From the IMG/VR virus record IMGVR_UViG_3300020187_003193: 64,000 bases of DNA. One strand, 5' to 3'. A program made the position numbers and the translations under genes. The notes below the pieces were generated by a model. That model did no database searches and was not told where the DNA came from. It was given only the letters and a program-made list of their open reading frames with translations. This stretch comes from a virus. Within the stretch, counting starts at the first letter, position 1. The number at the start of each line of letters is the position of its first letter. This document shows positions 1 to 64,000 of the stretch, piece after piece.

Positions 1-1
1 T

Positions 2-298
2 ACAGAATATCCAGAACCAGCACTTGGACGACCATCAGAAAAAGCATCTGGATACGGTACACAAGATAGCAATTTAGGTAAAGACATATTAGGAGTAGAC
101 AGAATGAAAAGTGGTACTACACCTGAAGATAGACCCGGATTATCTGAATCGTCTACATCTGTAGATAACATAAATACAAGAGCTGTTTTTGCTCAAAATG
201 AGAAGATGTTAAAAAAATTCTTCCCAAAACCGAAAGTTACCCTATTTGAAGGCGAAGAGTTGTTAAATGAAGGTAATATCCGCGAGGAAGTTGAATAA
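2..298 (+). CDS. C-terminal fragment of an upstream gene, probably the portal protein (gp20-like); truncated by the window edge
   Basis: Frame 2 is open from base 2 (TEYPEPALGRPSEK...) to TAA at 296-298, so the ORF-track ATG at 104 is internal. The gene sits in the portal slot ahead of core, protease, scaffold and capsid. Confidence 0.5.
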   Translation, partial: TEYPEPALGRPSEKASGYGTQDSNLGKDILGVDRMKSGTTPEDRPGLSESSTSVDNINTRAVFAQNEKMLKKFFPKPKVTLFEGEELLNEGNIREEVE

Positions 299-303
299 TT
301 TTA

Positions 304-311
304 ATATTTAT
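304..311 (+). promoter_or_regulatory. ATATTTAT candidate late promoter/initiator motif (first of about 20 copies)
   Basis: The same octamer is at 304, 2077, 3799, 6763, 8111, 8898, 10401, 15298, 18892, 25168, 25405, 29707, 32660, 32964, 34740, 35312, 36375, 38602, 46349 and 52102, each just upstream of a gene. It is on the minus strand at 56441-56448, ahead of the only minus-strand gene. Confidence 0.75.
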
Positions 312-330
312 AACTAGTAGCTCACTACTT

Positions 331-1179
331 ATGAAAATAAAGCATAACAAATACAAGAATACTGGTATTCTATTTGAATTATTAGTAAGGAAGATTACTT
401 CGGATACTATGTCTAATAGCAATTCCAAAGCAGCGACTTTAGTTAAGAAATACTTTACTAAAAGTGAGTTAGCTAACGAGAACAAACTCTACCAAACAAT
501 AAACAACTCTATTTCTCTATCAGAAGGTAAAGCAGAATCTGTTATCTCAACGGTATTGGAAATGTCTAGAAGATTAGATAGAGACAAATTGGCTAAGGAA
601 AAATACAACTTAATTAAGGAGATTAAAGACAATTTCGACCTTAATGATTTTTTCCAAGCCAAAATAAAAAATTACAAGCTATTAGCTTCAACCTATACTT
701 TATTTGAATCGGTAAATTCTAAAGGCTTCGGAAACCCTGAAACCATTATCAATTCTAAAGTAACCATCCTCGAACACATCACATCATCCCCAGACACTAA
801 AATGTCGCTTACACCATTGGTAGAAGAGTTAATGGGATTAGATAAAGGTACTCGTGCTTTAGCATATAAAATTATGTTAGAGAAATACAACGAGAAATTC
901 GATGGTTTAAATACAGAACAAAAACTTATCTTAAAAGAATATATTAATAGTATCGCAGATGCCCCTAAACTTAAAGAATTTTTAAATACTAAATTTAAAA
1001 GTATATCTGAGAGTTTAAAGAAAAATATATCTAAAGTAGACGATCCTACTTTGAAAATCAAAATCAAAGAGGTAATAAATCTTATTGACCCTATAGTAGA
1101 AAGTAAAAAACTAAGAGACGATCACGTTGTCGCTCTTCTACAATATGTTGAGCTTTCTCAAGAAGTAGAATTGATATGA
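331..1179 (+). CDS. Hypothetical head-region protein (putative prohead core/assembly protein), 282 aa
   Basis: Long ORF preceded by ATATTTAT, located between the portal and the protease (T4 gene 67/68 slot). Confidence 0.55.
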   Translation: MKIKHNKYKNTGILFELLVRKITSDTMSNSNSKAATLVKKYFTKSELANENKLYQTINNSISLSEGKAESVISTVLEMSRRLDRDKLAKEKYNLIKEIKDNFDLNDFFQAKIKNYKLLASTYTLFESVNSKGFGNPETIINSKVTILEHITSSPDTKMSLTPLVEELMGLDKGTRALAYKIMLEKYNEKFDGLNTEQKLILKEYINSIADAPKLKEFLNTKFKSISESLKKNISKVDDPTLKIKIKEVINLIDPIVESKKLRDDHVVALLQYVELSQEVELI

Positions 1180-1940
1180 AAATAAACTTAAAAGGTTTAA
1201 AGCAAGAGATGAGCACCACTGGAACTGGTGCTTCCTTTGCTGCTGGCACGGGCGAACAATATGCTACACCTAAAGCTTTTAAGAAACGTAAAGATGAAGT
1301 AGGAGAACCATTCTCAACACCATCTCCCTCTATCCCAAACAGAAAATCTAAAGTAATCGACTATAAAAAATTATTTCAAGAAGCTGTTGACGAGCTATCT
1401 GAAGCAGAAGTAGGCGATACTAAAACAACTAAAGGCATCAAATCAACTGTATCAGATGTTGACCCTGTAACGGGACAAATATCATGGGATATAGAATATG
1501 TACCTGCATTTGATTCTGTATATAAAGAATTTGACGATTTACGTAAAGTAATATCTCAACTCGACCAAAAGACAGACGATGCCATAGTAGACGATATAGC
1601 AGCTAAAATCAGATCCGAATTTAACAGATATCGTACACACATCAGAAAAAATTACCCTGAAGCGTACAAAAAGTTTACACTAAACGAAGCACGCTATACA
1701 GAATTTAAGAAAAAATCACAATTTCGTACACCTACACAACAATTACATATGGCTGTACGTGAAATTAGACGTAAAATCGATGAAATGACCAAAGTAGTGG
1801 CGTTTACTGAGAGAATGCGTACAGAATTAAAGGCAAGTAACGAAGGTATGTCTTATTTAAATCGTACTCGTGAATCCATTAGTAAAATAAACGAAAAACT
1901 ACAAGAATTAAATAATCGAATTAAAGGTTTAACAGAATAA
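1176..1940 (+). CDS. Putative internal head/core protein carrying a copy of the mature capsid N-terminal arm
   Basis: 254 aa with ATGA overlap. Residues TTGTGASFAAGTGEQYA match the capsid protein's TTGTGASFTAGTGEQYA. Several E-A/E-M putative protease sites. Confidence 0.6.
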   Translation: MKINLKGLKQEMSTTGTGASFAAGTGEQYATPKAFKKRKDEVGEPFSTPSPSIPNRKSKVIDYKKLFQEAVDELSEAEVGDTKTTKGIKSTVSDVDPVTGQISWDIEYVPAFDSVYKEFDDLRKVISQLDQKTDDAIVDDIAAKIRSEFNRYRTHIRKNYPEAYKKFTLNEARYTEFKKKSQFRTPTQQLHMAVREIRRKIDEMTKVVAFTERMRTELKASNEGMSYLNRTRESISKINEKLQELNNRIKGLTE

Positions 1941-2077
1941 TGGCAAAAGGCATCGCAGTTGGCAACTACAGAGGTGGTTCTAACAAAAAAAGACCGGGTG
2001 TTCACTCAAAAAGTAAGTCATCCAAAATTAAAGGTTCTAAGAATTACAAGAAACTGAATGTAGGTCAAGGCAAATAA
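1940..2077 (+). CDS. Small basic protein, 45 aa (not in ORF track)
   Basis: MAKGIAVGNYRGGSNKKRPGVHSKSKSSKIKGSKNYKKLNVGQGK*. It has 13 K/R and no D/E, overlaps the upstream stop (TAATG) and fills the gap exactly. Confidence 0.7.
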   Translation: MAKGIAVGNYRGGSNKKRPGVHSKSKSSKIKGSKNYKKLNVGQGK

Positions 2078-2088
2078 TATTTATATAC

Positions 2089-3099
2089 ATGACAACACAA
2101 GATTTATATACTAAGCTTTCTAAAGGCGAGATTACAGAACAAAAGTTCTTGTATGAAGTACGTAGAGATATTAACCTACCATGGATAACATCCAGTAACT
2201 CATTCAAAGATACTATCACTATCCTTAAAAACAAGGGTATGATATCTGAAAAACAAACTAAAAAATCTACGGGTAAACAAGAAGTAGAAATCATAGCTAA
2301 AACTATCGATATGGTTAACCCATACGAATACTCAAAAGGTATGGATTTCGAACTTGATTTAGTATATAATGCTGTAGGAAACGCCGACTTAACAGAAGAC
2401 GAAGTACTTAAAGCACAGAAAAAAGTACTTAAAAATCTTACAAATAACCCATCATACTACACTCAGAAAATGTCTACCCAAATGGAAGGCGAAAGCGAGT
2501 ATGAAATAGAGTTAAACGATAAATCTATTGCTGATTTAATCAAGAAAAACAAAGGGAAAAAAGGTAAAATTATCCGCGAACATGGAGAAGATGCCGAAAG
2601 AGTAGCTGATGTAAACGCTGATTCTACTATGTTAGAAGGAACTACTTATGTGTGGGGAGATGTTATAAACGCATTAAAAGATGAAGCGAACGCTTCAGAA
2701 TCTGAAATAGAAGCATATATAGCATCTTTAGAACGTGATATCAAAATAAATGGTATGGACGATTATAAGGGATATTCAACCGATGATTATGTTGAAGATT
2801 TTAAAAATTATATAGCTGATAAGTCTGTAAAAGAACACGGAGAACATCACGATAGAGTAGCCGATGTAAATGCTGATTCCTCACCATTAGAAGAAGAAGA
2901 AGTAGAAGAACTAGGTAGAAAAAGAGACGCTATCTACGAAAAGTATGCTAAAAAATATGGTGTTGACGTAAACGAACTTAAAGATAAAGTTGAAGCACGT
3001 AAACTTGAAATGGAAGCAATTGAAGTAGATAACGAACAAGATGCTATCAATATTCAGAAAAAATCCCCTGATGCTGACGTTCGCATAGTTAAAAAATAA
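2089..3099 (+). CDS. Acidic putative prohead core/internal protein with an internal repeat
   Basis: 336 aa and E/D-rich. EHGE..RVADVNADS occurs twice (2578-2625 and 2833-2880). Preceded by ATATTTAT. Confidence 0.55.
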   Translation: MTTQDLYTKLSKGEITEQKFLYEVRRDINLPWITSSNSFKDTITILKNKGMISEKQTKKSTGKQEVEIIAKTIDMVNPYEYSKGMDFELDLVYNAVGNADLTEDEVLKAQKKVLKNLTNNPSYYTQKMSTQMEGESEYEIELNDKSIADLIKKNKGKKGKIIREHGEDAERVADVNADSTMLEGTTYVWGDVINALKDEANASESEIEAYIASLERDIKINGMDDYKGYSTDDYVEDFKNYIADKSVKEHGEHHDRVADVNADSSPLEEEEVEELGRKRDAIYEKYAKKYGVDVNELKDKVEARKLEMEAIEVDNEQDAINIQKKSPDADVRIVKK

Positions 3100-3102
3100 C
3101 AG

Positions 3103-3720
3103 ATGGCTCAAAAATTACTATTAGAATATTCCGTATTTACCCCTAAAAGATCTCAACTTGTTGAAGGTCTAGACGGGTCAAAAAACATGGTGGTTGAAGG
3201 TATCGTACAACGTGCCGAAGAATTCAACCATAACGGAAGACGCTACCCATACGAGACATTAAAGCGTGAAGTAGACAAATATATGTCTGGCCCTATCGCT
3301 GAAAACAGAGCATTAGGGGAATTAGACCACCCAGAATCCTCTGTAATCAACTTAAAAAACGCATCCCACAACATTAAAGAATTGTGGTGGGACGGAAACG
3401 ATTTACTAGGTAAAATCGAAATATTAACTACTCCATCTGGAAACATATTAAAAGAACTATTCAAAAATAATATTACTGTAGGGATTTCATCTCGCGGTAT
3501 GGGTTCTGTTTCACAATTAGGTGAAGGTAGAGTAGAAGTAGAAGACGATTTCGAACTATTATGTTGGGATTTCGTATCTACACCATCAACACATGGTGCA
3601 TTCATGAAACCAACAGGTTTAAATGAAAATCGCACATATACTAAAAACAAATATTCAAAAATTAACTCAATTGTATCTGACATTATATGCACTCAGTCAG
3701 GTATTTGCTGTTTAAGATAA
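3103..3720 (+). CDS. Prohead core protease (T4 gp21-like)
   Basis: Motifs NGRRYP, ALGELDHP (catalytic His), GISSRGMGS (catalytic Ser) and WDFVSTPS. Lies upstream of scaffold and capsid. Confidence 0.92.
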   Translation: MAQKLLLEYSVFTPKRSQLVEGLDGSKNMVVEGIVQRAEEFNHNGRRYPYETLKREVDKYMSGPIAENRALGELDHPESSVINLKNASHNIKELWWDGNDLLGKIEILTTPSGNILKELFKNNITVGISSRGMGSVSQLGEGRVEVEDDFELLCWDFVSTPSTHGAFMKPTGLNENRTYTKNKYSKINSIVSDIICTQSGICCLR

Positions 3721-3753
3721 TTCCTCGGACGCTACCGCGGGCAGATGTCGATT

Positions 3754-3783
3754 CCCTTGCAGCAATGCAAGGGTTTCTTGTTT
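3754..3783 (+). terminator. Rho-independent terminator
   Basis: CCCTTGCA-GCAA-TGCAAGGG followed by a T-rich tract. Confidence 0.75.
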
Positions 3784-3812
3784 CTCCTATATCTTTATAT
3801 ATTTATCCACAG

Positions 3813-3883
3813 ATAAGATAGGTAATCCCTAATATTACCTCACTCAGTTCACAAAATCTTATATTACTTCCCTAATAAGTAAT
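3813..3883 (+). promoter_or_regulatory. Structured 5' leader with two hairpins sharing the loop CCCUAAU
   Basis: AGGTAAT-ccctaat-ATTACCT (3820-3840) and ATTACTT-ccctaat-AAGTAAT (3863-3883), plus an outer stem ATAAGAT/ATCTTAT (3813-3819/3856-3862). Confidence 0.6.
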
Positions 3884-3906
3884 CACACACACAAATTTTT
3901 TTAAAA

Positions 3907-5046
3907 ATGTCAAACACAAAGTTTTTCAACGATGCAATCGCTGAGGCTAAAGCTATCCGTGAAACGGCTCTTGCTAACGCTAAGCTTGCATTAGAAGAAG
4001 CTTTCACTCCACAGATTCAATCTATGCTAGAGAAAAAATTAGCAGAAGAAGCTGATGATATGGATGAAGCAAAAGACATGGACGAAGCAAAGGAAATGGA
4101 CGAAGCAAAAGACATGGACGAGGCGAAAAAAGACGTAGATGAAGCAAAATCCGATATGGACGAAGCTAAAAAAGACGTTGATGAAGCCAAAGACATGGAC
4201 GAAGCTAAGGATATGGACGAAGCTAAGGACGTGGAAGAAGGAAAAGACATGGAAGAAGCTAAAAAAGATGTAGACGAAGCTAAAGTAGAGGAATCTACTG
4301 TAGAAGAAGCTGCTGTCGAAGAAGGCTCTGACATGGAAGAAGGATCAATTGAAGAAATTGACCTAGACGAACTATTAGCTGAATTAGAAGCTGCAGAAGG
4401 CCAAGTTGCTGAAACTGCTGTTGAAGAGGTAGCTGTAGAAGAAACTGCTGTAGAAGAAGCACCTGTAGTTGAAGCGGAAGCTGAAGACGAAGTAGGTGAA
4501 ATTACAGTAGATGAGCTTAAAGACATTATCCGTGACGTCCTTGCTGATGTAATGGGTGGTGGAGCTGGAGAAGAAGAAATGGAAGATCTTGGTGACCTAG
4601 AAGGTGGCGAAGAAATGGAAATGGGCGACGAAGAAGCTGAACTTGAATTAGAAGGTAAAAAAGAAGTTGAAGAGAAAAAAGAAGTTGAGGAAGCTAAGGC
4701 TGAATTAAACGAAGCTATTTCTGTAATCAATACTCTAAAATCTGAGCTAAACGAAGTTAACTTACTTAACGCAAAACTTCTTTACGTGAACAAATTGTTC
4801 CGCAGCAAAACATTAACTGAAGCACAGAAAGTAAAAGTGATCAATGCATTTGATCGTGCTGAATCTGTGAAAGAAGTTAAAAACATCTTTGAAACAATCA
4901 AAGATTCAGTTACTATTGAAGCTAAAAAGCCAGTAAACGAATCTCGTTCATTTGCTTCTAAAGCTGCTGGAGTAGCACCAAAAACGCAAATTGTAGAAAG
5001 CAACGATTTTGTAGCTAGAATGCAAAAAATTGCTGGAATTATTTAA
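3907..5046 (+). CDS. Prohead scaffolding/core protein (T4 gp22-like)
   Basis: 379 aa, extremely acidic, predicted coiled coil, located between the protease and the capsid gene. Confidence 0.8.
   Translation: MSNTKFFNDAIAEAKAIRETALANAKLALEEAFTPQIQSMLEKKLAEEADDMDEAKDMDEAKEMDEAKDMDEAKKDVDEAKSDMDEAKKDVDEAKDMDEAKDMDEAKDVEEGKDMEEAKKDVDEAKVEESTVEEAAVEEGSDMEEGSIEEIDLDELLAELEAAEGQVAETAVEEVAVEETAVEEAPVVEAEAEDEVGEITVDELKDIIRDVLADVMGGGAGEEEMEDLGDLEGGEEMEMGDEEAELELEGKKEVEEKKEVEEAKAELNEAISVINTLKSELNEVNLLNAKLLYVNKLFRSKTLTEAQKVKVINAFDRAESVKEVKNIFETIKDSVTIEAKKPVNESRSFASKAAGVAPKTQIVESNDFVARMQKIAGII
4057..4285 (+). repeat. Tandem (K)KD(M/V)DEA peptide repeats in the scaffold
   Basis: DEAKDMDEAKEMDEAKDMDEAKKDVDEA..., roughly a dozen imperfect 6-7 aa units. 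Confidence 0.85.
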
Positions 5047-5069
5047 ATTAAAAAAACACATTATTTAAA

Positions 5070-6704
5070 ATGTCAAACGTAGTAAATCAATTATTAGAAA
5101 CTGCCAACCCTTATCAGTCTGTACAAAAAGATGCAGCTAGATTAGCAGGGAAATGGGCAAAATCAGGTTTATTAGAAGGAATTTCTAATGACACTGACAA
5201 AGCTAACATGTCTATCATGTTAGAAAACCAAGCTAAACAGCTTGTAATGGAAGCTAACACAACTGGAACAGGAGCGTCTTTCACTGCTGGAACAGGTGAG
5301 CAATACGCTGCAGTAGCTTTACCATTAGTAAGAAAGGTATTCGGACAAATCGCTGCTAAAGAATTCGTTTCTGTACAGCCAATGTCTTTACCTGCTGGAT
5401 TAGTATTTTACTTAGATTTCCAATATGGAACTACTAAGAAGCCATTCACTTCAGGAGATTCAATGTACGGAACTCCATCTGAAAACTTTGGTAACCAAGC
5501 TGCAGGTGGATTATACGGTGCTGGAAGATTTGGTTACTCTGTTAATGAACACACTGCTTCTGTTACTGGTACGCCTGCAACGGCATCTTGGGCTGATGTA
5601 AACTTTACTAGCGAACTATCAGCTTCTGCGGCTACAGGTTCATTGAAAAGCATCACAATTACTTCTGCTTCTATTTCTGCTAATTTAGATGGAGATGCTG
5701 TTCGTTCATTTGTAGTATCTTCTGGTTCTATACTAGAAACTCTTCAATTGCCTGCATTTACAAGTCAAGCTGCATCAGGAGATGTTACTTTTATATTTGA
5801 TAACTTTGAAGGAAATGATTCAAGAATTCAAACTGGTAGTCAAACTTTAAATGTTACTTATTCTAAGAAAACTGCTGATAATGCACGTGGTGATTTCGAA
5901 GATGGTTCAACATTAGCAACTACTGATCCGTCAAGAACTGCCATTTCTATCCCAGAAATCGATGTTCAAATGAGATCTGAAACTATTGCTGCTAAAACAA
6001 GAAAATTGAAAGCACAATGGACACCAGAATTCTCTCAGGATCTTAACGCGTTCCATTCAATCGACGCTGAGGCTGAATTAACTTCAATCTTATCAGAATA
6101 CATTTCTTTAGAAATCGATTTAGAGATCTTAGATATGTTGATTGAAAACGCTCCAACAACTGAAGTATGGTCTGCGAAAGTAGGAAACCAACTTAACGCT
6201 GGTGGAACTGGATTCGATTCTAACACATCTGGTGTATACTATACTCAAATGAGCTGGTTCCAAACTCTTGGAATTAAATTACAAAAAGTATCTAACATCA
6301 TTCACCAAAGAACATTAAGAGGTGGAGCTAACTTTATGGTAGTTTCTCCAACTGTAGCAACTATCTTGGAATCAATTCCTGGATTCGCTGCTGATACTGA
6401 TGGTGATGTAACTAAAGCTTCTTACGCTTTTGGTGTACAGAAAATCGGTGCTTTAAACAGCCGTTACAAAGTGTACAAGAACCCATATATGACTGAAAAC
6501 ACCATTTTAATGGGCTTCAGAGGTAACCAATTCTTAGAATCAGGTGCTGTATATGCTCCATATGTACCACTTATCATGACTCCATTAGTGTACGATCCAA
6601 ATACCTTCACTCCAAGAAAAGGTATCATGACACGTTACGCTAAGAAAATGGTAAGACCAGAATTCTACGGAAAAGTGTTCGTATCTGACTTAAACGTAAT
6701 CTAA
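5070..6704 (+). CDS. Major capsid protein (T4 gp23-like)
   Basis: 544 aa. Motifs PLVRKVF...AKEFVSVQPMSLPAGLVFYLDF, AKTRKLKAQWTPEFSQDLNAFH, YAPYVPL and FTPRKGIMTRYA. Putative maturation site E61/A62. Confidence 0.96.
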   Translation: MSNVVNQLLETANPYQSVQKDAARLAGKWAKSGLLEGISNDTDKANMSIMLENQAKQLVMEANTTGTGASFTAGTGEQYAAVALPLVRKVFGQIAAKEFVSVQPMSLPAGLVFYLDFQYGTTKKPFTSGDSMYGTPSENFGNQAAGGLYGAGRFGYSVNEHTASVTGTPATASWADVNFTSELSASAATGSLKSITITSASISANLDGDAVRSFVVSSGSILETLQLPAFTSQAASGDVTFIFDNFEGNDSRIQTGSQTLNVTYSKKTADNARGDFEDGSTLATTDPSRTAISIPEIDVQMRSETIAAKTRKLKAQWTPEFSQDLNAFHSIDAEAELTSILSEYISLEIDLEILDMLIENAPTTEVWSAKVGNQLNAGGTGFDSNTSGVYYTQMSWFQTLGIKLQKVSNIIHQRTLRGGANFMVVSPTVATILESIPGFAADTDGDVTKASYAFGVQKIGALNSRYKVYKNPYMTENTILMGFRGNQFLESGAVYAPYVPLIMTPLVYDPNTFTPRKGIMTRYAKKMVRPEFYGKVFVSDLNVI

Positions 6705-6735
6705 TCTTAGGATTAAAAATTACCTTTATAAAATT

Positions 6736-6762
6736 AAGCCTCGCGAAAGCGGGGCTTTTTTT
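6736..6762 (+). terminator. Rho-independent terminator after the capsid gene
   Basis: AAGCCTCGC-GAAA-GCGGGGCTT followed by a T run. Confidence 0.9.
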
Positions 6763-6774
6763 ATATTTATATAC

Positions 6775-7002
6775 ATGATAATCTCCGAAATACCATTTGC
6801 TGTATTCCTTGAAAGGAATCCCTACCTAAAAGGTAGGCCTTTAAATGAACAGTTTGTACATTACAACGATTATCTACAAGTAGTTCACTTACAACAACAA
6901 AGCATTGTAAACAGAGGAGGAGATTCCGATTTCCTTCTACAAGAAGACGGCTTTAAAATATTACAAGAAGACGGAAATTCCGGTATTTTAATAAAAACAT
7001 AA
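6775..7002 (+). CDS. Small hypothetical protein, probably virion-associated
   Basis: 75 aa with a duplicated LLQEDG/ILQEDG motif. Upstream sequence is ATATTTATATACATG. Confidence 0.55.
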   Translation: MIISEIPFAVFLERNPYLKGRPLNEQFVHYNDYLQVVHLQQQSIVNRGGDSDFLLQEDGFKILQEDGNSGILIKT

Positions 7003-7004
7003 TA

Positions 7005-8111
7005 ATGGCAAATTTACCTATATCTAGATTAGTATCAGGAACGCAAGCAAACGACGGCGATAAATTCGTTTACGTACAGCAAGGAATTACTAAACAAGTT
7101 GATTATGGTGATCTTCAATCCTCTATAGTAACCGATGTAGACTATATTGACTTTAATACAAGTTCAGTAGTTACAGGTAAACCTGGTAGATTACGTTGGA
7201 ACGATGTTGACGGTACTTTAGATTTAAGTCTTAAAAATGGGAATGTAACATTACAAATTGGGCAAGAAATCAATATTAATGCATATAATAACGAAACCGC
7301 ATCATTATTAGAATCAGAATATAGGGCTGTCTATGTAAGCGGTTCAGTAAGCAACTTCCCAGCAGTTAATCTAGCATCTAATTTAGATAGACGTTCTTCA
7401 GAAAATACTATAGGAATTGTAACAGAAGATATAGCAGCAGGAGAACTTGGTTATATAACAACTCAAGGAATGGTTAGAGACATTGATATGAGTGCCTACA
7501 ATCCTGGCGATACTTTATACTTAGGTGCCAATGATGGGATATTATTAAATGAACCCCCTCTTCCACCTGCACTTACAGTTATTATGGGGTACTGTATAAA
7601 TAACGATGCTACAACGGGTTCAATGTATGTTAATGTTAGAAGTGGATTTGAATATCCACAATATGCCATTGCATATAACTTATCTGACCATACTGCTTCA
7701 GCTGATACAGCAACAATAATTGACTTTGATACACCTCAAGTATTAAGCGGAATATCACTCATAAGTGGTTCCCAATTTACAGTATCAACCCCAGGCCTAT
7801 ATGAATTTACCGTACTCTCTCAGATAAACCGAGCTGCAAGTTCGGGTACTGCTACATTATATTTTTGGGCAAAGAAAAATGGAGTAGATATTCCAAATTC
7901 AAATAATAACCAAAGTATAACGGGAAATACCGGTACTGCTGCAACCTTAATGAGTAAAAATCTTGTTATAGTATTGGAGGAAGGTGATTATGTTGAATTT
8001 TATTGGGCAACAACTGATGCTGATATGATACTAAAATATACCGCAGCAAGCTCCACCCCTACTAGACCAGCAACAGCAGCAGTAAAAGTTACAGCAACAA
8101 GGTTAAGTTAA
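7005..8111 (+). CDS. Putative head decoration/fibre protein with a C-terminal C1q/BclA-like beta domain
   Basis: 368 aa. C-terminal FTVSTPGLYEFTV...LEEGDYVEFYW pattern. Directly follows the capsid gene. Confidence 0.5.
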   Translation: MANLPISRLVSGTQANDGDKFVYVQQGITKQVDYGDLQSSIVTDVDYIDFNTSSVVTGKPGRLRWNDVDGTLDLSLKNGNVTLQIGQEININAYNNETASLLESEYRAVYVSGSVSNFPAVNLASNLDRRSSENTIGIVTEDIAAGELGYITTQGMVRDIDMSAYNPGDTLYLGANDGILLNEPPLPPALTVIMGYCINNDATTGSMYVNVRSGFEYPQYAIAYNLSDHTASADTATIIDFDTPQVLSGISLISGSQFTVSTPGLYEFTVLSQINRAASSGTATLYFWAKKNGVDIPNSNNNQSITGNTGTAATLMSKNLVIVLEEGDYVEFYWATTDADMILKYTAASSTPTRPATAAVKVTATRLS

Positions 8112-8162
8112 TATTTATATAGGAACGTTCTTATATTTTATTAACTAACTAACAAACCGTTT

Positions 8163-8897
8163 ATGGCAAGTAAACCTCACACGGACGAAGTATATCGTCC
8201 TAAAAGAGTAGTAAAGAATCCAATTAACTTCAAAATTCAATTAAACGAAGAACAAAAAGAAGCGAAAGCCAAAATATTAGAAAACACAATAACCCTCTTA
8301 GCAGGACAAGCAGGTTCCGGAAAAACACTTTTAGCATGTAATATAGCCTTAGATGGTTTAATGCGAAGACAATATACTAAAGTTATAATCACACGCCCTA
8401 CTGTATCGAAAGAAGATATAGGTTTCTTACCAGGCGATATGAGAGAAAAAATGGACCCGTGGGTTCAACCTATTTACCAAAATATGTTTCTCTTATATGA
8501 CAAAGAAAAAATCAAAAAACTTATACAAGACGAACAAATAGAAATTGTACCTGTATCCTTCATGAGAGGACGTACGTTCGTTGATTCACTCATCATAGTA
8601 GACGAAGCTCAAAACGTTACACACGATCAAATGGAAATGATCGCCACCCGTATTGGAAAACATTCTAAAATGGTTGTATGCGGTGATACTCACCAAGTGG
8701 ATTTAAAAAATAAAGGCGATTCTGGATTTAAATTCTTGTACAATGCTGCAAGAAAAATCAAAAACATGGAAGCCATTACCTTACTAACAAACAACAGAGA
8801 TGCCATTGTTGAGGATTTAATCAATTACTATAACGATGCGTACGATAAAAAACAAATCGTAGGTACCGCAGGTAGTAGTGGAGGCCAGAGAAAGTAA
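8163..8897 (+). CDS. phoH: PhoH-family ATPase
   Basis: Motifs GQAGSGKT, ITRPTV, IGFLPGDMREKMDPW, FMRGRTF, IVDEAQN and GDTHQVDL. Confidence 0.95.
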   Translation: MASKPHTDEVYRPKRVVKNPINFKIQLNEEQKEAKAKILENTITLLAGQAGSGKTLLACNIALDGLMRRQYTKVIITRPTVSKEDIGFLPGDMREKMDPWVQPIYQNMFLLYDKEKIKKLIQDEQIEIVPVSFMRGRTFVDSLIIVDEAQNVTHDQMEMIATRIGKHSKMVVCGDTHQVDLKNKGDSGFKFLYNAARKIKNMEAITLLTNNRDAIVEDLINYYNDAYDKKQIVGTAGSSGGQRK

Positions 8898-8924
8898 ATA
8901 TTTATAATAAATACTCACTAAAAC

Positions 8925-9329
8925 ATGGCTGCAGGAAAATATTCTTTCTTAATAGAGCAAGGAGCTACTACTAATTTTGAAATAGTTTACAAAGATTCAA
9001 CGGGAACACCTATTGATTTGACTAACTATCAAGCTAGAATGCAAGTAAGAACTCTTAAAACAGGTTCTTCTGATATATACTTAACTTTATCTTCAAGTTT
9101 ACAAGAAGACGGAACAGGTTTAAGCTTAAGTGGATCTAGTGGTATAAACCCCCCCGAATCTGGATCGATTGGAATATTCATCTCAGCGGCAACATCTTCA
9201 GAATTAAACTTTTCTCAAGGTTACTATGACTTAGAAATAGCCACAGGTAGTGGCCCAACAGCTGTAGTAACTAGATTGTTAGAAGGAGTTGCTCAATTAT
9301 CTCAACAAGTAACTACAGGATCCTTTTAA
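8925..9329 (+). CDS. Small virion structural protein (BppU-like Ig fold)
   Basis: IEQGAT...PIDLTNYQARMQVR...YYDLEI...RLLEG pattern, rich in SGS/TGS. Confidence 0.5.
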   Translation: MAAGKYSFLIEQGATTNFEIVYKDSTGTPIDLTNYQARMQVRTLKTGSSDIYLTLSSSLQEDGTGLSLSGSSGINPPESGSIGIFISAATSSELNFSQGYYDLEIATGSGPTAVVTRLLEGVAQLSQQVTTGSF

Positions 9330-10399
9330 TGGCTAATAAGATAACAGTAAATACAGATACAAGCCAAGTCACGGTACAAAACCCCTCTGCAAACAATGTA
9401 GTACAGGTTAATACTCCTGGACCTCAAGGATCCCCTGGTGAACAGGGCCCACAAGGACCCGCAGGTGAAATACCTACATCAGGCTCATATAGTGGTTCAT
9501 TTAGTGGATCATTTCAAGGAGACGGAACATTATTAACAGGTGTAGCTTCTCCCACAGGATCCTATACAGGTTCCTTTACAGGCTCCGTTTTAGGAGACGT
9601 AATAGGTACAGCTTCACAAGCCGTAACCGCTTCATATGCCCTATTTGCTGTATCGGCTTCACATGAGGTTACACTAGAATTATCATCTTCATTTGCTGAA
9701 ACTGCATCTGTAGCATTACGTGGTGAAGGAGATTTTACAGGTAGCTTTTTAGCTACAGGAGATATTTTACCTGATGCCCATTTTGCCTATGACATAGGTT
9801 CATCTGAAAGGGCATTTAGAGAATTATACTTAAGTGGATCAACTATATACTTAGGTGGAAATAAACTCTCAATTAACGAAGAAGGTACCCTTAAAGTTAC
9901 AAATAACGAATCAGGTGAGCAAACTCCCTCAGATCTTTCGGGTTCATTTACAGGTTCATACTTAGGTTCAGTATCAACAACAGACTTTACCTTTGATGGT
10001 GATACTTTAAACGTATTGGGAGATGTATTTGTACAAGGTACATTAGATGCTGCAACCAAAAACTTTAAAATACAGCACCCAACAATGCCTGGGTACTATT
10101 TAGTACACTCTTCACTTGAAGGACCAGAACGCGGGATGTATGTTAGAGGCAAATTAAAAACTAGCGATACAATTCACTTACCAGATTACTGGAACGAATT
10201 AACAGACGATGTAGATATTACAGTACAACTTACTCCAATAGGAAACTCTTGTACACATTTTGTAAAATCTGTAAATAAACAAGAAATTATAGTTGGATGC
10301 GATTGCGGGGCACCACATTGTTTCTATATTGTACACGCACAACGATACAATGAAGGCAAGTTTGACGTATTACAACCCAAATGGACGAAAAAATTATAA
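9329..10399 (+). CDS. Short fibre/spike protein with a short collagen stretch and a fibre-type C-terminal domain
   Basis: GPQGSPGEQGPQGPAG and many SGSF/TGSF units. C-terminal KNFKIQHP...LVHSSLEGPE...LPDYW...VQLTPIG. Confidence 0.6.
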   Translation: MANKITVNTDTSQVTVQNPSANNVVQVNTPGPQGSPGEQGPQGPAGEIPTSGSYSGSFSGSFQGDGTLLTGVASPTGSYTGSFTGSVLGDVIGTASQAVTASYALFAVSASHEVTLELSSSFAETASVALRGEGDFTGSFLATGDILPDAHFAYDIGSSERAFRELYLSGSTIYLGGNKLSINEEGTLKVTNNESGEQTPSDLSGSFTGSYLGSVSTTDFTFDGDTLNVLGDVFVQGTLDAATKNFKIQHPTMPGYYLVHSSLEGPERGMYVRGKLKTSDTIHLPDYWNELTDDVDITVQLTPIGNSCTHFVKSVNKQEIIVGCDCGAPHCFYIVHAQRYNEGKFDVLQPKWTKKL

Positions 10400-10421
10400 T
10401 ATATTTATATAAAAACACACC

Positions 10422-11570
10422 ATGAATAATCCACTTATATGGAACGGAACATCATATTTCTTCCCAGGCCAAACACCCTTTGGCTTCTACGATAATGATT
10501 CAACTTTCCAAAATGATGCTGATAGAGTAGCTCAATTTTGTGCTACACGTTTAGGATACCCTACAGTTGATGTTGAAATGGGTAGTGGTTCATTTTATGC
10601 ATGTTTTGAAGAAGCCGTAACTACATACGGTAACGAACTTTACCTATATCAAATAAGAAACAACTTCTTAAATTTAGAAGCATCAACAACAGGTTCAACA
10701 TTAAATCAATCTTTAATTAACCCTAACCTAGGTAACACAATTCGCTTAGCTGAAAATTATGCAGCCGAAGCAGGAGCTGGTGGATTCACAACATGGCATT
10801 CAGGTGCTGTAGCGTTATCAGCTTCAGTACAAGAATACGATTTAAAACAATGGGCTGAAGATGAAGGAATTGAAGGGCCAATTGAAATAAAAGAGATATT
10901 TTACCAAAATACACCTGCAATAGTTCGATACTTCGATCCATATGCTGGTACAGGATACGGATCTCAACAATTACTTGACGTATTTGGGTTTGGAAATTAC
11001 TCTCCTGCCGCGAATTTCTTACTAATGCCAATTTATTACGATATTTCTGTAATACAAGCAATAGAATTAAACGATCAAGTTAGAAAATCCGCATATTCAT
11101 TTGAACTTATCAACAATAACTTAAGAATATTCCCAATACCTAATCAAGCTGGTCAATTATTCTTCAAATACATTAAAGTAGATGAAAGAAATGCACCAAC
11201 TGCACAAGGATATGATGGGGGAAACATGGTAACTGACATTTCAAATGTTCCTTATGAAAATCCTACATATCAATATATAAACGCACCTGGTAGGTACTGG
11301 ATATTCGAATACACTTTAGCATTAGCAAAAGAATTACTAGGATACATTAGAGGAAAATATACTCAAGTACCAATCCCTGGAGCTGAAGTAACTTTAAACC
11401 AATCTGATCTATTATCATCAGCAACTGAATTAAAAGCGGCATTAATTGAAAAATTAAGAAACGATTTAGACGAAAATTCTAGAAGGATGCAACTTCAACG
11501 TAAAGCAGAAGAAGCAAATTCAATGAAGGATACATTAGGTCAAGTTCCACTTCCAATCTTTATAGCATAG
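10422..11570 (+). CDS. Neck/head-completion protein (T4 gp13-like)
   Basis: RLGYPTVDVE, YTLALAKELLGYIRGKY...PIPG...LN, C-terminal P(L)P(I)FI. First gene of the neck trio. Confidence 0.7.
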   Translation: MNNPLIWNGTSYFFPGQTPFGFYDNDSTFQNDADRVAQFCATRLGYPTVDVEMGSGSFYACFEEAVTTYGNELYLYQIRNNFLNLEASTTGSTLNQSLINPNLGNTIRLAENYAAEAGAGGFTTWHSGAVALSASVQEYDLKQWAEDEGIEGPIEIKEIFYQNTPAIVRYFDPYAGTGYGSQQLLDVFGFGNYSPAANFLLMPIYYDISVIQAIELNDQVRKSAYSFELINNNLRIFPIPNQAGQLFFKYIKVDERNAPTAQGYDGGNMVTDISNVPYENPTYQYINAPGRYWIFEYTLALAKELLGYIRGKYTQVPIPGAEVTLNQSDLLSSATELKAALIEKLRNDLDENSRRMQLQRKAEEANSMKDTLGQVPLPIFIA

Positions 11571-11571
11571 T

Positions 11572-12063
11572 ATGTCATTATACGGAAGAAGCAGAGATAT
11601 ATCACTATTCCAGGGGCTCAACACAGAGCTCCTGCATAAAATCATCGAACAACAGGTAGGATACTACAAGGTAAAGCTAGATGACACGCCTGCCAACATG
11701 TATGGAGAGGCTCAAAATAAAACGTTTATAGGACCTGTTCTTCTTAAATGTTTATTGGATAGAGGTGCACAGACTGCAACAAACGATAATTTTGGTGTAG
11801 ATAGAAACAGAACACTATCAGCTAGATTCTTAAGACAAGATCTAGTTCATTCTAGTGTGTTCCCTGAAATAGGAGATGTTATATTGTGGAACGAAGATTA
11901 CTATGAAGTAGACAATATAGTTGAAAATCAACTTGTTGTAGGAAAAGATCCGTCTTATCCATATAGCGATACAGTAGACGATTTTGGTTCAAGTTTATCA
12001 ATCATAGTTGAGGCACATTACACAAGACCAGAAAAACTTGGAATTAAAGAACAAAGATTATAA
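11572..12063 (+). CDS. Neck/head-closure protein (T4 gp14-like)
   Basis: 163 aa. NMYGEA and PEIGDVILWNEDYYEV. Follows the gp13-like gene. Confidence 0.6.
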   Translation: MSLYGRSRDISLFQGLNTELLHKIIEQQVGYYKVKLDDTPANMYGEAQNKTFIGPVLLKCLLDRGAQTATNDNFGVDRNRTLSARFLRQDLVHSSVFPEIGDVILWNEDYYEVDNIVENQLVVGKDPSYPYSDTVDDFGSSLSIIVEAHYTRPEKLGIKEQRL

Positions 12064-12935
12064 TGGATTTTAAACCAAGACCATATACAAAACGAGAATT
12101 CTTATCTACACTACAGAATCCATACGAAAACCCTGAAACAAAGGTTGAAGTGGCTCCTGTACAGAAGGTATCCACCGAAGTTAAACCAGGACAACCTGAG
12201 ATTAACAGAGCGGAACAGGTATCGATGAAAGACGATACAAAGAATAAAACGTTTTCAATTGGTTTAGAAGATATAGATGCTGCATTACTATATTACTTAA
12301 AGGATGTAATTAAACCTACAGTAATGCAAAATAGTAAGCAGATAGAAGTACCTGTTATATATGGTTCTCCTGAAAGATGGAAATCGATGCAAGCCGATGG
12401 TTTCTATAGAGACAAAAATGGTAAAACAATGGTTCCTCTTATTATGTTTAAGAGAGAAAGTTTTACTAAAAACAATACACTAGGGAATAAATTAGATGGT
12501 AATAAAGTACATAACGTTCAATATTTTGAAACAACATACTCAAAAAGAAACGTATACGATAACTTTAACTTACTAAGAGATCAAAAACCTCAAAAGGAAT
12601 ATGTGTTGGGTATAATCCCCGATTACATTGATTTAAATTATACACTATCCATATACACTGACTTTACAGTACAAAGTAACCAATTAACGGAGGCAATAGA
12701 ATTTGCAGCTCGTTCATATTGGGGCGATCCTGAAAGATTTATGTTTAGAACAAACATAGAAACATTCAGTACTCCTACATTACTTGAAAATGGCACTGAT
12801 AGAGCAAACCGAGTAGATATGGCGTTGCTTGTCAATGGATATATCATACCTTCAGGTATAAACGCTGCTATGGCTGGACCAAATCCAAAATCATATAATG
12901 TAACTAAAACAAAATTTAAAGAAAACATTGGATAA
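12063..12935 (+). CDS. Tail terminator/sheath stabiliser (T4 gp15-like)
   Basis: VPVIYGSPERW, PLIMFKR and P.YIDLNYTLSIYT. Follows the neck genes. Confidence 0.65.
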   Translation: MDFKPRPYTKREFLSTLQNPYENPETKVEVAPVQKVSTEVKPGQPEINRAEQVSMKDDTKNKTFSIGLEDIDAALLYYLKDVIKPTVMQNSKQIEVPVIYGSPERWKSMQADGFYRDKNGKTMVPLIMFKRESFTKNNTLGNKLDGNKVHNVQYFETTYSKRNVYDNFNLLRDQKPQKEYVLGIIPDYIDLNYTLSIYTDFTVQSNQLTEAIEFAARSYWGDPERFMFRTNIETFSTPTLLENGTDRANRVDMALLVNGYIIPSGINAAMAGPNPKSYNVTKTKFKENIG

Positions 12936-12937
12936 AT

Positions 12938-12968
12938 TTTGAATATTAAATAAAGGTTATTATATTAA
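12938..12968 (+). promoter_or_regulatory. Bacteroidota-type sigma70 promoter (-33 TTTG / -7 TAnnTT) for the glycosyltransferase
   Basis: TTTG-N19-TATATTAA immediately before the ATG at 12974. Confidence 0.6.
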
Positions 12969-12973
12969 ATGTT

Positions 12974-15298
12974 ATGAAAATACTCGCTTCAACTAGTTTT
13001 ATAGGCACTACAGGATATGCAAACCATGCACAATCCTTTTTTACTGCTTTAGATAAACTCACTCCTGTTAAAGTACGAAATTTTACTATAGGTAAAGGCT
13101 GGGAAGGTAACTCTAAAAATCAACACGATAAAGAGCCATACTTAACCCCCCAAATGAAGAGAATGCTTCATTCACAAACCCTATGGAACTCAGATGGTAC
13201 TAAAAGTGACCACCCTATATATTCACATGAAGAAGGATTTGTTCCTGATGTAAACATTGTTTTAAACGAACATAACCACCATTATTTCCATGATTCATAT
13301 GAGGGATATAAAATAGCATATAACGTATGGGAAACTACACGTTATTCAGAAGAATATTTTAATGCTATAAAAAACTTTGATGAATTATGGGTACCTACCC
13401 AATGGCAAAAAGACATATCTGTAAAACAAGGATATCCTGAAGATAAAGTGTTTGTTATACCCGAAGGAGTAGACGGTGATACTTTCAAACCTACATCTAA
13501 ACCTAAAAAACGAGATAAATTTCAATTTATCGTAGTAGGAAGATGGGATTATAGAAAAGGTGTAAAAGAAAGTATAGAGGCATTCCTCAAAGCATTCCCA
13601 GATAATCAAAATGTTGAACTTTTAATTAATGTTGAAAATCCCTTCCCGGTAGATGGCATGTCATCAACAGAAGAACGTTTAAAACATTACGGATTAGAGG
13701 ATGATAGAATAAAAATATTAAAGTTTTTAGATAGAAAAGAATATATTAAATTAATTCAAAACGCTGATGTATTTTTATCATGCGCTCGTGCTGAGGGATG
13801 GAATTTACCATTAATTGAAGCTTTAGCTTGTGGTATCCCTTCAATATATACAAAATGTAGCGGACAACTTGAATTCACAGAGGGTAAAGGGCTAGGTATA
13901 GGAATACTAGGAGAAGAACCTGCAACTAACAATAAAAATCTTACCTACGATCAAAACTTACCCGGTAATTTTTATACTCCCGATTTAGAGGATTTAGTTG
14001 TTAAAATAAAGGACGCATATGATAACTGGGACGTATGGAAATTATGGCATCTTAAGAGGTCTAAAGAAATACGTAAAAAGTTTTCATGGGAAAATCAAGC
14101 TAAATTAGCACATGACAGATTAAAAATTGTTAAAACTCTTACCCCTAAAACCTCCATAAATAAAGTGCCTAGGTTAGAAGTAAACTTTGTAGATGGTCCT
14201 TATGCATGTTTAAGAGATTCTAATAAAGAATATATAGTAGACTTTATTAATCGAGATATAAATAAAGTTGAATTTACTACCCCTCTAAAAAATAATCACT
14301 GGAGTAAAACTTATTATAAGTATTTTATTAATTGGGAACTAAGACTTAAAAACCAAAAAGGTGAAATATTAAATACCCACAAATATAATGCATCCAATAA
14401 ACGTGTTTATATATCATTAGGGTCAAAATCATTAGGAGATACTTTAGCATGGTTCCCTTATGTAGAAGAATTTAGAAAAAAACATAATTGTCACGTAGTT
14501 GTATCTACTTTTTGGAATCATTTCTTTGAAGGACATTATCCTGAGTTAGAATTTGTTAAACCTGGAGAGGCTGTAAATAATTTATATGCTATGTATGAAT
14601 TAGGTTGGTACTATAAAGATAATAGTAATGAACTAGACCTCTATAAACAACCCGTAGATCCTAAATCTATTACACTTCAACAAACTGCAACTAACATATT
14701 AGGTTTAGAATATAAAGAAATTATACCTAAAATAAATGTACCTGTTAAAGAGAGACCATTTAAAGAAAAATATATTGTATTCTCACCACATGCCTCAGCA
14801 TCTGCCAAATACTGGCACCATGAAACGGGGTGGCAAGATGTAATTAACTACGTTACAAACGTATTAGGTTTCAAAATGGTAATGATATCTAAAGAACCAT
14901 ACGATAGCGAATGGGAAACAAATAAACTGCCAAGAAATAAAAAATTCGAAAATATAATAGATGCTACAGGTGACCATCCAATAGAAGATATTATGAATAT
15001 GATATACTACTCAGAAATGTACATTGGTGTTTCAAGTGGTTTAGCATGGTTAACATGGGCAATCCAAAAACCAGTAGTGATGGTATCAGGATTCAGTTCA
15101 TCTTGGACCGAGTTCACTACAAAAATACAGCGAATTATAAACAAAGATGTATGTAATTCTTGCTTTAATAACTCAAAATTAGACGCAGGTGATTGGGATT
15201 GGTGCCCAAATCATAAAGATACCCCAAGACAGTTTGAATGCACTAAAAAAATATCCCCAGAACAAGTAATAAAAGGCATTACTCGTAGTCTTGTGTAA
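12974..15298 (+). CDS. Two-domain glycosyltransferase: N-terminal GT4 plus C-terminal AAH/TibC-like protein O-glycosyltransferase (heptosyltransferase family)
   Basis: GT4 part: YNVWET, VGRWDYRKG, RAEGWNLPLIEALACG. AAH/TibC-like part: SLGDTLAWFPYVEEFRKKH, YIGVSSGLAWL, VVMVSGFS, and the four-Cys finger CNSCFN...WDWCP.H...RQFECTK. Confidence 0.85.
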   Translation: MKILASTSFIGTTGYANHAQSFFTALDKLTPVKVRNFTIGKGWEGNSKNQHDKEPYLTPQMKRMLHSQTLWNSDGTKSDHPIYSHEEGFVPDVNIVLNEHNHHYFHDSYEGYKIAYNVWETTRYSEEYFNAIKNFDELWVPTQWQKDISVKQGYPEDKVFVIPEGVDGDTFKPTSKPKKRDKFQFIVVGRWDYRKGVKESIEAFLKAFPDNQNVELLINVENPFPVDGMSSTEERLKHYGLEDDRIKILKFLDRKEYIKLIQNADVFLSCARAEGWNLPLIEALACGIPSIYTKCSGQLEFTEGKGLGIGILGEEPATNNKNLTYDQNLPGNFYTPDLEDLVVKIKDAYDNWDVWKLWHLKRSKEIRKKFSWENQAKLAHDRLKIVKTLTPKTSINKVPRLEVNFVDGPYACLRDSNKEYIVDFINRDINKVEFTTPLKNNHWSKTYYKYFINWELRLKNQKGEILNTHKYNASNKRVYISLGSKSLGDTLAWFPYVEEFRKKHNCHVVVSTFWNHFFEGHYPELEFVKPGEAVNNLYAMYELGWYYKDNSNELDLYKQPVDPKSITLQQTATNILGLEYKEIIPKINVPVKERPFKEKYIVFSPHASASAKYWHHETGWQDVINYVTNVLGFKMVMISKEPYDSEWETNKLPRNKKFENIIDATGDHPIEDIMNMIYYSEMYIGVSSGLAWLTWAIQKPVVMVSGFSSSWTEFTTKIQRIINKDVCNSCFNNSKLDAGDWDWCPNHKDTPRQFECTKKISPEQVIKGITRSLV

Positions 15299-15341
15299 TA
15301 TTTATTAGGGAATAATCCTTGGTAAATAGAAATCACAATAA

Positions 15342-18300
15342 ATGGCTACAATAAGTACATCGGGTATACAGAGTGGAAGTGTAATTAAAGCTGAACACGT
15401 TCTTGACATAATAGATGCCTTAAATGGTAATACTGCAACAGGTATAGTAATATCAGGATCAGTAAGGATTACAGGAAGTTTTAATTTTGACACATCATCT
15501 TTACCTTATACACCTTTTGATGAGGCCCCCTATATTTTAGCATATAATACAGGAAGTGGAGAAGTATCTTTCTCTGAAAGAGGTGCTACTTCAGGAACTT
15601 CAGGAACATCTGGTACATCTGGTACAGATGGTACATCGGGTACATCAGGTTCATCTGGAACTTCGGGCACTTCAGGTAGTTCAGGTTCTTCAGGGTCATC
15701 AGGAAGCTCAGGCACATCCGGTAGCTCAGGCTCAAGTGGTACATCCGGCTCATCTGGAACTTCAGGTACTGATGGTACATCTGGTACATCAGGTTCATCT
15801 GGAACCTCAGGTACATCAGGTAGTTCAGGTACAGATGGTACATCAGGCACATCAGGATCTTCAGGTACAAGTGGTACATCTGGTACATCAGGTTCATCTG
15901 GAACTTCAGGCTCATCTGGCTCATCAGGTTCAAGTGGATCATCAGGCACATCTGGTTCTTCGGGTACTTCAGGTACTTCTGGTAGCTCTGGCTCATCAGG
16001 TTCATCTGGCTCTTCAGGAAGCTCAGGCACATCTGGCTCATCAGGTTCTTCAGGCACATCTGGTAGCTCAGGTTCATCAGGTTCAAGTGGATCATCAGGA
16101 ACATCTGGCTCTTCAGGTAGCTCAGGCACATCCGGTAGCTCAGGAACATCTGGTTCTTCAGGCACATCAGGTACTTCGGGTAGTGATGGAACATCGGGAT
16201 CATCAGGAAGTTCAGGAACATCAGGCTCATCAGGAACATCCGGTTCTTCAGGAAGCTCAGGCACATCCGGTTCATCTGGCTCTTCAGGAAGCTCAGGCAC
16301 ATCTGGCTCATCAGGTTCTTCAGGTACTTCTGGTTCAAGTGGAACTAGTGGAACAAGTGGTGCTGTATACTCTTCAACATCACCCTCAGAATTAACAATA
16401 GGAACTGGTACTCAAAACTTAACAGTTGGTACTGGTTTAACATATACAGCAGGACAAGGTGTTATTATCACCGAGGCTGCTGCCCCTACAACTAACTACA
16501 TGGAAGGTAGAGTAACATCATATAATGGTGGTACCGGTGCCTTAGTAGTAGATGTATTTACCGCAGAGGGAAGTGGAACATTCTCAAGCTGGAATGTAAA
16601 CTTACAATCAGCTCCTGGTACATCCGGTACATCCGGTACATCAGGTGGTACACAGATAGCAAATAACACAGGTAGTTATATGTTAACTGCTCAAGGAACT
16701 GCTGAAGTACTAGCCCATGAAGAAATTCAATTTTCAAATACTTGGTTAACAGCTTCTAATGCTATTATTCCTGGAGATTTAATAGTAGAAGGTACAGCCT
16801 CTGTTTCTTTCCTACAAAGTGTTACAGGTTCAGCCAAAATAATTGGAGACGCCTTTATTATCTTAAATAATAATACACCTGCGGAAAGATATGCAGGTAT
16901 TGTAGTTCAAGATAGTGGATCTACTAATGATACAGCTTCATTACAATTTGATGGGCAAACAAATGACTGGTTCTACGAATACACAGATGATGGAGGAGCA
17001 ACTGTAGATCATGGTGTAGTAATATTCGGAGAAGCTTACGATACTAAAGGTTCACCAATTTATCCAAGCAATAACACAATTCAAAAAGGTAATGGTGAAC
17101 ATCATATATTAGATTCAAATATTACAGATGACGATAGTCATATAAAATTAGGAATAGATACAGTAGTTTCAAGCTCTTTAGATGTTACTGGAAGCTTACA
17201 ATTAACTGGATCCTTAAATATAAGTGGCTTACAAGCCAACGCTTCTGAAGATACAATCTTAGTAATCAGCCCAGCGGGTGTAGTAGGAACAAAAGAAGGA
17301 GCAGCAAGTTCAGGTACTTCAGGTACAGATGGAACTTCAGGAACAAATGGTTCCGACGGAACAGGTGGTTCTTCAGGATCATCTGGTTCTTCAGGTTCAT
17401 CAGGAACTAATGGAACATCTGGTTCATCCGGTTCATCTGGTACAAACGGTACAGATGGCACATCTGGCAGTTCAGGCTTTTCAGGTACATCCGGTTCATC
17501 AGGTACTTCAGGTACGGATGGTACTTCAGGTAGTTCAGGCACAAATGGAACATCAGGATCTTCAGGCTCATCAGGCTCATCAGGCTCATCAGGTAGCTCA
17601 GGTTCTTCAGGTACAAATGGTACAGATGGTACATCAGGTTCTTCAGGAAGCTCGGGAACATCAGGCTCCTCAGGTTCATCCGGAACAAACGGAACAAATG
17701 GTACCTCAGGATCATCGGGTTCATCAGGTACTTCAGGTTCATCTGGTTCTTCAGGAACAAATGGAACAAATGGAACATCCGGTTCTTCAGGCACATCTGG
17801 AACTTCAGGTTCATCAGGTTCATCAGGTACAAACGGAACAAGTGGAACATCAGGTTCATCTGGAACATCAGGTACATCAGGTTCATCTGGAACTTCAGGT
17901 TCATCAGGTACATCTGGTATTGCCGGACCAACTGGCCCTACAGGACCAACAGGACCAACAGGTGCTACAGGACCTGCGGGAACGTCTGGTTCATCCGGTA
18001 CATCTGGCAGCTCAGGTACATCAGGATCATCAGGAACATCTGGTGCTACAGGACCAACAGGACCTACAGGACCAACAGGTGCAGGAGGAACATCAGGTTC
18101 TTCAGGTACATCTGGAACAACAACAATTACAGGTAATGCAAATAATAGAGTATTAACTGCAACAGGTACCGCAACTATTAATGGTGAAGCTAATTTAACC
18201 TTTGATGGTAGTACTTTAACAGTAGCAGGCTCAATAAATGAAACTTCTTCAAGAAGATTTAAGAAAAATATTACTCCTTTAGAAAACCAACTAGAAAAAT

Positions 18301-18521
18301 TATTACAATTAAACCCTGTAGAATATGATTGGGTTAAAGATGGTAAGCATGATATTGGTTTGATAGCTGAAGAAGTAAACGAATTAATCCCAGAAGTGGT
18401 TCACGTAATAGAAGATGAAGTACAAGGTATACATTACTCTAGATTAACCGCAGTTTTAATTAAAGCAGTACAAGAATTAAAACAAGAAGTAGAACTTCTT
18501 AAAGCAAAATTAAATGGCTAA
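15342..18521 (+). CDS. Collagen-like Ser/Thr Gly-X-Y fibre protein with a C-terminal peptidase S74 (intramolecular chaperone) domain
   Basis: 1059 aa with two long G-T-S/G-S-S blocks. C-terminal SSRRFKKNI...LNPVEYDW...GLIAEEV. Confidence 0.85.
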   Translation: MATISTSGIQSGSVIKAEHVLDIIDALNGNTATGIVISGSVRITGSFNFDTSSLPYTPFDEAPYILAYNTGSGEVSFSERGATSGTSGTSGTSGTDGTSGTSGSSGTSGTSGSSGSSGSSGSSGTSGSSGSSGTSGSSGTSGTDGTSGTSGSSGTSGTSGSSGTDGTSGTSGSSGTSGTSGTSGSSGTSGSSGSSGSSGSSGTSGSSGTSGTSGSSGSSGSSGSSGSSGTSGSSGSSGTSGSSGSSGSSGSSGTSGSSGSSGTSGSSGTSGSSGTSGTSGSDGTSGSSGSSGTSGSSGTSGSSGSSGTSGSSGSSGSSGTSGSSGSSGTSGSSGTSGTSGAVYSSTSPSELTIGTGTQNLTVGTGLTYTAGQGVIITEAAAPTTNYMEGRVTSYNGGTGALVVDVFTAEGSGTFSSWNVNLQSAPGTSGTSGTSGGTQIANNTGSYMLTAQGTAEVLAHEEIQFSNTWLTASNAIIPGDLIVEGTASVSFLQSVTGSAKIIGDAFIILNNNTPAERYAGIVVQDSGSTNDTASLQFDGQTNDWFYEYTDDGGATVDHGVVIFGEAYDTKGSPIYPSNNTIQKGNGEHHILDSNITDDDSHIKLGIDTVVSSSLDVTGSLQLTGSLNISGLQANASEDTILVISPAGVVGTKEGAASSGTSGTDGTSGTNGSDGTGGSSGSSGSSGSSGTNGTSGSSGSSGTNGTDGTSGSSGFSGTSGSSGTSGTDGTSGSSGTNGTSGSSGSSGSSGSSGSSGSSGTNGTDGTSGSSGSSGTSGSSGSSGTNGTNGTSGSSGSSGTSGSSGSSGTNGTNGTSGSSGTSGTSGSSGSSGTNGTSGTSGSSGTSGTSGSSGTSGSSGTSGIAGPTGPTGPTGPTGATGPAGTSGSSGTSGSSGTSGSSGTSGATGPTGPTGPTGAGGTSGSSGTSGTTTITGNANNRVLTATGTATINGEANLTFDGSTLTVAGSINETSSRRFKKNITPLENQLEKLLQLNPVEYDWVKDGKHDIGLIAEEVNELIPEVVHVIEDEVQGIHYSRLTAVLIKAVQELKQEVELLKAKLNG
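15594..16361 (+). repeat. Gly-X-Y repeat block 1 (about 85 triplets, GTS/GSS/GTD)
   Basis: Gly at every third codon. 9-nt units such as tcaggtaca, tctggttca and tcaggaact. Confidence 0.95.
17313..18116 (+). repeat. Gly-X-Y repeat block 2 (about 89 triplets, [12 protein letters not shown])
   Basis: Uninterrupted Gly-X-Y register. Confidence 0.95.
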
Positions 18522-18891
18522 GAATGTTAGAATAGTACCTGCTTCTGGTTCTATCTACTTCACAGGTGATGGATATGATATAACAGGATCAGTAGTACTT
18601 AAAACTTTAGGGAATACAGAAGACCTTGCTTTCGCTGTTGCCGATAGTAATGAACCTATCCTTCTCATATCAAAAGAATCTGGTAGAGTAGCAGTAGGAA
18701 TATCATCAGCATCAGCTAAATTAGAAGTATTTTCAAACACAGATGAAGATCTTTTATTAATTAGAAACTCCAATGGAGGTATAAAAGTAAACAATGAAGG
18801 AGTTTTAGTATTATCTAACTATGACGGCGAACCTACTCCCGTAAGTGGGGGGATATATTACAGTAATTCCCAATTCTTTGTTGGGCCCTAA
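18514..18891 (+). CDS. Small fibre-associated structural protein
   Basis: 125 aa, overlaps the upstream stop, beta-rich with SGS/TGS/SAS tripeptides. Confidence 0.55.
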   Translation: MAKNVRIVPASGSIYFTGDGYDITGSVVLKTLGNTEDLAFAVADSNEPILLISKESGRVAVGISSASAKLEVFSNTDEDLLLIRNSNGGIKVNNEGVLVLSNYDGEPTPVSGGIYYSNSQFFVGP

Positions 18892-18946
18892 ATATTTATT
18901 AAAGAACAATCACAAATTCAACCCACAACTAAAAAACACATAACAA

Positions 18947-21900
18947 ATGGCAGAATGGAAAAAGGTCGTCGTCTCCGGTAGCGACGTATCACAATTAACA
19001 AATGATGCGAATTACTTAGTAGATGGCCAAGAGGGAGCAGTCCTTTCCGGTTCATTTACAGGTTCATTCTCAGGAGACGGATCTGGACTTACTGGTATTG
19101 CCTCTACTCTAAGCTTAGCAGGAGATGCAGGTACTGACTCTATCAATCTCAAAACCGAAACATTAACTATTGACGGTACTAAGGGTATTTCTACTTCCAT
19201 TGATGCCGCTAGTAATACAATTACTGTTAGTGGTAATGCTTTAAGCGCATCTGTTTCTACTGAAACTAACGCAAATAAAGTTGCTGCTGCTACAAATGCA
19301 AGTAATATTACTGCATTAAGTGGTTCAGCTTCAGCTGATAGAACAGCAATTAAAGGTGCTGCTACTACATTAGCAGGAAGAGTTACTACAGCTGAAGGAG
19401 AAATTGATACTCTTCAAAGTGATGCTACTGCATTAACTACAAGAGTAACTACAGCTGAAGGGGATATTTCCGATATCGAAACTGCAGCTACAACTTTAGC
19501 AGGTAGAGTAACTACGGCTGAAGGAGACATTTCTGATATCGAAACCGCCGCTACAACATTAGCAGGGAGAGTTTCTGATAACGAAACTGCTATTGCAACT
19601 AATGCAACTGATATTGCTACTGAAAAAGGTAGAGTAGATGCAATTTTAGACGCTTCATCAGCTGATAAAGATTCATTTGCAGAGATTGTAACTTTAATCA
19701 ACTCAGTAGATACAGCTAACGACGACGCACTTGCAGGATACGTATTATCTAATAATACTAGATCAACTACAATTGAAAGTGCCTCTGCTGCATTATCAGG
19801 TAGAGTAACTTCAAACGAAGATGCAATTGCTGCATTAGACGATACTTACGCTACAGAAGCTGAAGTTGCTTCTGCTGTTCTTGCTTTAAGCGGATCAGCT
19901 GCAGCTAAACAAGCTGCTAACACGGCTGCTATCGTTGCAAATGATGGTGAAATTGCTACGTTACAATCAGATGCTACTGCTTTAACAGCTAGAGTAGGTG
20001 CTAACGAAGATGCCATTGCAGCCTTAGACGATACTTACGCTACAGATGCAGAAATTGCAAGTGCTGTAAGCGCATTAAGTGGTTCAGCTTCTGCAGATAG
20101 AACAATAATTAAAAATAGTGTTAGTTCTGAAGCTACTACAAGAGCAGCTGCAGATACAACATTACAGGGAAATATTGACAGTGAAGCTTCTACAAGAGCA
20201 GCAGCTGATACAACCTTACAAAGTAATATAGATTCTGAAGCAGCTACTAGATTAGCTAATGATAATACATTACAATCTAACATTAATGCACTAAGCAGCT
20301 CAGCTTCTACAGACAGAAATGTAATAAAATCTGAATTAGACGGTAAAATTACTACTGAAAAAGGTAGAATTGACGCTATTTTAAGTGCAGCCGATGCTGA
20401 TTACGATACTTTTGCTGAAATTGTAGGATTAATAAACTCAGTAGATACTGAAAATGATACAGCGTTTGGTACATATGTAACAAATAATAATGCTAGAGTA
20501 GCAGCTGTAGAAGGAGAAGTAGATGCTTTACAACTAGATTCAGCTTCATTTTCTGTAAGAGTAAAAGCAAACGAAGATGCAATTTCTGACTTAGATAATG
20601 TTTACGCTACAGATGCACAAGTAACTAGTGCAGTTTCTGCTTTAAGTAGTTCAGCTGCTGCTAAACAAGCAATTAATGCTGCTTCAATTACTTCTTTAAG
20701 CGGTTCAGCTTCTACAGACAGAAATGTAATTAAATCTGCTCTACAAGCTAATATCGATGCTGAAGAAACAGCAAGAATTGCAGCCGACGGAGTATTACAA
20801 GGTAATATAGATTCAGAAGCCTCTACAAGATCAGCTGCTGATGCAACTTTACAAAGTAATATTACAGCATTAAGCGGATCAGCTCACGATAAGAGAGAGC
20901 TAATCAAAACTGATGTTGCTACTAACGTAAGTGCTATTTCTGGATTAGATACTAGATTAACTACTGCCGAAGGAGATATTACAGATATCGAAACAGCAGC
21001 TTCTACATTAGCTGGAAGAGTTACTACTAACGAAGGAAATATTGCAACTAATGCTTCTGGCATAGCTGCTAACGTAAGTAGTATTTCTGCATTAAGCAGT
21101 TCAGCTTCAACAGATAGAAATGCTATAAAATCCGAATTAGAAGGAGATATTTCTTCATTAAGCGGATCAGTTTCTACAGATATTCAAGCAGAAAAAGGTA
21201 GAATTGATGCAATACTTTTAGCTTCAGATGCTGATAAGGATTCATTTGCAGAAATCGTTACCTTAATCAACTCTGTTGATACAGAAAATGATTCAGCATT
21301 TGCAGGATACGTTTCTACAAATGATGCAAGATCTACTACAATTGAAAGTGCTTCTGCTGCTTTAGCAACAAGAGTAACTTCAAATGAAGATGCAATTGCA
21401 GATTTAGATAACGTTTACGCTACAGATGCTCAAGTAACTTCTGCAGTAAATACCATTAGTGGATCAGCTTCAGCAGACAGAACAGTTATCAAAACAGCTG
21501 CCACTGCTTTAACAAGCAGAGTTTCTACAAACGAAAGTGATATTACTGCAATCGAAAATGCAGCTACTGCTTTAAATAGTAGAGTAGGTGCTAACGAAGA
21601 TGCAATTGCTGCCTTAGATGATACTTATGCTACAGATGCTCAAGTTACTAGTGCCGTAAGTGCCCTTAGTGGATCAGCTTCTACAGACAGAAATGCTATT
21701 AAATCTGAATTAGCTTCTGATATTTCAGACGAAGCTACTGCAAGATCTTCTGCTGATACAACATTACAAGGAAATATAGATTCAGAAGCTACTACAAGAG
21801 CAGCTGCTGATACAACATTACAAGGAAATATTGACAGTGAAGCAACAGCTAGAGCTTCAGCTGATAGTACATTACAATCTAATATTAATAGCTTATCAGG

Positions 21901-24900
21901 TTCAGCTTCAGCAGATAGAACAGCAATTAAAGCTTCTGTTGCTACTGAAAAAGGTAGAATTGACGCTATTTTAAGTGCGGCTGATGCTGATAAAGATTCA
22001 TTCGCAGAAATTGTTACTTTAATCAACTCTGTTGATACTGAAAACGATACAGCATTTGCAGGATATGTTTCTACAAACGATGCTAGAGTATTAGCAGTAG
22101 AAGGAGATATTACTGATATTGAAACTGCAGCTACAGCATTAACTAGTAGAGTAGGTGCTAACGAAGATGCAATTGCAGCTCTAGACGATACTTACGCTAC
22201 TGAAGCAGAAGTTGCTACTGCAGTAAGTGATCATAGTGGATCAGCTTCAACTGCTAGAGAATTAATCAAAACTGATTTAAACTCTTTAAGCGGTTCAGCT
22301 TCAACTGATAGAAATGCTATCAAATCTGAATTACTTTCTGATATTTCAGATGAAGAAACTAGAGCATTAGCTGCAGAAGGTGTTCTTCAAGATAATATCG
22401 ATGCTGAAGAAACAGCAAGAACTACTGCTGATTCTACCTTACAAAGTAATATTACAGCATTAAGCGGATCAGCTCACGTTAAAAGAGAAGCTATTAAAGC
22501 TGATGTTGCTACCAACGCAAGTAACATTGCTACTAACACAGCAGATATCGCTACTGAAAAAGGTAGAATTGATGCTATTTTAGACGCTTCTGAGGCAGAT
22601 AAGGATTCATTCGCTGAAATCGTAACATTAATCAACTCTGTTGATACAGAAAACGATACGGCATTTGGTACTTATGTAACAAATAATAATTCAAGATCTA
22701 CTACAATTGAAAGTGCTTCTGCTGCATTAGCAGGTAGAGTAACTACAGCTGAAGGAGAAATTGATACACTTCAAAGCGACGCTTCTACTTTATCTGGTAG
22801 AGTAGATACAGCTGAAAGTGACATTAATACAATTGAAAGTGCTTCTGCTGCTTTATCTGGTAGAGTAACTGCAAACGAAAGTGCACTTGCTTCTTTAGAT
22901 GATACTTATGCTACAGAAACAGAAGTTTCAGATGCAGTTTCTGCATTAAGTAGTTCAGCTGCCGCTAAACAAGCAATTAATGCTGCTGCAATCACTTCAT
23001 TGAGTGGATCAGCTTCAACTGATAGAAATGCTATCAAATCTGAATTAGACGGTAAAATTACTACTGAAAAAGGAAGAATTGACGCTATTTTAAGTGCTGC
23101 TGACGCAGATAAAGATTCATTCGCTGAGATTGTTACCTTAATTAATAGCGTAGATACTGAAAACGATACAGCTTTTGCAGGATATGTTTCTACAAATGAC
23201 GCTAGAGTATTAGCTGTAGAAGGTGAAGTAGATGCCCTACAATTAGATTCAGCTTCATTCTCGACAAGAGTATTAGCAAACGAAGAGGCAATTGCCGATT
23301 TAGATAATGTTTATGCTACAGATGCTCAAGTAACTAGTGCTGTAAATGCATTAAGCGGTTCAGCTTCAGCAGACAGAACAGTTATTAAAGCTAGTATTGT
23401 ATCTGAAACATCTGTTAGATCATCAGCTGATACAACTTTACAAAGCAATATAGATAGTGAAGCTACAACAAGAGCAGCTGCAGATACAACTTTACAAGGT
23501 AATATCGATGCTGAAGAAACAGCTAGAATTGCTGCAGATGGTACACTACAATCTAACATCACTGCTTTAAGTGGATCAGCTCACGTTAAAAGAGAAGCTA
23601 TTAAAGCTGATGTTGCTACTAACACATCCGCTATTGCTACTGAAAAAGGTAGAATTGATGCAATCCTAGATGCTTCAGACGCCGATAAGGATTCATTCGC
23701 TGAAATCGTAACATTAATCAACAGTGTTGATACAGAAAACGATACAGCATTCGGATCTTATGTTACTTCAAACAATGCTAAAGTAACAAAATTAGAAGCT
23801 ACTGCTTCTGAGCATGCTGCTTTATTAGCAGATGGTGTAGTAGATATTACTTCTGCTCAAACTATCACTGGAGATAAAACATTCACTGGAGAAGTAGTAA
23901 TAGGCGGAAATGCATTCCCAACAGATTCAGGTCTATATGGTCAAACATTCACAACAGACGGTAATGGTCAATTAACTTGGACAGAAACACCAGGAAGTGG
24001 TTCGACTAAGAAATTAAACCAAACTGAAGCTGCAGTAACTTGGTCATTCTTACACGACTTAGATGAAGTGTACCCAATGGTACAAGTTTACGATTCTAAT
24101 GGTGACATGGTCATTCCAGAAAGAATTGAATCTATAGATCAAAATAATGTTAAAATTTACTTCTCTGAGCCTACTACTGGGGTCGCGGCCGCAATGGTTG
24201 GTCAGATGGGTATTAGTGCTTCAAACGCTACAAGAGCTACAAGTGCTTCAGTTGCTGACAGAGCCACTACTTTAAGCGCAGATGCTACTGCTTCATTCGC
24301 TTTATTAGCAGGTAGTGCTAGAAACGCAGATAGCGCTTCAGTTGCCGCTATAGCCACTGAATTAAGCGCAGACGCTACAGCATCATACGCTCTATTAGCT
24401 AGTACAGTACACGATGGTAATATTTCAACTGCCAAAATTGCAGACGATGCTGTAACAGCAGATAAATTAGCTGATACAGATGTAACTGCAGGAAGCTATG
24501 GTAGTTCAACTGCTATACCAACCTTTACAGTAGATGCTCAAGGTCGTTTAACGGCTGCAGGCGAAGCTTCAATTTCAACTGATTTAAATATTGCTGGCGA
24601 CAGTGGTACAGATACAGTAGGAAGCTCAGATACTTTAACATTCTCAGGTACAGCAAATGAAATTGTAACAGCTGTTACAGATAACACAGTTACAGTTAGT
24701 TTACCAGACGATGTAACAATTGGTAATGATTTAACAGTTACTACTGATGCCTCTATTGGTGGAAACTTAACCGTAACAGGTAACTTCAGCGTATTAGGAG
24801 ATACTACTACAGTTAACACTTCTAACCTATTAGTTGAAGATAAATTTATCTTACTAAATTCTGGTTCAGCAGATCCAGATACAGGAGGTATTATTATCGA

Positions 24901-25117
24901 CGAAGGTTCAGGAACTGGTCACGCTTATATATTCGACCCAGTATCTGACAGATTTGGATTTAACGCAGCTGTTGCCCACAACGCTGGAACTGCTACTCCA
25001 TCAGCATTTGCTGCTGCAGTAATAGACGAAGCCGCAGGACACAGTGATTCAGCTGAATACCAAAAAGCTGGTAACATTAGAGTTGCTGCAAACGGTGATA
25101 TTTTTATCTACTCGTAA
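18947..25117 (+). CDS. Giant modular coiled-coil fibre/whisker protein, 2056 aa
   Basis: Ala/Thr/Ser/Asp-rich heptad-like modules and seven EKGR(I/V)DAIL...FAEIV.LINSVDT.ND units. C-terminal beta domains. Confidence 0.8.
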   Translation: MAEWKKVVVSGSDVSQLTNDANYLVDGQEGAVLSGSFTGSFSGDGSGLTGIASTLSLAGDAGTDSINLKTETLTIDGTKGISTSIDAASNTITVSGNALSASVSTETNANKVAAATNASNITALSGSASADRTAIKGAATTLAGRVTTAEGEIDTLQSDATALTTRVTTAEGDISDIETAATTLAGRVTTAEGDISDIETAATTLAGRVSDNETAIATNATDIATEKGRVDAILDASSADKDSFAEIVTLINSVDTANDDALAGYVLSNNTRSTTIESASAALSGRVTSNEDAIAALDDTYATEAEVASAVLALSGSAAAKQAANTAAIVANDGEIATLQSDATALTARVGANEDAIAALDDTYATDAEIASAVSALSGSASADRTIIKNSVSSEATTRAAADTTLQGNIDSEASTRAAADTTLQSNIDSEAATRLANDNTLQSNINALSSSASTDRNVIKSELDGKITTEKGRIDAILSAADADYDTFAEIVGLINSVDTENDTAFGTYVTNNNARVAAVEGEVDALQLDSASFSVRVKANEDAISDLDNVYATDAQVTSAVSALSSSAAAKQAINAASITSLSGSASTDRNVIKSALQANIDAEETARIAADGVLQGNIDSEASTRSAADATLQSNITALSGSAHDKRELIKTDVATNVSAISGLDTRLTTAEGDITDIETAASTLAGRVTTNEGNIATNASGIAANVSSISALSSSASTDRNAIKSELEGDISSLSGSVSTDIQAEKGRIDAILLASDADKDSFAEIVTLINSVDTENDSAFAGYVSTNDARSTTIESASAALATRVTSNEDAIADLDNVYATDAQVTSAVNTISGSASADRTVIKTAATALTSRVSTNESDITAIENAATALNSRVGANEDAIAALDDTYATDAQVTSAVSALSGSASTDRNAIKSELASDISDEATARSSADTTLQGNIDSEATTRAAADTTLQGNIDSEATARASADSTLQSNINSLSGSASADRTAIKASVATEKGRIDAILSAADADKDSFAEIVTLINSVDTENDTAFAGYVSTNDARVLAVEGDITDIETAATALTSRVGANEDAIAALDDTYATEAEVATAVSDHSGSASTARELIKTDLNSLSGSASTDRNAIKSELLSDISDEETRALAAEGVLQDNIDAEETARTTADSTLQSNITALSGSAHVKREAIKADVATNASNIATNTADIATEKGRIDAILDASEADKDSFAEIVTLINSVDTENDTAFGTYVTNNNSRSTTIESASAALAGRVTTAEGEIDTLQSDASTLSGRVDTAESDINTIESASAALSGRVTANESALASLDDTYATETEVSDAVSALSSSAAAKQAINAAAITSLSGSASTDRNAIKSELDGKITTEKGRIDAILSAADADKDSFAEIVTLINSVDTENDTAFAGYVSTNDARVLAVEGEVDALQLDSASFSTRVLANEEAIADLDNVYATDAQVTSAVNALSGSASADRTVIKASIVSETSVRSSADTTLQSNIDSEATTRAAADTTLQGNIDAEETARIAADGTLQSNITALSGSAHVKREAIKADVATNTSAIATEKGRIDAILDASDADKDSFAEIVTLINSVDTENDTAFGSYVTSNNAKVTKLEATASEHAALLADGVVDITSAQTITGDKTFTGEVVIGGNAFPTDSGLYGQTFTTDGNGQLTWTETPGSGSTKKLNQTEAAVTWSFLHDLDEVYPMVQVYDSNGDMVIPERIESIDQNNVKIYFSEPTTGVAAAMVGQMGISASNATRATSASVADRATTLSADATASFALLAGSARNADSASVAAIATELSADATASYALLASTVHDGNISTAKIADDAVTADKLADTDVTAGSYGSSTAIPTFTVDAQGRLTAAGEASISTDLNIAGDSGTDTVGSSDTLTFSGTANEIVTAVTDNTVTVSLPDDVTIGNDLTVTTDASIGGNLTVTGNFSVLGDTTTVNTSNLLVEDKFILLNSGSADPDTGGIIIDEGSGTGHAYIFDPVSDRFGFNAAVAHNAGTATPSAFAAAVIDEAAGHSDSAEYQKAGNIRVAANGDIFIYS
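19622..23790 (+). repeat. Seven dispersed ~40-aa EKGRIDAIL..ADKDSFAEIVTLINSVDTEND modules with shuffled spacer modules
   Basis: Module starts at 19622, 20357, 21191, 21947, 22556, 23066 and 23642. Confidence 0.9.
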
Positions 25118-25134
25118 CAACTAAATAACAATTT

Positions 25135-25167
25135 AAGAGCCCCTTTGCTAACGCAGAGGGGTTTCTT
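25135..25167 (+). terminator. Rho-independent terminator
   Basis: AAGAGCCCCTTTGC-TAAC-GCAGAGGGGTTTCTT. Confidence 0.8.
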
Positions 25168-25195
25168 ATATTTATGATAAACATACTATAACGTT

Positions 25196-25405
25196 ATGGG
25201 ATTATTAGACAAAATTACAAGAAAAGAACAAGCAGCTCCTTCAACACCTAAGATATCTAAAGAAGACTTATCTTTAAATGCTGAAGAAACAAAAATTTTA
25301 TTACACTTAATTAAAAATAGTAATTTTAAAGGAGATAGTGTAGAATTAGTATACGAACTCACTAAAAAACTCCAGTCAGTACTTACGGTTCTGTCTCAAA
25401 ATTAA
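25196..25405 (+). CDS. Small hypothetical protein, 69 aa
   Basis: Has its own ATATTTAT motif and a GTTATG start context. Confidence 0.6.
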   Translation: MGLLDKITRKEQAAPSTPKISKEDLSLNAEETKILLHLIKNSNFKGDSVELVYELTKKLQSVLTVLSQN

Positions 25406-25481
25406 TATTTATACTGGAGTATTATCGGCCCCTAGGGGAAGTGGACATCCTATGATGTAACCAACCATAATAAAATAGTAT

Positions 25482-28400
25482 ATGCCAAATTGGAAAAAAT
25501 TAATCGTCAGTGGTTCTGACGCAAACCTATCTTCATTACACGTAGCAGGAGCATTAACCGCCTCATCTGCTTACTTAGAATCTGCCTCAATTGGTCATTT
25601 ACAGACCATATACGAGACAGCTTCCGTCATTTATAGCTCAGGTTCAACCAAATTTGGAGATACACCAGATGATACTCATGAAGTAACTGGTTCTTTACTA
25701 GTTAAAGGAAACACAAATGTAGAAGGTCACATTATACCTTCCAATGACAATACCTACGATTTAGGTTCACCTACTAAACAATTTAGAGATTTATTTTTAT
25801 CCTCTGCCTCTTTATATATTGATGGAACAAAAGTTCTATCTTCTAATGCAGATACACTTACTTTTACAACAGATGTAGGACAGAGTATAAAATTACTAGA
25901 GACAGGAGGAGACGATATAACTCTTCAAACTGATACGGGTAATATAGAATTAAAAGGAACTGTAGAAATACAATCCGGTAAAAAAATCACAGATAGTTCA
26001 GGTAATATAGTATTATTTGGAAATTCTATAGGAATAACAGGTAGTATAGAAACTACGGGAACAATAGATGGTATAGACCTGCAAGCATATTCAGGATCAA
26101 TTAATACTAGAATCATATCATTAGAATCGGGTTCAGCAGATGGTACATCAGGAAGCTCAGGATCTTCAGGATCATCGGGTTCATCAGGAACATCAGGTTC
26201 ATCTGGATCTTCAGGTAGCTCAGGTTCTTCAGGTACAAATGGTACAGACGGAACTTCAGGATCATCTGGCTCATCAGGAACATCAGGCTCATCAGGACCT
26301 TCAGGTTCATCTGGTACATCTGGTAGCTCGGGTACTTCAGGTTCAAGTGGTTCAAGTGGTACATCCGGTAGCTCTGGTACTTCAGGTACAAGTGGTTCAT
26401 CAGGAACATCAGGAAATTCAGGCTCAAGCGGTTCTTCAGGTTCATCAGGATCTTCAGGTTCATCTGGTACAGATGGTACATCAGGTTCAAGCGGATCTTC
26501 AGGTTCATCAGGAAGTTCAGGCTCAAGTGGCTCTTCAGGTTCATCTGGTACATCCGGAAGCTCGGGCTCATCAGGTACAAATGGTACAGATGGAACTTCA
26601 GGCTCATCAGGTTCATCAGGTACTTCTGGAGAACAGGGAATACAGGGAGAAACAGGCCCTGCTGGTGACAATGGTACATCAGGAAGTTCAGGATCTTCAG
26701 GATCAGATGGAACTTCAGGTTCATCAGGTACTTCAGGTGTAGATGGAGCAGACGGAACATCCGGTAGCTCAGGTTCATCTGGAATAGATGGAACAAGTGG
26801 TGTTGATGGAACTTCAGGTTCTTCAGGTACATCAGGAGAAGCAGGCTCAAGTGGCTCATCAGGTTCATCAGGTTCTTCAGGAACATCTGGCGAAACCGGC
26901 CCAACAGGCCCAGCAGGTAATGACGGAACATCAGGAAGCTCAGGTTCTTCAGGTGCAATTGGCCCCGTAGGTCCCTTAGGACCAACAGGACCAACAGGAG
27001 CACAAGGTCCAACAGGACCACAAGGAGTAGCAGGTACAGGTATCACAATGCAAGGTAGCGTTGCGACAACAGGAGATTTACCTAGCTCAAACAATACACA
27101 AGGTGATGCTTATATAGTCCAAACAGACGATTCACTTCATATATGGGATGGAACAGTATGGGTAAGTGGAGGTTCAATTCAAGGACCAACTGGTCCAACA
27201 GGAGCTACAGGACCAACTGGACCAACTGGACCACAAGGTTTAACAGGATCTGATGGAGCAACTGGCCCAACAGGACCAACTGGAGCATCAGGTACATCAG
27301 GAAGTTCAGGTTCATCCGGAGCAACCGGAGCTACAGGAGCTACTGGCCCACAAGGTGCTACAGGACCTGCAGGTACTTCTGGTTCTTCAGGAACATCAGG
27401 AGCTACAGGAGCTACTGGCCCACAGGGTGCTACAGGACCACAAGGTGCAACTGGACCAACAGGCGCAACAGGAGCAACAGGCGCTTCAGGTACATCAGGA
27501 AGTTCAGGAACATCAGGAGCAACAGGCGCAACAGGTGCAACTGGAGCATCAGGTACATCAGGCTCTTCAGGCACATCGGGTTCATCAGGAACATCAGGAA
27601 GTTCAGGAACATCAGGCGCAACAGGAGCCACAGGTGCTACTGGTCCACAAGGTGCAACAGGTCCCGCAGGAACATCAGGTTCAAGTGGTACATCTGGAGC
27701 AACAGGAGCCACAGGTGCAACTGGAGCTACTGGAGCATCAGGTACATCGGGCTCATCTGGAACTTCAGGTTCATCTGGAACATCAGGTGTAAATGGAGGA
27801 ACTGGACCAACAGGACCTACTGGAGCAGCAGGAACATCAGGTTCATCAGGAACATCAGGTGCTACAGGACCTACAGGACCAACAGGCGCAAAAGGTAATA
27901 CTGGAAATACTGGACCTACGGGCCCAACAGGAGCAACAGGTGCTTCAGGAACATCAGGTTCTTCTGGTACATCAGGTACAGTTCCCTTTGCTACTGCAGC
28001 GGTAACAAGTACAACTACTACAGCTTTTATTTCTGAGTTGTATAGTGATGGATACTTAGCTACAAACTCACTTAGAGCAGGAAAAACATCTTGGTCATAT
28101 GCAGGAAATGGTGATTTATCAGATACAGGATATGGTACCTTCGAATTAGCAGGCTGTTCTATATTAGGATGGGATGCTGGAGGGCTTGAAACTGTAATGG
28201 TTATTAGACCCACTACTGGGGGTGGAGGAGGACAAATCCTAGTTTATAATAACCAGTCCACATCATATTCACCAGGCTGGAGACAAATCCTAACATCAAC
28301 TACAGACGGATATCTACCTAGGTTGTATGATACAAACAACACAAACTATTATTTAGATCCTGCAAGTACATCTGTTTTTAATACAATATCTGCTGGGGGT

Positions 28401-29330
28401 AATATTACTGCTACTGAATTTTATGCCAATAACTGGTTTAGAAATAATAATACCAATGAAGGCATGTACAACCAAGCAACGGGGCAACATTGGTATTCTG
28501 ATGATGATGATTGGTGGAACATAGGAGGAGGAACTACTGCTAATGGTATTAGGTTTAGAGATGAGCATGGTGGTACTATAAGGGGAGCAGTTTATGCTGA
28601 TAATACAAATAGTGTTGGTTTATTAGATTCTGATCTAAACTGGGCTATAAAACATGTTCGGGATTCAAGAACTGAATTTTACATAAACAATGTTGAAGTA
28701 GCAGAAATAAACGCAGACTATTTACAACATAATAGCGATGTTAGGTCTCCTTTATTTTATATATCAGATAGTACAGCTAATAGATTTACGGCAGGGGCAC
28801 TTTATTTAAGCTCCACCTCTCCTACTATGTACTTTAGAGACACCAATGGAAATTCTGCAATGCTCCATAATAACTCTAATTTATTTTATATATTAAGGGG
28901 TAATACTAATTCTGAAACATGGACGCAAGTTAATGGACAGTGGCCTGTTTATTGGGATTTATCAAATAATAATGCTACTTTTGGAGGGAATTTAACTTTA
29001 GCAGGTACTATAACTGAAAATTCAGATATAAAGTTAAAAGAAAATATAGAAACTATAGATGGTGCACTGGATAAAGTAAACCAACTTAGAGGAGTATATT
29101 ATAATAAAATAGTAGACGAAGATAAAAAAAGAAGAATAGGTGTAATAGCACAAGAAATTCAAGAAGTTCTTCCTGAAGTTGTGGATCTACATCAAGATGC
29201 AGAAGATACTGAAGGTACGCTAACTGTATCATATAGTAATATTACAGCTTTGCTTATTGAAGGTATGAAAGAGTTATCAAAACAAAACAAAGATTTGCTC
29301 GCTAGAATAGAAAAATTAGAAAAACAATAA
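25482..29330 (+). CDS. Collagen-like tail fibre with a receptor-binding region and a C-terminal peptidase S74 domain
   Basis: 1282 aa. Gly-X-Y blocks at 26142-27041 and 27183-27977 are separated by a small knob domain. YYLDPAS and NNWFR modules. C-terminal SDIKLKENI...LRGVYY...GVIAQE. Confidence 0.85.
26142..27977 (+). repeat. Gly-X-Y repeats ([15 protein letters not shown]) interrupted once by a ~47-aa knob
   Basis: Gly at every third residue in both blocks. Confidence 0.95.
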
Positions 29331-29333
29331 ATT

Positions 29334-29660
29334 ATGAATATTACTTATACCTGGTCAATTACAGGACTAAAAAGATCCCCATCATTAAACGGATTAACTA
29401 ATGTTGTTACTGGGATCAAATTTAACTACACAGGAGTAGATTCAGAATCTGGAGAAAGTTATACCTTTCCAGGAGCAGTTCCAGTAGGAGAACCTTCCCC
29501 TGATAACTTTACATCCTTTGAGAGTTTAACTGAAGCTGATATTATTAGTTGGGCACAAGCAAATCATCCTACAGACCATATGAATAAAAGGGTTGAGGAA
29601 GCTATTGCTAGGAAAATTTCTCCTATTGAAGAAGATATTCCTCTCCCATGGTCAAGTTAG
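29334..29660 (+). CDS. Small fibre-associated protein
   Basis: 108 aa. ITYTWSITGLK...FESLTEADIISW, a type commonly found right after S74-bearing fibre genes. Confidence 0.5.
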   Translation: MNITYTWSITGLKRSPSLNGLTNVVTGIKFNYTGVDSESGESYTFPGAVPVGEPSPDNFTSFESLTEADIISWAQANHPTDHMNKRVEEAIARKISPIEEDIPLPWSS

Positions 29661-29755
29661 TTATAAAAACTTAAACAAAACTAATAAAGTTTATTCAAAA
29701 TAATTAATATTTATCATAGAATAAAGCTCATTAACCCAACTCAAAACAACAAACA

Positions 29756-32584
29756 ATGCAAATACACGGCGCAGAAATAATTGGAGAATTATCCCTAGAT
29801 CCCAATGCAATAGCAGATCTAACAGGTTCATTTTCAGGTTCTCATTCGGGATCATTCACAGGTTCTTTCCTAGGTGACGGATCAAATTTAACAGGTGTTA
29901 CCGCTGAATGGGATGGTTCTCATACAGGGAATGGTTCAATTTCAGGAGACCTTACTGTAGGTAATTTAATTACTGATGGTAATGTAGATGGTGTAGATGT
30001 TTCTGCATTAGATACCAGAGTAACAGATGTAGAAGGTGATGTAGCAGCAATTTTACTATCCGCAGATGCTGATAAAGATTCATTTGCTGAAATCGTAACC
30101 TTAATCAACTCTGTTGATACAACTAACGACAGTGCATTTGCGTCTCACGCAACTGATACAGACAACCCACACTCTGTTACAAAATCACAAGTTGGGTTAG
30201 GAAATGCTGATAACACATCTGATGCCAATAAACCAATATCTACTGCACAACAAGCAGCATTAGACTTAAAAGCTGATATCGCTACTCTAGATAGCACATA
30301 CGCAACCGATGCTCAAGTAACAAATGCAGTTTCTGCTTTAAGTGGATCTGCTTCTGCTGATAGAACATCAATTAAAGCCACACTTTCAGCTTTAGATAGT
30401 ACATATGCTACAGATGCTCAAGTAACAAGCGCAGTTTCTGCTTTAAGTAGTTCAGCAGCAGCTAAATCAGCTATAAATGCTGCAAACATTGCTACTAACA
30501 CTTCAGCAATTGCAGCTTTAGATAGTACATATGCTACAGATGCTCAAGTTACAAGTGCTGTAAACGTACTTAGTGGTTCAGCTGCTGCAAAACAAGCAAT
30601 TAACGCGGCTGCAATCGCAAGCATAAATGCAAAAGATCCTGTATTAACAGTATCTGGAGACGCAAGTGGTACAGCTACTTTTACCAATTTAGGTAATGCT
30701 ACATTAAGTTTAACTATTGCAGATGATTCTCACAACCACGTTATTTCTAACGTAGATGGATTACAAGCAGCCCTTGATTCAAAATCTAGTGGTGCTGATT
30801 TAACAACATTAACCGGAAGAGTAAGTACTGCCGAAGGTGAAATCGATGCTTTACAATTAGATTCAGCTTCATTCTCAACAAGAGTATTAGCAAACGAAAG
30901 TAAATTATCAGGAATTGAAGCAGGCGCCACAGGTGATCAAACAGCAGCAGAAATTTTAACTGCTATTAAAACAGTTGATGGAGCAGGAAGTGGATTAGAT
31001 GCTGATTTATTAGACGGACAGTCATCAGCATACTATGCTACTGCAACATCAGTATCTACAAACACATCAGCAATTGCTACTATTAACGCTAAAGATCCTG
31101 TATTAACAGTATCTGGAGATGCAAGTGGAACAGCAACATTCACAAACTTAGGTAACGCTTCAATGACGTTAACCATCGCTGATGATTCACACAACCATAC
31201 TATTGCTAACGTTGATGGTTTACAAACAGCTCTTAATGCAAAAGCTCCATTAGCTTCACCAGCATTAACTGGCAACCCAACTGCCCCTACACAAACTGGG
31301 ACAGATGAATCTACTAAGATTGCTACTACAGCCTTTGTACAAGGTAGAATTGATGCTATTATAGGAACTGCAGGTTCAACTTTAGATACATTAGGAGAAT
31401 TATCCGCTTCAATGGCAGCTGACGAATCAGGATTAGCGGCATTAACAACAGAAGTAGGAACAAAATTAGCAAAAGCTTCTAACCTATCAGATTTAACAAA
31501 CGCTGGAGCTGCAAGAACAAATATTGGATTAGGATCAGGTAATAACGTAGCCTTTACAGGAGTTACTACCGATACTCTTAGTGCAAATGGTTTATTAGAA
31601 CAAGCCTCAGAATCTACCACATTAGTAATTAGCCCAACAGGGGTTGTAGGATTTAGAGAAAATGCTGCTTCTTCTGGAACATCAGGTTCTTCAGGAACTT
31701 CAGGTACTTCAGGTTCATCGGGAACCTCAGGAACATCAGGTTCATCAGGAACTTCAGGAGCAACAGGAGCAACTGGACCTACAGGACCAACAGGTGCAAC
31801 AGGAGCCTCAGGTTCATCGGGAACATCAGGAACTTCAGGTAGTTCAGGAACTTCAGGTTCATCCGGAACTTCAGGAGCAACAGGAGCAACTGGGCCTACA
31901 GGACCAACGGGTGCAACAGGAGCTAAAGGTAACACAGGTAACACAGGAGCCGCAGGAACATCAGGTAGTTCGGGAACATCAGGTAGTTCAGGAACCTCCG
32001 GTGTAAAAGGAAATACAGGAGCAACAGGACCAACAGGAGCATCAGGCTCATCCGGAACTTCAGGTTCATCCGGAACCTCAGGTGTAAACGGTGGAACAGG
32101 TCCAACAGGACCAACTGGACCAACAGGACCTGCAGGACCAAGTACGGTAACTACTATTTCATTAGCAGACCGGATTCAACATACAGGCGATACTGATACT
32201 TATATTCAATTCCATGCAGCAAACCAATGGAGAGTTGTAACAGGTGGTGCTGAAAGATTAGAAGTAAATAACAGTGCAGTAACAGTAACAGGTACATTTA
32301 CAGAAAACTCCGATAGAAGATTAAAAGAAAACATAGTTCAAATTGGAGGTGCTCTTAGTTTAACAGAACAATTAAGAGGTGTATACTATAACAGAAGCGA
32401 TAGAGATGACAAATCTAAAATGGTTGGATTTATAGCTCAAGAAGTACAAGAAGTAATACCTGAAGTTGTAACTACCAACGAAGAAACAGGAATTTTATCT
32501 GTTTCATATACCCACCTTATAGCAGTTTTAGTAGAATCAATTAAGGAATTATCTGCTAGAGTAAAAGAATTAGAAAGTAAATAA
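29756..32584 (+). CDS. Mosaic fibre (coiled-coil modules plus Gly-X-Y block) with a C-terminal peptidase S74 domain
   Basis: 942 aa. Shares modules with the 18947 and 15342 ORFs. Motifs GLDADLLDG, PLASPALTGNPTAPT and C-terminal SDRRLKENI. Confidence 0.82.
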   Translation: MQIHGAEIIGELSLDPNAIADLTGSFSGSHSGSFTGSFLGDGSNLTGVTAEWDGSHTGNGSISGDLTVGNLITDGNVDGVDVSALDTRVTDVEGDVAAILLSADADKDSFAEIVTLINSVDTTNDSAFASHATDTDNPHSVTKSQVGLGNADNTSDANKPISTAQQAALDLKADIATLDSTYATDAQVTNAVSALSGSASADRTSIKATLSALDSTYATDAQVTSAVSALSSSAAAKSAINAANIATNTSAIAALDSTYATDAQVTSAVNVLSGSAAAKQAINAAAIASINAKDPVLTVSGDASGTATFTNLGNATLSLTIADDSHNHVISNVDGLQAALDSKSSGADLTTLTGRVSTAEGEIDALQLDSASFSTRVLANESKLSGIEAGATGDQTAAEILTAIKTVDGAGSGLDADLLDGQSSAYYATATSVSTNTSAIATINAKDPVLTVSGDASGTATFTNLGNASMTLTIADDSHNHTIANVDGLQTALNAKAPLASPALTGNPTAPTQTGTDESTKIATTAFVQGRIDAIIGTAGSTLDTLGELSASMAADESGLAALTTEVGTKLAKASNLSDLTNAGAARTNIGLGSGNNVAFTGVTTDTLSANGLLEQASESTTLVISPTGVVGFRENAASSGTSGSSGTSGTSGSSGTSGTSGSSGTSGATGATGPTGPTGATGASGSSGTSGTSGSSGTSGSSGTSGATGATGPTGPTGATGAKGNTGNTGAAGTSGSSGTSGSSGTSGVKGNTGATGPTGASGSSGTSGSSGTSGVNGGTGPTGPTGPTGPAGPSTVTTISLADRIQHTGDTDTYIQFHAANQWRVVTGGAERLEVNNSAVTVTGTFTENSDRRLKENIVQIGGALSLTEQLRGVYYNRSDRDDKSKMVGFIAQEVQEVIPEVVTTNEETGILSVSYTHLIAVLVESIKELSARVKELESK
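31676..32140 (+). repeat. Gly-X-Y repeat block (about 50 triplets)
   Basis: [12 protein letters not shown] register. Confidence 0.93.
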
Positions 32585-32604
32585 TTCTAATTAATATAAA
32601 AGTA

Positions 32605-32648
32605 AAGGGGATATCATTTGGATATCCCCTTCTTTTTTCTTATCTTGT
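32605..32648 (+). terminator. Rho-independent terminator overlapping a Bacteroidota-type promoter
   Basis: AAGGGGATATC-atttg-GATATCCCCTT plus T tract. TTTG (32617) -N20- TATCTTGT (32641). Confidence 0.8.
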
Positions 32649-32685
32649 AATACTTTCAAATATTTATATATATAAAAACACAGTT

Positions 32686-32943
32686 ATGGCATTACAACAA
32701 AACAGAGTAACAGAAGAGGAATTAAACGAAATCGAACAATTCCAAAAAAACATTAACCAATTAACATTTCAACTAGGACAAATCACACTAAGAAGAATGG
32801 ATCTAGACCAACAAGAAGAAATTCTAGAATCAAGACACTTAGAACTACTTAAAGATGAAAAACAACTAGGAGATAAGTTAAAAGAGAAATATGGTACTGC
32901 TCAAATAGACCTAAAAACAGGCGAACTTAGTACTATCGAATAG
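32686..32943 (+). CDS. Small coiled-coil hypothetical protein upstream of the sheath
   Basis: 85 aa, ending LKEKYGTAQIDLKTGE. Confidence 0.6.
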   Translation: MALQQNRVTEEELNEIEQFQKNINQLTFQLGQITLRRMDLDQQEEILESRHLELLKDEKQLGDKLKEKYGTAQIDLKTGELSTIE

Positions 32944-32996
32944 TATTTTTAAGACTCTTTCACATATTTATCGTTGATAAAATAATTTAACAAACA

Positions 32997-34724
32997 ATGG
33001 CTGAAACATTACTATCCCCAGGAGTATTAACACGTGAAAACGATCAAACGTTAATCACACAAGGTCCTATCACAGCAGGTGCTGCTATTTTAGGCCCTAC
33101 TGTAAAAGGTCCTGTTAACGTACCTACGTTAGTTACTTCTTACAGTGATTATAAAAATAAATTTGGTGGCTCTTTTTCAAGTGCAAGTATTAATTACGAA
33201 TACTTAACTTCAATTGCTGCTTACAACTACTTTACACAAGGTGGAGAAACATTACTTGTAACACGTGTTGTTAATAATGGAGATGGTGATTATATTTCTG
33301 CAACAGCAGAAATTACAGCAGAAACTGGATCATTTACACTAGAAACATTATCAGTAGGTGAAATAATGAACAACTCAGGAAGTGTATCTGAAAGTGGTTC
33401 ATTAAATCAAGGTACTGTAGACAACGTACGTTGGGAAGTTGCTAACGTAAACACAGGAAGTGGTACTTTCAACTTATTAATCCGTAGAGGAGATGATAAT
33501 AGTAAGTCAAAAACTATCCTAGAATCATTTACAGAATTATCATTAGATCCAAATTCACCAAACTATATCGAACAAGTAATTGGTAACCAAGCTAAAGTAT
33601 TAGCTACGGATAGCGATGACAATATCTATATTGAAACTACAGGTTCTTATGTAAATAACAGCCGTTACGTAAGAGTATCTTCTGTAACAGATCCTACATA
33701 CAACTATTTCGATAACGACGGTATTGCAAAAACATTATACGCGGGACATTTACCTGTTGTAGGTAGTGGTTCACTAGAAGGAGCTTTCGATAGCGCAACT
33801 GGAGCACTATATGGTAGTGGTTCTAACGGAACATTAGGAATGTTCGAAGGAATTAATTCAGACAGTATCCAAGGTTTATTACCTGACAACTATACATCTT
33901 CATTATCATTATTACAGAACGAAGACGAATACGATTTCGAAATTCTAATCGTTCCTGGAGCTACAATTGAAAATGCTTCTGCTACAGTAGCTTCTGCAAT
34001 TTCAACAGTAACAGAAAGAGGAGATGCAATAGCGGTAGTAGATACTAGAGATTACGGCGCTACATTAAACCAAACAATCACATCAGCACAAACACAAGAT
34101 TCAAGTTATGCTGCAACATACTGGCCATGGGTTCAAGTATTATCAAACGAAACTGGAAAGTTAGTTTGGGTACCTGCATCAACCGTAGTACCAGGAGTAT
34201 ACGCAACTAACGATAGATTAGGAGCTGAATGGTTCGCACCTGCTGGATTCAACAGAGGTGGAGTAGGCGGAGTAATCCAAGCTGAAAGAAAATTAAGCCC
34301 TGCAGATAGAGATAAACTATACTTAGGTAAAGTAAACCCAATCGCTACATTCCCAGGACAAGGTCCAGTAATATTCGGACAGAAAACATTACAATCAAAA
34401 GCAACAGCTTTAGATAGAGTAAATGTTAGAAGATTATTAATTGAACTTAAGAGAACAATTGGTAATGTTGCTGAAGGATTATTATTCGAACAAAATACAG
34501 CTGCAACAAGAAACAGATTCTTAAACCAAGTTAACCCTTACTTAGAATCTATCCAACAAAGACAAGGATTATATGCCTATAGAGTTGTAATGGATGATAC
34601 AAACAACACAGCTGATATAATTGATAGAAATCAAATGGTAGGACAGATATTCATCCAACCAACTAGAACAGCAGAATATATTATCCTAGATTTCAACGTA
34701 ACACCGACAGGGGTTGAATTCTAA
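32997..34724 (+). CDS. Contractile tail sheath protein (gp18-like)
   Basis: LLSPGVLTREND, YWPWVQV, WFAPAGFNRG, IFGQKTLQ...ALDRVNVRRLLI and IFIQPTRTAEYIILDF. Confidence 0.96.
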   Translation: MAETLLSPGVLTRENDQTLITQGPITAGAAILGPTVKGPVNVPTLVTSYSDYKNKFGGSFSSASINYEYLTSIAAYNYFTQGGETLLVTRVVNNGDGDYISATAEITAETGSFTLETLSVGEIMNNSGSVSESGSLNQGTVDNVRWEVANVNTGSGTFNLLIRRGDDNSKSKTILESFTELSLDPNSPNYIEQVIGNQAKVLATDSDDNIYIETTGSYVNNSRYVRVSSVTDPTYNYFDNDGIAKTLYAGHLPVVGSGSLEGAFDSATGALYGSGSNGTLGMFEGINSDSIQGLLPDNYTSSLSLLQNEDEYDFEILIVPGATIENASATVASAISTVTERGDAIAVVDTRDYGATLNQTITSAQTQDSSYAATYWPWVQVLSNETGKLVWVPASTVVPGVYATNDRLGAEWFAPAGFNRGGVGGVIQAERKLSPADRDKLYLGKVNPIATFPGQGPVIFGQKTLQSKATALDRVNVRRLLIELKRTIGNVAEGLLFEQNTAATRNRFLNQVNPYLESIQQRQGLYAYRVVMDDTNNTADIIDRNQMVGQIFIQPTRTAEYIILDFNVTPTGVEF

Positions 34725-34764
34725 AAGTTAAATTAGGCAATATTTATAATAAACAAAACATAAC

Positions 34765-35250
34765 ATGGCAGTATTAGACCCAAACGAAATAATGTTCACC
34801 GCATTTGAACCTAAAGTACAAAATAGGTTTATAATGTATGTTGACGGAATCCCAGCTTACCTAATTAAATCAGCTACTGCACCAGGATTCGAAGCAGGTG
34901 AGATCGTATTAGACCACATCAATGTTTACCGTAAAGTAAAAGGTAAAGTAAGATGGAATGATATGACACTTAACCTATATGATCCAGTAACACCATCTGG
35001 AGCTCAAGCCGTAATGGAATGGGCACGTTTAGCTCACGAAAGTGTAACAGGTAGAGACGGATATAGTGATTTCTACAAGAAAGACTTAACATTAGATATC
35101 TTAGGTCCTGTAGGAGACGTAGTTGGAGAATGGGTAATTAAAGGTGCCTATGTTAAAACTGCAACATTCGGTGAATACGATTGGTCAAATGAGGCCGCAG
35201 TTAACTTAACAGTTAACATCGCAATGGATTACTGCATATTAAATTTCTAA
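34765..35250 (+). CDS. Tail tube protein (gp19-like)
   Basis: FEPKVQNRFIM, WNDMTLNLYDP, EWVIKGAY and DYCILNF. Follows the sheath gene. Confidence 0.9.
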   Translation: MAVLDPNEIMFTAFEPKVQNRFIMYVDGIPAYLIKSATAPGFEAGEIVLDHINVYRKVKGKVRWNDMTLNLYDPVTPSGAQAVMEWARLAHESVTGRDGYSDFYKKDLTLDILGPVGDVVGEWVIKGAYVKTATFGEYDWSNEAAVNLTVNIAMDYCILNF

Positions 35251-35276
35251 TACCCCAACCCTCTATACCCTGAATT

Positions 35277-35310
35277 AGGTACTCAATTTTGAGTACCTTT
35301 TTCTTTTTTA
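35277..35310 (+). terminator. Rho-independent terminator
   Basis: AGGTACTCAA-TT-TTGAGTACCT followed by a T tract. Confidence 0.75.
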
Positions 35311-35347
35311 TATATTTATATCCACACAAAATAAGTTATTTATCCAT

Positions 35348-36115
35348 ATGGAAGAAAATGTTACAAAACCTAAGTTCCCAACAGAAATTGTGGACTTACC
35401 TTCAAAGGGTTTAATCTACCCTAAAGACAATCCACTATCAAGCGGTCAAATTGAAATGAAATACATGACGGCACGTGAAGAGGATATACTTACCAACCAA
35501 AATTACATATCAAAAGGTATAGTGTTGGATAAGCTCATTGAATCGCTGATTGTATCTAAAGTTAATTTTAACGATATTATAGTAGGCGATAAAAACGCAC
35601 TACTAATTGCGTCCCGTATCTTAGGATATGGCAAAGAATATACATTTAGAGCATACAATTCAGATACTCAAGGTATAGCAGACTTTACTGTAGATTTAAC
35701 TACATTAGATGACAAAAATCTAGACCCTGCCGATTTAAAAGAAGAAGGTGTAAACGAATTCGAATTTGTTTTACCACATGGGAAAAATACAATCACCTAT
35801 AAGTTATTAACTCATGGTGATGAAAAATCAATTGAAAGGGAAATAACAGGTATGAAAAAAATACGACCTGATTCTAACCCTGAAATTTCTACTAGGTTAA
35901 AATACATAATTACCTCAGTAGATGGTGATCGCGAAAAGAAAACAATTAGAGAATTTGTAGACAGCATTATGCTAGCTAGAGATTCAAGATCCTTACGTGA
36001 AGAAATACGTAGAGTATCTCCCGATGTCGAACTAAAATATGTGGGTGAAGGTGCAGAGGAGGGCATCAACATCCCAATTAATCTTAACTTTTTTTGGCCT
36101 GACAGCGGAGTATAG
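35348..36115 (+). CDS. Tail assembly chaperone (lambda G-like position; T4 gp26-like sequence)
   Basis: FPTEIVDLPSKG, IEMKYMTAREEDIL, ending LNFFWPD. Lies between tube and tape measure. Confidence 0.7.
   Translation: MEENVTKPKFPTEIVDLPSKGLIYPKDNPLSSGQIEMKYMTAREEDILTNQNYISKGIVLDKLIESLIVSKVNFNDIIVGDKNALLIASRILGYGKEYTFRAYNSDTQGIADFTVDLTTLDDKNLDPADLKEEGVNEFEFVLPHGKNTITYKLLTHGDEKSIEREITGMKKIRPDSNPEISTRLKYIITSVDGDREKKTIREFVDSIMLARDSRSLREEIRRVSPDVELKYVGEGAEEGINIPINLNFFWPDSGV
36089..36095 (+). other. Putative programmed frameshift site (T7 run; +1 or -2)
   Basis: Frame 0 reads AAC TTT TTT TGG; the downstream ORF reads TTT TTT GGC CTG in the +1 frame. Confidence 0.65.
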
Positions 36116-36365
36116 ATCCAACCTATTCTCACAAATACATGAAATTGTATTTCACGGACAAGGAGGTTATAGTTGGGGAGACATATATGATATGCCTATT
36201 TGGCTTCGTAATTTTACTTTTAAGAAATTAGAAGAATATTATGAAAAACAAAACGAAGCTAATAATGCCCAATCAAATATGCTCAAAAATAACCCTAAAG
36301 AAATAGCACGCCCAGCAATTAACCCTGCTAACGTATATAATGCACAAGTGCCTGTTAAAAAGTAG
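36090..36365 (+). CDS. Frameshift-accessed C-terminal extension of the tail chaperone (GT-like)
   Basis: FFGLTAEYRSNLFSQIHEIVFHGQGGYSWGDIYDMPIWLRNFTF... has no suitable start codon of its own. Confidence 0.6.
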   Translation, partial: FFGLTAEYRSNLFSQIHEIVFHGQGGYSWGDIYDMPIWLRNFTFKKLEEYYEKQNEANNAQSNMLKNNPKEIARPAINPANVYNAQVPVKK

Positions 36366-36374
36366 GCACTTTTT
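36346..36374 (+). terminator. Rho-independent terminator-like hairpin
   Basis: AAGTGCCT-N10-AGGCACTT followed by TTT. Confidence 0.55.
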
Positions 36375-36398
36375 ATATTTATATTATATAATTAGCTA

Positions 36399-38600
36399 AT
36401 GGCATCCCAAGAAGAATTAGATAGACTAAAAGAAATTCGCGATATAGAACGCGAACTAGCTGGAATTAGATCAGACACCCTTAATGATGTTAGGGATATG
36501 TCTAATTTTTTATCTGATAGTGCTTCTCAATTAAAAACTGAACGTGCTGAACGTAATCAAATTCGTTCTATAGCTAGACAAATTAATAAAACTGCCCAAG
36601 AAAGTTACACTATTTCCCAAAAAGAATTAGGTACTTCTAAGAATTTAGCTAAAATTCAAAAGGATAAAGAATCTCTTAATAAGAAATTAGCATCATTAGC
36701 CCAAATCCAAAATAAATTAGCAGCCGATGGAGGGGAAATTCAAAAAGATGTAGCCGAGAATATAGGGTTCCAAGTCCAAGAAACTAAAAAATTAATTGCA
36801 GAATTACAAGAAGTAGAAGACACTTCAAGTAATATTGCAAACAATCTAGGAGTAAAAACTTTTAACGCCCTTGAAGACTTATCTCAAGCTATCCCCGGGC
36901 TAAGAGTTCTTTCAGGCCCTTTTAAAGATGCTGCTGAATCCGCAAGAGATATGGCTTCTTCAGGAGGAAATGCAGCTGAAGCTTTTGCTGCAGGGGCAAC
37001 TTCACTTGCAAGTGCTGCTAAAGCAGCAATCCCCCTATTACTACTTGCAGAATTAGTAGGTACTTTAAAATCTTTAGATGAATCTAGTGGTAAATTAGCA
37101 AAGAATCTAGGTATATCCTATGAAGAAGCCTTAGGATTAACTCAAGAACTAGCAGATTCAGCAATTGCTAGTAATAATTTATTTATTAATACTAAGAATT
37201 TAGTAGATTCTCAACTTGAAATTAGTAATGCCTTAGGAACTAATGCTAAACTAAATCAGGATTTATTAGTTACCCAAACTAAATTAACTAAACAGGCAGG
37301 GTATAGTGTAGAAGCCGCTACCCAATTAAGTACCCTTTCTTTAGCCACAGGTAAGTCTACAGAAGATATTACTACTCAATTTTTAGGACAAGCAAAGGCA
37401 TTAAACCTAACCAATAACTTAGCTTTAAATGAAAAGCAATTACTAGAAAGTGTTGCAAAAACTTCAAAGGGTACCTTAGCTACATTTGCTTCAAAACCTA
37501 AAGAATTAGCCAAAGCCGTATTTGAAGCTAAAAAACTTGGACTAGAAATATCTCAAGTTGAAAAAATAGCAGATGGTTTACTTGACATAGAGCAATCTCT
37601 TACAGCAGAATTCGAAGCTGAAGTAATATCAGGAAAACAACTTAACTTAGAGAGAGCAAGATTCTTTGCTTTAACTAATAATATAGCAGGAGTATCTGAA
37701 GAATTAGGTAAACAAGGTATTACACAAGCATCATTTGCAAAATCATCACGTATAGAACAAGAAGCGGTTGCGGCGGCAATGGGTATGTCTCGTGATGAAT
37801 TAGGACAAATGTTAATTGAACAAAATGCTTTAGTCGCAGTAGGTGCTAAAGATGCAGAAGCTGCTAGAGCTAAATTTGAAATGCTTAAAGCCCAAAGAGG
37901 TGAGGCATATGCTATTGCTAATTTAGGGGATGAAACTTATGCACAACAACTAGCATCTGTATCTGCCCAAGAAAAATTTGTAGAAGTAACAAATAAATTA
38001 AAAGATGCTTTTGTTAGTATAGCAGGTCCTTTAATGGAGATCATCTCCCCCATTGTAGACATACTAGCCCCAGTTCTAACAGGAGTATCGTATATAGTAA
38101 AATCAATAGCTGAAGGCTTTAAAACAATTTTACCAATACTTAAGCCTATTGTTGCCGTATTAGGAATAATGTATGCCCGAACTATATCTTTAGCAATTGC
38201 AACCGCCGCTAAAGCAGCCTTTACATCTTTAGGAGGTTTACCAATTGTAGGACCTGCTTTAGCTTTAGGAGCTATTGGTGCAGCTTCAATGGCTATAAAA
38301 TCTCAATCACAACAAAATGTTCAAGATGGTATAGCCCCATCTGATAAAGGTCCCTTTACTATTACTGATAGCTTTGGAGCAACAGCAATCACAGCAAAAG
38401 GAGATGGACTAGCAGTATCACCTAATATTAGACAAGGAGGAAACTCAGAAATTAATTATGATAAACTCGCAGATGCTATAGCTAGAGGTGCAGAACGCGG
38501 TACATCAAAAGCGAATATCAACGTTAATCTAGATGGTAATAGAGTATCCAACACACTCCAAACACCCCTAGCAGTTAACACTAGAAAGTACGCAATTTAA
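36399..38600 (+). CDS. Tape measure protein
   Basis: 733 aa, Ala/Leu/Gln-rich and helical, with hydrophobic segments near the C-terminus. Follows the chaperone pair. Confidence 0.8.
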   Translation: MASQEELDRLKEIRDIERELAGIRSDTLNDVRDMSNFLSDSASQLKTERAERNQIRSIARQINKTAQESYTISQKELGTSKNLAKIQKDKESLNKKLASLAQIQNKLAADGGEIQKDVAENIGFQVQETKKLIAELQEVEDTSSNIANNLGVKTFNALEDLSQAIPGLRVLSGPFKDAAESARDMASSGGNAAEAFAAGATSLASAAKAAIPLLLLAELVGTLKSLDESSGKLAKNLGISYEEALGLTQELADSAIASNNLFINTKNLVDSQLEISNALGTNAKLNQDLLVTQTKLTKQAGYSVEAATQLSTLSLATGKSTEDITTQFLGQAKALNLTNNLALNEKQLLESVAKTSKGTLATFASKPKELAKAVFEAKKLGLEISQVEKIADGLLDIEQSLTAEFEAEVISGKQLNLERARFFALTNNIAGVSEELGKQGITQASFAKSSRIEQEAVAAAMGMSRDELGQMLIEQNALVAVGAKDAEAARAKFEMLKAQRGEAYAIANLGDETYAQQLASVSAQEKFVEVTNKLKDAFVSIAGPLMEIISPIVDILAPVLTGVSYIVKSIAEGFKTILPILKPIVAVLGIMYARTISLAIATAAKAAFTSLGGLPIVGPALALGAIGAASMAIKSQSQQNVQDGIAPSDKGPFTITDSFGATAITAKGDGLAVSPNIRQGGNSEINYDKLADAIARGAERGTSKANINVNLDGNRVSNTLQTPLAVNTRKYAI

Positions 38601-38631
38601 AATATTTATAACAAACCCAAATAATAATAAT

Positions 38632-38832
38632 ATGGCAATCTTAGGAACAGAATTAAATTCTAGTTTAAGTAAAGGTGGAAAAACAGAAAACACCCTTAGT
38701 GCTCAAAAAGAATCTCAATTGCACAACTTGGCTTCTTTAACAGGAAAAGGTTTATCCCCTACTAAAGTACCTTCACAATTAGATTTAGACGGAGTTACAC
38801 CTGCAAAGTACGTAGACAACAAACCACAATAA
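38632..38832 (+). CDS. Small tail-associated hypothetical protein
   Basis: 66 aa, preceded by ATATTTAT, ending SQLDLDGVTPAKYVDNKP. Confidence 0.55.
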   Translation: MAILGTELNSSLSKGGKTENTLSAQKESQLHNLASLTGKGLSPTKVPSQLDLDGVTPAKYVDNKPQ

Positions 38833-40665
38833 ATGGCACTAAAAGATCTATACAACGATCCAGCTAGCTTCAAATATAATTCTAAAGACAATAAGTACAG
38901 TAAGGATATTAGAGGTGGGGGATATTCAGGACAACCTTGGCAAAAGGTAAGCGCTCCTGAAACAATCGACCAGCTTAATTCTTTAACTACTGAAGCACTT
39001 AGTTTGGATTATCCTATACGTGGTGGTTCCTATGAGGAACTAGCTGCAAGGAAAGACTTTGCTCGTATAGATGCTTTTTTACTATCTTACCCACAAGGTA
39101 AAGCCTTTTTAGATAAACAAAAAGGTTTAATGTTTTCAAACCCACTTATGGAAAGTGGAAGATCAGGAGGTGACGTAAACACTAGATTATATAGTGATGG
39201 GCGTAACTTAATGACCCAAATAGCAGAGGGTGGAACGGGCTTCCGTCATCCTAATGCTGGTAGAACATTAAACGATTTAGAGTTTGTAGAAAGAAAATAT
39301 GAATACGTTGTTTCTCATAAAGCTACACAACAAAATAGACTAGTTAATTTACTTAATATAAAAATTAACAACGAATCTCCTGGAGATTTATTATTCTCTA
39401 ATGAAGCTTCTAAACTAGGAATAAACACAGTAGATCAAGGTGAATTATTCTTCTATTCAGGGGGCCCAGGTTCACTATATGGTCTAGGACAAACTATAAT
39501 TAGAAGAGCAAGGGATTCTAAAGGTGTTCCTATTATAACAAGTAATGCTCCCTCATATATAGGTCCTAATTATAAAAGTGGACTTTATAGTTCACAAGTA
39601 CAGGCTAGACCTGCTACTACCATAGATTATGAGTTATTATTAGGTCCTTCTAAAATATTCAATTTTACTTCAGAAGAAACCGGTCTTACAGAAAATAATT
39701 CCTCTACTTTATCACAACAATCTGATGCTTCTTTTATAAGAGCAAATAAGTCACCTAATCCTGACGTTACCCCTAACTTTCAATATGCAATGGGGTACGA
39801 TAGTATTAGAAGTAGACAACAGATAAAACCTGGCTTTACAGGTATTACAGATTTTAGAAAAGACGTTATTAATCCCTCTAGTGTTCAAAAACGTGATTAC
39901 TCTAATTCTAGTATAAACAAAACAACTCGTGTTGGTATAGGTAATCCGGGAGCACGAAAAGATAGAACAGACACAAGTACACCTTTTGTAGATGGCCAAG
40001 ATAAAGTGAATATGTACAATATTCAAACTTTAACAGACCCTAAAGGTATTGGAGGTTTTTCTAAAGTAAACGAAAATAGAGATTTAATTAAATTTGTATT
40101 CGAAACAGTAGACAACGATAATCCATCTAATAGTGATGCTATGTTCTTCAGAGCATTTTTAACAGGATATTCAGATAACCATAGTGCAGATTGGCAATCT
40201 AAAAGATATGCAGGTAGAGGAGAAAATTTTTACACATATCAGGGATTTGATAGAAGTGTTAGCTTTAATTTTAAAGTAGCTGCTCAATCAAAACAAGAGA
40301 TGAAATATCTTTACCGTAAACTAAACTCATTACTATCCTCACTATACCCAGACTATAATAGTGCTGGATTTATGAGAGGAAACATAACTAAACTAACATT
40401 AGGGGATTTATTTGTTAGAACTCCCGGTATATTAACATCATTAAACCTAACAGTTGATGACCAGTATGCTTGGGAAATAGCAATGAACGAACCCGAAGGT
40501 GGTAGCGATAAGGATATGTTAGAAACCCCACAAATTATAGATGTCGCGGTTTCTTTCAAACCAATCTTAAACACTTTACCTAGAAAAGGTAAAGATGCTG
40601 CTATTTTATTAACAGCAGGTGAAAGTGTTGGTTCAATTGCTTATTCCTGGTTAAATGCACAATAA
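38833..40665 (+). CDS. Baseplate/tail-tube initiator-like protein
   Basis: 610 aa. C-terminal FRAFLTGYSDN...W...YAGRGENFYTYQGFDRSVSFNFKV...LTLGDL...PGILTSL is a tube-initiator-like fold. Confidence 0.6.
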   Translation: MALKDLYNDPASFKYNSKDNKYSKDIRGGGYSGQPWQKVSAPETIDQLNSLTTEALSLDYPIRGGSYEELAARKDFARIDAFLLSYPQGKAFLDKQKGLMFSNPLMESGRSGGDVNTRLYSDGRNLMTQIAEGGTGFRHPNAGRTLNDLEFVERKYEYVVSHKATQQNRLVNLLNIKINNESPGDLLFSNEASKLGINTVDQGELFFYSGGPGSLYGLGQTIIRRARDSKGVPIITSNAPSYIGPNYKSGLYSSQVQARPATTIDYELLLGPSKIFNFTSEETGLTENNSSTLSQQSDASFIRANKSPNPDVTPNFQYAMGYDSIRSRQQIKPGFTGITDFRKDVINPSSVQKRDYSNSSINKTTRVGIGNPGARKDRTDTSTPFVDGQDKVNMYNIQTLTDPKGIGGFSKVNENRDLIKFVFETVDNDNPSNSDAMFFRAFLTGYSDNHSADWQSKRYAGRGENFYTYQGFDRSVSFNFKVAAQSKQEMKYLYRKLNSLLSSLYPDYNSAGFMRGNITKLTLGDLFVRTPGILTSLNLTVDDQYAWEIAMNEPEGGSDKDMLETPQIIDVAVSFKPILNTLPRKGKDAAILLTAGESVGSIAYSWLNAQ

Positions 40666-40970
40666 TGGCTAGACGTTACGAAAACATATCATTAGAAAAA
40701 ACTTTAAGTGGTAAAGTTGGATATTCTCCAACTCGTTACCCTTTAATTGCCCCTTCAAATGAAGATACGTATATTGTATCAAGAGCTGAAGACCGATTAG
40801 ATCTAATAGCATCAGATTTTTATGGAGATCCTACACTATGGTGGATTATTGCTATGGTTAATGATTTACCTGGTGATTCAATGTATGCTCCTATGGGATT
40901 CCAATTAAGAATACCTGGAAATTTAAATGATGCTCTAAATGCTTATGATAAAGCGAATACTACAATATAA
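40665..40970 (+). CDS. LysM/tail-X-like baseplate protein (gp53-like)
   Basis: DRLDLIASDFYGDPTLWWIIAMVN...G.QLRIP. Confidence 0.8.
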   Translation: MARRYENISLEKTLSGKVGYSPTRYPLIAPSNEDTYIVSRAEDRLDLIASDFYGDPTLWWIIAMVNDLPGDSMYAPMGFQLRIPGNLNDALNAYDKANTTI

Positions 40971-40975
40971 ATGTT

Positions 40976-43900
40976 ATGGCAAATTATAAAAATATCGTTG
41001 GTACACCTCCACTGGATTATGTTCAAACCCAAATTAATAAAAGGGTTGAACTAGTTAATAAAAAGTCCCGTAGTTCAGAAGACTTACAATACTTAACTAA
41101 TAGAAATAGTTGGTTTAGATTAAGTTCAGGAGCTATAATCTCCCCACTACCTCCAGAGCAGTTAATAGTTAAAGATTTAGCTCAAAATGATATTAATTTA
41201 CAAATTTCCCAAAATAAAATAGATTCTACTTTTGTTACAGACCTTGCCCAAACTAATATATTGCAAGGAGGAACAATAAGTTCAGGAGGAAATAAAACTG
41301 TAATAAAAAAAGGCTTTACAGAAACATATACCCAAGGTGCTACGGATCAATTAGGCCTTAAACCAATGCCTGGTATTACTAATATAAGTGTAGGTACAGG
41401 AGGTAAATGGCAAACCTTAATGCAAGCCGAAGTTGAATTTATATGTTATGATTTAGATCAATTAGATTTAATGACTAAACTTTATATGAGTTTAGGAGTA
41501 ACAGTATTTTTAGAATGGGGACATACACCTTATTTAGATAATGAAGGAAAACTACAATCAAATACTCGTCCTCTAGATTTCTTTTCCCCTGATTTTAATA
41601 CAAAAGAAAAACTACTAGCAGAAATTACAAAAAAACGAGAAAACACCTCAGGAAATTACGATGGAGTTTTAGGTACAGTTTACAACTTTAGTTGGTCAGC
41701 AAATAACGACGGATCCTATAACTGTAAAACCCAAATAATGGGCCCTGGAGGAATGGTTGAATCTCTTAGGATTAACACTTCCAACAACGTTGACTTTGAT
41801 GATGAAGTAGAAGATGAAGCAGAAAAATATTCTTCTGTTTTAGAAAATGCTCTATTTTCTATTAAAAAATATTTAAATAAAAATGCTGGGGTATCTACAT
41901 CAAAACAAATTTACTCAAATGGTACAGGAACTACTAGTAAAAAGTTAGTTTTTAAATCTTTTAAAAAACTAAAAATAGATACTCCAAGTAGACTTAAAAA
42001 ATCTACTACATACGGGGATTTTCTCAACACTATATATTCTCAAGCTACTTATAAAGGACCAACTTTTAAGAACAACGAAGTAGTTTATTCTAATGAAATA
42101 TCAAAATATGGTAATGCTTGGCAAAAAATAGCTAATATCACAGACAAATCCCCAGGCTTATCTCCCGATTTCTATTCAGGATATTTAGGATATTTTAAAA
42201 GCTATGAAGATGACAAATCATTAACAACACCCTATATTACATTTGGTCATTTATTATCTTTAGTTCAACATTTAGGAGTGTTTGCCGAAGGAAATGAAGC
42301 ATCTGCAGATTCCACTACTTTTAAACCAGTAGTTTATATAGATTATAACCCCGAAAATACAATAATATTAAGAGGAGCTTTAGAAGCAAGTATAGACCCT
42401 ACTACTTGTATGGTACCTTGGTTTGTAAAAGGAAGTATAGTAAATGGTAAAAAAAGCCAAACACTAAAACCCTTCTTTGCACCCTTAGATGTAACTACTA
42501 TTTCAGGTTATAGTTGGGTAGGTAGTTCTAAAAAAGATGGAAATCTTATAAAGAATTTCTTAGCATATCCTAAAAATAATGCTATAAACGATGTTATAGA
42601 AAGTAAAAGTTTTGAAGGAAAAATATTTAACGTTTTAGTTAATATAGATTTTGCTTTAAAAAAATTAAAAGAATTATCTACAGGAGCTGATGATAGAAGT
42701 GTTAGTTTAATTTCATTTATAGACGCAATGTTAGATGGAATAAACTTAAGCTTAGGAAAATCCAATAGTTTTAGAGCATTTGCAGATCCCTTATACCCTG
42801 TTATTAGAATAATAGATGAAAATGTAATTGAAACCCCTGAAAAAACAATAGAAATTCCTATCTATGGTACTAAATCTATAGTTTATGATTATGGTTTTAG
42901 TTCTAAAATAACTCCTAAATTAGCCTCTCAAGTAGTAATTGCTACACAAGGTTTACAAAACGGAGGTATTAAAGGATTTCCTGACGATGTTTTATCTTAC
43001 CAAAAACTAAACAATGACGTTAGGGATAGATTTTCTAAAGTTAAATTCCCTGCCGTAAAAGCAACAAATTTTACTAATGGGTCAACTACAGAAAAACGAG
43101 ATTTAAAAAGTCTACAAAAATTATATGATCATATATATAATGTTTATTCTATTAGTGAAGATAAATCCTTATCCTCATCAACAATCTCTAACCTAACAAC
43201 AGCCTACTCAGATTTACAAAATAAACAACGTAAATTAACCAAAGAAACAAATACAGGAGGAATATTATTACCCCTAGAATATGATCTAACATTAGATGGC
43301 ATATCAGGAATACTACCTTATAATGCTTTTAAAGTTCCAGATAATCGTTTACCTAAAAAATATAGGGGTAGAGTAGCATTTGCTATTTTTTCTATTAATC
43401 ATGGTTTTTCTAACAACCAATGGACTACAACTTTAAGAGGTCAAACTTTATTATTAGATCAAACATCTATAACTGATACTCGAAAAGTGGGAACCACCCC
43501 AGAATCCCCATCAACTATAATTAATGTAGATCCTCAACAATCCGAAGCTATAAATTCTACATATCCTGGAGTAGTAAATACTACAGCATTCGAATTAACT
43601 CAAACACCAAATCCTAGTGCTGTAGGCACAGCAGCAGATTTAGCTCAACCACAAAATACTCAAACAAGTACTATTAATCCAACTACTAATGTTACCCCAA
43701 TATCTACTGCTCAAGAAAACGACCTACCAGCAATCTTAAACTTTATTAAATTGGAGGAAGGATTTGAAACTCATCCATACGATGATAGAGGTAGTTTAAG
43801 AATAGGGTACGGTAGTGATACAATTACTAGAACAAATGGTAACATTGAGACATTAAAAGCTAGTAGTGTTGTAAATGAAAATGAAGCTATTTTAGATTTA

Positions 43901-44167
43901 CAAAGAAGGATAACACAAGAATTCAGACCTAAAGTTCAGGTTCGTTGTAGAGAACTAGGTGTTGACTATAACCAATTACCACTTAAAGTTAAAGTTGTAT
44001 TTGTAGATTGTGCTTACAATTATGGATCCCTTTGGTATGATATAATTAGATCGTATATTAATGGAGGCGTAGATGGTTTAATAGCAGAATTACAAGCAAG
44101 AATTAATAGAGGAGCAAGTCAAGTTCCATCACGTAGAGCAGCAGAAATTAAATATTTACAAGGATAA
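40976..44167 (+). CDS. Baseplate hub protein with a C-terminal GH24/T4-lysozyme-like domain
   Basis: N-terminal hub-like region (PMPGITNISV, FLEWGH, NYDGVLG.VYNFSW), a Pro/Thr/Gln-rich linker, then FIKLEEGF...PYDD...IGYG...YNYG. Confidence 0.7.
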   Translation: MANYKNIVGTPPLDYVQTQINKRVELVNKKSRSSEDLQYLTNRNSWFRLSSGAIISPLPPEQLIVKDLAQNDINLQISQNKIDSTFVTDLAQTNILQGGTISSGGNKTVIKKGFTETYTQGATDQLGLKPMPGITNISVGTGGKWQTLMQAEVEFICYDLDQLDLMTKLYMSLGVTVFLEWGHTPYLDNEGKLQSNTRPLDFFSPDFNTKEKLLAEITKKRENTSGNYDGVLGTVYNFSWSANNDGSYNCKTQIMGPGGMVESLRINTSNNVDFDDEVEDEAEKYSSVLENALFSIKKYLNKNAGVSTSKQIYSNGTGTTSKKLVFKSFKKLKIDTPSRLKKSTTYGDFLNTIYSQATYKGPTFKNNEVVYSNEISKYGNAWQKIANITDKSPGLSPDFYSGYLGYFKSYEDDKSLTTPYITFGHLLSLVQHLGVFAEGNEASADSTTFKPVVYIDYNPENTIILRGALEASIDPTTCMVPWFVKGSIVNGKKSQTLKPFFAPLDVTTISGYSWVGSSKKDGNLIKNFLAYPKNNAINDVIESKSFEGKIFNVLVNIDFALKKLKELSTGADDRSVSLISFIDAMLDGINLSLGKSNSFRAFADPLYPVIRIIDENVIETPEKTIEIPIYGTKSIVYDYGFSSKITPKLASQVVIATQGLQNGGIKGFPDDVLSYQKLNNDVRDRFSKVKFPAVKATNFTNGSTTEKRDLKSLQKLYDHIYNVYSISEDKSLSSSTISNLTTAYSDLQNKQRKLTKETNTGGILLPLEYDLTLDGISGILPYNAFKVPDNRLPKKYRGRVAFAIFSINHGFSNNQWTTTLRGQTLLLDQTSITDTRKVGTTPESPSTIINVDPQQSEAINSTYPGVVNTTAFELTQTPNPSAVGTAADLAQPQNTQTSTINPTTNVTPISTAQENDLPAILNFIKLEEGFETHPYDDRGSLRIGYGSDTITRTNGNIETLKASSVVNENEAILDLQRRITQEFRPKVQVRCRELGVDYNQLPLKVKVVFVDCAYNYGSLWYDIIRSYINGGVDGLIAELQARINRGASQVPSRRAAEIKYLQG

Positions 44168-45018
44168 TGAGTTACTACCCTAAAAAAATGGTAAATGCCG
44201 GATTATATACTCAGGGTAATGAGTATGTAGATTCTGCTAATGGACAGCCTTATTCTGGTTTTTATCATCAATTATATGATGGACAAGTTTATAGTGGAAA
44301 AAACCCTAATGACCCTAATAGGAGACCATTAGAACCAAACCCTATAAACCAAAAACAAATTAACCAAGTATTACCTATACAAAATAACTTAGTATTTAAT
44401 AGAATAAACCCTTCAAATCAGGCCTTATATGAATATGGTAGAGATCCTGAACCTTATACAGTACAACCTACGGGCGAAGACTATAGAAGAGGACAAATAT
44501 TAAGATATTTTGCTAAAAGAAAAAACCAAAATCCTGTTCAAATTAGAGAAATTTCCGAATCTGCCTTTAAAGATATAACAAATCAAGGGGGTATCTATAA
44601 TTATGCTTTGTGGAGTGTAATTAGTGTATTTTGGAAAATAACAGGTCCCTTATATGATTCTAAAGACCAATACGGAGTATTGAGATCCGGTATTGTAAAT
44701 ACCAATGAACGTTTAAGAGAAAATGCTAACAAAGAATTTAGAGGAATAAAATCATATCTAGGAAACTTAATACAATATTCAGTTAAACCTGATATTACTC
44801 TTATAACAAACCAGTACACAGGAGGTAATGAATTTACTGTAAAACTAGATAATAGTGATTATACAGGTTATTATCACTTAATGGCAGATGGAACTATCAT
44901 GGATGGTGCTGATATGTCTCAAACAACCAACAAAACTCTCCTCCCAGGAAACGTACTAGTGCAAAATAGAATTACTACTTTATTAAAAGAAGAACTAGGC
45001 AAGTTAGGAGCAGCATAG
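44167..45018 (+). CDS. Hypothetical protein, probably baseplate-associated
   Basis: 283 aa with a duplicated YT.GNE...Y.G.YH...DG module at both ends. Last gene of the structural block. Confidence 0.5.
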   Translation: MSYYPKKMVNAGLYTQGNEYVDSANGQPYSGFYHQLYDGQVYSGKNPNDPNRRPLEPNPINQKQINQVLPIQNNLVFNRINPSNQALYEYGRDPEPYTVQPTGEDYRRGQILRYFAKRKNQNPVQIREISESAFKDITNQGGIYNYALWSVISVFWKITGPLYDSKDQYGVLRSGIVNTNERLRENANKEFRGIKSYLGNLIQYSVKPDITLITNQYTGGNEFTVKLDNSDYTGYYHLMADGTIMDGADMSQTTNKTLLPGNVLVQNRITTLLKEELGKLGAA

Positions 45019-45035
45019 AATAGGTTGTATATTTA
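45004..45035 (+). promoter_or_regulatory. Bacteroidota-type promoter opening the replication module
   Basis: TTAG-N20-TATATTTA, followed by AAAAAGGTTATG. Confidence 0.6.
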
Positions 45036-45053
45036 AGGAATAAGAAAAAGGTT

Positions 45054-46349
45054 ATGTTTTATATTGTCGAGACAAGACAACAATTGCGAAATTTATACTG
45101 TTCGGGAGACGAATGTTACGTTAATATTATTCCTTTGAATGATAATTACCATTCTTCGCTGTCTTCCCCTTCTCTTATATATTTCCGAACGCCCCAAGGC
45201 AAGGGCTATATATTTCCAATTGACCATAGTGAGGGATTTTCCCTAGAGTTAGACGAAGTTTTAGAGTGGATAAGTAAGTATAGCACGATTTACACATTAA
45301 ACAAAAAAGAATGCTTATATTATTTTCCCACATCCAAACTCGTTGACGTATCCTATGGAACCCTCCCAAATTGTAGTAATGTATTTCGCGATTGGTGTTA
45401 TAGCGTTTACCCTGCTAGACCTTACACTAATTCACTTATCCCAATCTCGAAACACTTCGAAGAACAAGAAAAAATCTTTGACGAAGTCAAGAATAAATTT
45501 GAAAGATCCTCAAATCAATTTTATAACGAGACATTCCCTCAAGTCTTCAAAGCAATAGAGGAAAAAGGTATACAAATTAATAAAGAATTATTTGACAAAC
45601 ACTTCAAATATCAGCATGAAGAATATTTCATCAAGGATAATAAAGTGTATACTAAATATAACTTATACAACTTAACCACACGTCCTACAAATTCATTTAA
45701 TGGTGTAAACTTTGCAGCATTAAATAAAAATGATGGTTCTAGGGCAGCATTTATACCAAGAAACGATTACTTCTTCGAATTCGATTACGATGCATACCAC
45801 GTACGTATCTTGGCGAAACTCATCGACTATCAACTCGATAATGAATCGGTACATACTCAACTGGGCCGTATGTATTTCCAAAAAGAAACGCTGACAGACG
45901 CAGAATATCAACAATCTAAGGAACTTACATTCAAACAATTATATGGAGGTGTATTTAAACAATATGTTGATATCCCATTCTTCAAATCGATGCAATCTTA
46001 TGTAGATTCGTTATGGAAAACATTTAACGAAACACAAGAACTCGAATTAATTGGAGGTAAAATTCTCAAAGCAGAACAAATTACAAATCCAACCCCAAAC
46101 AAAATACTCAACTACATAATCCAATCAGCGGAAACATATAATAACGTTGTATCTGTAAAAAAAGTCATAGAATATTTGGCTGATAAACAAAGTGATGTTA
46201 TATTATACACATATGATTCCTTCCTTATAGACTACGCGGTATCTGACGGGAAAGACACATTAAAACAAATCAAACAACTTTTAGAACATGACGGCTACGT
46301 AATCAAAGTAGAATATGGACTTGATTATGATTCTCTCAATAAAATTTAA
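45054..46349 (+). CDS. Compact, atypical family A DNA polymerase
   Basis: Motif A-like FEFDYDAYHVRIL, motif B-like SKELTFKQLYGG, NYIIQS, motif C-like LYTYDSFL and TTRPTN (TGRLSS equivalent). Only 431 aa. Confidence 0.75.
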   Translation: MFYIVETRQQLRNLYCSGDECYVNIIPLNDNYHSSLSSPSLIYFRTPQGKGYIFPIDHSEGFSLELDEVLEWISKYSTIYTLNKKECLYYFPTSKLVDVSYGTLPNCSNVFRDWCYSVYPARPYTNSLIPISKHFEEQEKIFDEVKNKFERSSNQFYNETFPQVFKAIEEKGIQINKELFDKHFKYQHEEYFIKDNKVYTKYNLYNLTTRPTNSFNGVNFAALNKNDGSRAAFIPRNDYFFEFDYDAYHVRILAKLIDYQLDNESVHTQLGRMYFQKETLTDAEYQQSKELTFKQLYGGVFKQYVDIPFFKSMQSYVDSLWKTFNETQELELIGGKILKAEQITNPTPNKILNYIIQSAETYNNVVSVKKVIEYLADKQSDVILYTYDSFLIDYAVSDGKDTLKQIKQLLEHDGYVIKVEYGLDYDSLNKI

Positions 46350-46354
46350 TATTT

Positions 46355-46774
46355 ATGGTAGATTACGAAATTAACTTTGACGACTTGGCAAACAAATTAT
46401 TTTGCACATTCACCTCTAAAGAGGACCTAGAATCCACCATAGACAATATCAAGGACCAGTATACTATCTTATTTAACAAGATATTTGTTCTTTATATTGA
46501 ATCTACAAACGAATATGTCTGCACATATAACGTTGATTCTTTTAACATTTCGAATACAATACTTCCCCAAACTATACTTTTACATAGAAAAAAGGAATCC
46601 AATACACTTTATACTATAAACGCACTAAACGATTTAATTAAAGAATTAAACGATGGTGTAGCAGATCCTAAGTTTAGAGTAAATTGGCAAGATTACCGTA
46701 ATTGTATCCTTCTAACTACCAGTGGTGAGTTAAAAAGACTAGATACAAAGATACACGAAATACTTTCTTTTTAG
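46355..46774 (+). CDS. Hypothetical protein between the polymerase and SSB genes
   Basis: 139 aa. NKLFCTF...LHRKKESNTLYTINALN. Confidence 0.6.
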   Translation: MVDYEINFDDLANKLFCTFTSKEDLESTIDNIKDQYTILFNKIFVLYIESTNEYVCTYNVDSFNISNTILPQTILLHRKKESNTLYTINALNDLIKELNDGVADPKFRVNWQDYRNCILLTTSGELKRLDTKIHEILSF

Positions 46775-46779
46775 AAATA

Positions 46780-46811
46780 TTTGGTTCCCCGAGGAACAAT
46801 CATTATATTAT
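46780..46811 (+). promoter_or_regulatory. Bacteroidota-type promoter
   Basis: TTTG-N20-TATATTAT, with a GTTCC/GGAAC inverted repeat in the spacer. Confidence 0.65.
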
Positions 46812-46841
46812 CAATCGTTATAAATTAAAACTCAATTAGTT

Positions 46842-47684
46842 ATGGATTTAAGTGTTATCTCAAGCAAGTTAGAACAACTTACAACACCAAAAGGCGGTGG
46901 TACCGGCCAAAAAACGGACCGATCTCAATTTTTTTGGAAAGCCCAATTAGGAAAACAACAAATTAGAGTTGTCCCTTCCGTACTAAACAAGGACAATCCT
47001 TTCCAAGAAGTATATTTCCACTATGGTATTGGAAATAGAACAATGATTTCACCAATCAACTTCGGTGAAAAAGACCCAATTGTAGAGTTCGCAAAAGAAC
47101 TCCGTAAAACATCTGAACCTGAAAACTGGAGGTTAGCTAAGAAATTAGAGCCTAAAATGAGAGTATTTGCTCCTGTTGTAGTTAGAGGTGAAGAAGAAAA
47201 AGGAGCTCGTTACTGGGAATTCGGAAAACAAATTTACCAAGAATTATTGTCATTAGCAAACGACGAAGATATCGGAGACTTTACAGATACTTCAAACGGA
47301 TTTGATATGACAGTAGAAGTAGTTCAAGGTAATCCTTACCCACAAACTTCAGTACGTGTAAAACCAAAACAAACACCATTATCAGATGATAATAATTTGG
47401 TAGATACATGGACTACTGAACAACCTGAATTGTTTAAATACTTTAAAAAGTATTCTTACGATGAAATGAAAGAAGCTTTAGCTGGTTTCTTAAATCCTGA
47501 AGATTCTCAAGAATCTACTCCATTAGACAATGTTAAACCAAGTAACGATGTTAATGATATCGTAAACGGTAACCCATTACCTAACGATGTAGAAGTAAAA
47601 GTAAAAGGTGAAAATTTCGGATTAAACGTTAAGAAGAAAGAAACAATCAGTGCCGACGAATTTGACGATTTGTTCGACAACTAA
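46842..47684 (+). CDS. Single-stranded DNA-binding protein (T4 gp32-like)
   Basis: FWK...QIRVVP, FQEVYFHY, EEEKGARYWEFGKQIY, DIGDFTD..NGFD and an acidic C-terminal tail (DEFDDLFDN). Confidence 0.85.
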   Translation: MDLSVISSKLEQLTTPKGGGTGQKTDRSQFFWKAQLGKQQIRVVPSVLNKDNPFQEVYFHYGIGNRTMISPINFGEKDPIVEFAKELRKTSEPENWRLAKKLEPKMRVFAPVVVRGEEEKGARYWEFGKQIYQELLSLANDEDIGDFTDTSNGFDMTVEVVQGNPYPQTSVRVKPKQTPLSDDNNLVDTWTTEQPELFKYFKKYSYDEMKEALAGFLNPEDSQESTPLDNVKPSNDVNDIVNGNPLPNDVEVKVKGENFGLNVKKKETISADEFDDLFDN

Positions 47685-47697
47685 ACAAAACTAAATT

Positions 47698-48774
47698 ATG
47701 GCTAAAAAAAGTACAAGCCTTGGGGGCGATATCTCCAAGTCTGTTAAAGGTACCTTCTCCCTTGATAAGTTCAAAGCTGCCAAGGGTTTAGGTTCCTCAA
47801 ACAACTCCTTTAAGGAGCAAGAATGGATTCCACTTTCACCGGCTTGGCAGGAAATGGTTTCATTACCTGGTATACCCCATGGGCATATTACATTATTAAG
47901 AGGCCACTCCGATTCAGGTAAAACAACTGCCCTATTAGAGGTAGCAGTTAATGCTCAAAAGATGGGAATCTTACCTGTATTCATTATTACCGAGATGAAA
48001 TGGTCTTGGGAACATGCCAAAATGATGGGACTTGAGTTTACTGAAGAAGTTACTAAAGATGGTCAAACTGTAATTGATGGTAACTTTATCTTTGCAGATA
48101 GAGGCCAATTAGGTACTGTAGAAGCAGTTGCTGGTTTTATGGCTGATTTAATGGACGAACAGAAAAAAGGTAATTTACCTATGGATATGGTATTCTTATG
48201 GGATTCAATTGGTTCTGTTCCATGCCAAATGTCAGTTGAAAAAGCTAAAAACAACAACGAGTGGAACGCAGGCGCGATGTCTACCCAATTTGGTAACTTT
48301 ATCAACCAAGAGATATTATTGTCTCGTAAAGAATCTTATCCACATACCAACTCATTTGTTGCTATCAATAAGATTTGGGTTGAAAAACCAATTGGTCCAA
48401 TGTCTCCTCCTATTATGAAAAATAAAGGTGGTAATACAATGTTCTTCGATTCAACTTTAATTGTAACTTTTGGTAACATTTCTAATTCAGGAACACTAAA
48501 AGTAAATGCTGTTAAAGATGGTAAGAAAGTAGAGTGGGCTAAAAAGGTAAAAGTAGCAGTAGAGAAAAACCACATCAATGGTATTACTTCCACTGGTAAA
48601 ATTGTAGTTACCCCACACGGATTCATTTCAGAGAACAAGAAAGATATGGATAACTATAAGAAAGCCCATCAAGATGAATGGGGTAAGATTTTAGGAGCAG
48701 GCCCATTCGAGGTTGTTACTGAAGGAAATGAAGATGAAGATTTTAGCAATTTAGTTTCTAACTTAGATGAATAA
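47698..48774 (+). CDS. uvsX: RecA/UvsX-like recombinase
   Basis: Walker A GHSDSGKTT, Walker B FLWDSIGS, and KGG..MFFDS. Confidence 0.85.
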   Translation: MAKKSTSLGGDISKSVKGTFSLDKFKAAKGLGSSNNSFKEQEWIPLSPAWQEMVSLPGIPHGHITLLRGHSDSGKTTALLEVAVNAQKMGILPVFIITEMKWSWEHAKMMGLEFTEEVTKDGQTVIDGNFIFADRGQLGTVEAVAGFMADLMDEQKKGNLPMDMVFLWDSIGSVPCQMSVEKAKNNNEWNAGAMSTQFGNFINQEILLSRKESYPHTNSFVAINKIWVEKPIGPMSPPIMKNKGGNTMFFDSTLIVTFGNISNSGTLKVNAVKDGKKVEWAKKVKVAVEKNHINGITSTGKIVVTPHGFISENKKDMDNYKKAHQDEWGKILGAGPFEVVTEGNEDEDFSNLVSNLDE

Positions 48775-49798
48775 AACCCACTTAGATATTCTCAATAACT
48801 TGCATGAGGAATCAACACTGGAGCCCCTACACTTAAATAGTAGGGTGCTCCTAATTGATTCAATGAACACGTTTTTACGTTCATTTGCAGTAATTCCAAA
48901 TGTTAACGCACAAGGTAATCACGTTGGTGGTTTAATTGGCTTTATGAAATCCCTAGGATATGCTATAAAGTTAATTCAACCTACACGAGTTGTTCTTGTG
49001 TTTGATGGGCAAGGAAATATTACAAATCGTAGAAACACATATGCCGAATACAAGGGTAACCGCAAGATAAAGCGTATTACCAACTGGAAAGCATTTGATT
49101 CGCTGGACGAGGAATCTGCATCTGTTACTGAGCAAATGATGCGTTTAATTGAGTATCTAAAAACATTACCTGTAAATATCTCTATTATAGATAAAATCGA
49201 AGCAGATGATACTATAGCATACCTCGCACAAAAATTAAAAGACGATGTTGTTATCTATTCCGCTGACCAAGATTTCTTACAATTGGTAAATGACAGAGTT
49301 ACTGTATATTCTCCAATTAAAAAGAAATTCTATAAGCAAAAAGAGGTATTTGATGAATATGGTTTATGGCCTAAGAATTTTATTACAATGAAGTGCTTAA
49401 TGGGTGACAAATCAGATAACCTTCCAGGTATTAAAGGTTTAGGTCCTAAAAAGTTATTTAAATTGTATCCTGAATTAACAGGAAACGAAAAATATACTTT
49501 AAAAGAATCATATCAAAAAGCTACAGATAATGTAGAAGAACATGGGTTATTTGGAAACATTCATCTATTTAAGAGACAACTTGAAATAAATTACGAGTTG
49601 ATGTCTTTAGAGGATATTGAATTACTAGAAAAAGACCAAAACGACTTAGATGAACTAATTCAAACTGAACCCTTCAATTTTAATAAAGCTAGATTTCTAG
49701 CTATGTATGAAAAGGATTTACTTGGACGTGGTATTCCAAATGTGGAATATTGGTTAACAGAAGTATTTTCCCAATTGTCCAACTATAAATTAAAATAA
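48767..49798 (+). CDS. 5'-3' exonuclease / flap endonuclease (T4 RNase H, PolI N-domain type)
   Basis: LLIDSMN, VFDG, Y.EYKGNR, IEADDTIA, SADQDFLQLV and GDKSDNLPGIKGLGPK. Confidence 0.92.
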   Translation: MNKTHLDILNNLHEESTLEPLHLNSRVLLIDSMNTFLRSFAVIPNVNAQGNHVGGLIGFMKSLGYAIKLIQPTRVVLVFDGQGNITNRRNTYAEYKGNRKIKRITNWKAFDSLDEESASVTEQMMRLIEYLKTLPVNISIIDKIEADDTIAYLAQKLKDDVVIYSADQDFLQLVNDRVTVYSPIKKKFYKQKEVFDEYGLWPKNFITMKCLMGDKSDNLPGIKGLGPKKLFKLYPELTGNEKYTLKESYQKATDNVEEHGLFGNIHLFKRQLEINYELMSLEDIELLEKDQNDLDELIQTEPFNFNKARFLAMYEKDLLGRGIPNVEYWLTEVFSQLSNYKLK

Positions 49799-50664
49799 TG
49801 AATACATTAGACGAAGATTACAAAGGCCTTTTAGGCAGCTGCCTATATGGTGGAATAAAAAAAGAAGATAGAACCGGAACAGGCACACTATCAGTATTTG
49901 GGAGACAAATTCGTCATAATATGGAGGGTGGTTTCCCACTCCTAACCACTAAGAAAATTGCTATTAAAACAATGGTGACTGAATTAAAATGGTTTCTAAA
50001 AGGAGATACCAATATTAAATATTTAGTTGATAATGGATGTAACATTTGGAATGGAGATGCTTACAAACCTTACATTTCAAAACATCCTTGGGGAATAGAG
50101 ATAGAGGAGTTTATCGAAACGATACAAAAGGATGATAAGTTTGCTAAAAAATGGGGTGAGTTAGGACCAATATATGGAAAACAATGGACTGATTGGAATG
50201 GTATAGACCAGATTTTAAATTTAGTTAATTCATTAAAGAAGAATCCTGATAGTAGAAGATTGATGGTTAATGCTTGGAATGTAAGTGAATTACATGAGAT
50301 GACTTTACCTCCTTGCCATTATGGATTTCAGTGCTACGTAGCAGATGGTAAATTATCTTTAATGTGGAATCAACGTTCAGTAGATACATTTTTAGGATTA
50401 CCATTTAACATAGCTTCATATGGTTTACTTTTACTTTTATTATGTGAAGAAACAGGTTACAAACCTGGTGAACTAATTGGGAATTTGGGAGATGTTCATT
50501 TATATTCAAATCACGTTGAACAAGCAAAAGAGCAAATAACAAGAAACCCATTTGAATTACCTACTATTAAATTATCAAATGTAGACATTTTAAATGGAGA
50601 ATTTGATTATGAAATTTCAAATTATGAATGTCATTCTTCTATAAAAGCTCCATTAAGCAACTAG
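49798..50664 (+). CDS. thyA: Thymidylate synthase (copy 1)
   Basis: DRTGTGT, FPLLTTK, LGPIYGKQW, DSRR, LPPCH, NQRSVD.FLGLPFN and GDVHLY.NH. Confidence 0.95.
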   Translation: MNTLDEDYKGLLGSCLYGGIKKEDRTGTGTLSVFGRQIRHNMEGGFPLLTTKKIAIKTMVTELKWFLKGDTNIKYLVDNGCNIWNGDAYKPYISKHPWGIEIEEFIETIQKDDKFAKKWGELGPIYGKQWTDWNGIDQILNLVNSLKKNPDSRRLMVNAWNVSELHEMTLPPCHYGFQCYVADGKLSLMWNQRSVDTFLGLPFNIASYGLLLLLLCEETGYKPGELIGNLGDVHLYSNHVEQAKEQITRNPFELPTIKLSNVDILNGEFDYEISNYECHSSIKAPLSN

Positions 50665-50692
50665 GATTACGGGTTCAATTTTATTATATTTA
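50661..50692 (+). promoter_or_regulatory. Bacteroidota-type promoter
   Basis: CTAG-N20-TATATTTA upstream of the helicase gene. Confidence 0.55.
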
Positions 50693-50713
50693 CAACATAA
50701 ATAGGTTACATAC

Positions 50714-52093
50714 ATGACGCTAAAGGCATTATCACAATACGGTCCACATTTCCAATTAAAAGTATTAAATTCGTTACTACGTAACAAGAAATTTATACTT
50801 AATATTCGAGATGTTTTATCGTATACTTTCTTCGAAAATCAAGCACATCAATGGATAGTCAAGGAAACACTACAGTACTTTGATGAATACCATAGCGCTC
50901 CTACTTTAGATTTTCTTAAAATTGAGATTAAAAAATTAGACAACGACGTTTTAAAAACAGCAGTTGTAGATCAATTAAAAGTAATCTATCAAATTATCAA
51001 CGAAGATCAAGAATACGTTGAACAAGAATTCTCTAACTTCTGTAAGAACCAAGCATTAAAATCAGCATTACTTAAATCAGTTGACTTACTACAAGATGGT
51101 ATGTTTGACGAAATACGATTTACAGTAGATAATGCTTTAAAAGCTGGACAAGATAAGAATATTGGACATGAATATGTTAAAGATGTAGAATCTCGTTATA
51201 AAGAAGAAGATAGACAAGTTATTCCTACTCCATGGGAAATCATAAACGAAAAACTTATGGGAGGTTTAGGTGGAGGTGACTTTGGTTTAATATTTGGTTC
51301 TCCTGGTGGTGGTAAATCTTGGACAATGGTTGCTTTAGGAGCACATGCCGTTAAATTAGGTATGAACGTAGCCCACTATACATTAGAATTAGGTGAAGGT
51401 TATGTTGGTAAAAGATACGATGCTTATTTCACAAATGTTCCTGTAAATACAATCCATACAGAACAAGAAAAAGTAAAAGAAGTAATTAGCAAATTAACGG
51501 GGACATTAACCATTAAAGAATATGCCCCTCAACAAGCTTCAATTACTACAATCGAATCACATATTCAGAAAATGACAGATTTAGGATATGCTCCAGATCT
51601 AGTTATTATAGATTATGTCGATTTATTAAAAGCCACACGTATTAGTAAAGATAAAAAAGAAGAATTAGATGATATATATATCTCAACTAAAGGTTTAGCT
51701 AAAACACTTAACATTCCAATATGGTCTGTATCACAAGTTAACAGGGCAGGTGCTAAAGATGATGTAATTGAAGGAGATAAAGCAGCAGGTTCATATAACA
51801 AAATTATGATTACAGATTTCTGTATGTCATTATCTCGATTAGCTCAAGACAAAGTGAACAACACGGGACGCTTCTTCATAATGAAGAATAGATATGGTAT
51901 GGATGGTATGGCTTATTATGCTGACATAGATGCCTCAACAGGTCACATAGAAATTGACGATAAACCAAGAGATGTTGAAGAAAGTGGGCCACCTACCGAC
52001 CCTAAAAAACCTAATGATTTTACAGAAACTGATAGGAAAAATTTAAAAAACTTCTCTGAAAACTTTTTCAAAACAGAATCCGTTAGTGCCTAA
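50714..52093 (+). CDS. Replicative DnaB-like helicase (gp41-like)
   Basis: Walker A GSPGGGKS, YTLEL, VIIDYVDLL, WSVSQVNR and MKNRYG. Confidence 0.9.
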   Translation: MTLKALSQYGPHFQLKVLNSLLRNKKFILNIRDVLSYTFFENQAHQWIVKETLQYFDEYHSAPTLDFLKIEIKKLDNDVLKTAVVDQLKVIYQIINEDQEYVEQEFSNFCKNQALKSALLKSVDLLQDGMFDEIRFTVDNALKAGQDKNIGHEYVKDVESRYKEEDRQVIPTPWEIINEKLMGGLGGGDFGLIFGSPGGGKSWTMVALGAHAVKLGMNVAHYTLELGEGYVGKRYDAYFTNVPVNTIHTEQEKVKEVISKLTGTLTIKEYAPQQASITTIESHIQKMTDLGYAPDLVIIDYVDLLKATRISKDKKEELDDIYISTKGLAKTLNIPIWSVSQVNRAGAKDDVIEGDKAAGSYNKIMITDFCMSLSRLAQDKVNNTGRFFIMKNRYGMDGMAYYADIDASTGHIEIDDKPRDVEESGPPTDPKKPNDFTETDRKNLKNFSENFFKTESVSA

Positions 52094-52151
52094 TATATAC
52101 CATATTTATTAACCCATTCTTGAAATTTTTTAACTTAATTAAATTAGCTAC

Positions 52152-53132
52152 ATGCGAGACATTACAAAGGAAAGAGTTGTATACAAACCTTTCGAATACC
52201 CTGAGGCACACGATTACTGGATGAAACAACACCAAGCACACTGGTTACACACTGAAGTGCCCATGATGTCAGACGTAAATGATTGGAAACAAAACCTATC
52301 AGAAACTGAAAAAAATATTATTGGTTCTATATTAAAAGGTTTTGCCCAAACCGAAACTGTAGTAAACGATTACTGGACTAACCTTGTAACTAAATGGTTC
52401 AGAAAACCAGAAATCATCAAAATGGGTGTTACATTTGGAGCGTTTGAAACAATCCACGCAGAAGCTTATTCTTTATTAAATGAAGAATTAGGTTTAGATG
52501 ATTTTAGCGAATTCCTTGAAGATGAAGCCACAATGGCTAAAATTGAAAATTTAATGAGTGTTAGAGATTCACATGAAGGGGAACCTGATTGGAATGCTAG
52601 AGCAAAATCATTAGCTATATTTTCTGCCTTTACAGAAGGTGTTAACTTATTTTCTTCATTCGCAGTTTTATTATCTTTTAAATTACAAAACAAATTAAAA
52701 GGAGTAGGACAAATAGTAGAGTGGAGTATCAGAGATGAATCATTACATTCAGACGCTGGATGTTGGTTATTCAGAACATTATTAGATGAAAAACCAGAAT
52801 TAAACACTCCAGAATTAAGAGCTGAAATTGAAGAAGCTGCTCGTTTATCTTTAAAACTAGAATTAGATTTTATTGATAAAGTATATGAAATGGGAGATTT
52901 AGATGGATGTCCAAAATACGATCTAGTATCTTTTATCAAACATAGAGTAAACACTAAAATGAGTGATTTAGGATATGGTTCAATTGTAAATGGTATTGAT
53001 ACAGACGCAATAAAAAGAATGAAATGGTTTGATAGTTTATCAGGTGGTAAACAACACACAGATTTTTTCGCAAACAGAGTAACAAATTACAGTAAAGGAG
53101 CCCAAAACTGGGACGCAGATAGTATATTTTAA
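52152..53132 (+). CDS. nrdB: Class Ia ribonucleotide reductase beta subunit
   Basis: YKPFEYP, FETIHAEAY (radical Tyr), FTEGVNLFSSF, IRDESLH and HTDFFA.RVT.YSK. Confidence 0.95.
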   Translation: MRDITKERVVYKPFEYPEAHDYWMKQHQAHWLHTEVPMMSDVNDWKQNLSETEKNIIGSILKGFAQTETVVNDYWTNLVTKWFRKPEIIKMGVTFGAFETIHAEAYSLLNEELGLDDFSEFLEDEATMAKIENLMSVRDSHEGEPDWNARAKSLAIFSAFTEGVNLFSSFAVLLSFKLQNKLKGVGQIVEWSIRDESLHSDAGCWLFRTLLDEKPELNTPELRAEIEEAARLSLKLELDFIDKVYEMGDLDGCPKYDLVSFIKHRVNTKMSDLGYGSIVNGIDTDAIKRMKWFDSLSGGKQHTDFFANRVTNYSKGAQNWDADSIF

Positions 53133-53135
53133 AAT

Positions 53136-54851
53136 ATGGATAATAACAGTTTAATATCAAACGTAGAGGGTTGGGAAAGAGGTAAAGATTACCCTGAATT
53201 TTTCGACGAAATCTCATTAGCAACAATATCTAAAGGTTATCTCCTACCAGGAGAAACACCTAAGAAAGCATACCGAAGAGTAGCCCACGCAGCTGCTTCT
53301 AGACTGAAACGCCCAGATTTAGAGAACAAATTCTTTAAACTAATCTGGAATGGGTGGTTAGGTCTAGCTTCACCTGTCCTTTCCAACATGGGAACGGATA
53401 GAGGTTTACCTATTTCATGTTTTGGAGTAGATACACCAGATTCAATTCGAGGTATAGGTTTGACAAACGCTGAATTGATGAAGCTTACGTCTGTAGGTGG
53501 TGGAGTTGGAATTAGTTTATCTCGTATTAGAGAGAGAGGAACTGAGATTCGAGGAAACGGGAAAAGTGAAGGGATTGTTCCATGGGCTAAAATCTATGAT
53601 TCATCCATTATCGCTACTAACCAAGGTAACGTAAGACGTGGGGCTGCCTCAGTGAATTTGAACATTAATCATGGCGACATTGACGAATTCTTAGAAATCC
53701 GTCGCCCTAAAGGTGATCCTAACAGACAATGTTTGAACCTTCACCAATGTGTTGTTGTAGATGATGTTTTTATGAGAAAACTTGAATCTAGAGATAGTGA
53801 ATCTATGAATAGATGGGCTAAAATCTTAAAAGCAAGAATGGAAACGGGTGAGCCTTACATTATGTTTAAAGACAATGTAAACAAAGCAAACCCAATGGCT
53901 TACATGATGAACAATCTTGATGTAAGTATGACAAACATTTGTACTGAAATTACATTACATACAGATGAAGAACACTCATTTATTTGTTGTTTATCTTCTT
54001 TAAACTTAGCTAAGTATGACGAGTGGAAAGATACAGATACTGTAGAATTATCTACTTATTTCTTAGACGGTGTAATGCAAGAGTTTATTGATAAAACTCA
54101 AGGAACAGATAGTATGGTTAGAACATACAATCATGCTAGAAAAGGTAGAGCATTAGGATTAGGTGTAATGGGATGGCATACATTCTTACAACAGAAAAAC
54201 TTACCATTTAACTCTATTGCTTCAACAGCCCACACCCACAACATATTCTCAGATTTAAAAACAAAATCTGAAGCTGCATCAAGAAAATTAGCAGTAGAAT
54301 ACGGAGAACCACTATGGTGTAGAGGTACTGGAATGCGAAATACGCATTTATTAGCGATTGCTCCTACCGTATCGAATAGCGTTATAACTGGTGGTATATC
54401 GGCCGGTATTGAGCCGTTACCCGCTAATATCTACACATTTAACGGCGCTAAAGGAACGTTTATTCGCAAAAATAAGGTACTGGAAGAATTACTAGAATCT
54501 AAAGGCAAAAACAAAGACCAATGGTGGGATCAAATGTTATCCGATGGTGGAAGTGTAATGGGATTACCGGATACAGTACTCACCCCAGATGAGAAAGAAC
54601 AATTCTTAACATTCCCAGAAATTAATCAATTGGAATTAGTTCGTCAAGCTGCTATTAGACAAAGATATATTGATCAAACACAAAGTTTAAATTTATCTTT
54701 TGACCCTAGCGATTCACCAAAATGGATAAATCAAGTTCACTTGGAGGCATGGAAATTAGGAATTAAAACTTTATATTATCTTAGAACAGATAGTGTAATT
54801 AAAGGAGATTTAGGATCACGAATGGCAGATTGTGTTAGTTGTGACGGATAA
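53136..54851 (+). CDS. nrdA: Class I ribonucleotide reductase alpha subunit, lacking an ATP cone
   Basis: ASPVLSN, PISCF, TNICTEI, LAIAPT, SAGIEP, KTLYY and C-terminal CVSCDG. Confidence 0.95.
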   Translation: MDNNSLISNVEGWERGKDYPEFFDEISLATISKGYLLPGETPKKAYRRVAHAAASRLKRPDLENKFFKLIWNGWLGLASPVLSNMGTDRGLPISCFGVDTPDSIRGIGLTNAELMKLTSVGGGVGISLSRIRERGTEIRGNGKSEGIVPWAKIYDSSIIATNQGNVRRGAASVNLNINHGDIDEFLEIRRPKGDPNRQCLNLHQCVVVDDVFMRKLESRDSESMNRWAKILKARMETGEPYIMFKDNVNKANPMAYMMNNLDVSMTNICTEITLHTDEEHSFICCLSSLNLAKYDEWKDTDTVELSTYFLDGVMQEFIDKTQGTDSMVRTYNHARKGRALGLGVMGWHTFLQQKNLPFNSIASTAHTHNIFSDLKTKSEAASRKLAVEYGEPLWCRGTGMRNTHLLAIAPTVSNSVITGGISAGIEPLPANIYTFNGAKGTFIRKNKVLEELLESKGKNKDQWWDQMLSDGGSVMGLPDTVLTPDEKEQFLTFPEINQLELVRQAAIRQRYIDQTQSLNLSFDPSDSPKWINQVHLEAWKLGIKTLYYLRTDSVIKGDLGSRMADCVSCDG

Positions 54852-54885
54852 TGGACTTTCAATGTAATTACTATGTAATATAAAG

Positions 54886-54912
54886 ATGGGTGGCTAAGTC
54901 ACCCATTTTTTA
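54886..54912 (+). terminator. Rho-independent terminator
   Basis: ATGGGTGGC-TAA-GTCACCCAT followed by a T run. Confidence 0.85.
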
Positions 54913-54940
54913 TTTATTAGTGAAATCTTAAATATTAAAT

Positions 54941-56200
54941 ATGAAACTAAAACTTACGTTATTATCGTTACTTTTAACTTTAGTCCATTGCACTAAAGAC
55001 CCAGTTGTAGTATATGTTCCAGATCCTAATTCTGGCACAGAGCCAGAACCAGTTCAGTATATTCTCGAAGGACAGATTACAGAAAACAAAATCCTAGATG
55101 CATCACAAATCTGGACTTTAAAAGGTCGGGTAAGTGTTGTTGATGGGGTAACCTTAACTGTACCCGCAGGTACTATTATTAAAGGAGAACCAGGTACAGG
55201 TGCAGATGCATCATGCCTCATTATAGCTAGAGGTGGTAAAATAGACGCCCAGGGTACTGCTCAAAACCCCATCATTTTTACCTCAATATCCGATAACATC
55301 CAAATTGGAGGAATATACCCTTCATCATCTCCTTCTTTAAGTATTGATGTAAGAGGATTATGGGGAGGGATTTTAATTTTGGGAAAAGCTCCTGCTTCAT
55401 TCAATAATAACGTAAGTGAATTACAAATTGAAGGCATTCCAGTTTCAGATACTAACGGATTATATGGTGGTTCAAATCCAACAGATAATTCAGGTATATT
55501 CAAATATGTTTCTATTAGACACGGAGGTGCTGAAATTGGAGAAGGAAATGAAATCAATGGACTTACTTTAGGAGCAGTTGGTTCGGATACAGTTATCGAT
55601 AACGTTGAAGTTATTGCAAATGTAGATGATGGGATTGAATTTTTTGGAGGAACTGTAAACGCTTCTAACCTACTTGTATGGGGACAAGGTGATGATGGTT
55701 TAGATATAGACCAAGCTTATGCAGGAACTATCGATAACGCCTTAGTAGTTTTAACTGCTGCATCTGACCATGGTTTAGAAATTGATGGACCTGAAGGTAA
55801 TTTAGAAGGTTCTTTTACAATTAAAAATACTACTATAGTTGGGGCATCAGATGGCTGTACTGCTTTAAGTGCAGATGGTGAAATAGCAGATTTTAGAAGT
55901 AATGCAATGGGAACTACTGATGGAATTTTAGTAAAGGGATTTGCTGAAGGAAAAGATGTAGAATTAGATAACGATGGGGTTGCTTTAAATTATACAAATG
56001 GTTTATTAGTATTTAAGAATTGGAACTTTTTACCAAACGAATCTTGTACACCAGAAGCATTAGAAGGTGGTATATTTGATGATAAATCAGATATAGGTTC
56101 TTCGTTTGAATTTGATGCTAATACCTTTGCAAAAATAGTTACAACATCCGATGTTGGAGCTAATGAATCAGTATTTAGTTGGACGTTTTATAAAAGGTAA
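54941..56200 (+). CDS. Bacteroidota-type surface lipoprotein with a predicted beta-helix (host-derived)
   Basis: Signal peptide ending LVHC. LTVPAGTII...RGGKIDAQGT...PIIFTS, YGG...DNSG...YVSIRHGG, NEINGLTLGAVGS.T, DDGIEFFGGTVN. Confidence 0.7.
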   Translation: MKLKLTLLSLLLTLVHCTKDPVVVYVPDPNSGTEPEPVQYILEGQITENKILDASQIWTLKGRVSVVDGVTLTVPAGTIIKGEPGTGADASCLIIARGGKIDAQGTAQNPIIFTSISDNIQIGGIYPSSSPSLSIDVRGLWGGILILGKAPASFNNNVSELQIEGIPVSDTNGLYGGSNPTDNSGIFKYVSIRHGGAEIGEGNEINGLTLGAVGSDTVIDNVEVIANVDDGIEFFGGTVNASNLLVWGQGDDGLDIDQAYAGTIDNALVVLTAASDHGLEIDGPEGNLEGSFTIKNTTIVGASDGCTALSADGEIADFRSNAMGTTDGILVKGFAEGKDVELDNDGVALNYTNGLLVFKNWNFLPNESCTPEALEGGIFDDKSDIGSSFEFDANTFAKIVTTSDVGANESVFSWTFYKR

Positions 56201-56206
56201 ATATTA

Positions 56207-56236
56207 AAAGAAAGGGCGCAATAGCGCCCTTTTCTT
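56207..56236. terminator. Bidirectional rho-independent terminator between convergent genes
   Basis: AAAGGGCGC-AATA-GCGCCCTTT flanked by A-rich and T-rich tracts. Confidence 0.88.
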
Positions 56237-56414
56237 ATTCGCAGCATTTAATATATGCCGTCCACATTTTTTGTGCAGTTTGGAGATCAATTTTCCCCTC
56301 ATCTAGTTGTGTTTTAATAACATCATACATTTGCTTCTTTGAAATTTCATTTTTTTCGTGTGCAAATGTTAAAGTGCTAACTAGAAGTGTAATTAGTAAT
56401 AATAGTTTTTTCAT
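56235..56414 (-). CDS. Small secreted protein with a signal peptide; the only supported minus-strand gene
   Basis: MKKLLLLITLLVSTLTFA-HEKNE... Likely start at 56414. ATATTTAT lies on the minus strand at 56441-56448. Confidence 0.7.
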   Translation of the reverse strand: MKKLLLLITLLVSTLTFAHEKNEISKKQMYDVIKTQLDEGKIDLQTAQKMWTAYIKCCE

Positions 56415-56496
56415 AGTGTTAGCGTTTTTAGTCATCGATTATAAATATAATGTCATTTTAACGTCATACTAAATATATAAAAGCGTCATATTAAAA

Positions 56497-56528
56497 TTTG
56501 GCTACACAGGAGGCCTTTCGTATATTTA
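56497..56528 (+). promoter_or_regulatory. Bacteroidota-type early promoter
   Basis: TTTG-N20-TATATTTA, then AAAATAAAGGTTATG. Confidence 0.7.
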
Positions 56529-56551
56529 CGACGTAATTAAAAATAAAGGTT

Positions 56552-56806
56552 ATGCAAGATCAAGATTTAAAAGCGTTTTCAGAACAAGTAAAGAAAGGAT
56601 TTGTAGATGCATTAGGGAACAAAAGTTCTTTCTACACTCCTCAAGTTGTTAGATTTTTCACTGATGAGTTAAGTGGTGATGAATGTGCTATTATATGGAA
56701 TGGTACAGAAGAAATTTGTGTTACAGCTGATGAGGCTTGGGATATAGAAGCTAAAGCTCAAGCTGAGCAAAGCGAGTATGAATTAATGTGTGAGAGAGGT
56801 TGGTAA
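56552..56806 (+). CDS. Small acidic hypothetical (early) protein
   Basis: 84 aa with its own promoter and AAATAAAGGTTATG start context. Confidence 0.6.
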   Translation: MQDQDLKAFSEQVKKGFVDALGNKSSFYTPQVVRFFTDELSGDECAIIWNGTEEICVTADEAWDIEAKAQAEQSEYELMCERGW

Positions 56807-56830
56807 TCCAATCCCTCTTTCGTATATTTA
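56799..56830 (+). promoter_or_regulatory. Bacteroidota-type early promoter
   Basis: GTTG-N20-TATATTTA. Confidence 0.65.
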
Positions 56831-56849
56831 AATTATAAAAATAAAGGTT

Positions 56850-57158
56850 ATGTATTATTCAAGATTAAGAGAAGCGTTCAAAGATTTAAGAAAAGCAGGT
56901 TATTTTGCCAGACAAAATTTTACATGTTGTCAATCATGTGCTTGGGCTGAAATCCCAGAAGAAAAATCAGATAAAGTAGTATTTTATCATGCACAAGATG
57001 CTGCCCATAAAGCAGACGATGAAATGTACATTGGTTGGTCTGGTGATGGAAAGGAAATATGTGATATATTTGCTAAACATAATATTGATACATTATGGGA
57101 TGGTGATAATAATACTAGAATAGAAATTTCAGATTATAAATACAGTTATGGAGTTTAA
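56850..57158 (+). CDS. Hypothetical protein with a CCxxC motif (DUF6891-like)
   Basis: AF..L.KAG.FARQNFTCCQSC...VVFYH.QD...WDG...RIEI. Confidence 0.55.
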   Translation: MYYSRLREAFKDLRKAGYFARQNFTCCQSCAWAEIPEEKSDKVVFYHAQDAAHKADDEMYIGWSGDGKEICDIFAKHNIDTLWDGDNNTRIEISDYKYSYGV

Positions 57159-57444
57159 AGATTTAGTATTTCAACCACATAAAAATGGTCAAGGAGTTCA
57201 AGCAGTAGCAACTTTTAATAATGGCTTCGAAGTATCCGTTATAAGAACTATGTTCTCATACGGTGGAAAATCAGGTTTATTTGAAGTTGCAATTATAGAT
57301 AAAGCAACCGGTAAAGTAAATAGTAATACCGATATTACAGATGATGTTTTAGGTTGGCAAGATGAAAAAGATATTGATAAAATATTAGCAGCTGTACCTC
57401 AAATGAATAGTGAAGGTATATTACCAGAAAGTGTAACAATATAA
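57148..57444 (+). CDS. Conserved phage hypothetical protein
   Basis: F.NGFEVSVI...SYGG..GLFEVA...DDVLGW. Confidence 0.6.
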   Translation: MEFKDLVFQPHKNGQGVQAVATFNNGFEVSVIRTMFSYGGKSGLFEVAIIDKATGKVNSNTDITDDVLGWQDEKDIDKILAAVPQMNSEGILPESVTI

Positions 57445-57459
57445 TTAAAGAATATAAGA

Positions 57460-57609
57460 ATGGCTGATATCACAATGTGTTCCGGAGACGGATGTAGTAT
57501 TAAAGAGAGTTGTTATAGATTTACAGCTCCAATAAATGAATATGCTCAGTCATACTTCACAGAGGTGCCAGGTAAAGATGAATCATGTAATCACTATTGG
57601 AAAAGATGA
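57460..57609 (+). CDS. Small Cys-rich protein, 49 aa (not in ORF track)
   Basis: MADITMCSGDGCSIKESCYRFTAPINEYAQSYFTEVPGKDESCNHYWKR*, with four Cys and an ATGA overlap with the next gene. Confidence 0.7.
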   Translation: MADITMCSGDGCSIKESCYRFTAPINEYAQSYFTEVPGKDESCNHYWKR

Positions 57610-57836
57610 AAGCAACATTAGAATTTAATCTTCCAGAAGATCAAATCGAATTTGAATTTGCCACTAATGGTTCAAAGTGGTGGAAGGTTTGTTGGGATAT
57701 GGAACAATGGCTAAGACAGCAGAATAAGTATATGCCCGATGACCAGTTTAATAAAGATAAGGACGATGCTTACTTTGAGGTAAGACAAAAGCTTAGTGAG
57801 ATTATGAATGAGAATGGTGTAAACTTGGATATTTAA
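57606..57836 (+). CDS. Hypothetical phage protein
   Basis: MKATLEFNLPEDQ.EF..A. The true start is probably the ATG at 57606. Confidence 0.65.
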   Translation: MKATLEFNLPEDQIEFEFATNGSKWWKVCWDMEQWLRQQNKYMPDDQFNKDKDDAYFEVRQKLSEIMNENGVNLDI

Positions 57837-57855
57837 AGATTCTTTCGTATATTCA
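57824..57855 (+). promoter_or_regulatory. Bacteroidota-type early promoter
   Basis: CTTG-N20-TATATTCA. Confidence 0.6.
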
Positions 57856-57879
57856 CGGGTTCATTTAAATAATTAAAAC

Positions 57880-58284
57880 ATGGAAAAGGTTATAGTAGAG
57901 TATGATAATGATAAGGTTATTACTTATGATGTAGTTCTTTGGAGAACTTATAAAAAAGGTAAAAAAGAGGTATTACAACAAAATATACCTATGTTACTTA
58001 ACAACTCATCAGTTGTATCTTATAAAATTGTAGATCCAAAACGTAAAAGAGGTGATGGAGAAAGTTTATCTTCAAAATACGAAAGTAAAAATGTAAAAGA
58101 AGATATTCCTATGCCAATGGAGATTGCAGACGAGATAGTTATGTTTGCACGAGGTGATGGTAAAGGTTTTACTAAAGAAGTAGTTGAAAAATGGAATAGT
58201 TATTTTGATTTTGATCTACATTTAAAATTTGAAAGATATGGTTTTTCAGGTTCATCTCGTTTAAATACAATTTTTAAGATATGA
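57880..58284 (+). CDS. Hypothetical protein
   Basis: 134 aa ORF downstream of a promoter. Confidence 0.55.
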   Translation: MEKVIVEYDNDKVITYDVVLWRTYKKGKKEVLQQNIPMLLNNSSVVSYKIVDPKRKRGDGESLSSKYESKNVKEDIPMPMEIADEIVMFARGDGKGFTKEVVEKWNSYFDFDLHLKFERYGFSGSSRLNTIFKI

Positions 58285-58418
58285 GTGACTGGATAACTTA
58301 TAACGGAAAAAAGAAAAAATGTTTTGGAATCCATACTAATGGTAATTATCTTATAAAAATGAATGGTACTTTAGTTCAAGTTCCAAAAGAAAAAATTATA
58401 GATGAAACCAACACTTGA
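58281..58418 (+). CDS. Small hypothetical protein, 45 aa (not in ORF track)
   Basis: MSDWITYNGKKKKCFGIHTNGNYLIKMNGTLVQVPKEKIIDETNT*. ATGA overlap upstream; fills the gap. Confidence 0.5.
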   Translation: MSDWITYNGKKKKCFGIHTNGNYLIKMNGTLVQVPKEKIIDETNT

Positions 58419-58977
58419 ATACCCTGGAGTAAAGATTTGGGATGATTTATTAGATGATAAATTTATAGTAGAAATAGATAAAGAATCTGATGAATATGAT
58501 TGGAGAATAAATAATATTGCTGGTAATTTTACTTATCCTTATGGACATAAAGGTGCACATTTGATGTGGGGTTGTACTCTTTATCGTAAATATAGCAATG
58601 GTTATATAGAAAATAGATGTCCAATTAATATATATGATCTTTATTTATACTTAACTAAAACAATTATAAAACAACCATTTGAGCTAACTACTATCCAGTT
58701 AAATGCCCAATCTTTAGGTCAAGATGGAAGTGTGCATATAGATAGTAATTCTGATTATACTTTAATGGTTTTACTAAATTCTAAATGGGACTCTAAATGG
58801 GGTGGTGATTTTCAAATTTTAGAAACTCTTGATGATTCATCTAAAACTATTAAATCTATAAGTTACACTCCAGGTAGAATTGTATTTTTTAAAGGAGATA
58901 TTCCACATAGAGGACTAGCTCCTATTGAACCTTATATTGTACGAAAAACATTAGTATATAGACTAAATAAAATATGA
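58402..58977 (+). CDS. 2OG-Fe(II) oxygenase (prolyl-hydroxylase-like)
   Basis: HxD motif HIDS, WGGDF, PGRIVFF, distal His PHRG, and R.TLVY. Confidence 0.85.
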   Translation: MKPTLEYPGVKIWDDLLDDKFIVEIDKESDEYDWRINNIAGNFTYPYGHKGAHLMWGCTLYRKYSNGYIENRCPINIYDLYLYLTKTIIKQPFELTTIQLNAQSLGQDGSVHIDSNSDYTLMVLLNSKWDSKWGGDFQILETLDDSSKTIKSISYTPGRIVFFKGDIPHRGLAPIEPYIVRKTLVYRLNKI

Positions 58978-59849
58978 ACAGACTAGATGAACAGTATAGA
59001 GGTTTATTATCCGAAGTACTCCACAATGGAGTAGAAAAAGAAGATAGAACTGGTACAGGTACCTTATCTCGATTTGGAATGTCTATTAGGCACGATATGT
59101 CTAGAGGTTTTCCTATCTTAACTACTAAAAAAGTAGCTTGGAAAACAATGGTAACCGAGTTAAAATGGTTTCTAAGAGGTGATACTAACATCAAGTACTT
59201 GGTAGATAATGGGTGTAACATTTGGAATGGTGATGCTTATAAAAACTATTGTAAGTTACAAGTTCCTCACGATCATTTTGAAACTCAAGAGGAGTTTATA
59301 GAATTAATCAAAACTAATGAAAGTTTTGCAAATAAGTGGGGTGAATTAGGACCTATTTACGGTAAGCAGTGGAGAGATATAAACGGTATTGACCAACTAG
59401 AAGAACTCATTATAGGCCTCATTAATAATCCAAACGGAAGAAGACATATAGTTGATTCTTGGAATTCAGAGCATTTACACCTTATGACCTTACCTCCTTG
59501 TCATTATAGTTTCCAATGTTACGTAGCAGATGGTAAATTAAGTTTAATGTGGAACCAACGTTCAGCAGATTTATTTTTAGGCGTACCGTTTAACATCAGT
59601 AGTTATGGTCTTTTATTGCATTTACTATGCAAAGAAACAGGATATAAACCAGGTCATTTAATTGGTTCGTTCGGCGATATACATCTTTATAAAAATCATA
59701 TTGAACAAGCTAAAGAACAAATTAGTAGAGATGGCTTTGAATTACCTGAATTAGATATAGTTTGTTATGACATTTATACAGGTGATTTTGATGCTGAATT
59801 AATAAATTATAAATCACATCCTGCTATTAAAGCTCCTTTATCAAATTAA
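58974..59849 (+). CDS. thyA: Thymidylate synthase (copy 2)
   Basis: DRTGTGT, FPILTTK, LGPIYGKQW, LPPCH, NQRSAD.FLGVPFN and GDIHLY.NH. Confidence 0.95.
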   Translation: MNRLDEQYRGLLSEVLHNGVEKEDRTGTGTLSRFGMSIRHDMSRGFPILTTKKVAWKTMVTELKWFLRGDTNIKYLVDNGCNIWNGDAYKNYCKLQVPHDHFETQEEFIELIKTNESFANKWGELGPIYGKQWRDINGIDQLEELIIGLINNPNGRRHIVDSWNSEHLHLMTLPPCHYSFQCYVADGKLSLMWNQRSADLFLGVPFNISSYGLLLHLLCKETGYKPGHLIGSFGDIHLYKNHIEQAKEQISRDGFELPELDIVCYDIYTGDFDAELINYKSHPAIKAPLSN

Positions 59850-59866
59850 AATGGACGAAGACGAAT

Positions 59867-60103
59867 ATGACGCAATCGCAAACGATGAAGACAACGGACA
59901 AACAGTCGAAGACTAAAGAAATAGTTTGCCACAAATGCAATAAACCCGCTACTGGAAGATACTCTCCAGATATGGATATAGCAGGTTTAGCGTTTTGTGA
60001 TGAACATAAAGAGTTAATGGCTGCTGCTTTTTATTGTCTTTTACAAGATGATATGGAGACATTCAATCAGCTTATGGGGACAGACTTGGCTACCCAAGAA
60101 TAG
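59867..60103 (+). CDS. Small protein with a possible Zn-binding motif
   Basis: CHKC...FCDEH. Start codon uncertain. Confidence 0.5.
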   Translation: MTQSQTMKTTDKQSKTKEIVCHKCNKPATGRYSPDMDIAGLAFCDEHKELMAAAFYCLLQDDMETFNQLMGTDLATQE

Positions 60104-60116
60104 GTTCGTATATTTA
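60085..60116 (+). promoter_or_regulatory. Bacteroidota-type early promoter
   Basis: CTTG-N20-TATATTTA, with a CTTGG/CCAAG inverted repeat, followed by AAAATAAAGGTTATATG. Confidence 0.68.
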
Positions 60117-60141
60117 CGGGTAAATAAAAAATAAAGGTTAT

Positions 60142-60366
60142 ATGGCTAGAGAATCAAGTTATCCCAAAATCCCAATTAGTATTGTATTCGCTACATCTAA
60201 AAATTCGAATGCAAAGATTAAAATTAAAACAATTCGCAATAGAACTATTGACGATTTGATAGATTGTAATTATATTATACCCGGTATTCCCGCAAAAGCA
60301 ATTATTAAAGAAGTTGGTATGGGGGAAATATTCATTAATCGATATAAGCAGAAATATGGTATTTAA
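60142..60366 (+). CDS. Small basic hypothetical protein
   Basis: 74 aa following a promoter. Confidence 0.55.
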   Translation: MARESSYPKIPISIVFATSKNSNAKIKIKTIRNRTIDDLIDCNYIIPGIPAKAIIKEVGMGEIFINRYKQKYGI

Positions 60367-60871
60367 TCCTACATTATCACGTTCTCGTTTACAAAAGGAG
60401 TTTTCTAAATTACAGAAACTCAACTACAATCAATTTCGTTGGTGGAGAATGTATGATGTCAAAAAGAAACCATTAGATAGTCGTCAACCACTTCGCGATC
60501 GTATTTTAAATGGTGATTTTAATTTTTCACATTTTTGGTATCAAGCAGCATGGGTTGAACATGATTTAAACGATTTAGAAATCGAATGTAATGGTGATGA
60601 TGGGTTATTTGTGGAAAAAGGTGCTGTATTAAGAGCACGTCGCAAACGTTTACTTGAAGATTTTGAAAAAGATGAATTTGATAAATTAAATTCCTTATAT
60701 AATGAATTCCCTAAATACTTTCGTGTTAGCAAGGACCAAGTAAAAGAGGAGATGGCGAATTTTAGTGGTTCCCTGATTGATTTTTATTATCATATGGATG
60801 AAAAATATAAAATAGTACATATAAGTTATGAGCAAATTAAAAAAAGAGGTAGACCTAGAAAAACTGCCTAA
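60356..60871 (+). CDS. Hypothetical phage protein
   Basis: Probable start ATG 60356. YNQFRWWR...NGDF.FS.F. Confidence 0.6.
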   Translation: MVFNPTLSRSRLQKEFSKLQKLNYNQFRWWRMYDVKKKPLDSRQPLRDRILNGDFNFSHFWYQAAWVEHDLNDLEIECNGDDGLFVEKGAVLRARRKRLLEDFEKDEFDKLNSLYNEFPKYFRVSKDQVKEEMANFSGSLIDFYYHMDEKYKIVHISYEQIKKRGRPRKTA

Positions 60872-61016
60872 CCCGAGATTACACCAAATCATCTCATTTA
60901 TTAAATCAGGAATCCGTATTGCGGCTTGCGTAGCAGCAGTATTTGGGTATTTTGAAGCTGGATTCACAGGATTACTCCTAGCTGAATTAGTAGGAATTTA
61001 TGAAGAAATGGTATGA
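60828..61016 (+). CDS. Small membrane protein
   Basis: HQIISFIKSGIRI...LLLAELVGIYEEMV, with a hydrophobic segment. Confidence 0.6.
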   Translation: MSKLKKEVDLEKLPNPRLHQIISFIKSGIRIAACVAAVFGYFEAGFTGLLLAELVGIYEEMV

Positions 61017-61192
61017 GCCAGAGTTTTATAATTAGCGCAACTGCCTTTACTATTATTATGGTTATATTCCATATTATAAAAGATGTATTTTTATCCACTA
61101 AACTTACTCCTGAATTAAGGGCAAAAGTAAATAAAAGATGGCTTATTAGTACAGGTATAGGTTTATTTTTATTATATTTAATTTATGCCTAG
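61013..61192 (+). CDS. Small two-TM membrane protein, 59 aa (not in ORF track)
   Basis: MSQSFIISATAFTIIMVIFHIIK...WLISTGIGLFLLYLIYA*, with an ATGA overlap. Confidence 0.55.
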   Translation: MSQSFIISATAFTIIMVIFHIIKDVFLSTKLTPELRAKVNKRWLISTGIGLFLLYLIYA

Positions 61193-61316
61193 AGGAAAAC
61201 AAATTGATTGTGCTATGGCTTCACCTACATATAGACAAATTTTAAAAGAAGTATCTAAAGGCTACCAGTTTATACCTTGTAATAAAACAAATAAAATTAT
61301 TAGAGTAAAAAAATGA
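61185..61316 (+). CDS. Small basic hypothetical protein, 43 aa (not in ORF track)
   Basis: MPRGKQIDCAMASPTYRQILKEVSKGYQFIPCNKTNKIIRVKK*. Overlaps both neighbours and fills the gap. Confidence 0.45.
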   Translation: MPRGKQIDCAMASPTYRQILKEVSKGYQFIPCNKTNKIIRVKK

Positions 61317-61903
61317 GTAAAATAATAAACCCCTTTCGTATTTCTATTTATACAAATTATGTAAATGAATCTTACTTTAATTCTATTAAAAGTGAAGTAT
61401 TGCTTTTTATTAAAAAAAATAAAGATAGCCTAATTAAAAGCCCCAATTGGATAGGTGATACTTTAACTAATATAGATTCATGTAAATCAAAAACTATCAA
61501 TACTCCACTTTTAAGTAAAGTTATTAAAACTGAAGTGGAAAATTATATAAAAACATCAAATAGTTTTAATCCTTTAATTAAAAATTTAAGTTTAGAAGAT
61601 TTATGGGTTAATGTAGCTAAACCAAATCAATACCAAGAAACACATGATCATACTGGAAGTTTAATTAGTGGTACTTTATATATAGATGTAAATAATCAAA
61701 GTGGCAGTTTTCAATTTCTTAACCCTTTAAACTCAGAATTTGCTTTACAAGGATTAAAAGGAGGAATTAATTATGTTCATAATATTAATCCTAGTAATGG
61801 AATGATACTTTTATTTCCTAGTTGGATGCAACATAGAGTTTTACCAAATAAATCTACTAAAGACCGCATTTCAATATCATTTAATATAATATCTAAATTT
61901 TAA
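61313..61903 (+). CDS. Putative 2OG-Fe(II) oxygenase
   Basis: WVN...YQETHDH...ISGTLYI...P..GMILLFPSWMQHRV...RISISFNI. Confidence 0.85.
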   Translation: MSKIINPFRISIYTNYVNESYFNSIKSEVLLFIKKNKDSLIKSPNWIGDTLTNIDSCKSKTINTPLLSKVIKTEVENYIKTSNSFNPLIKNLSLEDLWVNVAKPNQYQETHDHTGSLISGTLYIDVNNQSGSFQFLNPLNSEFALQGLKGGINYVHNINPSNGMILLFPSWMQHRVLPNKSTKDRISISFNIISKF

Positions 61904-61906
61904 AAA

Positions 61907-62152
61907 ATGAAAAAAATCCTATACTTTAGTGCCGCGTGGTGTGGACCTTGTAAAATGTTAGGCCCAATAATGGAATCCTTATCAGGCCAAATTAATTACG
62001 AAAAAATTGACGTTGATAATAACCAAGATTTATCTATCCAATATGGTGTTAGAAATATTCCTACTCTAGTACTTGTGGAAAATGGAGAAGCTGTTGGTAG
62101 ATTAGTAGGAGTACAATCAAAAGAAGCTATACTTGAGTTTTATAATAGGTAA
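61907..62152 (+). CDS. trxA: Thioredoxin
   Basis: FSAAWCGPCK, EKIDVD and VRNIPTL. Confidence 0.93.
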   Translation: MKKILYFSAAWCGPCKMLGPIMESLSGQINYEKIDVDNNQDLSIQYGVRNIPTLVLVENGEAVGRLVGVQSKEAILEFYNR

Positions 62153-62393
62153 ATCTTGTATTGGAATTAAAGATGGGGCATGTATTCAAGCATGCCCTGT
62201 TGATTGTATTCACATAGGTGAACAACAAATGTATATTGATCCTGAAGAATGTATAGATTGTGGTGCTTGTGTACCTGAATGCCCAGTAGAGGCAATTTTT
62301 GAAGACGAACAAGAAGCTATTGATGCTGGAGAATTAGATTCAGTAAAAGCAAATTATAAATATTTTAATCTAAGTTATGGAACAAATAATTGA
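62133..62393 (+). CDS. 7Fe/8Fe ferredoxin (FdxA-like), TTG start
   Basis: C-x7-C-x3-CPVDCIH and IDPEECIDCGACVPECPVEAIF. Confidence 0.88.
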   Translation: MSFIIGKSCIGIKDGACIQACPVDCIHIGEQQMYIDPEECIDCGACVPECPVEAIFEDEQEAIDAGELDSVKANYKYFNLSYGTNN

Positions 62394-62592
62394 AATCAAG
62401 AAAAACAAGTCAAATTATGTACAAATTGAACTTCGTGAATATGAAGGACATAAGTATGTAGATGTAAGAGAATTTTACGATGCTGAAGATGGTAAACGTT
62501 TACCTACTAAAAAAGGTATAACTTTTTCACCTAAAGTGTTGGAGGAGGTAATAGATGGTCTTACATTATTAAAAAATCAAATAGATGGGTAA
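62377..62592 (+). CDS. PC4/Sub1-like ssDNA-binding protein
   Basis: EYEGHKYVDVREFY...LPTKKGITF. Confidence 0.8.
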   Translation: MEQIIEIKKNKSNYVQIELREYEGHKYVDVREFYDAEDGKRLPTKKGITFSPKVLEEVIDGLTLLKNQIDG

Positions 62593-63049
62593 ATATACAT
62601 CAACAAAAGTATTCGACGGATTCAGTTGTGTATTCCGTCAATGGAAAGCAGAAACAACACATTGTAGATTTTTACATGGTTATGGAGTATCCTTTAAACT
62701 ATGGTTCGAAGGTGAACTAGACGATAGAAACTGGGTTTGGGACTTTGGTGGTATGAAAAGAGCTAAAGGGCAAATTGATGGTATGTCTCCTAAGGCTTGG
62801 ATGGACTATATGTTTGACCATACTTTCTTAGTAGCAGAAGATGATCCATTTGTAGAATCCTTCTTAAAAATGAATGAAGTAGGTGCTGCCCAAGTTCGTG
62901 TTATACCAGCCACAGGTGCAGAACGTTTTGCTCAATTTATCTATGATAAACTAAACCCATTTATTCAAGAAGAAACAGATGGTAGAGTTAAAGTGTTAAA
63001 GGTTGAATTCAGAGAACACGGTAAAAACAGTGCTATATATGAAGGTTAG
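62585..63049 (+). CDS. queD: 6-carboxy-5,6,7,8-tetrahydropterin synthase (QueD/PTPS family)
   Basis: THCRFLHGY, WVWDFG, FDHT and VEFREH.KN.A.Y. Confidence 0.88.
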   Translation: MGKYTSTKVFDGFSCVFRQWKAETTHCRFLHGYGVSFKLWFEGELDDRNWVWDFGGMKRAKGQIDGMSPKAWMDYMFDHTFLVAEDDPFVESFLKMNEVGAAQVRVIPATGAERFAQFIYDKLNPFIQEETDGRVKVLKVEFREHGKNSAIYEG

Positions 63050-63833
63050 CCATGAGGTTCCACGTTGTCTGTTAAATAATAGTCGTGAATTTAACGATTA
63101 TGATTATTGTTTACCTCATCTTTTAGATCAAGATGAAAGATATAAAAATTTCTTCCTTGAATCTAAAGAAATGGGACGTTACATTATAATGGATAATTCA
63201 CTTCATGAATTAGGACAAGCATATGACCATAAACGTTTATTACATTGGATCCAAGAATTAGAACCAGATGAATTTATTGTACCCGATGTTTGGATGAAAC
63301 AGGCTCAAACTTGTGCTCAAGCAAAATACTGGTTACAATACAAATATCCTAAGAAAACTAAAATCACAGCTGTAGTACAAGGCGAGGATAGACAATCAGC
63401 CTTTTTATGTGCTACTTTACTTAAAGATTTAGGATATGATAAGCTTTGTATTTCATATGGCGCTACTTGGTATGGTGATACTGATTTAAATAAAGCACTT
63501 GGTAGAATGGGGTTTGTGAATGAGTTACTAAAAGATAAACAGTTTAAAGATATTAAACTTCATTTATTAGGATGTGCTGTACCTCAAGAATTTGGATGGT
63601 ATTATAATAACCCACAAATTGAATCAATAGATACTTCAAACCCTATTATGGCTGCTTTAGAAGGTATTAAGTATAGTCCTATGGGCTTACTTATAAAGCC
63701 TGAAGCAAATATGAATGAATATTTTGATATTAATCCTTATAAAGTTAATTATGAGGATGTTTTAAAAAATGTAAAACTATTTCGTAAAATTAATGGATTA
63801 GCCTATATCCAAAACATACCTGGCACAAATTAA
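63039..63833 (+). CDS. dpdA: TGT-fold transglycosylase, DpdA-like (7-deazaguanine DNA insertion)
   Basis: TGT-like motifs IIMDNS, IVPDV, AVVQG, LHLLG and SIDTS. Flanked by queD and queC. Probable start ATG 63039. Confidence 0.6.
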
Positions 63834-63843
63834 ATTAAATAAC

Positions 63844-64000
63844 ATGGCAAAACACGTCGTAGTTTCATTAAGTGGAGGAATGGATAGTTCCACACTATTA
63901 TTAAGAGCATTATCTGAATACGATACTGTAACTGGTATCTCATTCGATTATGGTCAAAAACATAGAGTTGAGTTAGAAAGAGCTCAATCATTAATCGATT
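63844..64000 (+). CDS. queC: 7-cyano-7-deazaguanine synthase, N-terminal part (truncated by the window edge)
   Basis: [14 protein letters not shown]...[16 protein letters not shown]. Confidence 0.9.

Follow-up and report, generated by a model that had tools for sequence, protein, structure and literature searches.

A putative prohead-core protein of a T4-like phage carries a copy of the capsid maturation junction that co-varies with the capsid of its own genome

Introduction

How the scaffolding core of T4-like phages communicates with the shell, and how the capsid protein's N-terminal region moves from a contact with the core to the external N-fist, is only partly understood. In T4, the major capsid protein gp23 is cut at E65/A66, and its N-fist comprises the 25 residues 66-90 (PMC9958956). 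Residues 66-105 lie inside the unexpanded head, where they are disordered and thought to touch the core, and T4 head-length mutants map to the same residues (PMC9546572). The window analyzed here, a stretch of 64,000 nucleotides of DNA from a T4-like marine phage, contains a head-gene block in which a 254-residue protein, hereafter the mimic protein, repeats 17 residues of this capsid region. Why does a second head gene carry such a copy?

Results

The head genes of the window run from the C-terminal part of the portal gene through a 282-aa ORF, the mimic ORF, a 45-aa ORF and a 336-aa ORF to the prohead protease (Table 1), and this portal-to-protease layout is the same in the cultured Flavobacterium phage immuto and in T4. 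The start codon of the mimic ORF and the stop codon of the ORF before it overlap (ATGA). Profile searches assigned the protease to Peptidase S77 (110 bits against PF03420, cut-off 27) and the capsid protein to the Gp23 family (260 bits against PF07068, cut-off 24.4); the latter also matches the T4 gp23 PDB chains 5vf3, 8gmo and 6uzc with E about 6e-29. The 336-aa protein is homologous to a 360-aa ORF of immuto, and homologues of the scaffold ORF precede the capsid gene in immuto and in Microcystis phage Mel-JY01.

Table 1. Features of the head-gene block (positions in the window)
Feature	Position	Strand	Basis or remark
Portal gene, C-terminal part	upstream of the 282-aa ORF		first in the head-gene order
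Head-module protein, 282 aa, conserved	331..1179	+	matches in 81 related loci; follows the portal gene in immuto
Mimic protein, 254 aa, with several modules, one bearing the capsid-arm mimic; likely part of the prohead core or otherwise internal to the head	1176..1940	+	
Leader MKINLKGLKQE, 11 aa, Glu at end; putative propeptide or targeting helix	1176..1208	+	putative cleavage
Capsid N-fist mimic TTGTGASFAAGTGEQYA	1215..1265	+	predicted disordered
Rest of the universally conserved module: TPKAF, basic stretch, PSIPNRKSKVIDYK, V-D-E site at end	1266..1394	+	module alignment; HMM matches in 67 loci; candidate-site list
Middle module, small beta sheet and helices, L-N-E/A at end	1395..1688	+	AF2 model, alignment
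C-terminal helical hairpin module, L-T-E at end	1689..1937	+	AF2 model, alignment
Highly basic 45-aa ORF, conserved	1940..2077	+	matches in 20 loci
336-aa protein between mimic gene and protease, candidate core protein	2089..3099	+	matches in 43 loci
Prohead protease, Peptidase S77, T4 gp21 type	3103..3720	+	Pfam PF03420, 1.1e-31; PHROG 207, 2.7e-54
Scaffold protein, acidic, repeat-rich, gp22 position	3907..5046	+	position and composition
Major capsid protein, Gp23 family	5070..6704	+	Pfam PF07068, E=5.5e-77
Capsid propeptide, residues 1-61, L-V-M-E at end	5070..5252	+	alignment to T4 gp23; putative cleavage
Capsid motif copy, T4 N-fist equivalent	5259..5309	+	phmmer

The mimic protein reads M1..E11-M-S-TTGTGASFAAGTGEQYA and the capsid protein ..LVME61-A-N-TTGTGASFTAGTGEQYA. 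The two share the motif TTGTGASF[A/T]AGTGEQYA with 16 of 17 residues matching, and both translations place it two residues past a Glu, as the initial annotation had described. BLASTP with composition adjustment extends the match to 19 identities in 25 positions (E=5e-8). A phmmer alignment pairs residues 63-80 of the window capsid with T4 gp23 75-92, within the N-fist. The mimic spans the N-fist equivalent, its end coinciding with the start of the capsid N-arm. The motif has just two copies in the 64-kb window, one in the mimic gene and one in the capsid gene, and a complete relative of 166 kb likewise has it in these two genes only.

A recount of the 17 motif codons returned the tally given earlier: 5 are identical, 11 differ synonymously and 1 differs non-synonymously (GCT/ACT). 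Among the 16 identical residues, 5 codons are shared against 6.8 expected at random from head-gene codon usage, and thus the synonymous sites of the window motif are fully randomised. The same holds beyond the window: over 44 distinct mimic-capsid pairs, the count of identical codons was 206, with 215 expected, the longest exact nucleotide run was 16, and no pair of the 44 gave a sign of recent gene conversion or DNA-level identity between the copies. The initial claim that the match is held at the protein level, and does not reflect a recent DNA duplication, is therefore strongly supported.

The AF2 model of the mimic protein is of low confidence (pLDDT 54) and shows disordered and helical parts. 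Candidate V-D-E, L-N-E and L-T-E sites mark the module borders, and relatives of the protein have amphipathic leaders with [LIV]-x-E at the end. Directly upstream of the mimic, [LIVM]-x-E is found in 31 of 44 lineages; the window has L-K-Q-E, with Leu at P4, and deviates from [LIV]-x-E at P3. Judged from these sequences, a protease cut directly upstream of the motif in the mimic protein is plausible. The most conserved decapeptide among 120 homologues is EMSTTGTGAS, despite the predicted disorder of the segment. Conservation of the C-terminal hairpin module reaches phage Mel-JY01, and in loci L017-L021 the middle module comes first, followed by the mimic module. Weak matches to influenza HA2, with E=0.004 in Pfam, which does not reach the cut-off, and about 0.004 in PDB, fall on a helical stretch and were discarded as spurious.

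A profile of the small-protein module found 67 related loci, in which the homologue sits between the portal gene and the S77 protease, and it also matched capsid proteins at the junction with E-values of 1e-7 to 1e-3. Metagenomes yielded 609 homologues, all of them unnamed and without Pfam domain, which are abundant in marine metagenomes. Queried by tblastn with the small protein, 50,697 phage records gave no match, and the relatives in cultured phages were found by synteny only. Among these, immuto encodes a minimal 73-residue form (YP_010114611). Two phages with related capsids gave no module homologue near the capsid gene, in the 484-kb phage LR756508 within 10 kb on each side and in Rhodothermus phage RM378 from about 2.7 kb upstream to 10 kb downstream, where the record ends. 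In literature searches, no study of the heads of this phage group, whether by proteomics or of their structure, came up.

Across lineages, the mimic tracks the capsid arm of its own genome, including indels in common. For example, both genes of L057 carry TGGGVSNGATFTPGTGEQ and both genes of L019 carry STNSGGA, and further lineage-specific shared types are TGGGAGS in L049/65/66/84 and GTAGAAF in L096. In a permutation test on 31 clusters below 80% capsid identity, own-genome pairs gave 46.2 versus 33.0 for pairs with other genomes (p<=5e-5), and the own capsid ranked top in 10 of the 31 clusters. The initial annotation had set co-variation of the motifs across related phages as a test, with a motif conserved in one gene only and no co-variation as the adverse outcome; since both genes carry the motif and the copies co-vary, that outcome was not observed. 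Some lineages that are distant from each other on the capsid tree have arm types in common, a pattern suggestive of mosaic exchange. If the small gene and the arm type of the capsid travel together as a linked block, as they may, the co-variation would comprise fewer independent events.

The context of the junction varies within the family. In about 40% of relatives it follows a domain of 100-135 aa, not a 10-aa leader. A short class (immuto, L040, L053, L061, L071, L085 and others) keeps about 9 mimic residues next to long capsid arms; full mimicry is therefore dispensable for the function of the family.

Discussion

The protein-level match, together with joint change across dozens of related phages, points to a shared contact in head assembly that would be hitherto undescribed. 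Most likely the mimic protein is a core component of the prohead. Where in the prohead it sits, that it is cleaved and what it binds are inferred. As a whole, the best explanation, to which we give about an even chance, is a core protein that is cut by the S77 protease and whose mimic engages the partner of the capsid junction inside the prohead.

The mimic protein consists of several modules; in this putative model, it would belong to a T4-like prohead core and be cut by the S77 protease, much as the core proteins of T4 undergo cleavage at L/I-x-E (PMC9026906). Its sole universally conserved module opens with a copy of the capsid maturation junction, with a short helix, a putative Glu cut site and about 20 N-fist-equivalent residues. 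Purifying selection keeps the two copies similar in protein sequence, the small-protein copy following the capsid across lineages. The shared indels are best accounted for if sequence was copied from one gene to the other on rare occasions long ago and the outcome was then preserved by selection. Whatever the capsid junction and N-fist bind in the unexpanded prohead, the look-alike segment would bind as well. Candidate partners are the core or scaffold, the protease, the inner shell surface or, in a like-with-like pairing, the capsid segment itself; the S77 protease and the scaffold are both conserved and would fit poorly with a docking segment that changes fast. Through such a contact the mimic protein would be linked to core-shell assembly and offered up to the same cut, and this cut would free a basic peptide of about 60 residues with the mimic as its new N-terminus.

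More tentatively, the mimic may serve as a working surrogate of the N-fist, which would bind the capsid N-fist pocket or pair like with like, couple core and shell or time expansion, and be recopied or retuned under selection as the capsid fist changes. If true, T4-like heads would follow an assembly principle that has so far gone unrecognised. The family offers a natural experiment, in which a short, disordered and nearly invariant peptide of a putative core protein tracks the capsid maturation junction across many lineages. The junction and N-fist are thereby marked as a specific interaction element, and the mimic is a defined peptide for testing their interaction.

An unlikely alternative, the docking proposed by the initial annotation, is that removal of the leader exposes an N-terminal mimic that docks into the N-fist site of the capsid lattice. 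Candidate sites are vacant positions around the portal or at the vertices, and the docked mimic would hold in place a protein that is internal or ejected, or would restrain expansion. The match of the mimic to the extent of the N-fist, up to the start of the N-arm, agrees with such docking, as does the finding that no gp24-type vertex paralog was detected in a complete relative. After expansion, the N-fist of T4 lies on the outer surface, and each subunit supplies its own. Few free sites would thus be left, and processing in the core would put a protein on the inside; moreover, short-class relatives lack most of the fist. In favor of docking, the T4 N-fist binds four neighbouring subunits (PMC9958956), so that its binding surface is the capsid protein, itself variable among lineages, which would explain why the mimic must follow the version of its own capsid. 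Nothing in our analysis favors lattice docking over a contact inside the prohead.

Rather improbable is a further reading, in which both segments are mere flexible, protease-accessible linkers without a shared partner, homogenised by occasional gene conversion or transfer as a linked block. DNA copying is the simplest account of the shared indels, the segment is rich in Gly, Thr, Ser and Ala and predicted to be disordered, and the arm types shared by distant capsid lineages suggest mosaic exchange. However, identical codons are not in excess in any of the 44 pairs, nor does any pair share a long nucleotide run, and gene conversions must therefore be at least rare and old. Since then the residues have been kept in both copies while synonymous sites went random, and the first ten residues are almost invariant in the clade, unlike an unconstrained linker. 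Finally, chance low-complexity resemblance, for which the composition skewed to Gly, Thr, Ala and Ser might speak, and recent DNA duplication are refuted by the composition-corrected E-value, the family-wide co-variation and the random synonymous sites, and retain practically no probability.

The mimic protein was compared with head proteins of T4. The mimic gene lies between the portal and prohead protease genes, like T4 gp67 and gp68 between genes 20 and 21; these two proteins are built into the scaffolding core, are cut by gp21 at L/I-x-E and can influence head shape. No homology to gp67 or gp68 was detected: the module profile gave E>=0.2 against T4 head proteins, and Pfam and PHROG searches returned no matches. 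T4 IPI-III and Alt have a leader of about 10 residues with Glu at the end, which the prohead protease takes off (PMC3012670, PMC9958956); the leader in the window has 11 residues and also ends in Glu. In the T4 internal proteins, however, the leader itself is the targeting sequence and the matured N-terminus is unlike the capsid protein, and they differ from the many mimic-protein relatives in which the junction is internal.

In T4, gp24 is another head protein with a relationship to the major capsid protein. Its leader of 10 residues is cut after a Glu, and once the head has expanded its N-terminus binds to capsomers next to it (PMC9546572). It is a full-length HK97-fold paralog, whereas in the mimic protein the part in common with the capsid protein is limited to about 25-30 residues, the remainder being helical or disordered. 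A gp24-like vertex paralog was rejected, given the lack of a Gp23 Pfam match, the restriction of similarity to 25 residues and the AF2 model; in a complete relative, a single Gp23-family gene was found. The resemblance of the gp24 N-terminus, MAKINELLRE/STTT, to the mimic protein is anecdotal; BLASTP returned no alignment between them.

The closest precedent lies in T4 itself. BLASTP aligns gp67 residues 33-46 with gp23 51-65, ending at the cleaved Glu 65 (E=0.6), a weak similarity on which our literature searches found no statement. It faintly parallels the capsid-junction copy in the presumed core protein here. The T4 similarity lies upstream of the cut, whereas the copy in the window lies mainly downstream, in the N-fist, and is near-identical and co-varying.

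Results

The small protein encoded in the head module contains a genuine copy of the capsid protein's maturation junction and of the N-fist, the segment that directly follows the maturation cut in T4 gp23; this copy is under selection and co-varies with that of the capsid. A T4-like phage head module occupies the window's first 9 kb, and the gene for the small protein is located among the core genes. By capsid protein, the closest cultured phages are Flavobacterium phage immuto (59.5% identity), which has the same gene order in this module, and Microcystis phage Mel-JY01 (50.7%), in which the order is closely similar.

Features of the head module in the window
Feature	Coordinates (nt)	Strand	Position or evidence
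Portal gene, C-terminal end only			First in order
Conserved 282-aa ORF	331-1179	+	Between portal and small-protein genes
Small-protein (mimic) gene, 254 aa	1176-1940	+	After 282-aa ORF
Mimic, 17 residues	1215-1265	+	Within small-protein gene
45-aa basic ORF	1940-2077	+	After small-protein gene
336-aa ORF			Between 45-aa ORF and protease
Peptidase S77 prohead protease	3103-3720	+	Pfam 1.1e-31
Acidic, repeat-rich scaffold-like protein	3907-5046	+	Between protease and capsid genes
Gp23-family major capsid protein	5070-6704	+	Pfam 5.5e-77
Capsid counterpart of mimic	5259-5309	+	Within capsid gene
368-aa ORF	7005-8111	+	Downstream of capsid gene

Both peptides were found where the initial annotation had placed them, and its codon count (5 identical, 11 synonymous, 1 non-synonymous) was right. 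Starting a few residues upstream of Glu, the BLASTP alignment of the two proteins has 19 identities over 25 positions, with a composition-corrected E of 5e-8. At the 16 identical residues, 5 codons are shared against 6.8 expected under random synonymous choice. The motif is limited to these two genes in the window, and likewise in a complete 166-kb relative. Using phmmer, we aligned residues 63-80 of the window capsid with T4 gp23 residues 75-92, a stretch falling in the N-fist, which comprises the 25 residues 66-90 after the E65/A66 cut (PMC9958956).

Viral-contig scans yielded 23 loci with homologs of the small protein, as well as 80 loci surrounding related capsid genes. The conserved module, used as a profile, detected a homolog ahead of the capsid gene in 67 loci; the profile also matched capsid proteins at the maturation junction (E 1e-7 to 1e-3), taking in about 8 residues before Glu. 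Family members range from 73 to 529 aa and differ widely in domain order, with a single universal module: an amphipathic helix ending in Glu, an arm-like Gly/Thr/Ser/Ala-rich segment, Y-x-T-P-x-A-F, a basic stretch and I-D-Y-K. This module is encoded alone (73-84 aa) in immuto and several contigs, and is elsewhere preceded by a 100-135-residue domain. In the related loci L017-L021, two modules stand in reverse order relative to the window, the middle one before the mimic module. Locus L016 (2751-4088) has a ~140-residue insertion flanked by I-N-E/A and L-N-E/A. The family looks like a set of shuffled modules, some bounded by candidate protease sites. None of the 609 database homologs is named. 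Across the 120 homologs in the clade of the window, no other ten-residue stretch of the small protein is as well conserved as EMSTTGTGAS, even though AlphaFold2 predicts, at low confidence, that residues 1-62 are disordered.

Across relatives, the small-protein segment and the capsid arm encoded by the same genome are alike in a lineage-specific manner, down to shared indels. Among the related loci, L057 pairs ESATGGGVSNGATFTPGTGEQY in the small protein with SSNTGGGVSNGATFTPGTGEQW in the capsid, and L019 pairs ISSTNSGGATFTPGTGAQY with ASSTNSGGASFTAGDGAQW; TGGGAGS (L049/65/66/84) and GTAGAAF (L096) occur within both proteins, and QSSTGTG at the start of both in L104. In a permutation test with one genome per cluster (31 clusters, below 80% capsid identity), own-genome pairs gave 46.2 versus 33.0 for other genomes (p<=5e-5); with 11 clusters below 70% identity, p = 1e-4. 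The own capsid was the best match in 10/31 clusters, and in 10/17 among long-form proteins. The co-variation that the initial annotation had put forward as a check was thus found. Its claim that the match is held at the protein level and is not a recent DNA duplication also stood: at 440 identical-residue positions in 44 distinct pairs, 206 codons were identical versus 215 expected, the longest identical nucleotide run was 16, and no DNA-level trace of copying remained.

A short class (immuto, L040, L043, L053, L054, L061, L071, L085, L088, L098, L101 and L107) retains only E/MSTSGGAGAY-x-TP-x-AF in the small protein, though the capsid arms are long. When the arm is left out of the capsid tree, short forms are scattered among long ones, and the arm types of L049/84 and L065/66 recur on separated branches. 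The pattern suggests that copying recurred or that a linked block underwent mosaic exchange, which makes independent events fewer than genomes. The capsid arms of L049, L084, L065 and L066 are near-identical (ESNTGGGAGSGTFT.GTGAQW) despite well-supported separating nodes, which suggests mosaic exchange of the capsid gene 5' end, perhaps with upstream core genes.

Most lineages have a candidate protease site immediately ahead of the mimic, and some module borders carry one as well. [LIVM]-x-E adjoins the mimic on its N-terminal side in 31/44 lineages, in agreement with the T4 gp21 rule L/I-x-E (PMC9026906), and would mark a cleavage site; the window's clade has L-K-[QKR]-E instead. Sites at module borders in the window are V-D-E, L-N-E/A and a C-terminal L-T-E.

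Discussion

In the unexpanded T4 head, the gp23 N-terminal region is internal, disordered and thought to contact the scaffolding core, and the mutants A66D, A94V and G97S, which affect head length, fall within this region (residues 66-105); expansion moves it to the outer surface, where it binds four neighbouring subunits (PMC9546572, PMC9958956). We favour a model in which the small protein, probably a core protein, is present in the prohead and cleaved ahead of the mimic. Both the mimic and the capsid junction would engage a common partner, and this contact inside the prohead would serve as a core-shell tether and a shared processing signal. Because shared indels would hardly arise unless DNA was copied, we take copying between the two genes to have occurred, rarely and long ago, with both copies then kept under strong purifying selection. 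With or without copying, functional interchangeability of the two segments is implied. Docking of the mimic into the mature lattice, as initially proposed, is a less likely alternative. Also less likely is that the segments are mere cleavable linkers homogenised by rare conversion, against which near-invariance within clades and randomised synonymous sites both argue.

The mimic protein would be a novel variation on the T4-type core-protein theme. T4 genes 67 and 68 likewise lie between portal and protease, and their products are positional and functional analogues of the small protein, with no detectable homology to it. In T4 (L027), gp67 (5782-6024) residues 33-46 (KEEKIAIARNFLIE) align with gp23 (7946-9511) residues 51-65 (KDEKIAQAFGSFLTE), the alignment stopping at the cleaved Glu 65. 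This similarity is only suggestive because of its BLASTP E=0.6; it could represent a weak precedent lying on the opposite side of the cut. T4 internal proteins have a Glu-ended leader in common with the small protein but otherwise do not match the present case, and gp24, unlike the small protein, is a full-length paralog. No publication on the heads of these phages turned up in our literature search.

Several neighbouring genes are also notable. The 282-aa protein, matched in 81 related loci, is a strongly conserved head-module gene product that matched no Pfam or PHROG family. The very basic 45-aa ORF, the start of which shares one base with the stop of the small-protein gene, is probably a real small gene because it is conserved across 20 related loci; its product may be an internal peptide that binds DNA. 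In the scaffold-like protein, acidic repeats of six residues (DMDEAK, DVDEAK and variants) form a long series, after which come stretches rich in Glu, Val and Ala. The 368-aa ORF, with a sub-threshold Phage_cement_2 match (23.5 bits versus a cut-off of 24), may encode a capsid decoration protein.

Follow-up and report, generated by a model that had tools for sequence, protein, structure and literature searches.

Outward-facing proteins of this virion carry a real short motif, [ST]-[GA]-S plus a hydrophobic residue after it, that is kept by selection across a large clade of aquatic T4-like phages. In the window (the whole stretch of 64,000 nucleotides that was analysed), seven non-repeat virion proteins hold 45 copies of [ST][GA]S, against about 9 expected from shuffling within blocks of 25 residues. 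Shuffles within blocks of 15, 25 or 40 residues, which preserve local composition, gave pooled expectations of 8.7-9.1 ± 2.9, and 0 of 3000 reached 45. The enrichment is also found protein by protein (p ≤ 0.0065 with whole-protein shuffles, p ≤ 0.011 with block shuffles), and in those proteins of the head, neck, sheath and fibres that face outward the ordered motif occurs at 5-11 times chance. A sequence-only reading of the window had counted 7 copies in the capsid, 8 in the sheath and 5, 5, 14, 3 and 3 in the ORFs starting at 7005, 8925, 9329, 10422 and 18514; these counts are exact, and the enrichment that it proposed persists once local composition is corrected for.

The excess is specific to this order of residues. 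The permuted patterns [GA]S[ST], [GA][ST]S, [ST]S[GA] and S[ST][GA] are at background (10, 7, 11 and 7 copies), and [ST][GA]T occurs 14 times in the same virion proteins. An unbiased ranking of all tripeptides places TGS first (16 copies, 2.2 expected) and SGS second (16, 2.7 expected), with or without the repeat-bearing ORF at 9329. Both middle residues matter, [ST]GS being found 32 times for 4.9 expected and [ST]AS 13 times for 3.9, and [ST]SS is not in excess (5 for 5.2). The residue after the motif is hydrophobic at 69% of the sites, against a background of 32%, and [ST][GA]S-hydrophobic is observed 31 times when 2.8 ± 1.7 are expected; the actual unit is thus the four-residue [ST]-[GA]-S-hydrophobic. 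Its third position is almost strictly Ser, with Thr at 1.7%, 13% and 3.8% in three families. Both TCN and AGY serine codons are used at positions 1 and 3, and this variation in codon choice indicates selection at the protein level. The regions bearing the motif have no homology to one another, and within them the motif serines are more conserved than the other serines of the same domains (0.86 vs 0.60 in the sheath, 0.49 vs 0.28 in the capsid).

Elsewhere in the window, 32 other proteins hold 7 motifs for 12.2 expected, i.e., no excess. The protease, the scaffold candidate, the tail tube, the gp32-like SSB, the DnaB-like helicase and the large subunit of the RNR (NrdA) have none, in agreement with the earlier list of motif-free proteins; PolA, also on that list, would be an exception if it is the 5'-3' exonuclease ORF (48767), which has one motif. 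The earlier proposal of selection on exterior surfaces was right in that the selection is real, ordered and acts on the protein, but its extension to the whole virion exterior was overstated, since three large tail or baseplate proteins (36399-44167) hold 1 motif when about 5 are expected.

All the features given below by their coordinates are on the + strand. The gp23-like major capsid protein (5070..6704, 544 aa; Pfam Gp23, E 5.5e-77) has its seven motifs inside residues 162-257 (nt 5553-5840), a region that profiles could not align to T4 gp23 and that takes the position of the T4 insertion domain. The concentration of capsid motifs noted before is thereby borne out for the segment at the insertion-domain position. 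The sites are conserved in position across 81 relatives, S184 being invariant and S186 kept in at least 90% of them. In the motif-less lineage LR756508 the insertion domain is acidic (Asp+Glu 19.5%, Ser+Thr 14.2%); in motif-rich relatives the corresponding values are 6.5% and 25.5%. A 368-aa protein that may be a head decoration or cement protein (7005..8111; Pfam Phage_cement_2 at 23.5 bits, for a cut-off of 24) has 5 motifs for 1.1 expected, and a 134-aa protein (8925..9329; PHROG 1084, E 4e-20) has 5 for 1.0, its homologues in relatives being enriched too. The 382-aa neck or head-completion protein (10422..11570; PHROG 211 head-tail adaptor, E 1.6e-9) has 3 motifs and belongs to a family of 62 sequences enriched about 4.5-fold, in which some relatives show DxN, KAP or TSS at the motif columns. 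The two neck-region proteins encoded next (163 and 290 aa, 11572..12935), used as negative controls, lack the motif here, and their families hold 1 for 8.7 expected and 10 for 23. A 125-aa protein (18514..18891) has 3 motifs for 0.4 expected, and four copies are present in each of its homologues from L025 and G018.

Most of the fibres are enriched in the motif as well. The 356-aa fibre-like protein (9329..10399; weak PHROG tail-fibre match) has 14 for 2.1 expected and contains runs of the tetrapeptide (S/T)GS(F/Y). A collagen-like fibre that is rich in Ser and Gly and has a Peptidase_S74 chaperone at its end (15342..18521; Pfam Collagen, E 2.5e-70, and Peptidase_S74) has 88 in total, of which 12 lie outside the collagen runs, where 2.2 are expected. 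Three more fibre genes, for proteins of 2056, 1282 and 942 aa, are encoded with a DUF7936 gene in 18947..32584 (Pfam and PHROG tail-fibre matches); outside collagen runs these fibres hold 45 motifs for 15.4 expected, 10 for 2.9 and 9 for 5.6, the last of these, in the fourth fibre, being non-significant.

In the tail sheath (32997..34724, 575 aa; Pfam Phage_sheath_1 and 1C; PHROG 23), all eight motifs lie inside residues 62-276 (nt 33180-33824), i.e., in the variable N-terminal domains, as had been claimed. The 80 sheaths of relatives hold 711 motifs for 146 expected, and TGS215 and SGS257 are kept in 80/80. An AlphaFold model of the sheath (pLDDT 70.7 overall, 79-90 over residues 140-250) places the middle residue of 8/8 motifs in coil, in loops at strand-loop-strand junctions. 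At position 1 a strand ends or a loop begins, and the next strand or bridge begins at most two residues past the motif Ser in 5/8. In the capsid model, which is poor (pLDDT 57), the three Gly-type motifs are in loops at strand boundaries and the Ala-type motifs in strand or helix, not in turns. The expectation that the sites would map to the exterior holds at the level of domains. Taken together, the motif is predicted to sit at strand-loop-strand junctions of outward-facing proteins: the capsid insertion domain, the possible cement protein, the neck, the outer sheath domains and the fibres. The turn is marked by the Gly or Ala, and the beginning of the strand after it by the hydrophobic residue. 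What is specific to the lineage are the flanking hydroxyl residues, for which motif-poor relatives have Asn, Asp, Arg or Gln at these columns. The tail tube (34765..35250; PHROG 4542), a buried negative control, has no motif here or in 9 relatives.

About 240 environmental relatives share the excess, in many cases at identical positions, and sites are retained in capsids (81 sequences), neck proteins (62) and sheaths (80). A T4-like coliphage, Rhodothermus phage RM378 and the LR756508 lineage do not show the excess.

The structural module encodes an enzyme that makes virion glycosylation a reasonable idea. The gene at 12974 encodes a 774-aa fusion whose N-terminal half is a GT4 glycosyltransferase (12974..14140; Pfam Glycos_transf_1, E 2.2e-16; PHROG 2170) with only generic GT4 matches in the PDB. 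The C-terminal half (14180..15298) of this ORF, which the sequence-only reading had called a glycosyltransferase, is a true protein-serine O-glycosyltransferase domain of the TibC/Aah (BAHT, bacterial autotransporter heptosyltransferase) type: it scores 299.6 bits against the TIGR04414 equivalog (cut-off 200; model positions 17-372 of 374) and matches TibC in the PDB (4RB4/4RAP) with E 7e-52 over TibC residues 27-382. The catalytic base of TibC, Asp110 (PMC4358343), aligns to the Asp of GDTLAW, the 4RB4 chain in the alignment being the D110A variant. Among the sugar-binding residues Lys230 and Trp305 are kept, Thr226 is Ser and Arg286 is Ile; the R286A change abolishes or largely diminishes the activity of TibC (PMC4358343), so the donor sugar may differ from that of TibC. 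The four iron-finger cysteines of TibC (339, 342, 358 and 370) all align to Cys. TibC has a beta-hairpin thumb whose two hydrophobic tip residues serve the assembly of its dodecamer; of these, Phe265 is Trp and Val266 is Glu in the phage protein, followed by a 5-residue insertion. BAHT enzymes are cytoplasmic and Ser-directed, recognise strand-loop-strand structures rather than a strict sequence, and are encoded next to their substrates (PMC4358343, PMC3835316), e.g., TibC with TibA and Aah with AIDA-I in E. coli. Their sugar donor is ADP-heptose. The predicted positions of the phage motifs resemble such sites. Unlike these systems, the 12974 enzyme comes from a phage and is joined to a GT4 domain (Mel-JY01 has a segment annotated as FkbM between the halves), and its gene is flanked by neck and collagen-like fibre genes, the fibre at 15342 being directly downstream, instead of an autotransporter. 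The TibA-type acceptor pattern S[GA][GA] shows no excess in the phage proteins (5 for 7.6 expected), and phage GmhA was not found in three carriers of the 12974-type transferase.

The sequence-only reading proposed that the tripeptide is selected across the virion exterior and is plausibly the acceptor site of the 12974 enzyme. The comparison of relatives contradicts the link to this enzyme. The TibC-like domain was not found in seven relatives that are 90-100% complete or in phage immuto (in G001-G003 not even at E ≤ 1), and the density and positions of the motif are unchanged there: the observed/expected ratio in the capsid is 2.6 without the domain and 2.15 in carriers, and the neck and sheath proteins are still enriched. 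Such equal density, which the sequence-only reading had itself listed as grounds for refutation, indicates that 12974 did not shape the motif. Four sister contrasts on the capsid tree showed no difference either, and capsid motifs number only 4, 1 and 2 in the carriers L076, L077 and L087. The transferase is scattered over at least five places on this tree and occurs in only 4 of 50,697 GenBank phage records; it is a patchy accessory cassette, present in some lineages only and always in the structural module. The family's action on Ser, at strand-loop-strand sites and in the cytoplasm, the position of the gene beside Ser-rich fibres here and in L011, L025 and G018, and a somewhat higher neck-protein excess in carriers (7.7 vs 2.65, with small numbers) would fit a role of 12974. 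As the cause of the enrichment this explanation is nevertheless largely refuted, and we consider it very unlikely.

In this clade, tight turns in exposed domains rich in beta structure might instead be built as Ser/Thr-Gly-Ser plus the hydrophobic residue that opens the following strand, yielding a neutral, hydroxyl-rich surface that carries no modification and is read by no enzyme. We regard this as rather unlikely, even if x-Gly-Ser-hydrophobic is also the look of an ordinary type II' hairpin. The loops that hold the eight sheath motifs and the Gly-type capsid motifs are what such turns would give, and relatives have turn residues (NGD, RGN, DxN or QGT) at the motif columns, with the Gly and the aromatic kept. 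The independence of motif density from the TibC-like transferase points the same way, and several sites are invariant over 80 sequences, so conserved that a structural role alone would explain them. Yet the common turn tripeptides [DN]G[ST] and [ST]G[DN] occur in these proteins about as often as expected, the Ala variant is enriched 3.3-fold and is modelled outside turns in the capsid, and the same folds occur without the motif in T4-like FL15, RM378 and LR756508. Some further pressure is needed to account for convergence in unrelated domains of one virion with near-exclusion of Thr from position 3. Any process that reads exposed Ser would fit a motif restricted to the surface, specific for Ser and convergent across folds, and the hydroxyls could serve phosphorylation, acylation or the binding of polysaccharide, mucus or host surface glycan. 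Such uses seem improbable to us: the structural module showed neither a kinase nor an acyltransferase, glycosyltransferases are numerous in the clade, and binding has no obvious need for a strict residue order.

Known glycosylation systems offer partial parallels. The general O-glycosylation of Bacteroidota, the phylum to which the host is likely to belong (the closest relative in culture is a Flavobacterium phage), also uses a three-residue, Ser/Thr-centred sequon. That system is periplasmic, and virions assemble in the cytoplasm. Its pattern D[ST][AILVMT] differs from the phage motif, as had been noted, and is not enriched in these proteins (10 for 10.3 expected). In mycobacteriophages, glycans have been shown chemically at the C-termini of capsid and tail-tube subunits (Freeman et al. 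2023, as summarised in PMC12619734), and in that account phage glycosyltransferases are tied to structural genes. These are actinobacterial siphophages, whereas here candidate sites, known from sequence, are internal turn motifs in many proteins of a T4-like myophage with a motif-free tube. The chlorovirus PBCV-1 glycosylates its capsid with virus-encoded enzymes at non-canonical sites (PMC5408694, PMC9614988). It is a eukaryotic virus with N-linked glycans, and the chlorovirus protein B736L is the best PDB match of the core GT4a discussed below, at an E-value (6.9e-5) too weak to serve as evidence.

As the best explanation, held tentatively, we propose that the motif is the acceptor or recognition site of a putative O-glycosylation of the virion surface that the phage encodes and that takes place in the cytoplasm. 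The motif-poor large tail and baseplate proteins, the background level of S[GA][GA], the change of Arg286 to Ile and the failure to find GmhA count against glycosylation. TibC acts on Ser, not on Thr. The selection on the motif cannot come from the 12974 fusion; the best candidate for a clade-wide enzyme is a core GT4-GT4-GT2 cassette, which no near-complete motif-rich genome lacks. Its GT4b occurs in 9/9 such genomes (90-100% complete), as well as in immuto and Mel-JY01; the motif-less LR756508 and T4-like FL15 lack it, and any copy in RM378 is very divergent. The cassette co-distributes with the motif better than 12974 does, but what underlies this is essentially a single independent contrast, that of the LR756508 (+RM378) lineage, on a capsid tree whose rooting on a very long T4 branch is uncertain. 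The GT4 pair adjoins a PD-(D/E)XK nuclease outside the structural module, which argues against this role. The DNA of immuto contains canonical dA, dC and dT plus fdPreQ1, with no glycosylated base reported (PMC10516641), so its glycosyltransferases probably have a substrate other than DNA. Where the TibC-like half of 12974 is present, it would plausibly add a sugar to Ser at similar strand-loop-strand sites, most likely on the fibres encoded alongside, and the GT4 half would extend the glycan; across the clade, the core cassette may be what modifies the surface of the virion.

The window carries the late and replication regions of a T4-like myophage, with all genes on the + strand. By start position, it encodes a prohead protease (3103), a gp23-like capsid (5070), a possible cement protein (7005), a PhoH-like ATPase (8163-8897), small unknown proteins (8925 and 18514), a fibre-like protein (9329), a neck or head-completion protein (10422), a 774-aa glycosyltransferase (12974), four fibre genes (15342-32584; collagen-like runs and Peptidase_S74 ends in three of the four), the sheath (32997), the tube (34765) and the baseplate hub (35348), which is followed by further tail or baseplate proteins. 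The PhoH-like gene lies within the head/neck block, flanked by the possible cement protein gene and ORF 8925, a position kept in most relatives. The replication and metabolism genes include a gp32-like SSB, a RecA-like protein, a 5'-3' exonuclease, a DnaB-like helicase, both RNR subunits, two 2OG-Fe(II) oxygenases (58402-58977 and 61313-61903) and two thymidylate-synthase-family genes (49798-50664 and 58974-59849). The latter are 8 kb apart and share 68% identity; one of them may have a diverged role, e.g., as a deoxynucleotide hydroxymethylase. By capsid identity, the nearest named relatives are Flavobacterium phage immuto (59.5%), the uncultured LR756508 (50.9%), Microcystis phage Mel-JY01 (50.7%) and Rhodothermus phage RM378 (37.5%). 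For the parts of the phage genome beyond the window, we used a near-complete close relative (G018) as a stand-in.

The sequence-only reading had proposed that the ordered tripeptide [ST][GA]S is concentrated in the virion proteins as a glycosylation sequon. Its motif counts per protein were all exact on recount, and the comparison it had named, with a shuffled null, showed the enrichment: the seven non-repeat virion proteins (the capsid, ORFs 7005, 8925, 9329, 10422 and 18514, and the sheath) contain 45 motifs against 8.7-9.1 +- 2.9 expected. The shuffles were made within blocks of 15, 25 or 40 residues, which preserves the local richness in Ser, Thr, Gly and Ala; none of 3000 attained 45 motifs, and p <= 0.011 for each of the seven proteins. 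Reordered versions of the same residues occur only 7-11 times each in these proteins, and the version with Thr in third position ([ST][GA]T) 14 times. When all tripeptides are ranked, TGS comes first and SGS second, with or without ORF 9329. The block shuffles at three sizes, the permutation controls and this ranking rule out a composition artefact. Enrichment holds for Gly as well as Ala as the middle residue (32 against 4.9 and 13 against 3.9), but not for Ser (5 against 5.2). A hydrophobic residue follows the motif at 69% of the sites, and the four-residue form [ST]-[GA]-S-hydrophobic is found 31 times against 2.8 +- 1.7. Codon choice is free at each of the three positions, with Ser encoded from both of its codon families, which makes this a feature of the protein and rules out a DNA-level motif.

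The excess is restricted in its distribution. It is absent from the tube, ORFs 11572 and 12063, three large tail or baseplate proteins and the non-structural proteins, and 32 other window proteins contain 7 motifs against 12.2 expected. The 2OG-Fe(II) oxygenase at 61313 has 2 motifs against 0.2. In the fibres, enrichment extends outside the collagen-like runs. No similarity was detected between the motif-bearing regions apart from the fibre modules, which rules out a shared inserted domain. Other sequons and generic turn motifs (D[ST][AILVMT], N-x-S/T, S[GA][GA], [DN]G[ST] and [ST]G[DN]) are all at expectation.

In both capsid and sheath, the motif lies outside the parts that can be aligned to T4. 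The capsid profile can be aligned to T4 gp23 only outside residues 131-296 or so, which places the motif-bearing segment at the position of the T4 surface insertion domain. Similarly, only the C-terminal core of the sheath aligns with T4 gp18, and the motifs lie in the variable N-terminal part. In the AlphaFold model of the sheath (pLDDT 70.7 overall, 79-90 over residues 140-250), the middle residues of all eight motifs are in coil, compared with roughly 0.54 of all residues between 50 and 300. The first motif residue is either the first of a loop or the last of a strand, and in five of the eight cases the next strand or bridge begins no more than two residues after the motif Ser. The model of the capsid has low confidence overall (pLDDT 57) and is better in the insertion segment (70-82), where the three Gly-type motifs are in strand-adjacent coil and the Ala-type motifs in strand or helix; a fold search with it recovered only T4 gp23.

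The observation is solid and wider than the sequence-only reading knew, since the motif is a feature of the clade and not of one genome. Across 81 capsids (60-87% identical, plus the named relatives), it occurs about 2.6 times as often as expected, always within the same segment and recurrently at window residues 162, 171, 184, 199, 218, 247 and 255; S184 never varies, and at least 90% retain S186. The 80 sheaths analysed (63-84% identical) have 711 motifs against 146, with TGS215 and SGS257 present in every one of them, and 62 neck proteins show about 4.5-fold enrichment. Capsids from a second sample, built around LR756508, are likewise rich in the motif (329 against 135). Conservation is higher for the motif Ser than for the remaining Ser of the same domains, and replacement by Thr is rare. 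In G018, a block of five proteins at 81-95 kb (L177:1478-14976; 353, 1786, 348, 1083 and 576 aa) is strongly enriched, e.g., 31 against 4.8 and 32 against 4.4, and none of the five had a match in a PHROG search; comparable blocks of large proteins are found in three other relatives (G001-G003). Another relative has a 191-aa ORF between PhoH and the neck gene (L087:4092-4667) with 17 motifs against 2.2.

The excess is absent from the T4-like coliphage, RM378, LR756508 and the closest relative of the latter. A general property of myophage structural proteins is thus ruled out (T4-like FL15, 13 against 11.7; LR756508 tail region, 13 against 13.0; RM378, 16 against 10.1). At the same columns, the motif-less relatives have DxN, NGD, RGN, QGT or KAP, and retain the Gly and the following aromatic residue. 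The insertion domain of LR756508 is acidic (Asp+Glu 19.5%), not hydroxyl-rich. This 484-kb uncultured genome also encodes two tandem sheath paralogues of about 825 aa (L214, 202-209 kb), both without the motif. No close relatives of RM378 were found in IMG/VR, hence there are no further contrasts around it.

The glycosyltransferase encoded at 12974 combines a generic GT4 domain in its N-terminal half with a C-terminal half that matches TibC (residues 403-769, E 7e-52) and passes the NCBIfam equivalog TIGR04414, 'autotransporter strand-loop-strand O-heptosyltransferase' (299.6 bits, cut-off 200). Relative to TibC, it retains the catalytic Asp, Lys230, Trp305 and all four iron-finger Cys; Thr226 is changed to Ser, Arg286 to Ile and Pro300 to Ser (as in Aah), and the thumb tip is half conserved. 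TibC targets Ser and not Thr, at the TibA sites NSGGAV and TSAAV. These matches and the Ser specificity of TibC make 12974 a credible protein O-glycosyltransferase, whose preferred type of site would resemble the setting of the phage motif. However, the TibA-type pattern S[GA][GA] of the TibC system shows no enrichment in the phage proteins. As for a phage-encoded ADP-heptose pathway, a GmhA-type SIS domain was not found in three genomes with the TibC-like domain (carriers). Among GenBank phages the domain is rare, being found only in Mel-JY01 and three megaphage records. These uncultured records of 636-735 kb (LR756501.1 and LR756503.1, 580162-581193; LR756504.1, 457157-458215) have domains 34-43% identical to that of the window. 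In Mel-JY01 (L002, record 4750-8430), a 1234-aa frame annotated as 'methyltransferase FkbM' matches both halves of 12974 (49% and 41% identity) and has an additional segment between them; it looks like a GT4-methyltransferase-TibC-like triple fusion.

The sequence-only reading had suggested this enzyme as the one plausibly acting on the motif, and had named equal motif abundance in relatives without it as refuting; the comparison of relatives had that outcome. Orthologues of 12974 occur in L011, L025, L076, L077 and L087 and in the close relatives G018, G019 and G022, where, whenever the position is seen, they follow the ORF 12063 homologue in the structural module; they are also present in Mel-JY01, G023, G033 and G034. 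We found no second copy of the TibC-like domain in G018, and none at all in immuto and in seven relatives that are 90-100% complete (G001-G004 and G024-G026). G001-G004 lack a GT9 Pfam match, and G001-G003 give no tblastn match even at E <= 1. Yet non-carriers are equally enriched: observed/expected ratios are 2.6 in capsids of complete non-carriers versus 2.15 in carriers, 2.6 versus 4.05 in sheaths, and 2.65 versus 7.7 in neck proteins, the last from small numbers. Whole-genome ORF scans give 83 against 49, 218 against 103 and 241 against 94 in the non-carriers G001, G002 and G003, versus 297 against 110 in the carrier G018, and the enriched ORFs encode the same kind of large virion proteins. 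Carriers are scattered over at least five places of the capsid tree, and capsid motif counts did not differ in four comparisons between carriers and their sisters. The earlier interpretation was therefore half right: the structural module does hold what appears to be a genuine protein O-glycosylation enzyme, but 12974 did not create the motif and is not needed for its maintenance.

Every near-complete motif-rich genome that we examined has a core cassette consisting of a PD-(D/E)XK nuclease, GT4a (about 478 aa), GT4b (about 430 aa), a small protein and a GT2. It is located at 25-31 kb in G018 (L174:5030-11184), 54-61 kb in G001, 62-67 kb in G002 and 45-51 kb in G003. GT4a and GT4b are both present in immuto and Mel-JY01. 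In LR756508 the only counterpart is a distant GT4a, in RM378 a GT4a-like gene precedes another that is barely similar, and neither gene is found in the T4-like coliphage. If the capsid tree is rooted on the coliphage, through a very long branch, the motif-less LR756508 lineage appears nested within motif-rich lineages, and this single contrast would then be a joint loss. On this slender basis, the core cassette may be a better candidate than 12974 for the enzyme reading the motif. Immuto DNA contains canonical dA, dC and dT; fdPreQ1 takes the place of dG, and no glycosylated nucleoside is reported (PMC10516641), so DNA glycosylation is an unlikely role for its GT4 transferases.

The single most likely explanation, which we nevertheless hold tentatively, is virion O-glycosylation across the clade, read from a turn motif. 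Next, and not far below it in probability, comes a purely structural reading, possible if rather doubtful, in which the motif is a turn idiom of neutral surfaces. The fuller version of the glycosylation reading is itself somewhat unlikely: in this abundant aquatic T4-like clade, O-glycans would coat the heads, necks, sheaths and fibres. Core glycosyltransferases encoded by the phage itself would make them in the host cytoplasm, reading the four-residue turn motif [ST]-[GA]-S-hydrophobic on folded virion proteins, and a second glycan, specific to the lineage, would come from mobile TibC-like+GT4 cassettes such as 12974. Since the clade has cultured members both without the TibC-like enzyme (Flavobacterium phage immuto) and with it (Microcystis phage Mel-JY01), the question can be decided either way. 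If the motif is only a structural idiom, it would still be a remarkable example of sequences converging in domains of a single virion that are unrelated to each other, and would help to spot outward-facing proteins in phage genomes that lack annotation. If the fuller version is true, it would give phage virion glycosylation its first sequon-like code and the BAHT family its first role outside autotransporters. Should the motif mark sugar attachment, the reach of the TibC/Aah family would extend from adhesins of bacteria to virus particles, and environmental phages of a widespread group would have a glycan coat that is genetically encoded and predictable from sequence. Such a coat would matter for host recognition, the stability of the particles, their adsorption to organic matter and their escape from grazers or defences.

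Follow-up and report, generated by a model that had tools for sequence, protein, structure and literature searches.

A fusion of GT4 and BAHT glycosyltransferase domains encoded beside Ser/Thr-rich collagen-like fibres in an uncultured aquatic phage

Results

Organization of the locus

The window, by which we mean the whole stretch of DNA analysed here, comprises 64,000 nt of IMG/VR record IMGVR_UViG_3300020187_003193, which derives from an uncultured aquatic phage. Its structural module is of the myovirus type, as seen from its capsid, sheath and tube genes, with the major capsid protein encoded at 5070-6704, the tail sheath at 32997..34724 (plus strand) and the tail tube at 34765-35250. Within this block of co-directional, tightly spaced late structural genes lies the gene for a 774-aa glycosyltransferase (12974..15298, plus strand), which is separated from its two neighbours by gaps of 39 and 44 bases and stands directly ahead of a series of fibre genes on the same strand. 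A sequence-only reading had described the enzyme as sitting in the structural module in front of three S74-chaperoned fibres; its position is as described, but a non-collagen fibre and two small ORFs lie among the three. Fibre 1 (1059 aa, 15342..18521) is overlapped at its end by a small ORF without a family match (125 aa, 18514..18891) and is followed by a 2056-aa fibre (18947..25117) that is rich in Ser, Thr and Ala, contains a repeated coiled segment but no collagen run, and is an alternative candidate acceptor. Fibre 2 (1282 aa, 25482..29330) and fibre 3 (942 aa, 29756..32584) come next, with the second small ORF between them (108 aa, 29334..29660; phrog_7802, function unknown). A terminator-like hairpin lies at 25137..25164 on the plus strand (12-bp stem and T-rich tail, a consensus match only), and the interval from the enzyme gene to fibre 2 contains no second strong one. 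A scan for sigma-70 promoters gave 40 matches against 58.6 in shuffles, that is, fewer than expected by chance, and is therefore uninformative for this phage. The window also encodes two thymidylate-synthase-family genes, a QueD-like gene and 2OG oxygenases.

All three fibres carry both Pfam Collagen and Peptidase_S74 matches (S74 cut-off 22 bits). In fibre 1, a proposed acceptor, collagen runs span residues 85-342 and 658-927 (Collagen E 2.5e-70) ahead of the S74 domain at 969-1021 (56.4 bits), and the runs include 76 GSS and 65 GTS triplets. Fibre 2, likewise a proposed acceptor, has runs at 221-520 and 568-834 (E 8.6e-79) with 57 GSS, 41 GTS, 25 GAT and 17 GPT triplets, and its S74 domain lies at 1181-1234 (60.7 bits). 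Fibre 3 holds a single run at 641-796 (E 4.6e-21; 15 GTS, 10 GSS, 8 GPT and 7 GAT) before an S74 domain at 852-905 (53.5 bits), and a repeat motif in its N-terminal part recurs in the 2056-aa fibre. The earlier description of these proteins as made largely of G-T-S, G-S-S and G-P-T triplets thus suits fibres 1 and 2, with collagen runs over 50% and 44% of their length, but overstates the case for fibre 3, where they account for only 17%. Across the collagen runs of the window's fibres, Ser occupies 54-81% of Y positions, and the collagen-like helices are almost without proline or charged residues.

The fusion enzyme

In E. coli, adhesins are coated with heptose by enzymes of the TibC/AAH type, the family (BAHT) to which the C-terminal half of the 774-aa protein is related. 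Pfam, NCBIfam and phmmer searches together with an AlphaFold model agree with the initial view that this protein joins a GT4 domain to a TibC/AAH-type domain, and the sequence motifs on which that view was based are all present (LGDTLAWFPY at 487, GVSSGLAW at 685, CNSC at 727, WCPNH at 743 and FECT at 754). The GT4 domain, a retaining GT-B type, covers approximately residues 1-390 (12974..14143, plus strand). Both Glycos_transf_1 (residues 175-302, E 2e-16, 60.3 bits with a cut-off of 26.4) and Glyco_trans_1_4 score above their cut-offs, further GT4-type models match as well, and the EX7E motif is present as E274-x7-E282. When the AlphaFold model was compared with the PDB, this half matched MshA, PimA, HepE, WaaG, BshA and a chlorovirus glycosyltransferase. 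It is weakly similar (22% identity, E 3e-5) to a separate 319-aa GT4 protein that neighbours the BAHT of locus L048, and no pairwise similarity was found to the 885-aa GT4 protein of the same locus.

The BAHT domain occupies approximately residues 400-774 (14171..15295, plus strand) and comprises a beta-barrel, a GT-B catalytic core and a four-Cys finger. Residues 406-770 align with positions 17-372 of the 374-position equivalog model TIGR04414 (hepto_Aah_TibC) at 299.6 bits, well above its curated cut-off of 200, whereas models of lipopolysaccharide heptosyltransferases score only 19-30 bits on the enzyme. Moreover, phmmer aligned residues 403-769 with TibC (4rap/4rb4) at E 5e-51, and the AlphaFold model (pLDDT 83) found its best PDB matches in TibC 4rb4 and 4rap, with TM scores of 0.80-0.82 when normalised to TibC, followed by GT4 enzymes. 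The predicted fold consists of strands at 400-482 and then alpha/beta lobes, corresponding to an N-terminal beta-barrel and a GT-B catalytic domain. The TibC-like domain therefore begins near residue 400, not near 470 as had been proposed, because it includes the barrel. Judged from its sequence, both domains of the 774-aa fusion, the GT4 and the BAHT-family one, are intact.

The proposed relationship of the C-terminal domain to TibC and AAH was borne out by sequence and structure comparisons, which gave a full-length alignment in which catalytic base and iron finger are both retained. The site residues of the BAHT domain are D489, S608, K612, I673, S687, W692, C727, C730, C744, C756 and F754, and conservation was read from column counts in an alignment of 79 homologues (21 of the classical clade and 58 of the phage clade). 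In TibC, Asp-110 is the catalytic base, Lys-230 contacts the beta-phosphate, Trp-305 the sugar and Arg-286 the adenine, Thr-226 is a further ADP-heptose contact, and C339, C342, C358 and C370 form the iron finger (PMC4358343). D489, within LGDTLAWFPY, corresponds to Asp-110 and is present in 79/79 homologues, as are the finger residues C727, C730, C744 and C756; more generally, TibC D110, K230, W305, F368 and the four Cys are all kept, and are invariant or nearly so among the 79. Of the contacts to ADP-heptose, Thr-226, Lys-230 and Trp-305 are represented by S608, K612 and W692, which we count as kept, and Arg-286 is replaced by Ile-673. TibC R286A has reduced or abolished activity (PMC4358343). 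Arg stands at this position in 21/21 members of the classical clade but in only 34/58 of the phage clade, the other 24 carrying a small or hydrophobic residue. The family name thus fits the enzyme, but the label 'heptosyl' should not be carried over to it. The TibC dodecamer depends on a beta-hairpin thumb with a hydrophobic tip formed by F265 and V266 (PMC4358343); here phmmer pairs W-E with F-V, the tip does not align cleanly, and the multiple alignment shows the thumb region as inserted sequence in comparison with the classical clade.

Donor sugar

The donor nucleotide sugar of this phage may not be ADP-heptose, a caution that had already been raised and that the Arg-286 to Ile exchange and the genome searches reinforce. 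A search for gmhA in five phage records, of which two are at least 92% complete, found none, and the ADP-heptose pathway was represented there only by sub-threshold cytidylyltransferase-like matches. No canonical gmhA scored above cut-off in 81 Flavobacteriaceae genomes, and near-cut-off gmhA matches occurred in three MAGs containing related contigs, where the binning is weak evidence of the host. The other ORFs of the window yielded no sugar-nucleotide enzyme.

Phylogeny and co-occurrence with collagen-like genes

Phylogenetic analysis separated the classical, adhesin-linked BAHTs from a phage clade with 100% support, and the window's BAHT domain falls in the phage clade. Collagen accompanies none of the 21 classical rows, 14 of which have an adjacent large adhesin-like ORF, and 44 of the 58 rows in the phage clade. 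The adhesin label that some viral rows of the tree also bear was rejected as an artefact of the labelling rule, which accepts any Ser/Thr-rich ORF of at least 700 aa within 1.5 kb. Window-like relatives share 66-74% identity in the BAHT domain and keep its catalytic positions. In a sister clade, GT4 and BAHT are encoded by separate genes next to one another, and the gene order is giant collagen ORF, GT4, GT4, BAHT and sheath, so that the BAHT sits directly upstream of the sheath gene. Fusion partners are varied: the 55 closest cluster representatives include 23 with GT4, 15 with FkbM, 6 with Methyltransf_24, 3 with a rhamnosyl O-methyltransferase and 2 with GT2.

More than 557 IMG/VR contigs encode this type of BAHT, and the larger branch around it comprises 762 clusters at E 1e-30 or better. 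Among loci whose upstream flank measured 8 kb or more, scoring as positive those with at least 10 G[ST][ST] triplets, a Ser/Thr-rich collagen gene was present in 27/30 BAHT-positive loci compared with 0/19 BAHT-negative relatives (Fisher 8e-11, uncorrected for relatedness); as the counts include related contigs and the collagen-linked clade has essentially one origin, these statistics overstate independence. Every window-like fusion locus adjoins a G[ST]S collagen ORF. Of the three exceptions among the 30, L028 and L064 proved on whole-contig search to carry GTS/GSS collagen ORFs farther off, and the contig of L063, a close relative of L064, probably does so too; a further apparent exception, L087, gave the same result as L028 and L064 when its whole contig was searched. 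In G003 the collagen ORF is far from the enzyme gene. Megaphage LR756504 is a true exception: it encodes a BAHT homologue, but a search of its entire 636 kb found no gene for collagen. GTS/GSS ORFs are paired with the enzyme also in megaphage LR756501 and in a cultured relative, Microcystis phage Mel-JY01, where a fusion of GT4, methyltransferase and BAHT is encoded beside a GTS/GSS ORF of 1016 aa. Conversely, four of five long related contigs that lack BAHT (two of the five complete) have no collagen, the fifth has collagen of the GAT/GVS/GLT rather than the G[ST]S type, and Flavobacterium phage immuto has neither BAHT nor G[ST]S collagen. The pairing extends to cellular genomes of Arenicellales (L181) and Methylococcales (L176), in which BAHT and neighbouring genes for small collagen proteins of the GSS or GTT/GTS type are surrounded by housekeeping genes. 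The predicted co-occurrence of enzyme and Ser/Thr-rich fibre thus holds in mutually divergent viral contigs as well as in two cellular genomes, and in relatives without the enzyme the fibre is absent with it. This BAHT subfamily is genomically linked to G-[Ser/Thr]-Ser collagen-like genes in phages and some bacteria.

Discussion

We propose that the 774-aa protein is probably a bifunctional protein O-glycosyltransferase that acts in the cytoplasm of the infected cell on the phage's own collagen-like fibres. Because the enzyme travels with Ser/Thr-rich collagen-like fibre genes in hundreds of viral contigs, it most likely decorates these fibres, and the original suggestion of self-glycosylation draws support from both computational tests that had been named with it, the TibC/AAH alignment and the co-occurrence. 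What the acceptor and the sugar are, and how the phage benefits, we infer as follows. The BAHT domain, an inverting, GT9-like module with Asp 489 as catalytic residue, would attach the first sugar to the many Ser residues in G-S-S and G-T-S triplets, and perhaps to their Thr as well, using a donor nucleotide sugar presumably taken from the host, and the GT4 domain would add a second sugar. This idea of priming and extension fits with the separate adjacent GT4 and BAHT genes of the sister clade and with the frequent fusion of BAHT to GT4, GT2 and sugar methyltransferase domains; in relatives, additional GT4, GT2 and O-methyltransferase domains could give rise to longer or methylated glycans. 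The S74 chaperone at the C-terminus would then trimerise the chains and be cleaved off, as in other S74 fibres, and a dense glycan coat would probably stabilise or shield triple helices that are almost without proline and charge.

We consider it unlikely that the enzyme instead glycosylates another virion protein, be it the 2056-aa fibre with its many Ser, Thr and Ala, a stretch of the fibres outside the collagen runs, the capsid or the tail tube. The gene for the 2056-aa fibre (18947-25117) does lie within the enzyme's terminator-bounded block, known BAHTs act on non-collagen repeats, and the glycans of mycobacteriophages are described on subunits of the capsid and the tail tube (as cited in PMC12619734). 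However, a G[ST]S collagen ORF is common to the examined loci of the collagen-linked clade, including the two cellular ones, and the 2056-aa fibre type is not; moreover, G[ST]S collagen is missing from BAHT-negative relatives even though these possess a capsid, a tube and other fibres. It is even less probable that the linkage to fibres is a matter of gene-order history and that the enzyme modifies a host adhesin, gliding-motility protein or lipopolysaccharide for superinfection exclusion or takeover, since its gene is embedded in the late structural block only 39 and 44 bases from its neighbours and the linkage persists through fusion, fission, strand inversion and the move to cellular genomes. 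GT9 relatives do work on the LPS core, PHROGs places a neighbouring GT4 in the class 'moron, auxiliary metabolic gene', and serotype-changing phage glycosyltransferases are known (PMC12619734), but the protein exceeds the cut-off of the protein-specific BAHT model and reaches only 19-30 bits with LPS heptosyltransferase models.

Two further explanations concern the chemistry of the enzyme. Loss of the nucleotide-contact Arg might mean that the BAHT domain is catalytically dead or only a fibre-binding chaperone, given that I673 replaces TibC R286 and that the R286A mutant is largely inactive (PMC4358343). We find this very improbable, because there is no variation at the catalytic Asp, at the Lys that binds phosphate, at the Trp that contacts the sugar or in the iron finger, catalytic positions are retained among window-like relatives at 66-74% identity, and the recurrence of small or hydrophobic residues in 24/58 clade members looks like a changed donor pocket, not decay. 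We give still less credence to glycosylation of hypermodified phage DNA. Viral glycosyltransferases that hypermodify DNA are among those cited in PMC12619734, and the two thymidylate-synthase-family genes, the QueD-like gene and the 2OG oxygenases of the window would suit such a role, but these nucleotide-metabolism genes lie 35 kb from the enzyme gene in its structural module, no activity on DNA is known for any BAHT member, and the cellular loci pair the enzyme with collagen-like proteins, not with DNA-modification genes.

Glycosylation of the phage's own collagen-like fibres, the reading we favour, may have a wider counterpart. Tentatively, and as a possibility that we rate below an even chance, a large and so far undescribed BAHT branch could produce a sugar-stabilised 'glyco-collagen', in which enzymes that in most cases also contain GT4, GT2 and sugar O-methyltransferase domains serve proline-poor, uncharged G-Ser/Thr-Ser helices that need dense, non-heptose, partly methylated O-glycans in order to fold or be stable, both in long fibres of abundant aquatic myoviruses and in small bacterial surface proteins. 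Our literature search brought up no publication that describes a BAHT in a phage or a pairing of BAHT with collagen. If our proposal is true, BAHT enzymes would not be limited to the autotransporter adhesins of Proteobacteria, and a larger branch would serve collagen-like proteins, mostly of phages. These would be the first phage fibres with dense O-glycans beyond the capsid and tube cases of mycobacteriophages, and the enzyme the first assigned to glycosylating prokaryotic or viral G-S-S/G-T-S collagen. It would also account for how triple helices nearly devoid of proline and charge can be stable. There would be consequences for host recognition and for the way in which abundant phages of the sea and of fresh water resist proteases and grazers, as well as for the tools with which collagen-like materials are glyco-engineered.

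Known systems resemble the locus in part. With TibC and AAH (BAHT, TIGR04414; 4RAP, 4RB4) the enzyme shares a full-length match, the fold, the catalytic Asp, the Lys, the Trp and the four-Cys finger, and, as in BAHT systems generally, its gene stands beside that of a long, repetitive, Ser-rich surface fibre, the proposed target of cytoplasmic hyper-glycosylation. It differs from them in its GT4 fusion, the Ile in place of the adenine-contact Arg, a thumb tip that does not align cleanly and its separate clade; its neighbours are phage collagen-like G-X-Y fibres, with no autotransporter at the locus. TibC glycosylates peptides directly, on Ser and not Thr, and the substrates of known BAHTs are beta-helical autotransporter repeats, which are not collagen (PMC4358343). 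Mycobacteriophages use their own glycosyltransferases to modify virion proteins (Freeman et al. 2023, Cell Host Microbe, as cited in PMC12619734 and PMC12801897) and likewise carry the genes for these near structural genes, so that the resemblance lies in genomic linkage. Their glycans are reported to sit at the C-termini of capsid and tail-tube proteins, with non-BAHT enzymes, actinobacterial hosts and no collagen-like repeat. In the GtfA/GtfB system of Gram-positive serine-rich repeat adhesins, a GT4 enzyme starts the dense cytoplasmic O-glycosylation of Ser-rich repeats and other transferases extend it, as is proposed here, although our phage has no accessory Sec system and its acceptor would be collagen-like; the N-terminal domain resembles GtfA only distantly (TIGR02918 27.8 bits, far below the family cut-off; PDB 4pqg E 0.02). 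BclA, whose triplets are Thr-rich, is a further point of comparison. It forms trimeric collagen-like filaments on the exosporium of Bacillus anthracis, with a densely O-glycosylated collagen-like region (PMC10050317). Unlike the fibres of the window, BclA is a cellular spore protein that bears a GalNAc-rhamnose-anthrose glycan made by unrelated enzymes, and its acceptors are Thr of GPT triplets, whereas here we propose Ser of GSS and GTS. Finally, in the cuticle collagen of the Riftia worm, a triple helix poor in hydroxyproline is stabilised by galactose attached to Y-position Thr; although this is an animal extracellular collagen modified by unrelated enzymes, it provides a precedent for sugar replacing hydroxyproline.

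Domain architecture of the enzyme

The ORF at 12974-15298 (+) encodes a 774-residue enzyme with GT4 as its N-terminal half: Pfam Glycos_transf_1 matches at 60.3 bits (cut-off 26.4), and the EX7E motif is at E274-E282. Its C-terminal half matches the NCBIfam AAH/TibC equivalog model (TIGR04414) over nearly the full model span, with a score of 299.6 bits where 200 is the cut-off, and aligns to the TibC crystal-structure sequences with an E-value of 5e-51. When an AlphaFold2 model of the enzyme (20 homologues as input, pLDDT 83.1) was compared with the PDB, TibC chains were the top matches (TM 0.80-0.82, normalised to TibC), followed by GT4 enzymes for the N-terminal half.

In TibC, Asp-110 is the catalytic base, Thr-226 and Lys-230 contact the beta-phosphate, Arg-286 contacts the adenine and Trp-305 the heptose O4, Pro-300 (Ser in AAH) is the stereoselectivity position, Cys-339, 342, 358 and 370 are the iron ligands, and Phe-265/Val-266 form the thumb tip, with Phe-368 likewise named as functional (PMC4358343). 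We found that these residues map to D489 (Asp-110), S608 (Thr-226), K612 (Lys-230), I673 (Arg-286), W692 (Trp-305), S687 (Pro-300), C727, C730, C744 and C756 (the four cysteines) and F754, the counterpart of Phe-368, which clusters hydrophobically with the thumb tip. The nucleotide-base contact of TibC is missing from the enzyme and the thumb tip has no clean alignment. On this mapping, catalytic machinery and metal finger are both intact. Model score, fold and catalytic residues place the enzyme in the BAHT family.

Collagen-like fibres encoded beside the enzyme

Downstream of the enzyme are encoded three proteins, fibres 1, 2 and 3 (15342-18521, 25482-29330 and 29756-32584, all +), that combine Pfam Collagen repeats with a C-terminal Peptidase_S74 intramolecular chaperone. 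Collagen runs make up 50%, 44% and 17% of their residues, respectively; within these runs Ser occupies 81%, 56% and 54% of the Y positions, and Ser or Thr 92%, 56% and 48% of the X positions. Proline and charged residues are scarce in the collagen; of 528 residues in fibre 1, 8 are Pro and 9 are charged. Between the collagen fibres lies the gene for a 2056-aa fibre (18947-25117, +), which is rich in Ser, Thr and Ala and has no collagen. A segment with the motif ADKDSFAEIVTLINSVDT recurs about eight times in this protein and ADKDSFAEIVTLINSVDT also opens fibre 3; the common motif therefore points to exchangeable modules among the fibres.

The enzyme gene is spaced from its neighbours by 39 and 44 bases. 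A single strong hairpin of terminator type occurs here (12-bp stem, 25137-25164), directly behind the gene for the 2056-aa fibre, and its position points to one transcription unit for the enzyme, fibre 1 and the 2056-aa fibre. Long opposite-strand or other-frame ORFs over the collagen repeats (15530-16395, 17138-18156, 25925-28213 and 31033-32006) were rejected as genes and are by-products of repeat composition.

Pairing of BAHT and collagen genes in viral contigs

In each of seven IMG/VR loci that carry the same fusion (identity 55-75% in the N-terminal halves and 42-74% in the BAHT domains), an ORF with Gly-Ser/Thr-Ser (G[ST]S) collagen triplets adjoins the enzyme gene, be it upstream, downstream or on both sides. 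Microcystis phage Mel-JY01 encodes a 1226-aa protein, labelled methyltransferase FkbM in GenBank, in which GT4 and BAHT lie about 480 residues apart, and which adjoins a 1016-aa ORF with 77 GTS and 57 GSS triplets. In the Mel-JY01 record (PP395634.1) this + strand frame, at 2-3049, is without annotation as a single gene, and the record instead lists an antisense ORF, 739-2298, as coding for a hypothetical protein. Because the + frame is still open where the linear record starts, the collagen-like gene probably wraps round the record ends. A further IMG/VR locus (L008) encodes a GT4-methyltransferase-BAHT fusion, the methyltransferase being confirmed by Pfam. Among megaphages, LR756501 encodes a GT4-BAHT protein with a GTS/GSS ORF 3.6 kb away on the other strand, and LR756504 has a lone BAHT, with no collagen found.

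A profile scan revealed at least 557 viral contigs with a window-type BAHT, of which 80 were fetched. The majority of these belong to a clade of stand-alone BAHTs, roughly 400 aa long and sharing 45-50% identity with the window BAHT domain; the gene order is a giant collagen ORF (as long as 2091 aa, with as many as 548 triplets), 885-aa GT4, 319-aa GT4, BAHT, and then sheath, tube and hub. The 319-aa GT4 shows weak similarity to the window GT4 domain (E 3e-5), and the window fusion therefore corresponds to two adjacent genes in this clade.

Relatives without the enzyme

As controls, we used 80 loci anchored on the tail sheath of the window lineage, and limited the counts to loci with at least 8 kb upstream. 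With the BAHT-anchored set added, an ORF of Ser/Thr-rich collagen (at least 10 G[ST][ST] triplets) was present in 27 of 30 BAHT-positive loci, whereas it was found in none of the 19 BAHT-negative sheath-anchored loci with that upstream length (Fisher 8e-11, a descriptive value that ignores relatedness). In two of the three exceptions, L028 and L064, a search of the whole contig located GTS/GSS collagen ORFs outside the flank that had been fetched; the third, L063, a close relative of L064, probably has one too.

Among five long BAHT-negative relatives checked as whole contigs, two of them 100% complete, four have no collagen gene. The fifth, contig G005 (L254-L265), whose sheath is 91% identical to that of Flavobacterium phage immuto, encodes collagen-like ORFs of 1668 and 721 aa at 29-39 kb. 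Unlike G[ST]S, their triplets are of the type GAT/GVS/GLT, with Thr at Y and a hydrophobic X. The examined part of the immuto genome holds neither the enzyme nor a Gly-X-Y run. Collagen fibres as such do not need the enzyme, which tracks only with those of the G[ST]S type.

BAHT phylogeny and cellular loci

In a tree built from 79 BAHT domains, a split with 100% support separates a classical clade from a phage clade. The classical clade takes in enzymes from E. coli plasmids that carry the annotation autotransporter O-heptosyltransferase, and has collagen in none of its 21 rows; the phage clade has it in 44 of 58 rows. In a search of bacterial genomes, the nearest matches were MAG contigs with GTS/GSS ORFs, including Winogradskyella, Flavobacteriales, Bacteroidetes and Ignavibacteriaceae; farther matches (Burkholderiaceae, Bradyrhizobium, Lentisphaerota, Bacillota) have a large adhesin-like ORF adjoining and no collagen.

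Two members of the collagen-linked clade sit in clearly cellular surroundings. On a 275-kb contig of an Arenicellales MAG (L181 9974-11850), a stand-alone BAHT is convergent with the gene for a 216-aa CarboxypepD_reg and GSS-collagen protein, among two-component, TolB, MlaE and Na/H-exchanger genes. On a contig of a Methylococcales MAG (L176 7282-9545), a 316-aa GTT/GTS collagen protein is encoded directly upstream of a stand-alone BAHT, among cytochrome c, subtilase, SNF symporter and UvrA genes. The viral and cellular comparisons thus show that the BAHT-collagen linkage outlived fusion, fission, inversion and viral/cellular transfer, and such persistence is what a functional enzyme-substrate pair predicts.

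Fusion partners and donor sugar

A HMMER search of 1.84 billion cluster representatives returned 762 clusters at an E-value of 1e-30 or better, the best 150 of which are mostly 500-2033 aa long and differ in where the BAHT domain lies. Pfam scanning of 55 BAHT representatives identified GT4 in 23, FkbM methyltransferase in 15, Methyltransf_24 in 6, rhamnosyl O-methyltransferase/CmcI in 3 and GT2 in 2, partners that fit the step-by-step building of a short glycan, methylated in some cases, on an acceptor protein. Some representatives, P0006 and P0010 among them, show two or three separate BAHT-matching stretches within 824-1032 aa and may carry tandem BAHT domains.

The adenine-contacting Arg of TibC is invariant in the classical clade and replaced in 24 of the 58 phage-clade rows, including the window enzyme; the Trp contacting the heptose O4 is conserved. 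We did not find gmhA in five related phage records, nor any match above cut-off in 81 sampled Flavobacteriaceae genomes, and near-cut-off matches occur in three MAGs holding related contigs. We therefore keep the BAHT family name and drop the "heptosyl" label for the window enzyme, for which we regard heptose as a doubtful donor sugar.

Proposed mechanism

The domain identities, the intact catalytic residues, the gene arrangement and the co-occurrence are observed; the steps that follow are inferred. The BAHT domain would O-glycosylate Ser of the G-X-S triplets in the cytoplasm; both mapped sites in TibA are modified Ser within a Gly/Ala-rich loop. TibC modifies Ser only and acts on peptides (PMC4358343). 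A second sugar would be added by the GT4 domain, and the S74 domain would trimerise the fibre chains and then be removed. By analogy with glycosylated BclA and with worm cuticle collagen, which carries glycosylated Thr, the glycan may stabilise or shield a helix that is without proline and charge.

The window enzyme differs from characterised BAHTs in the class of its substrate, in being fused to another domain, in one donor contact and in its clade. Virion glycosylation is known in mycobacteriophages, according to work cited in PMC12619734, with enzymes and targets other than those of the window system, and the literature searched contained neither a phage BAHT nor a BAHT-collagen pair. Comparative support for the enzyme-collagen system is strong and its distribution wide, and the system is clearly testable.

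Phage relatives and other window genes

The window comes from a myovirus with a capsid of T4 type and spans its structural and replication genes. The former include the major capsid protein (5070-6704), prohead protease, PhoH, a head-completion-like protein, the sheath (32997-34724) and tube of the tail, and the baseplate hub; farther along lie gp32-like, UvsX-like and DnaB-like genes and those for ribonucleotide reductase and thymidylate synthase. Judged by the capsid protein, no cultured phage is closer than Flavobacterium phage immuto (59.5%), with Mel-JY01 (50.7%) and Rhodothermus phage RM378 (37.5%) next, and a Bacteroidota host is plausible. Two full-length thymidylate-synthase-family genes (49798-50664 and 58974-59849; E 1.7e-93 and 1.2e-92), together with a QueD-like 6-pyruvoyl-tetrahydropterin synthase gene (62585-63049), suggest modified bases in the phage DNA. 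Finally, two 2OG-Fe(II) oxygenase genes (58402-58977 and 61313-61903) both match PF13640, a prolyl-4-hydroxylase-like family, and the second also matches PF13759; the fibres, through Pro in their GPT/GPQ triplets, could be hydroxylated by the two products, or these could act in nucleotide modification.
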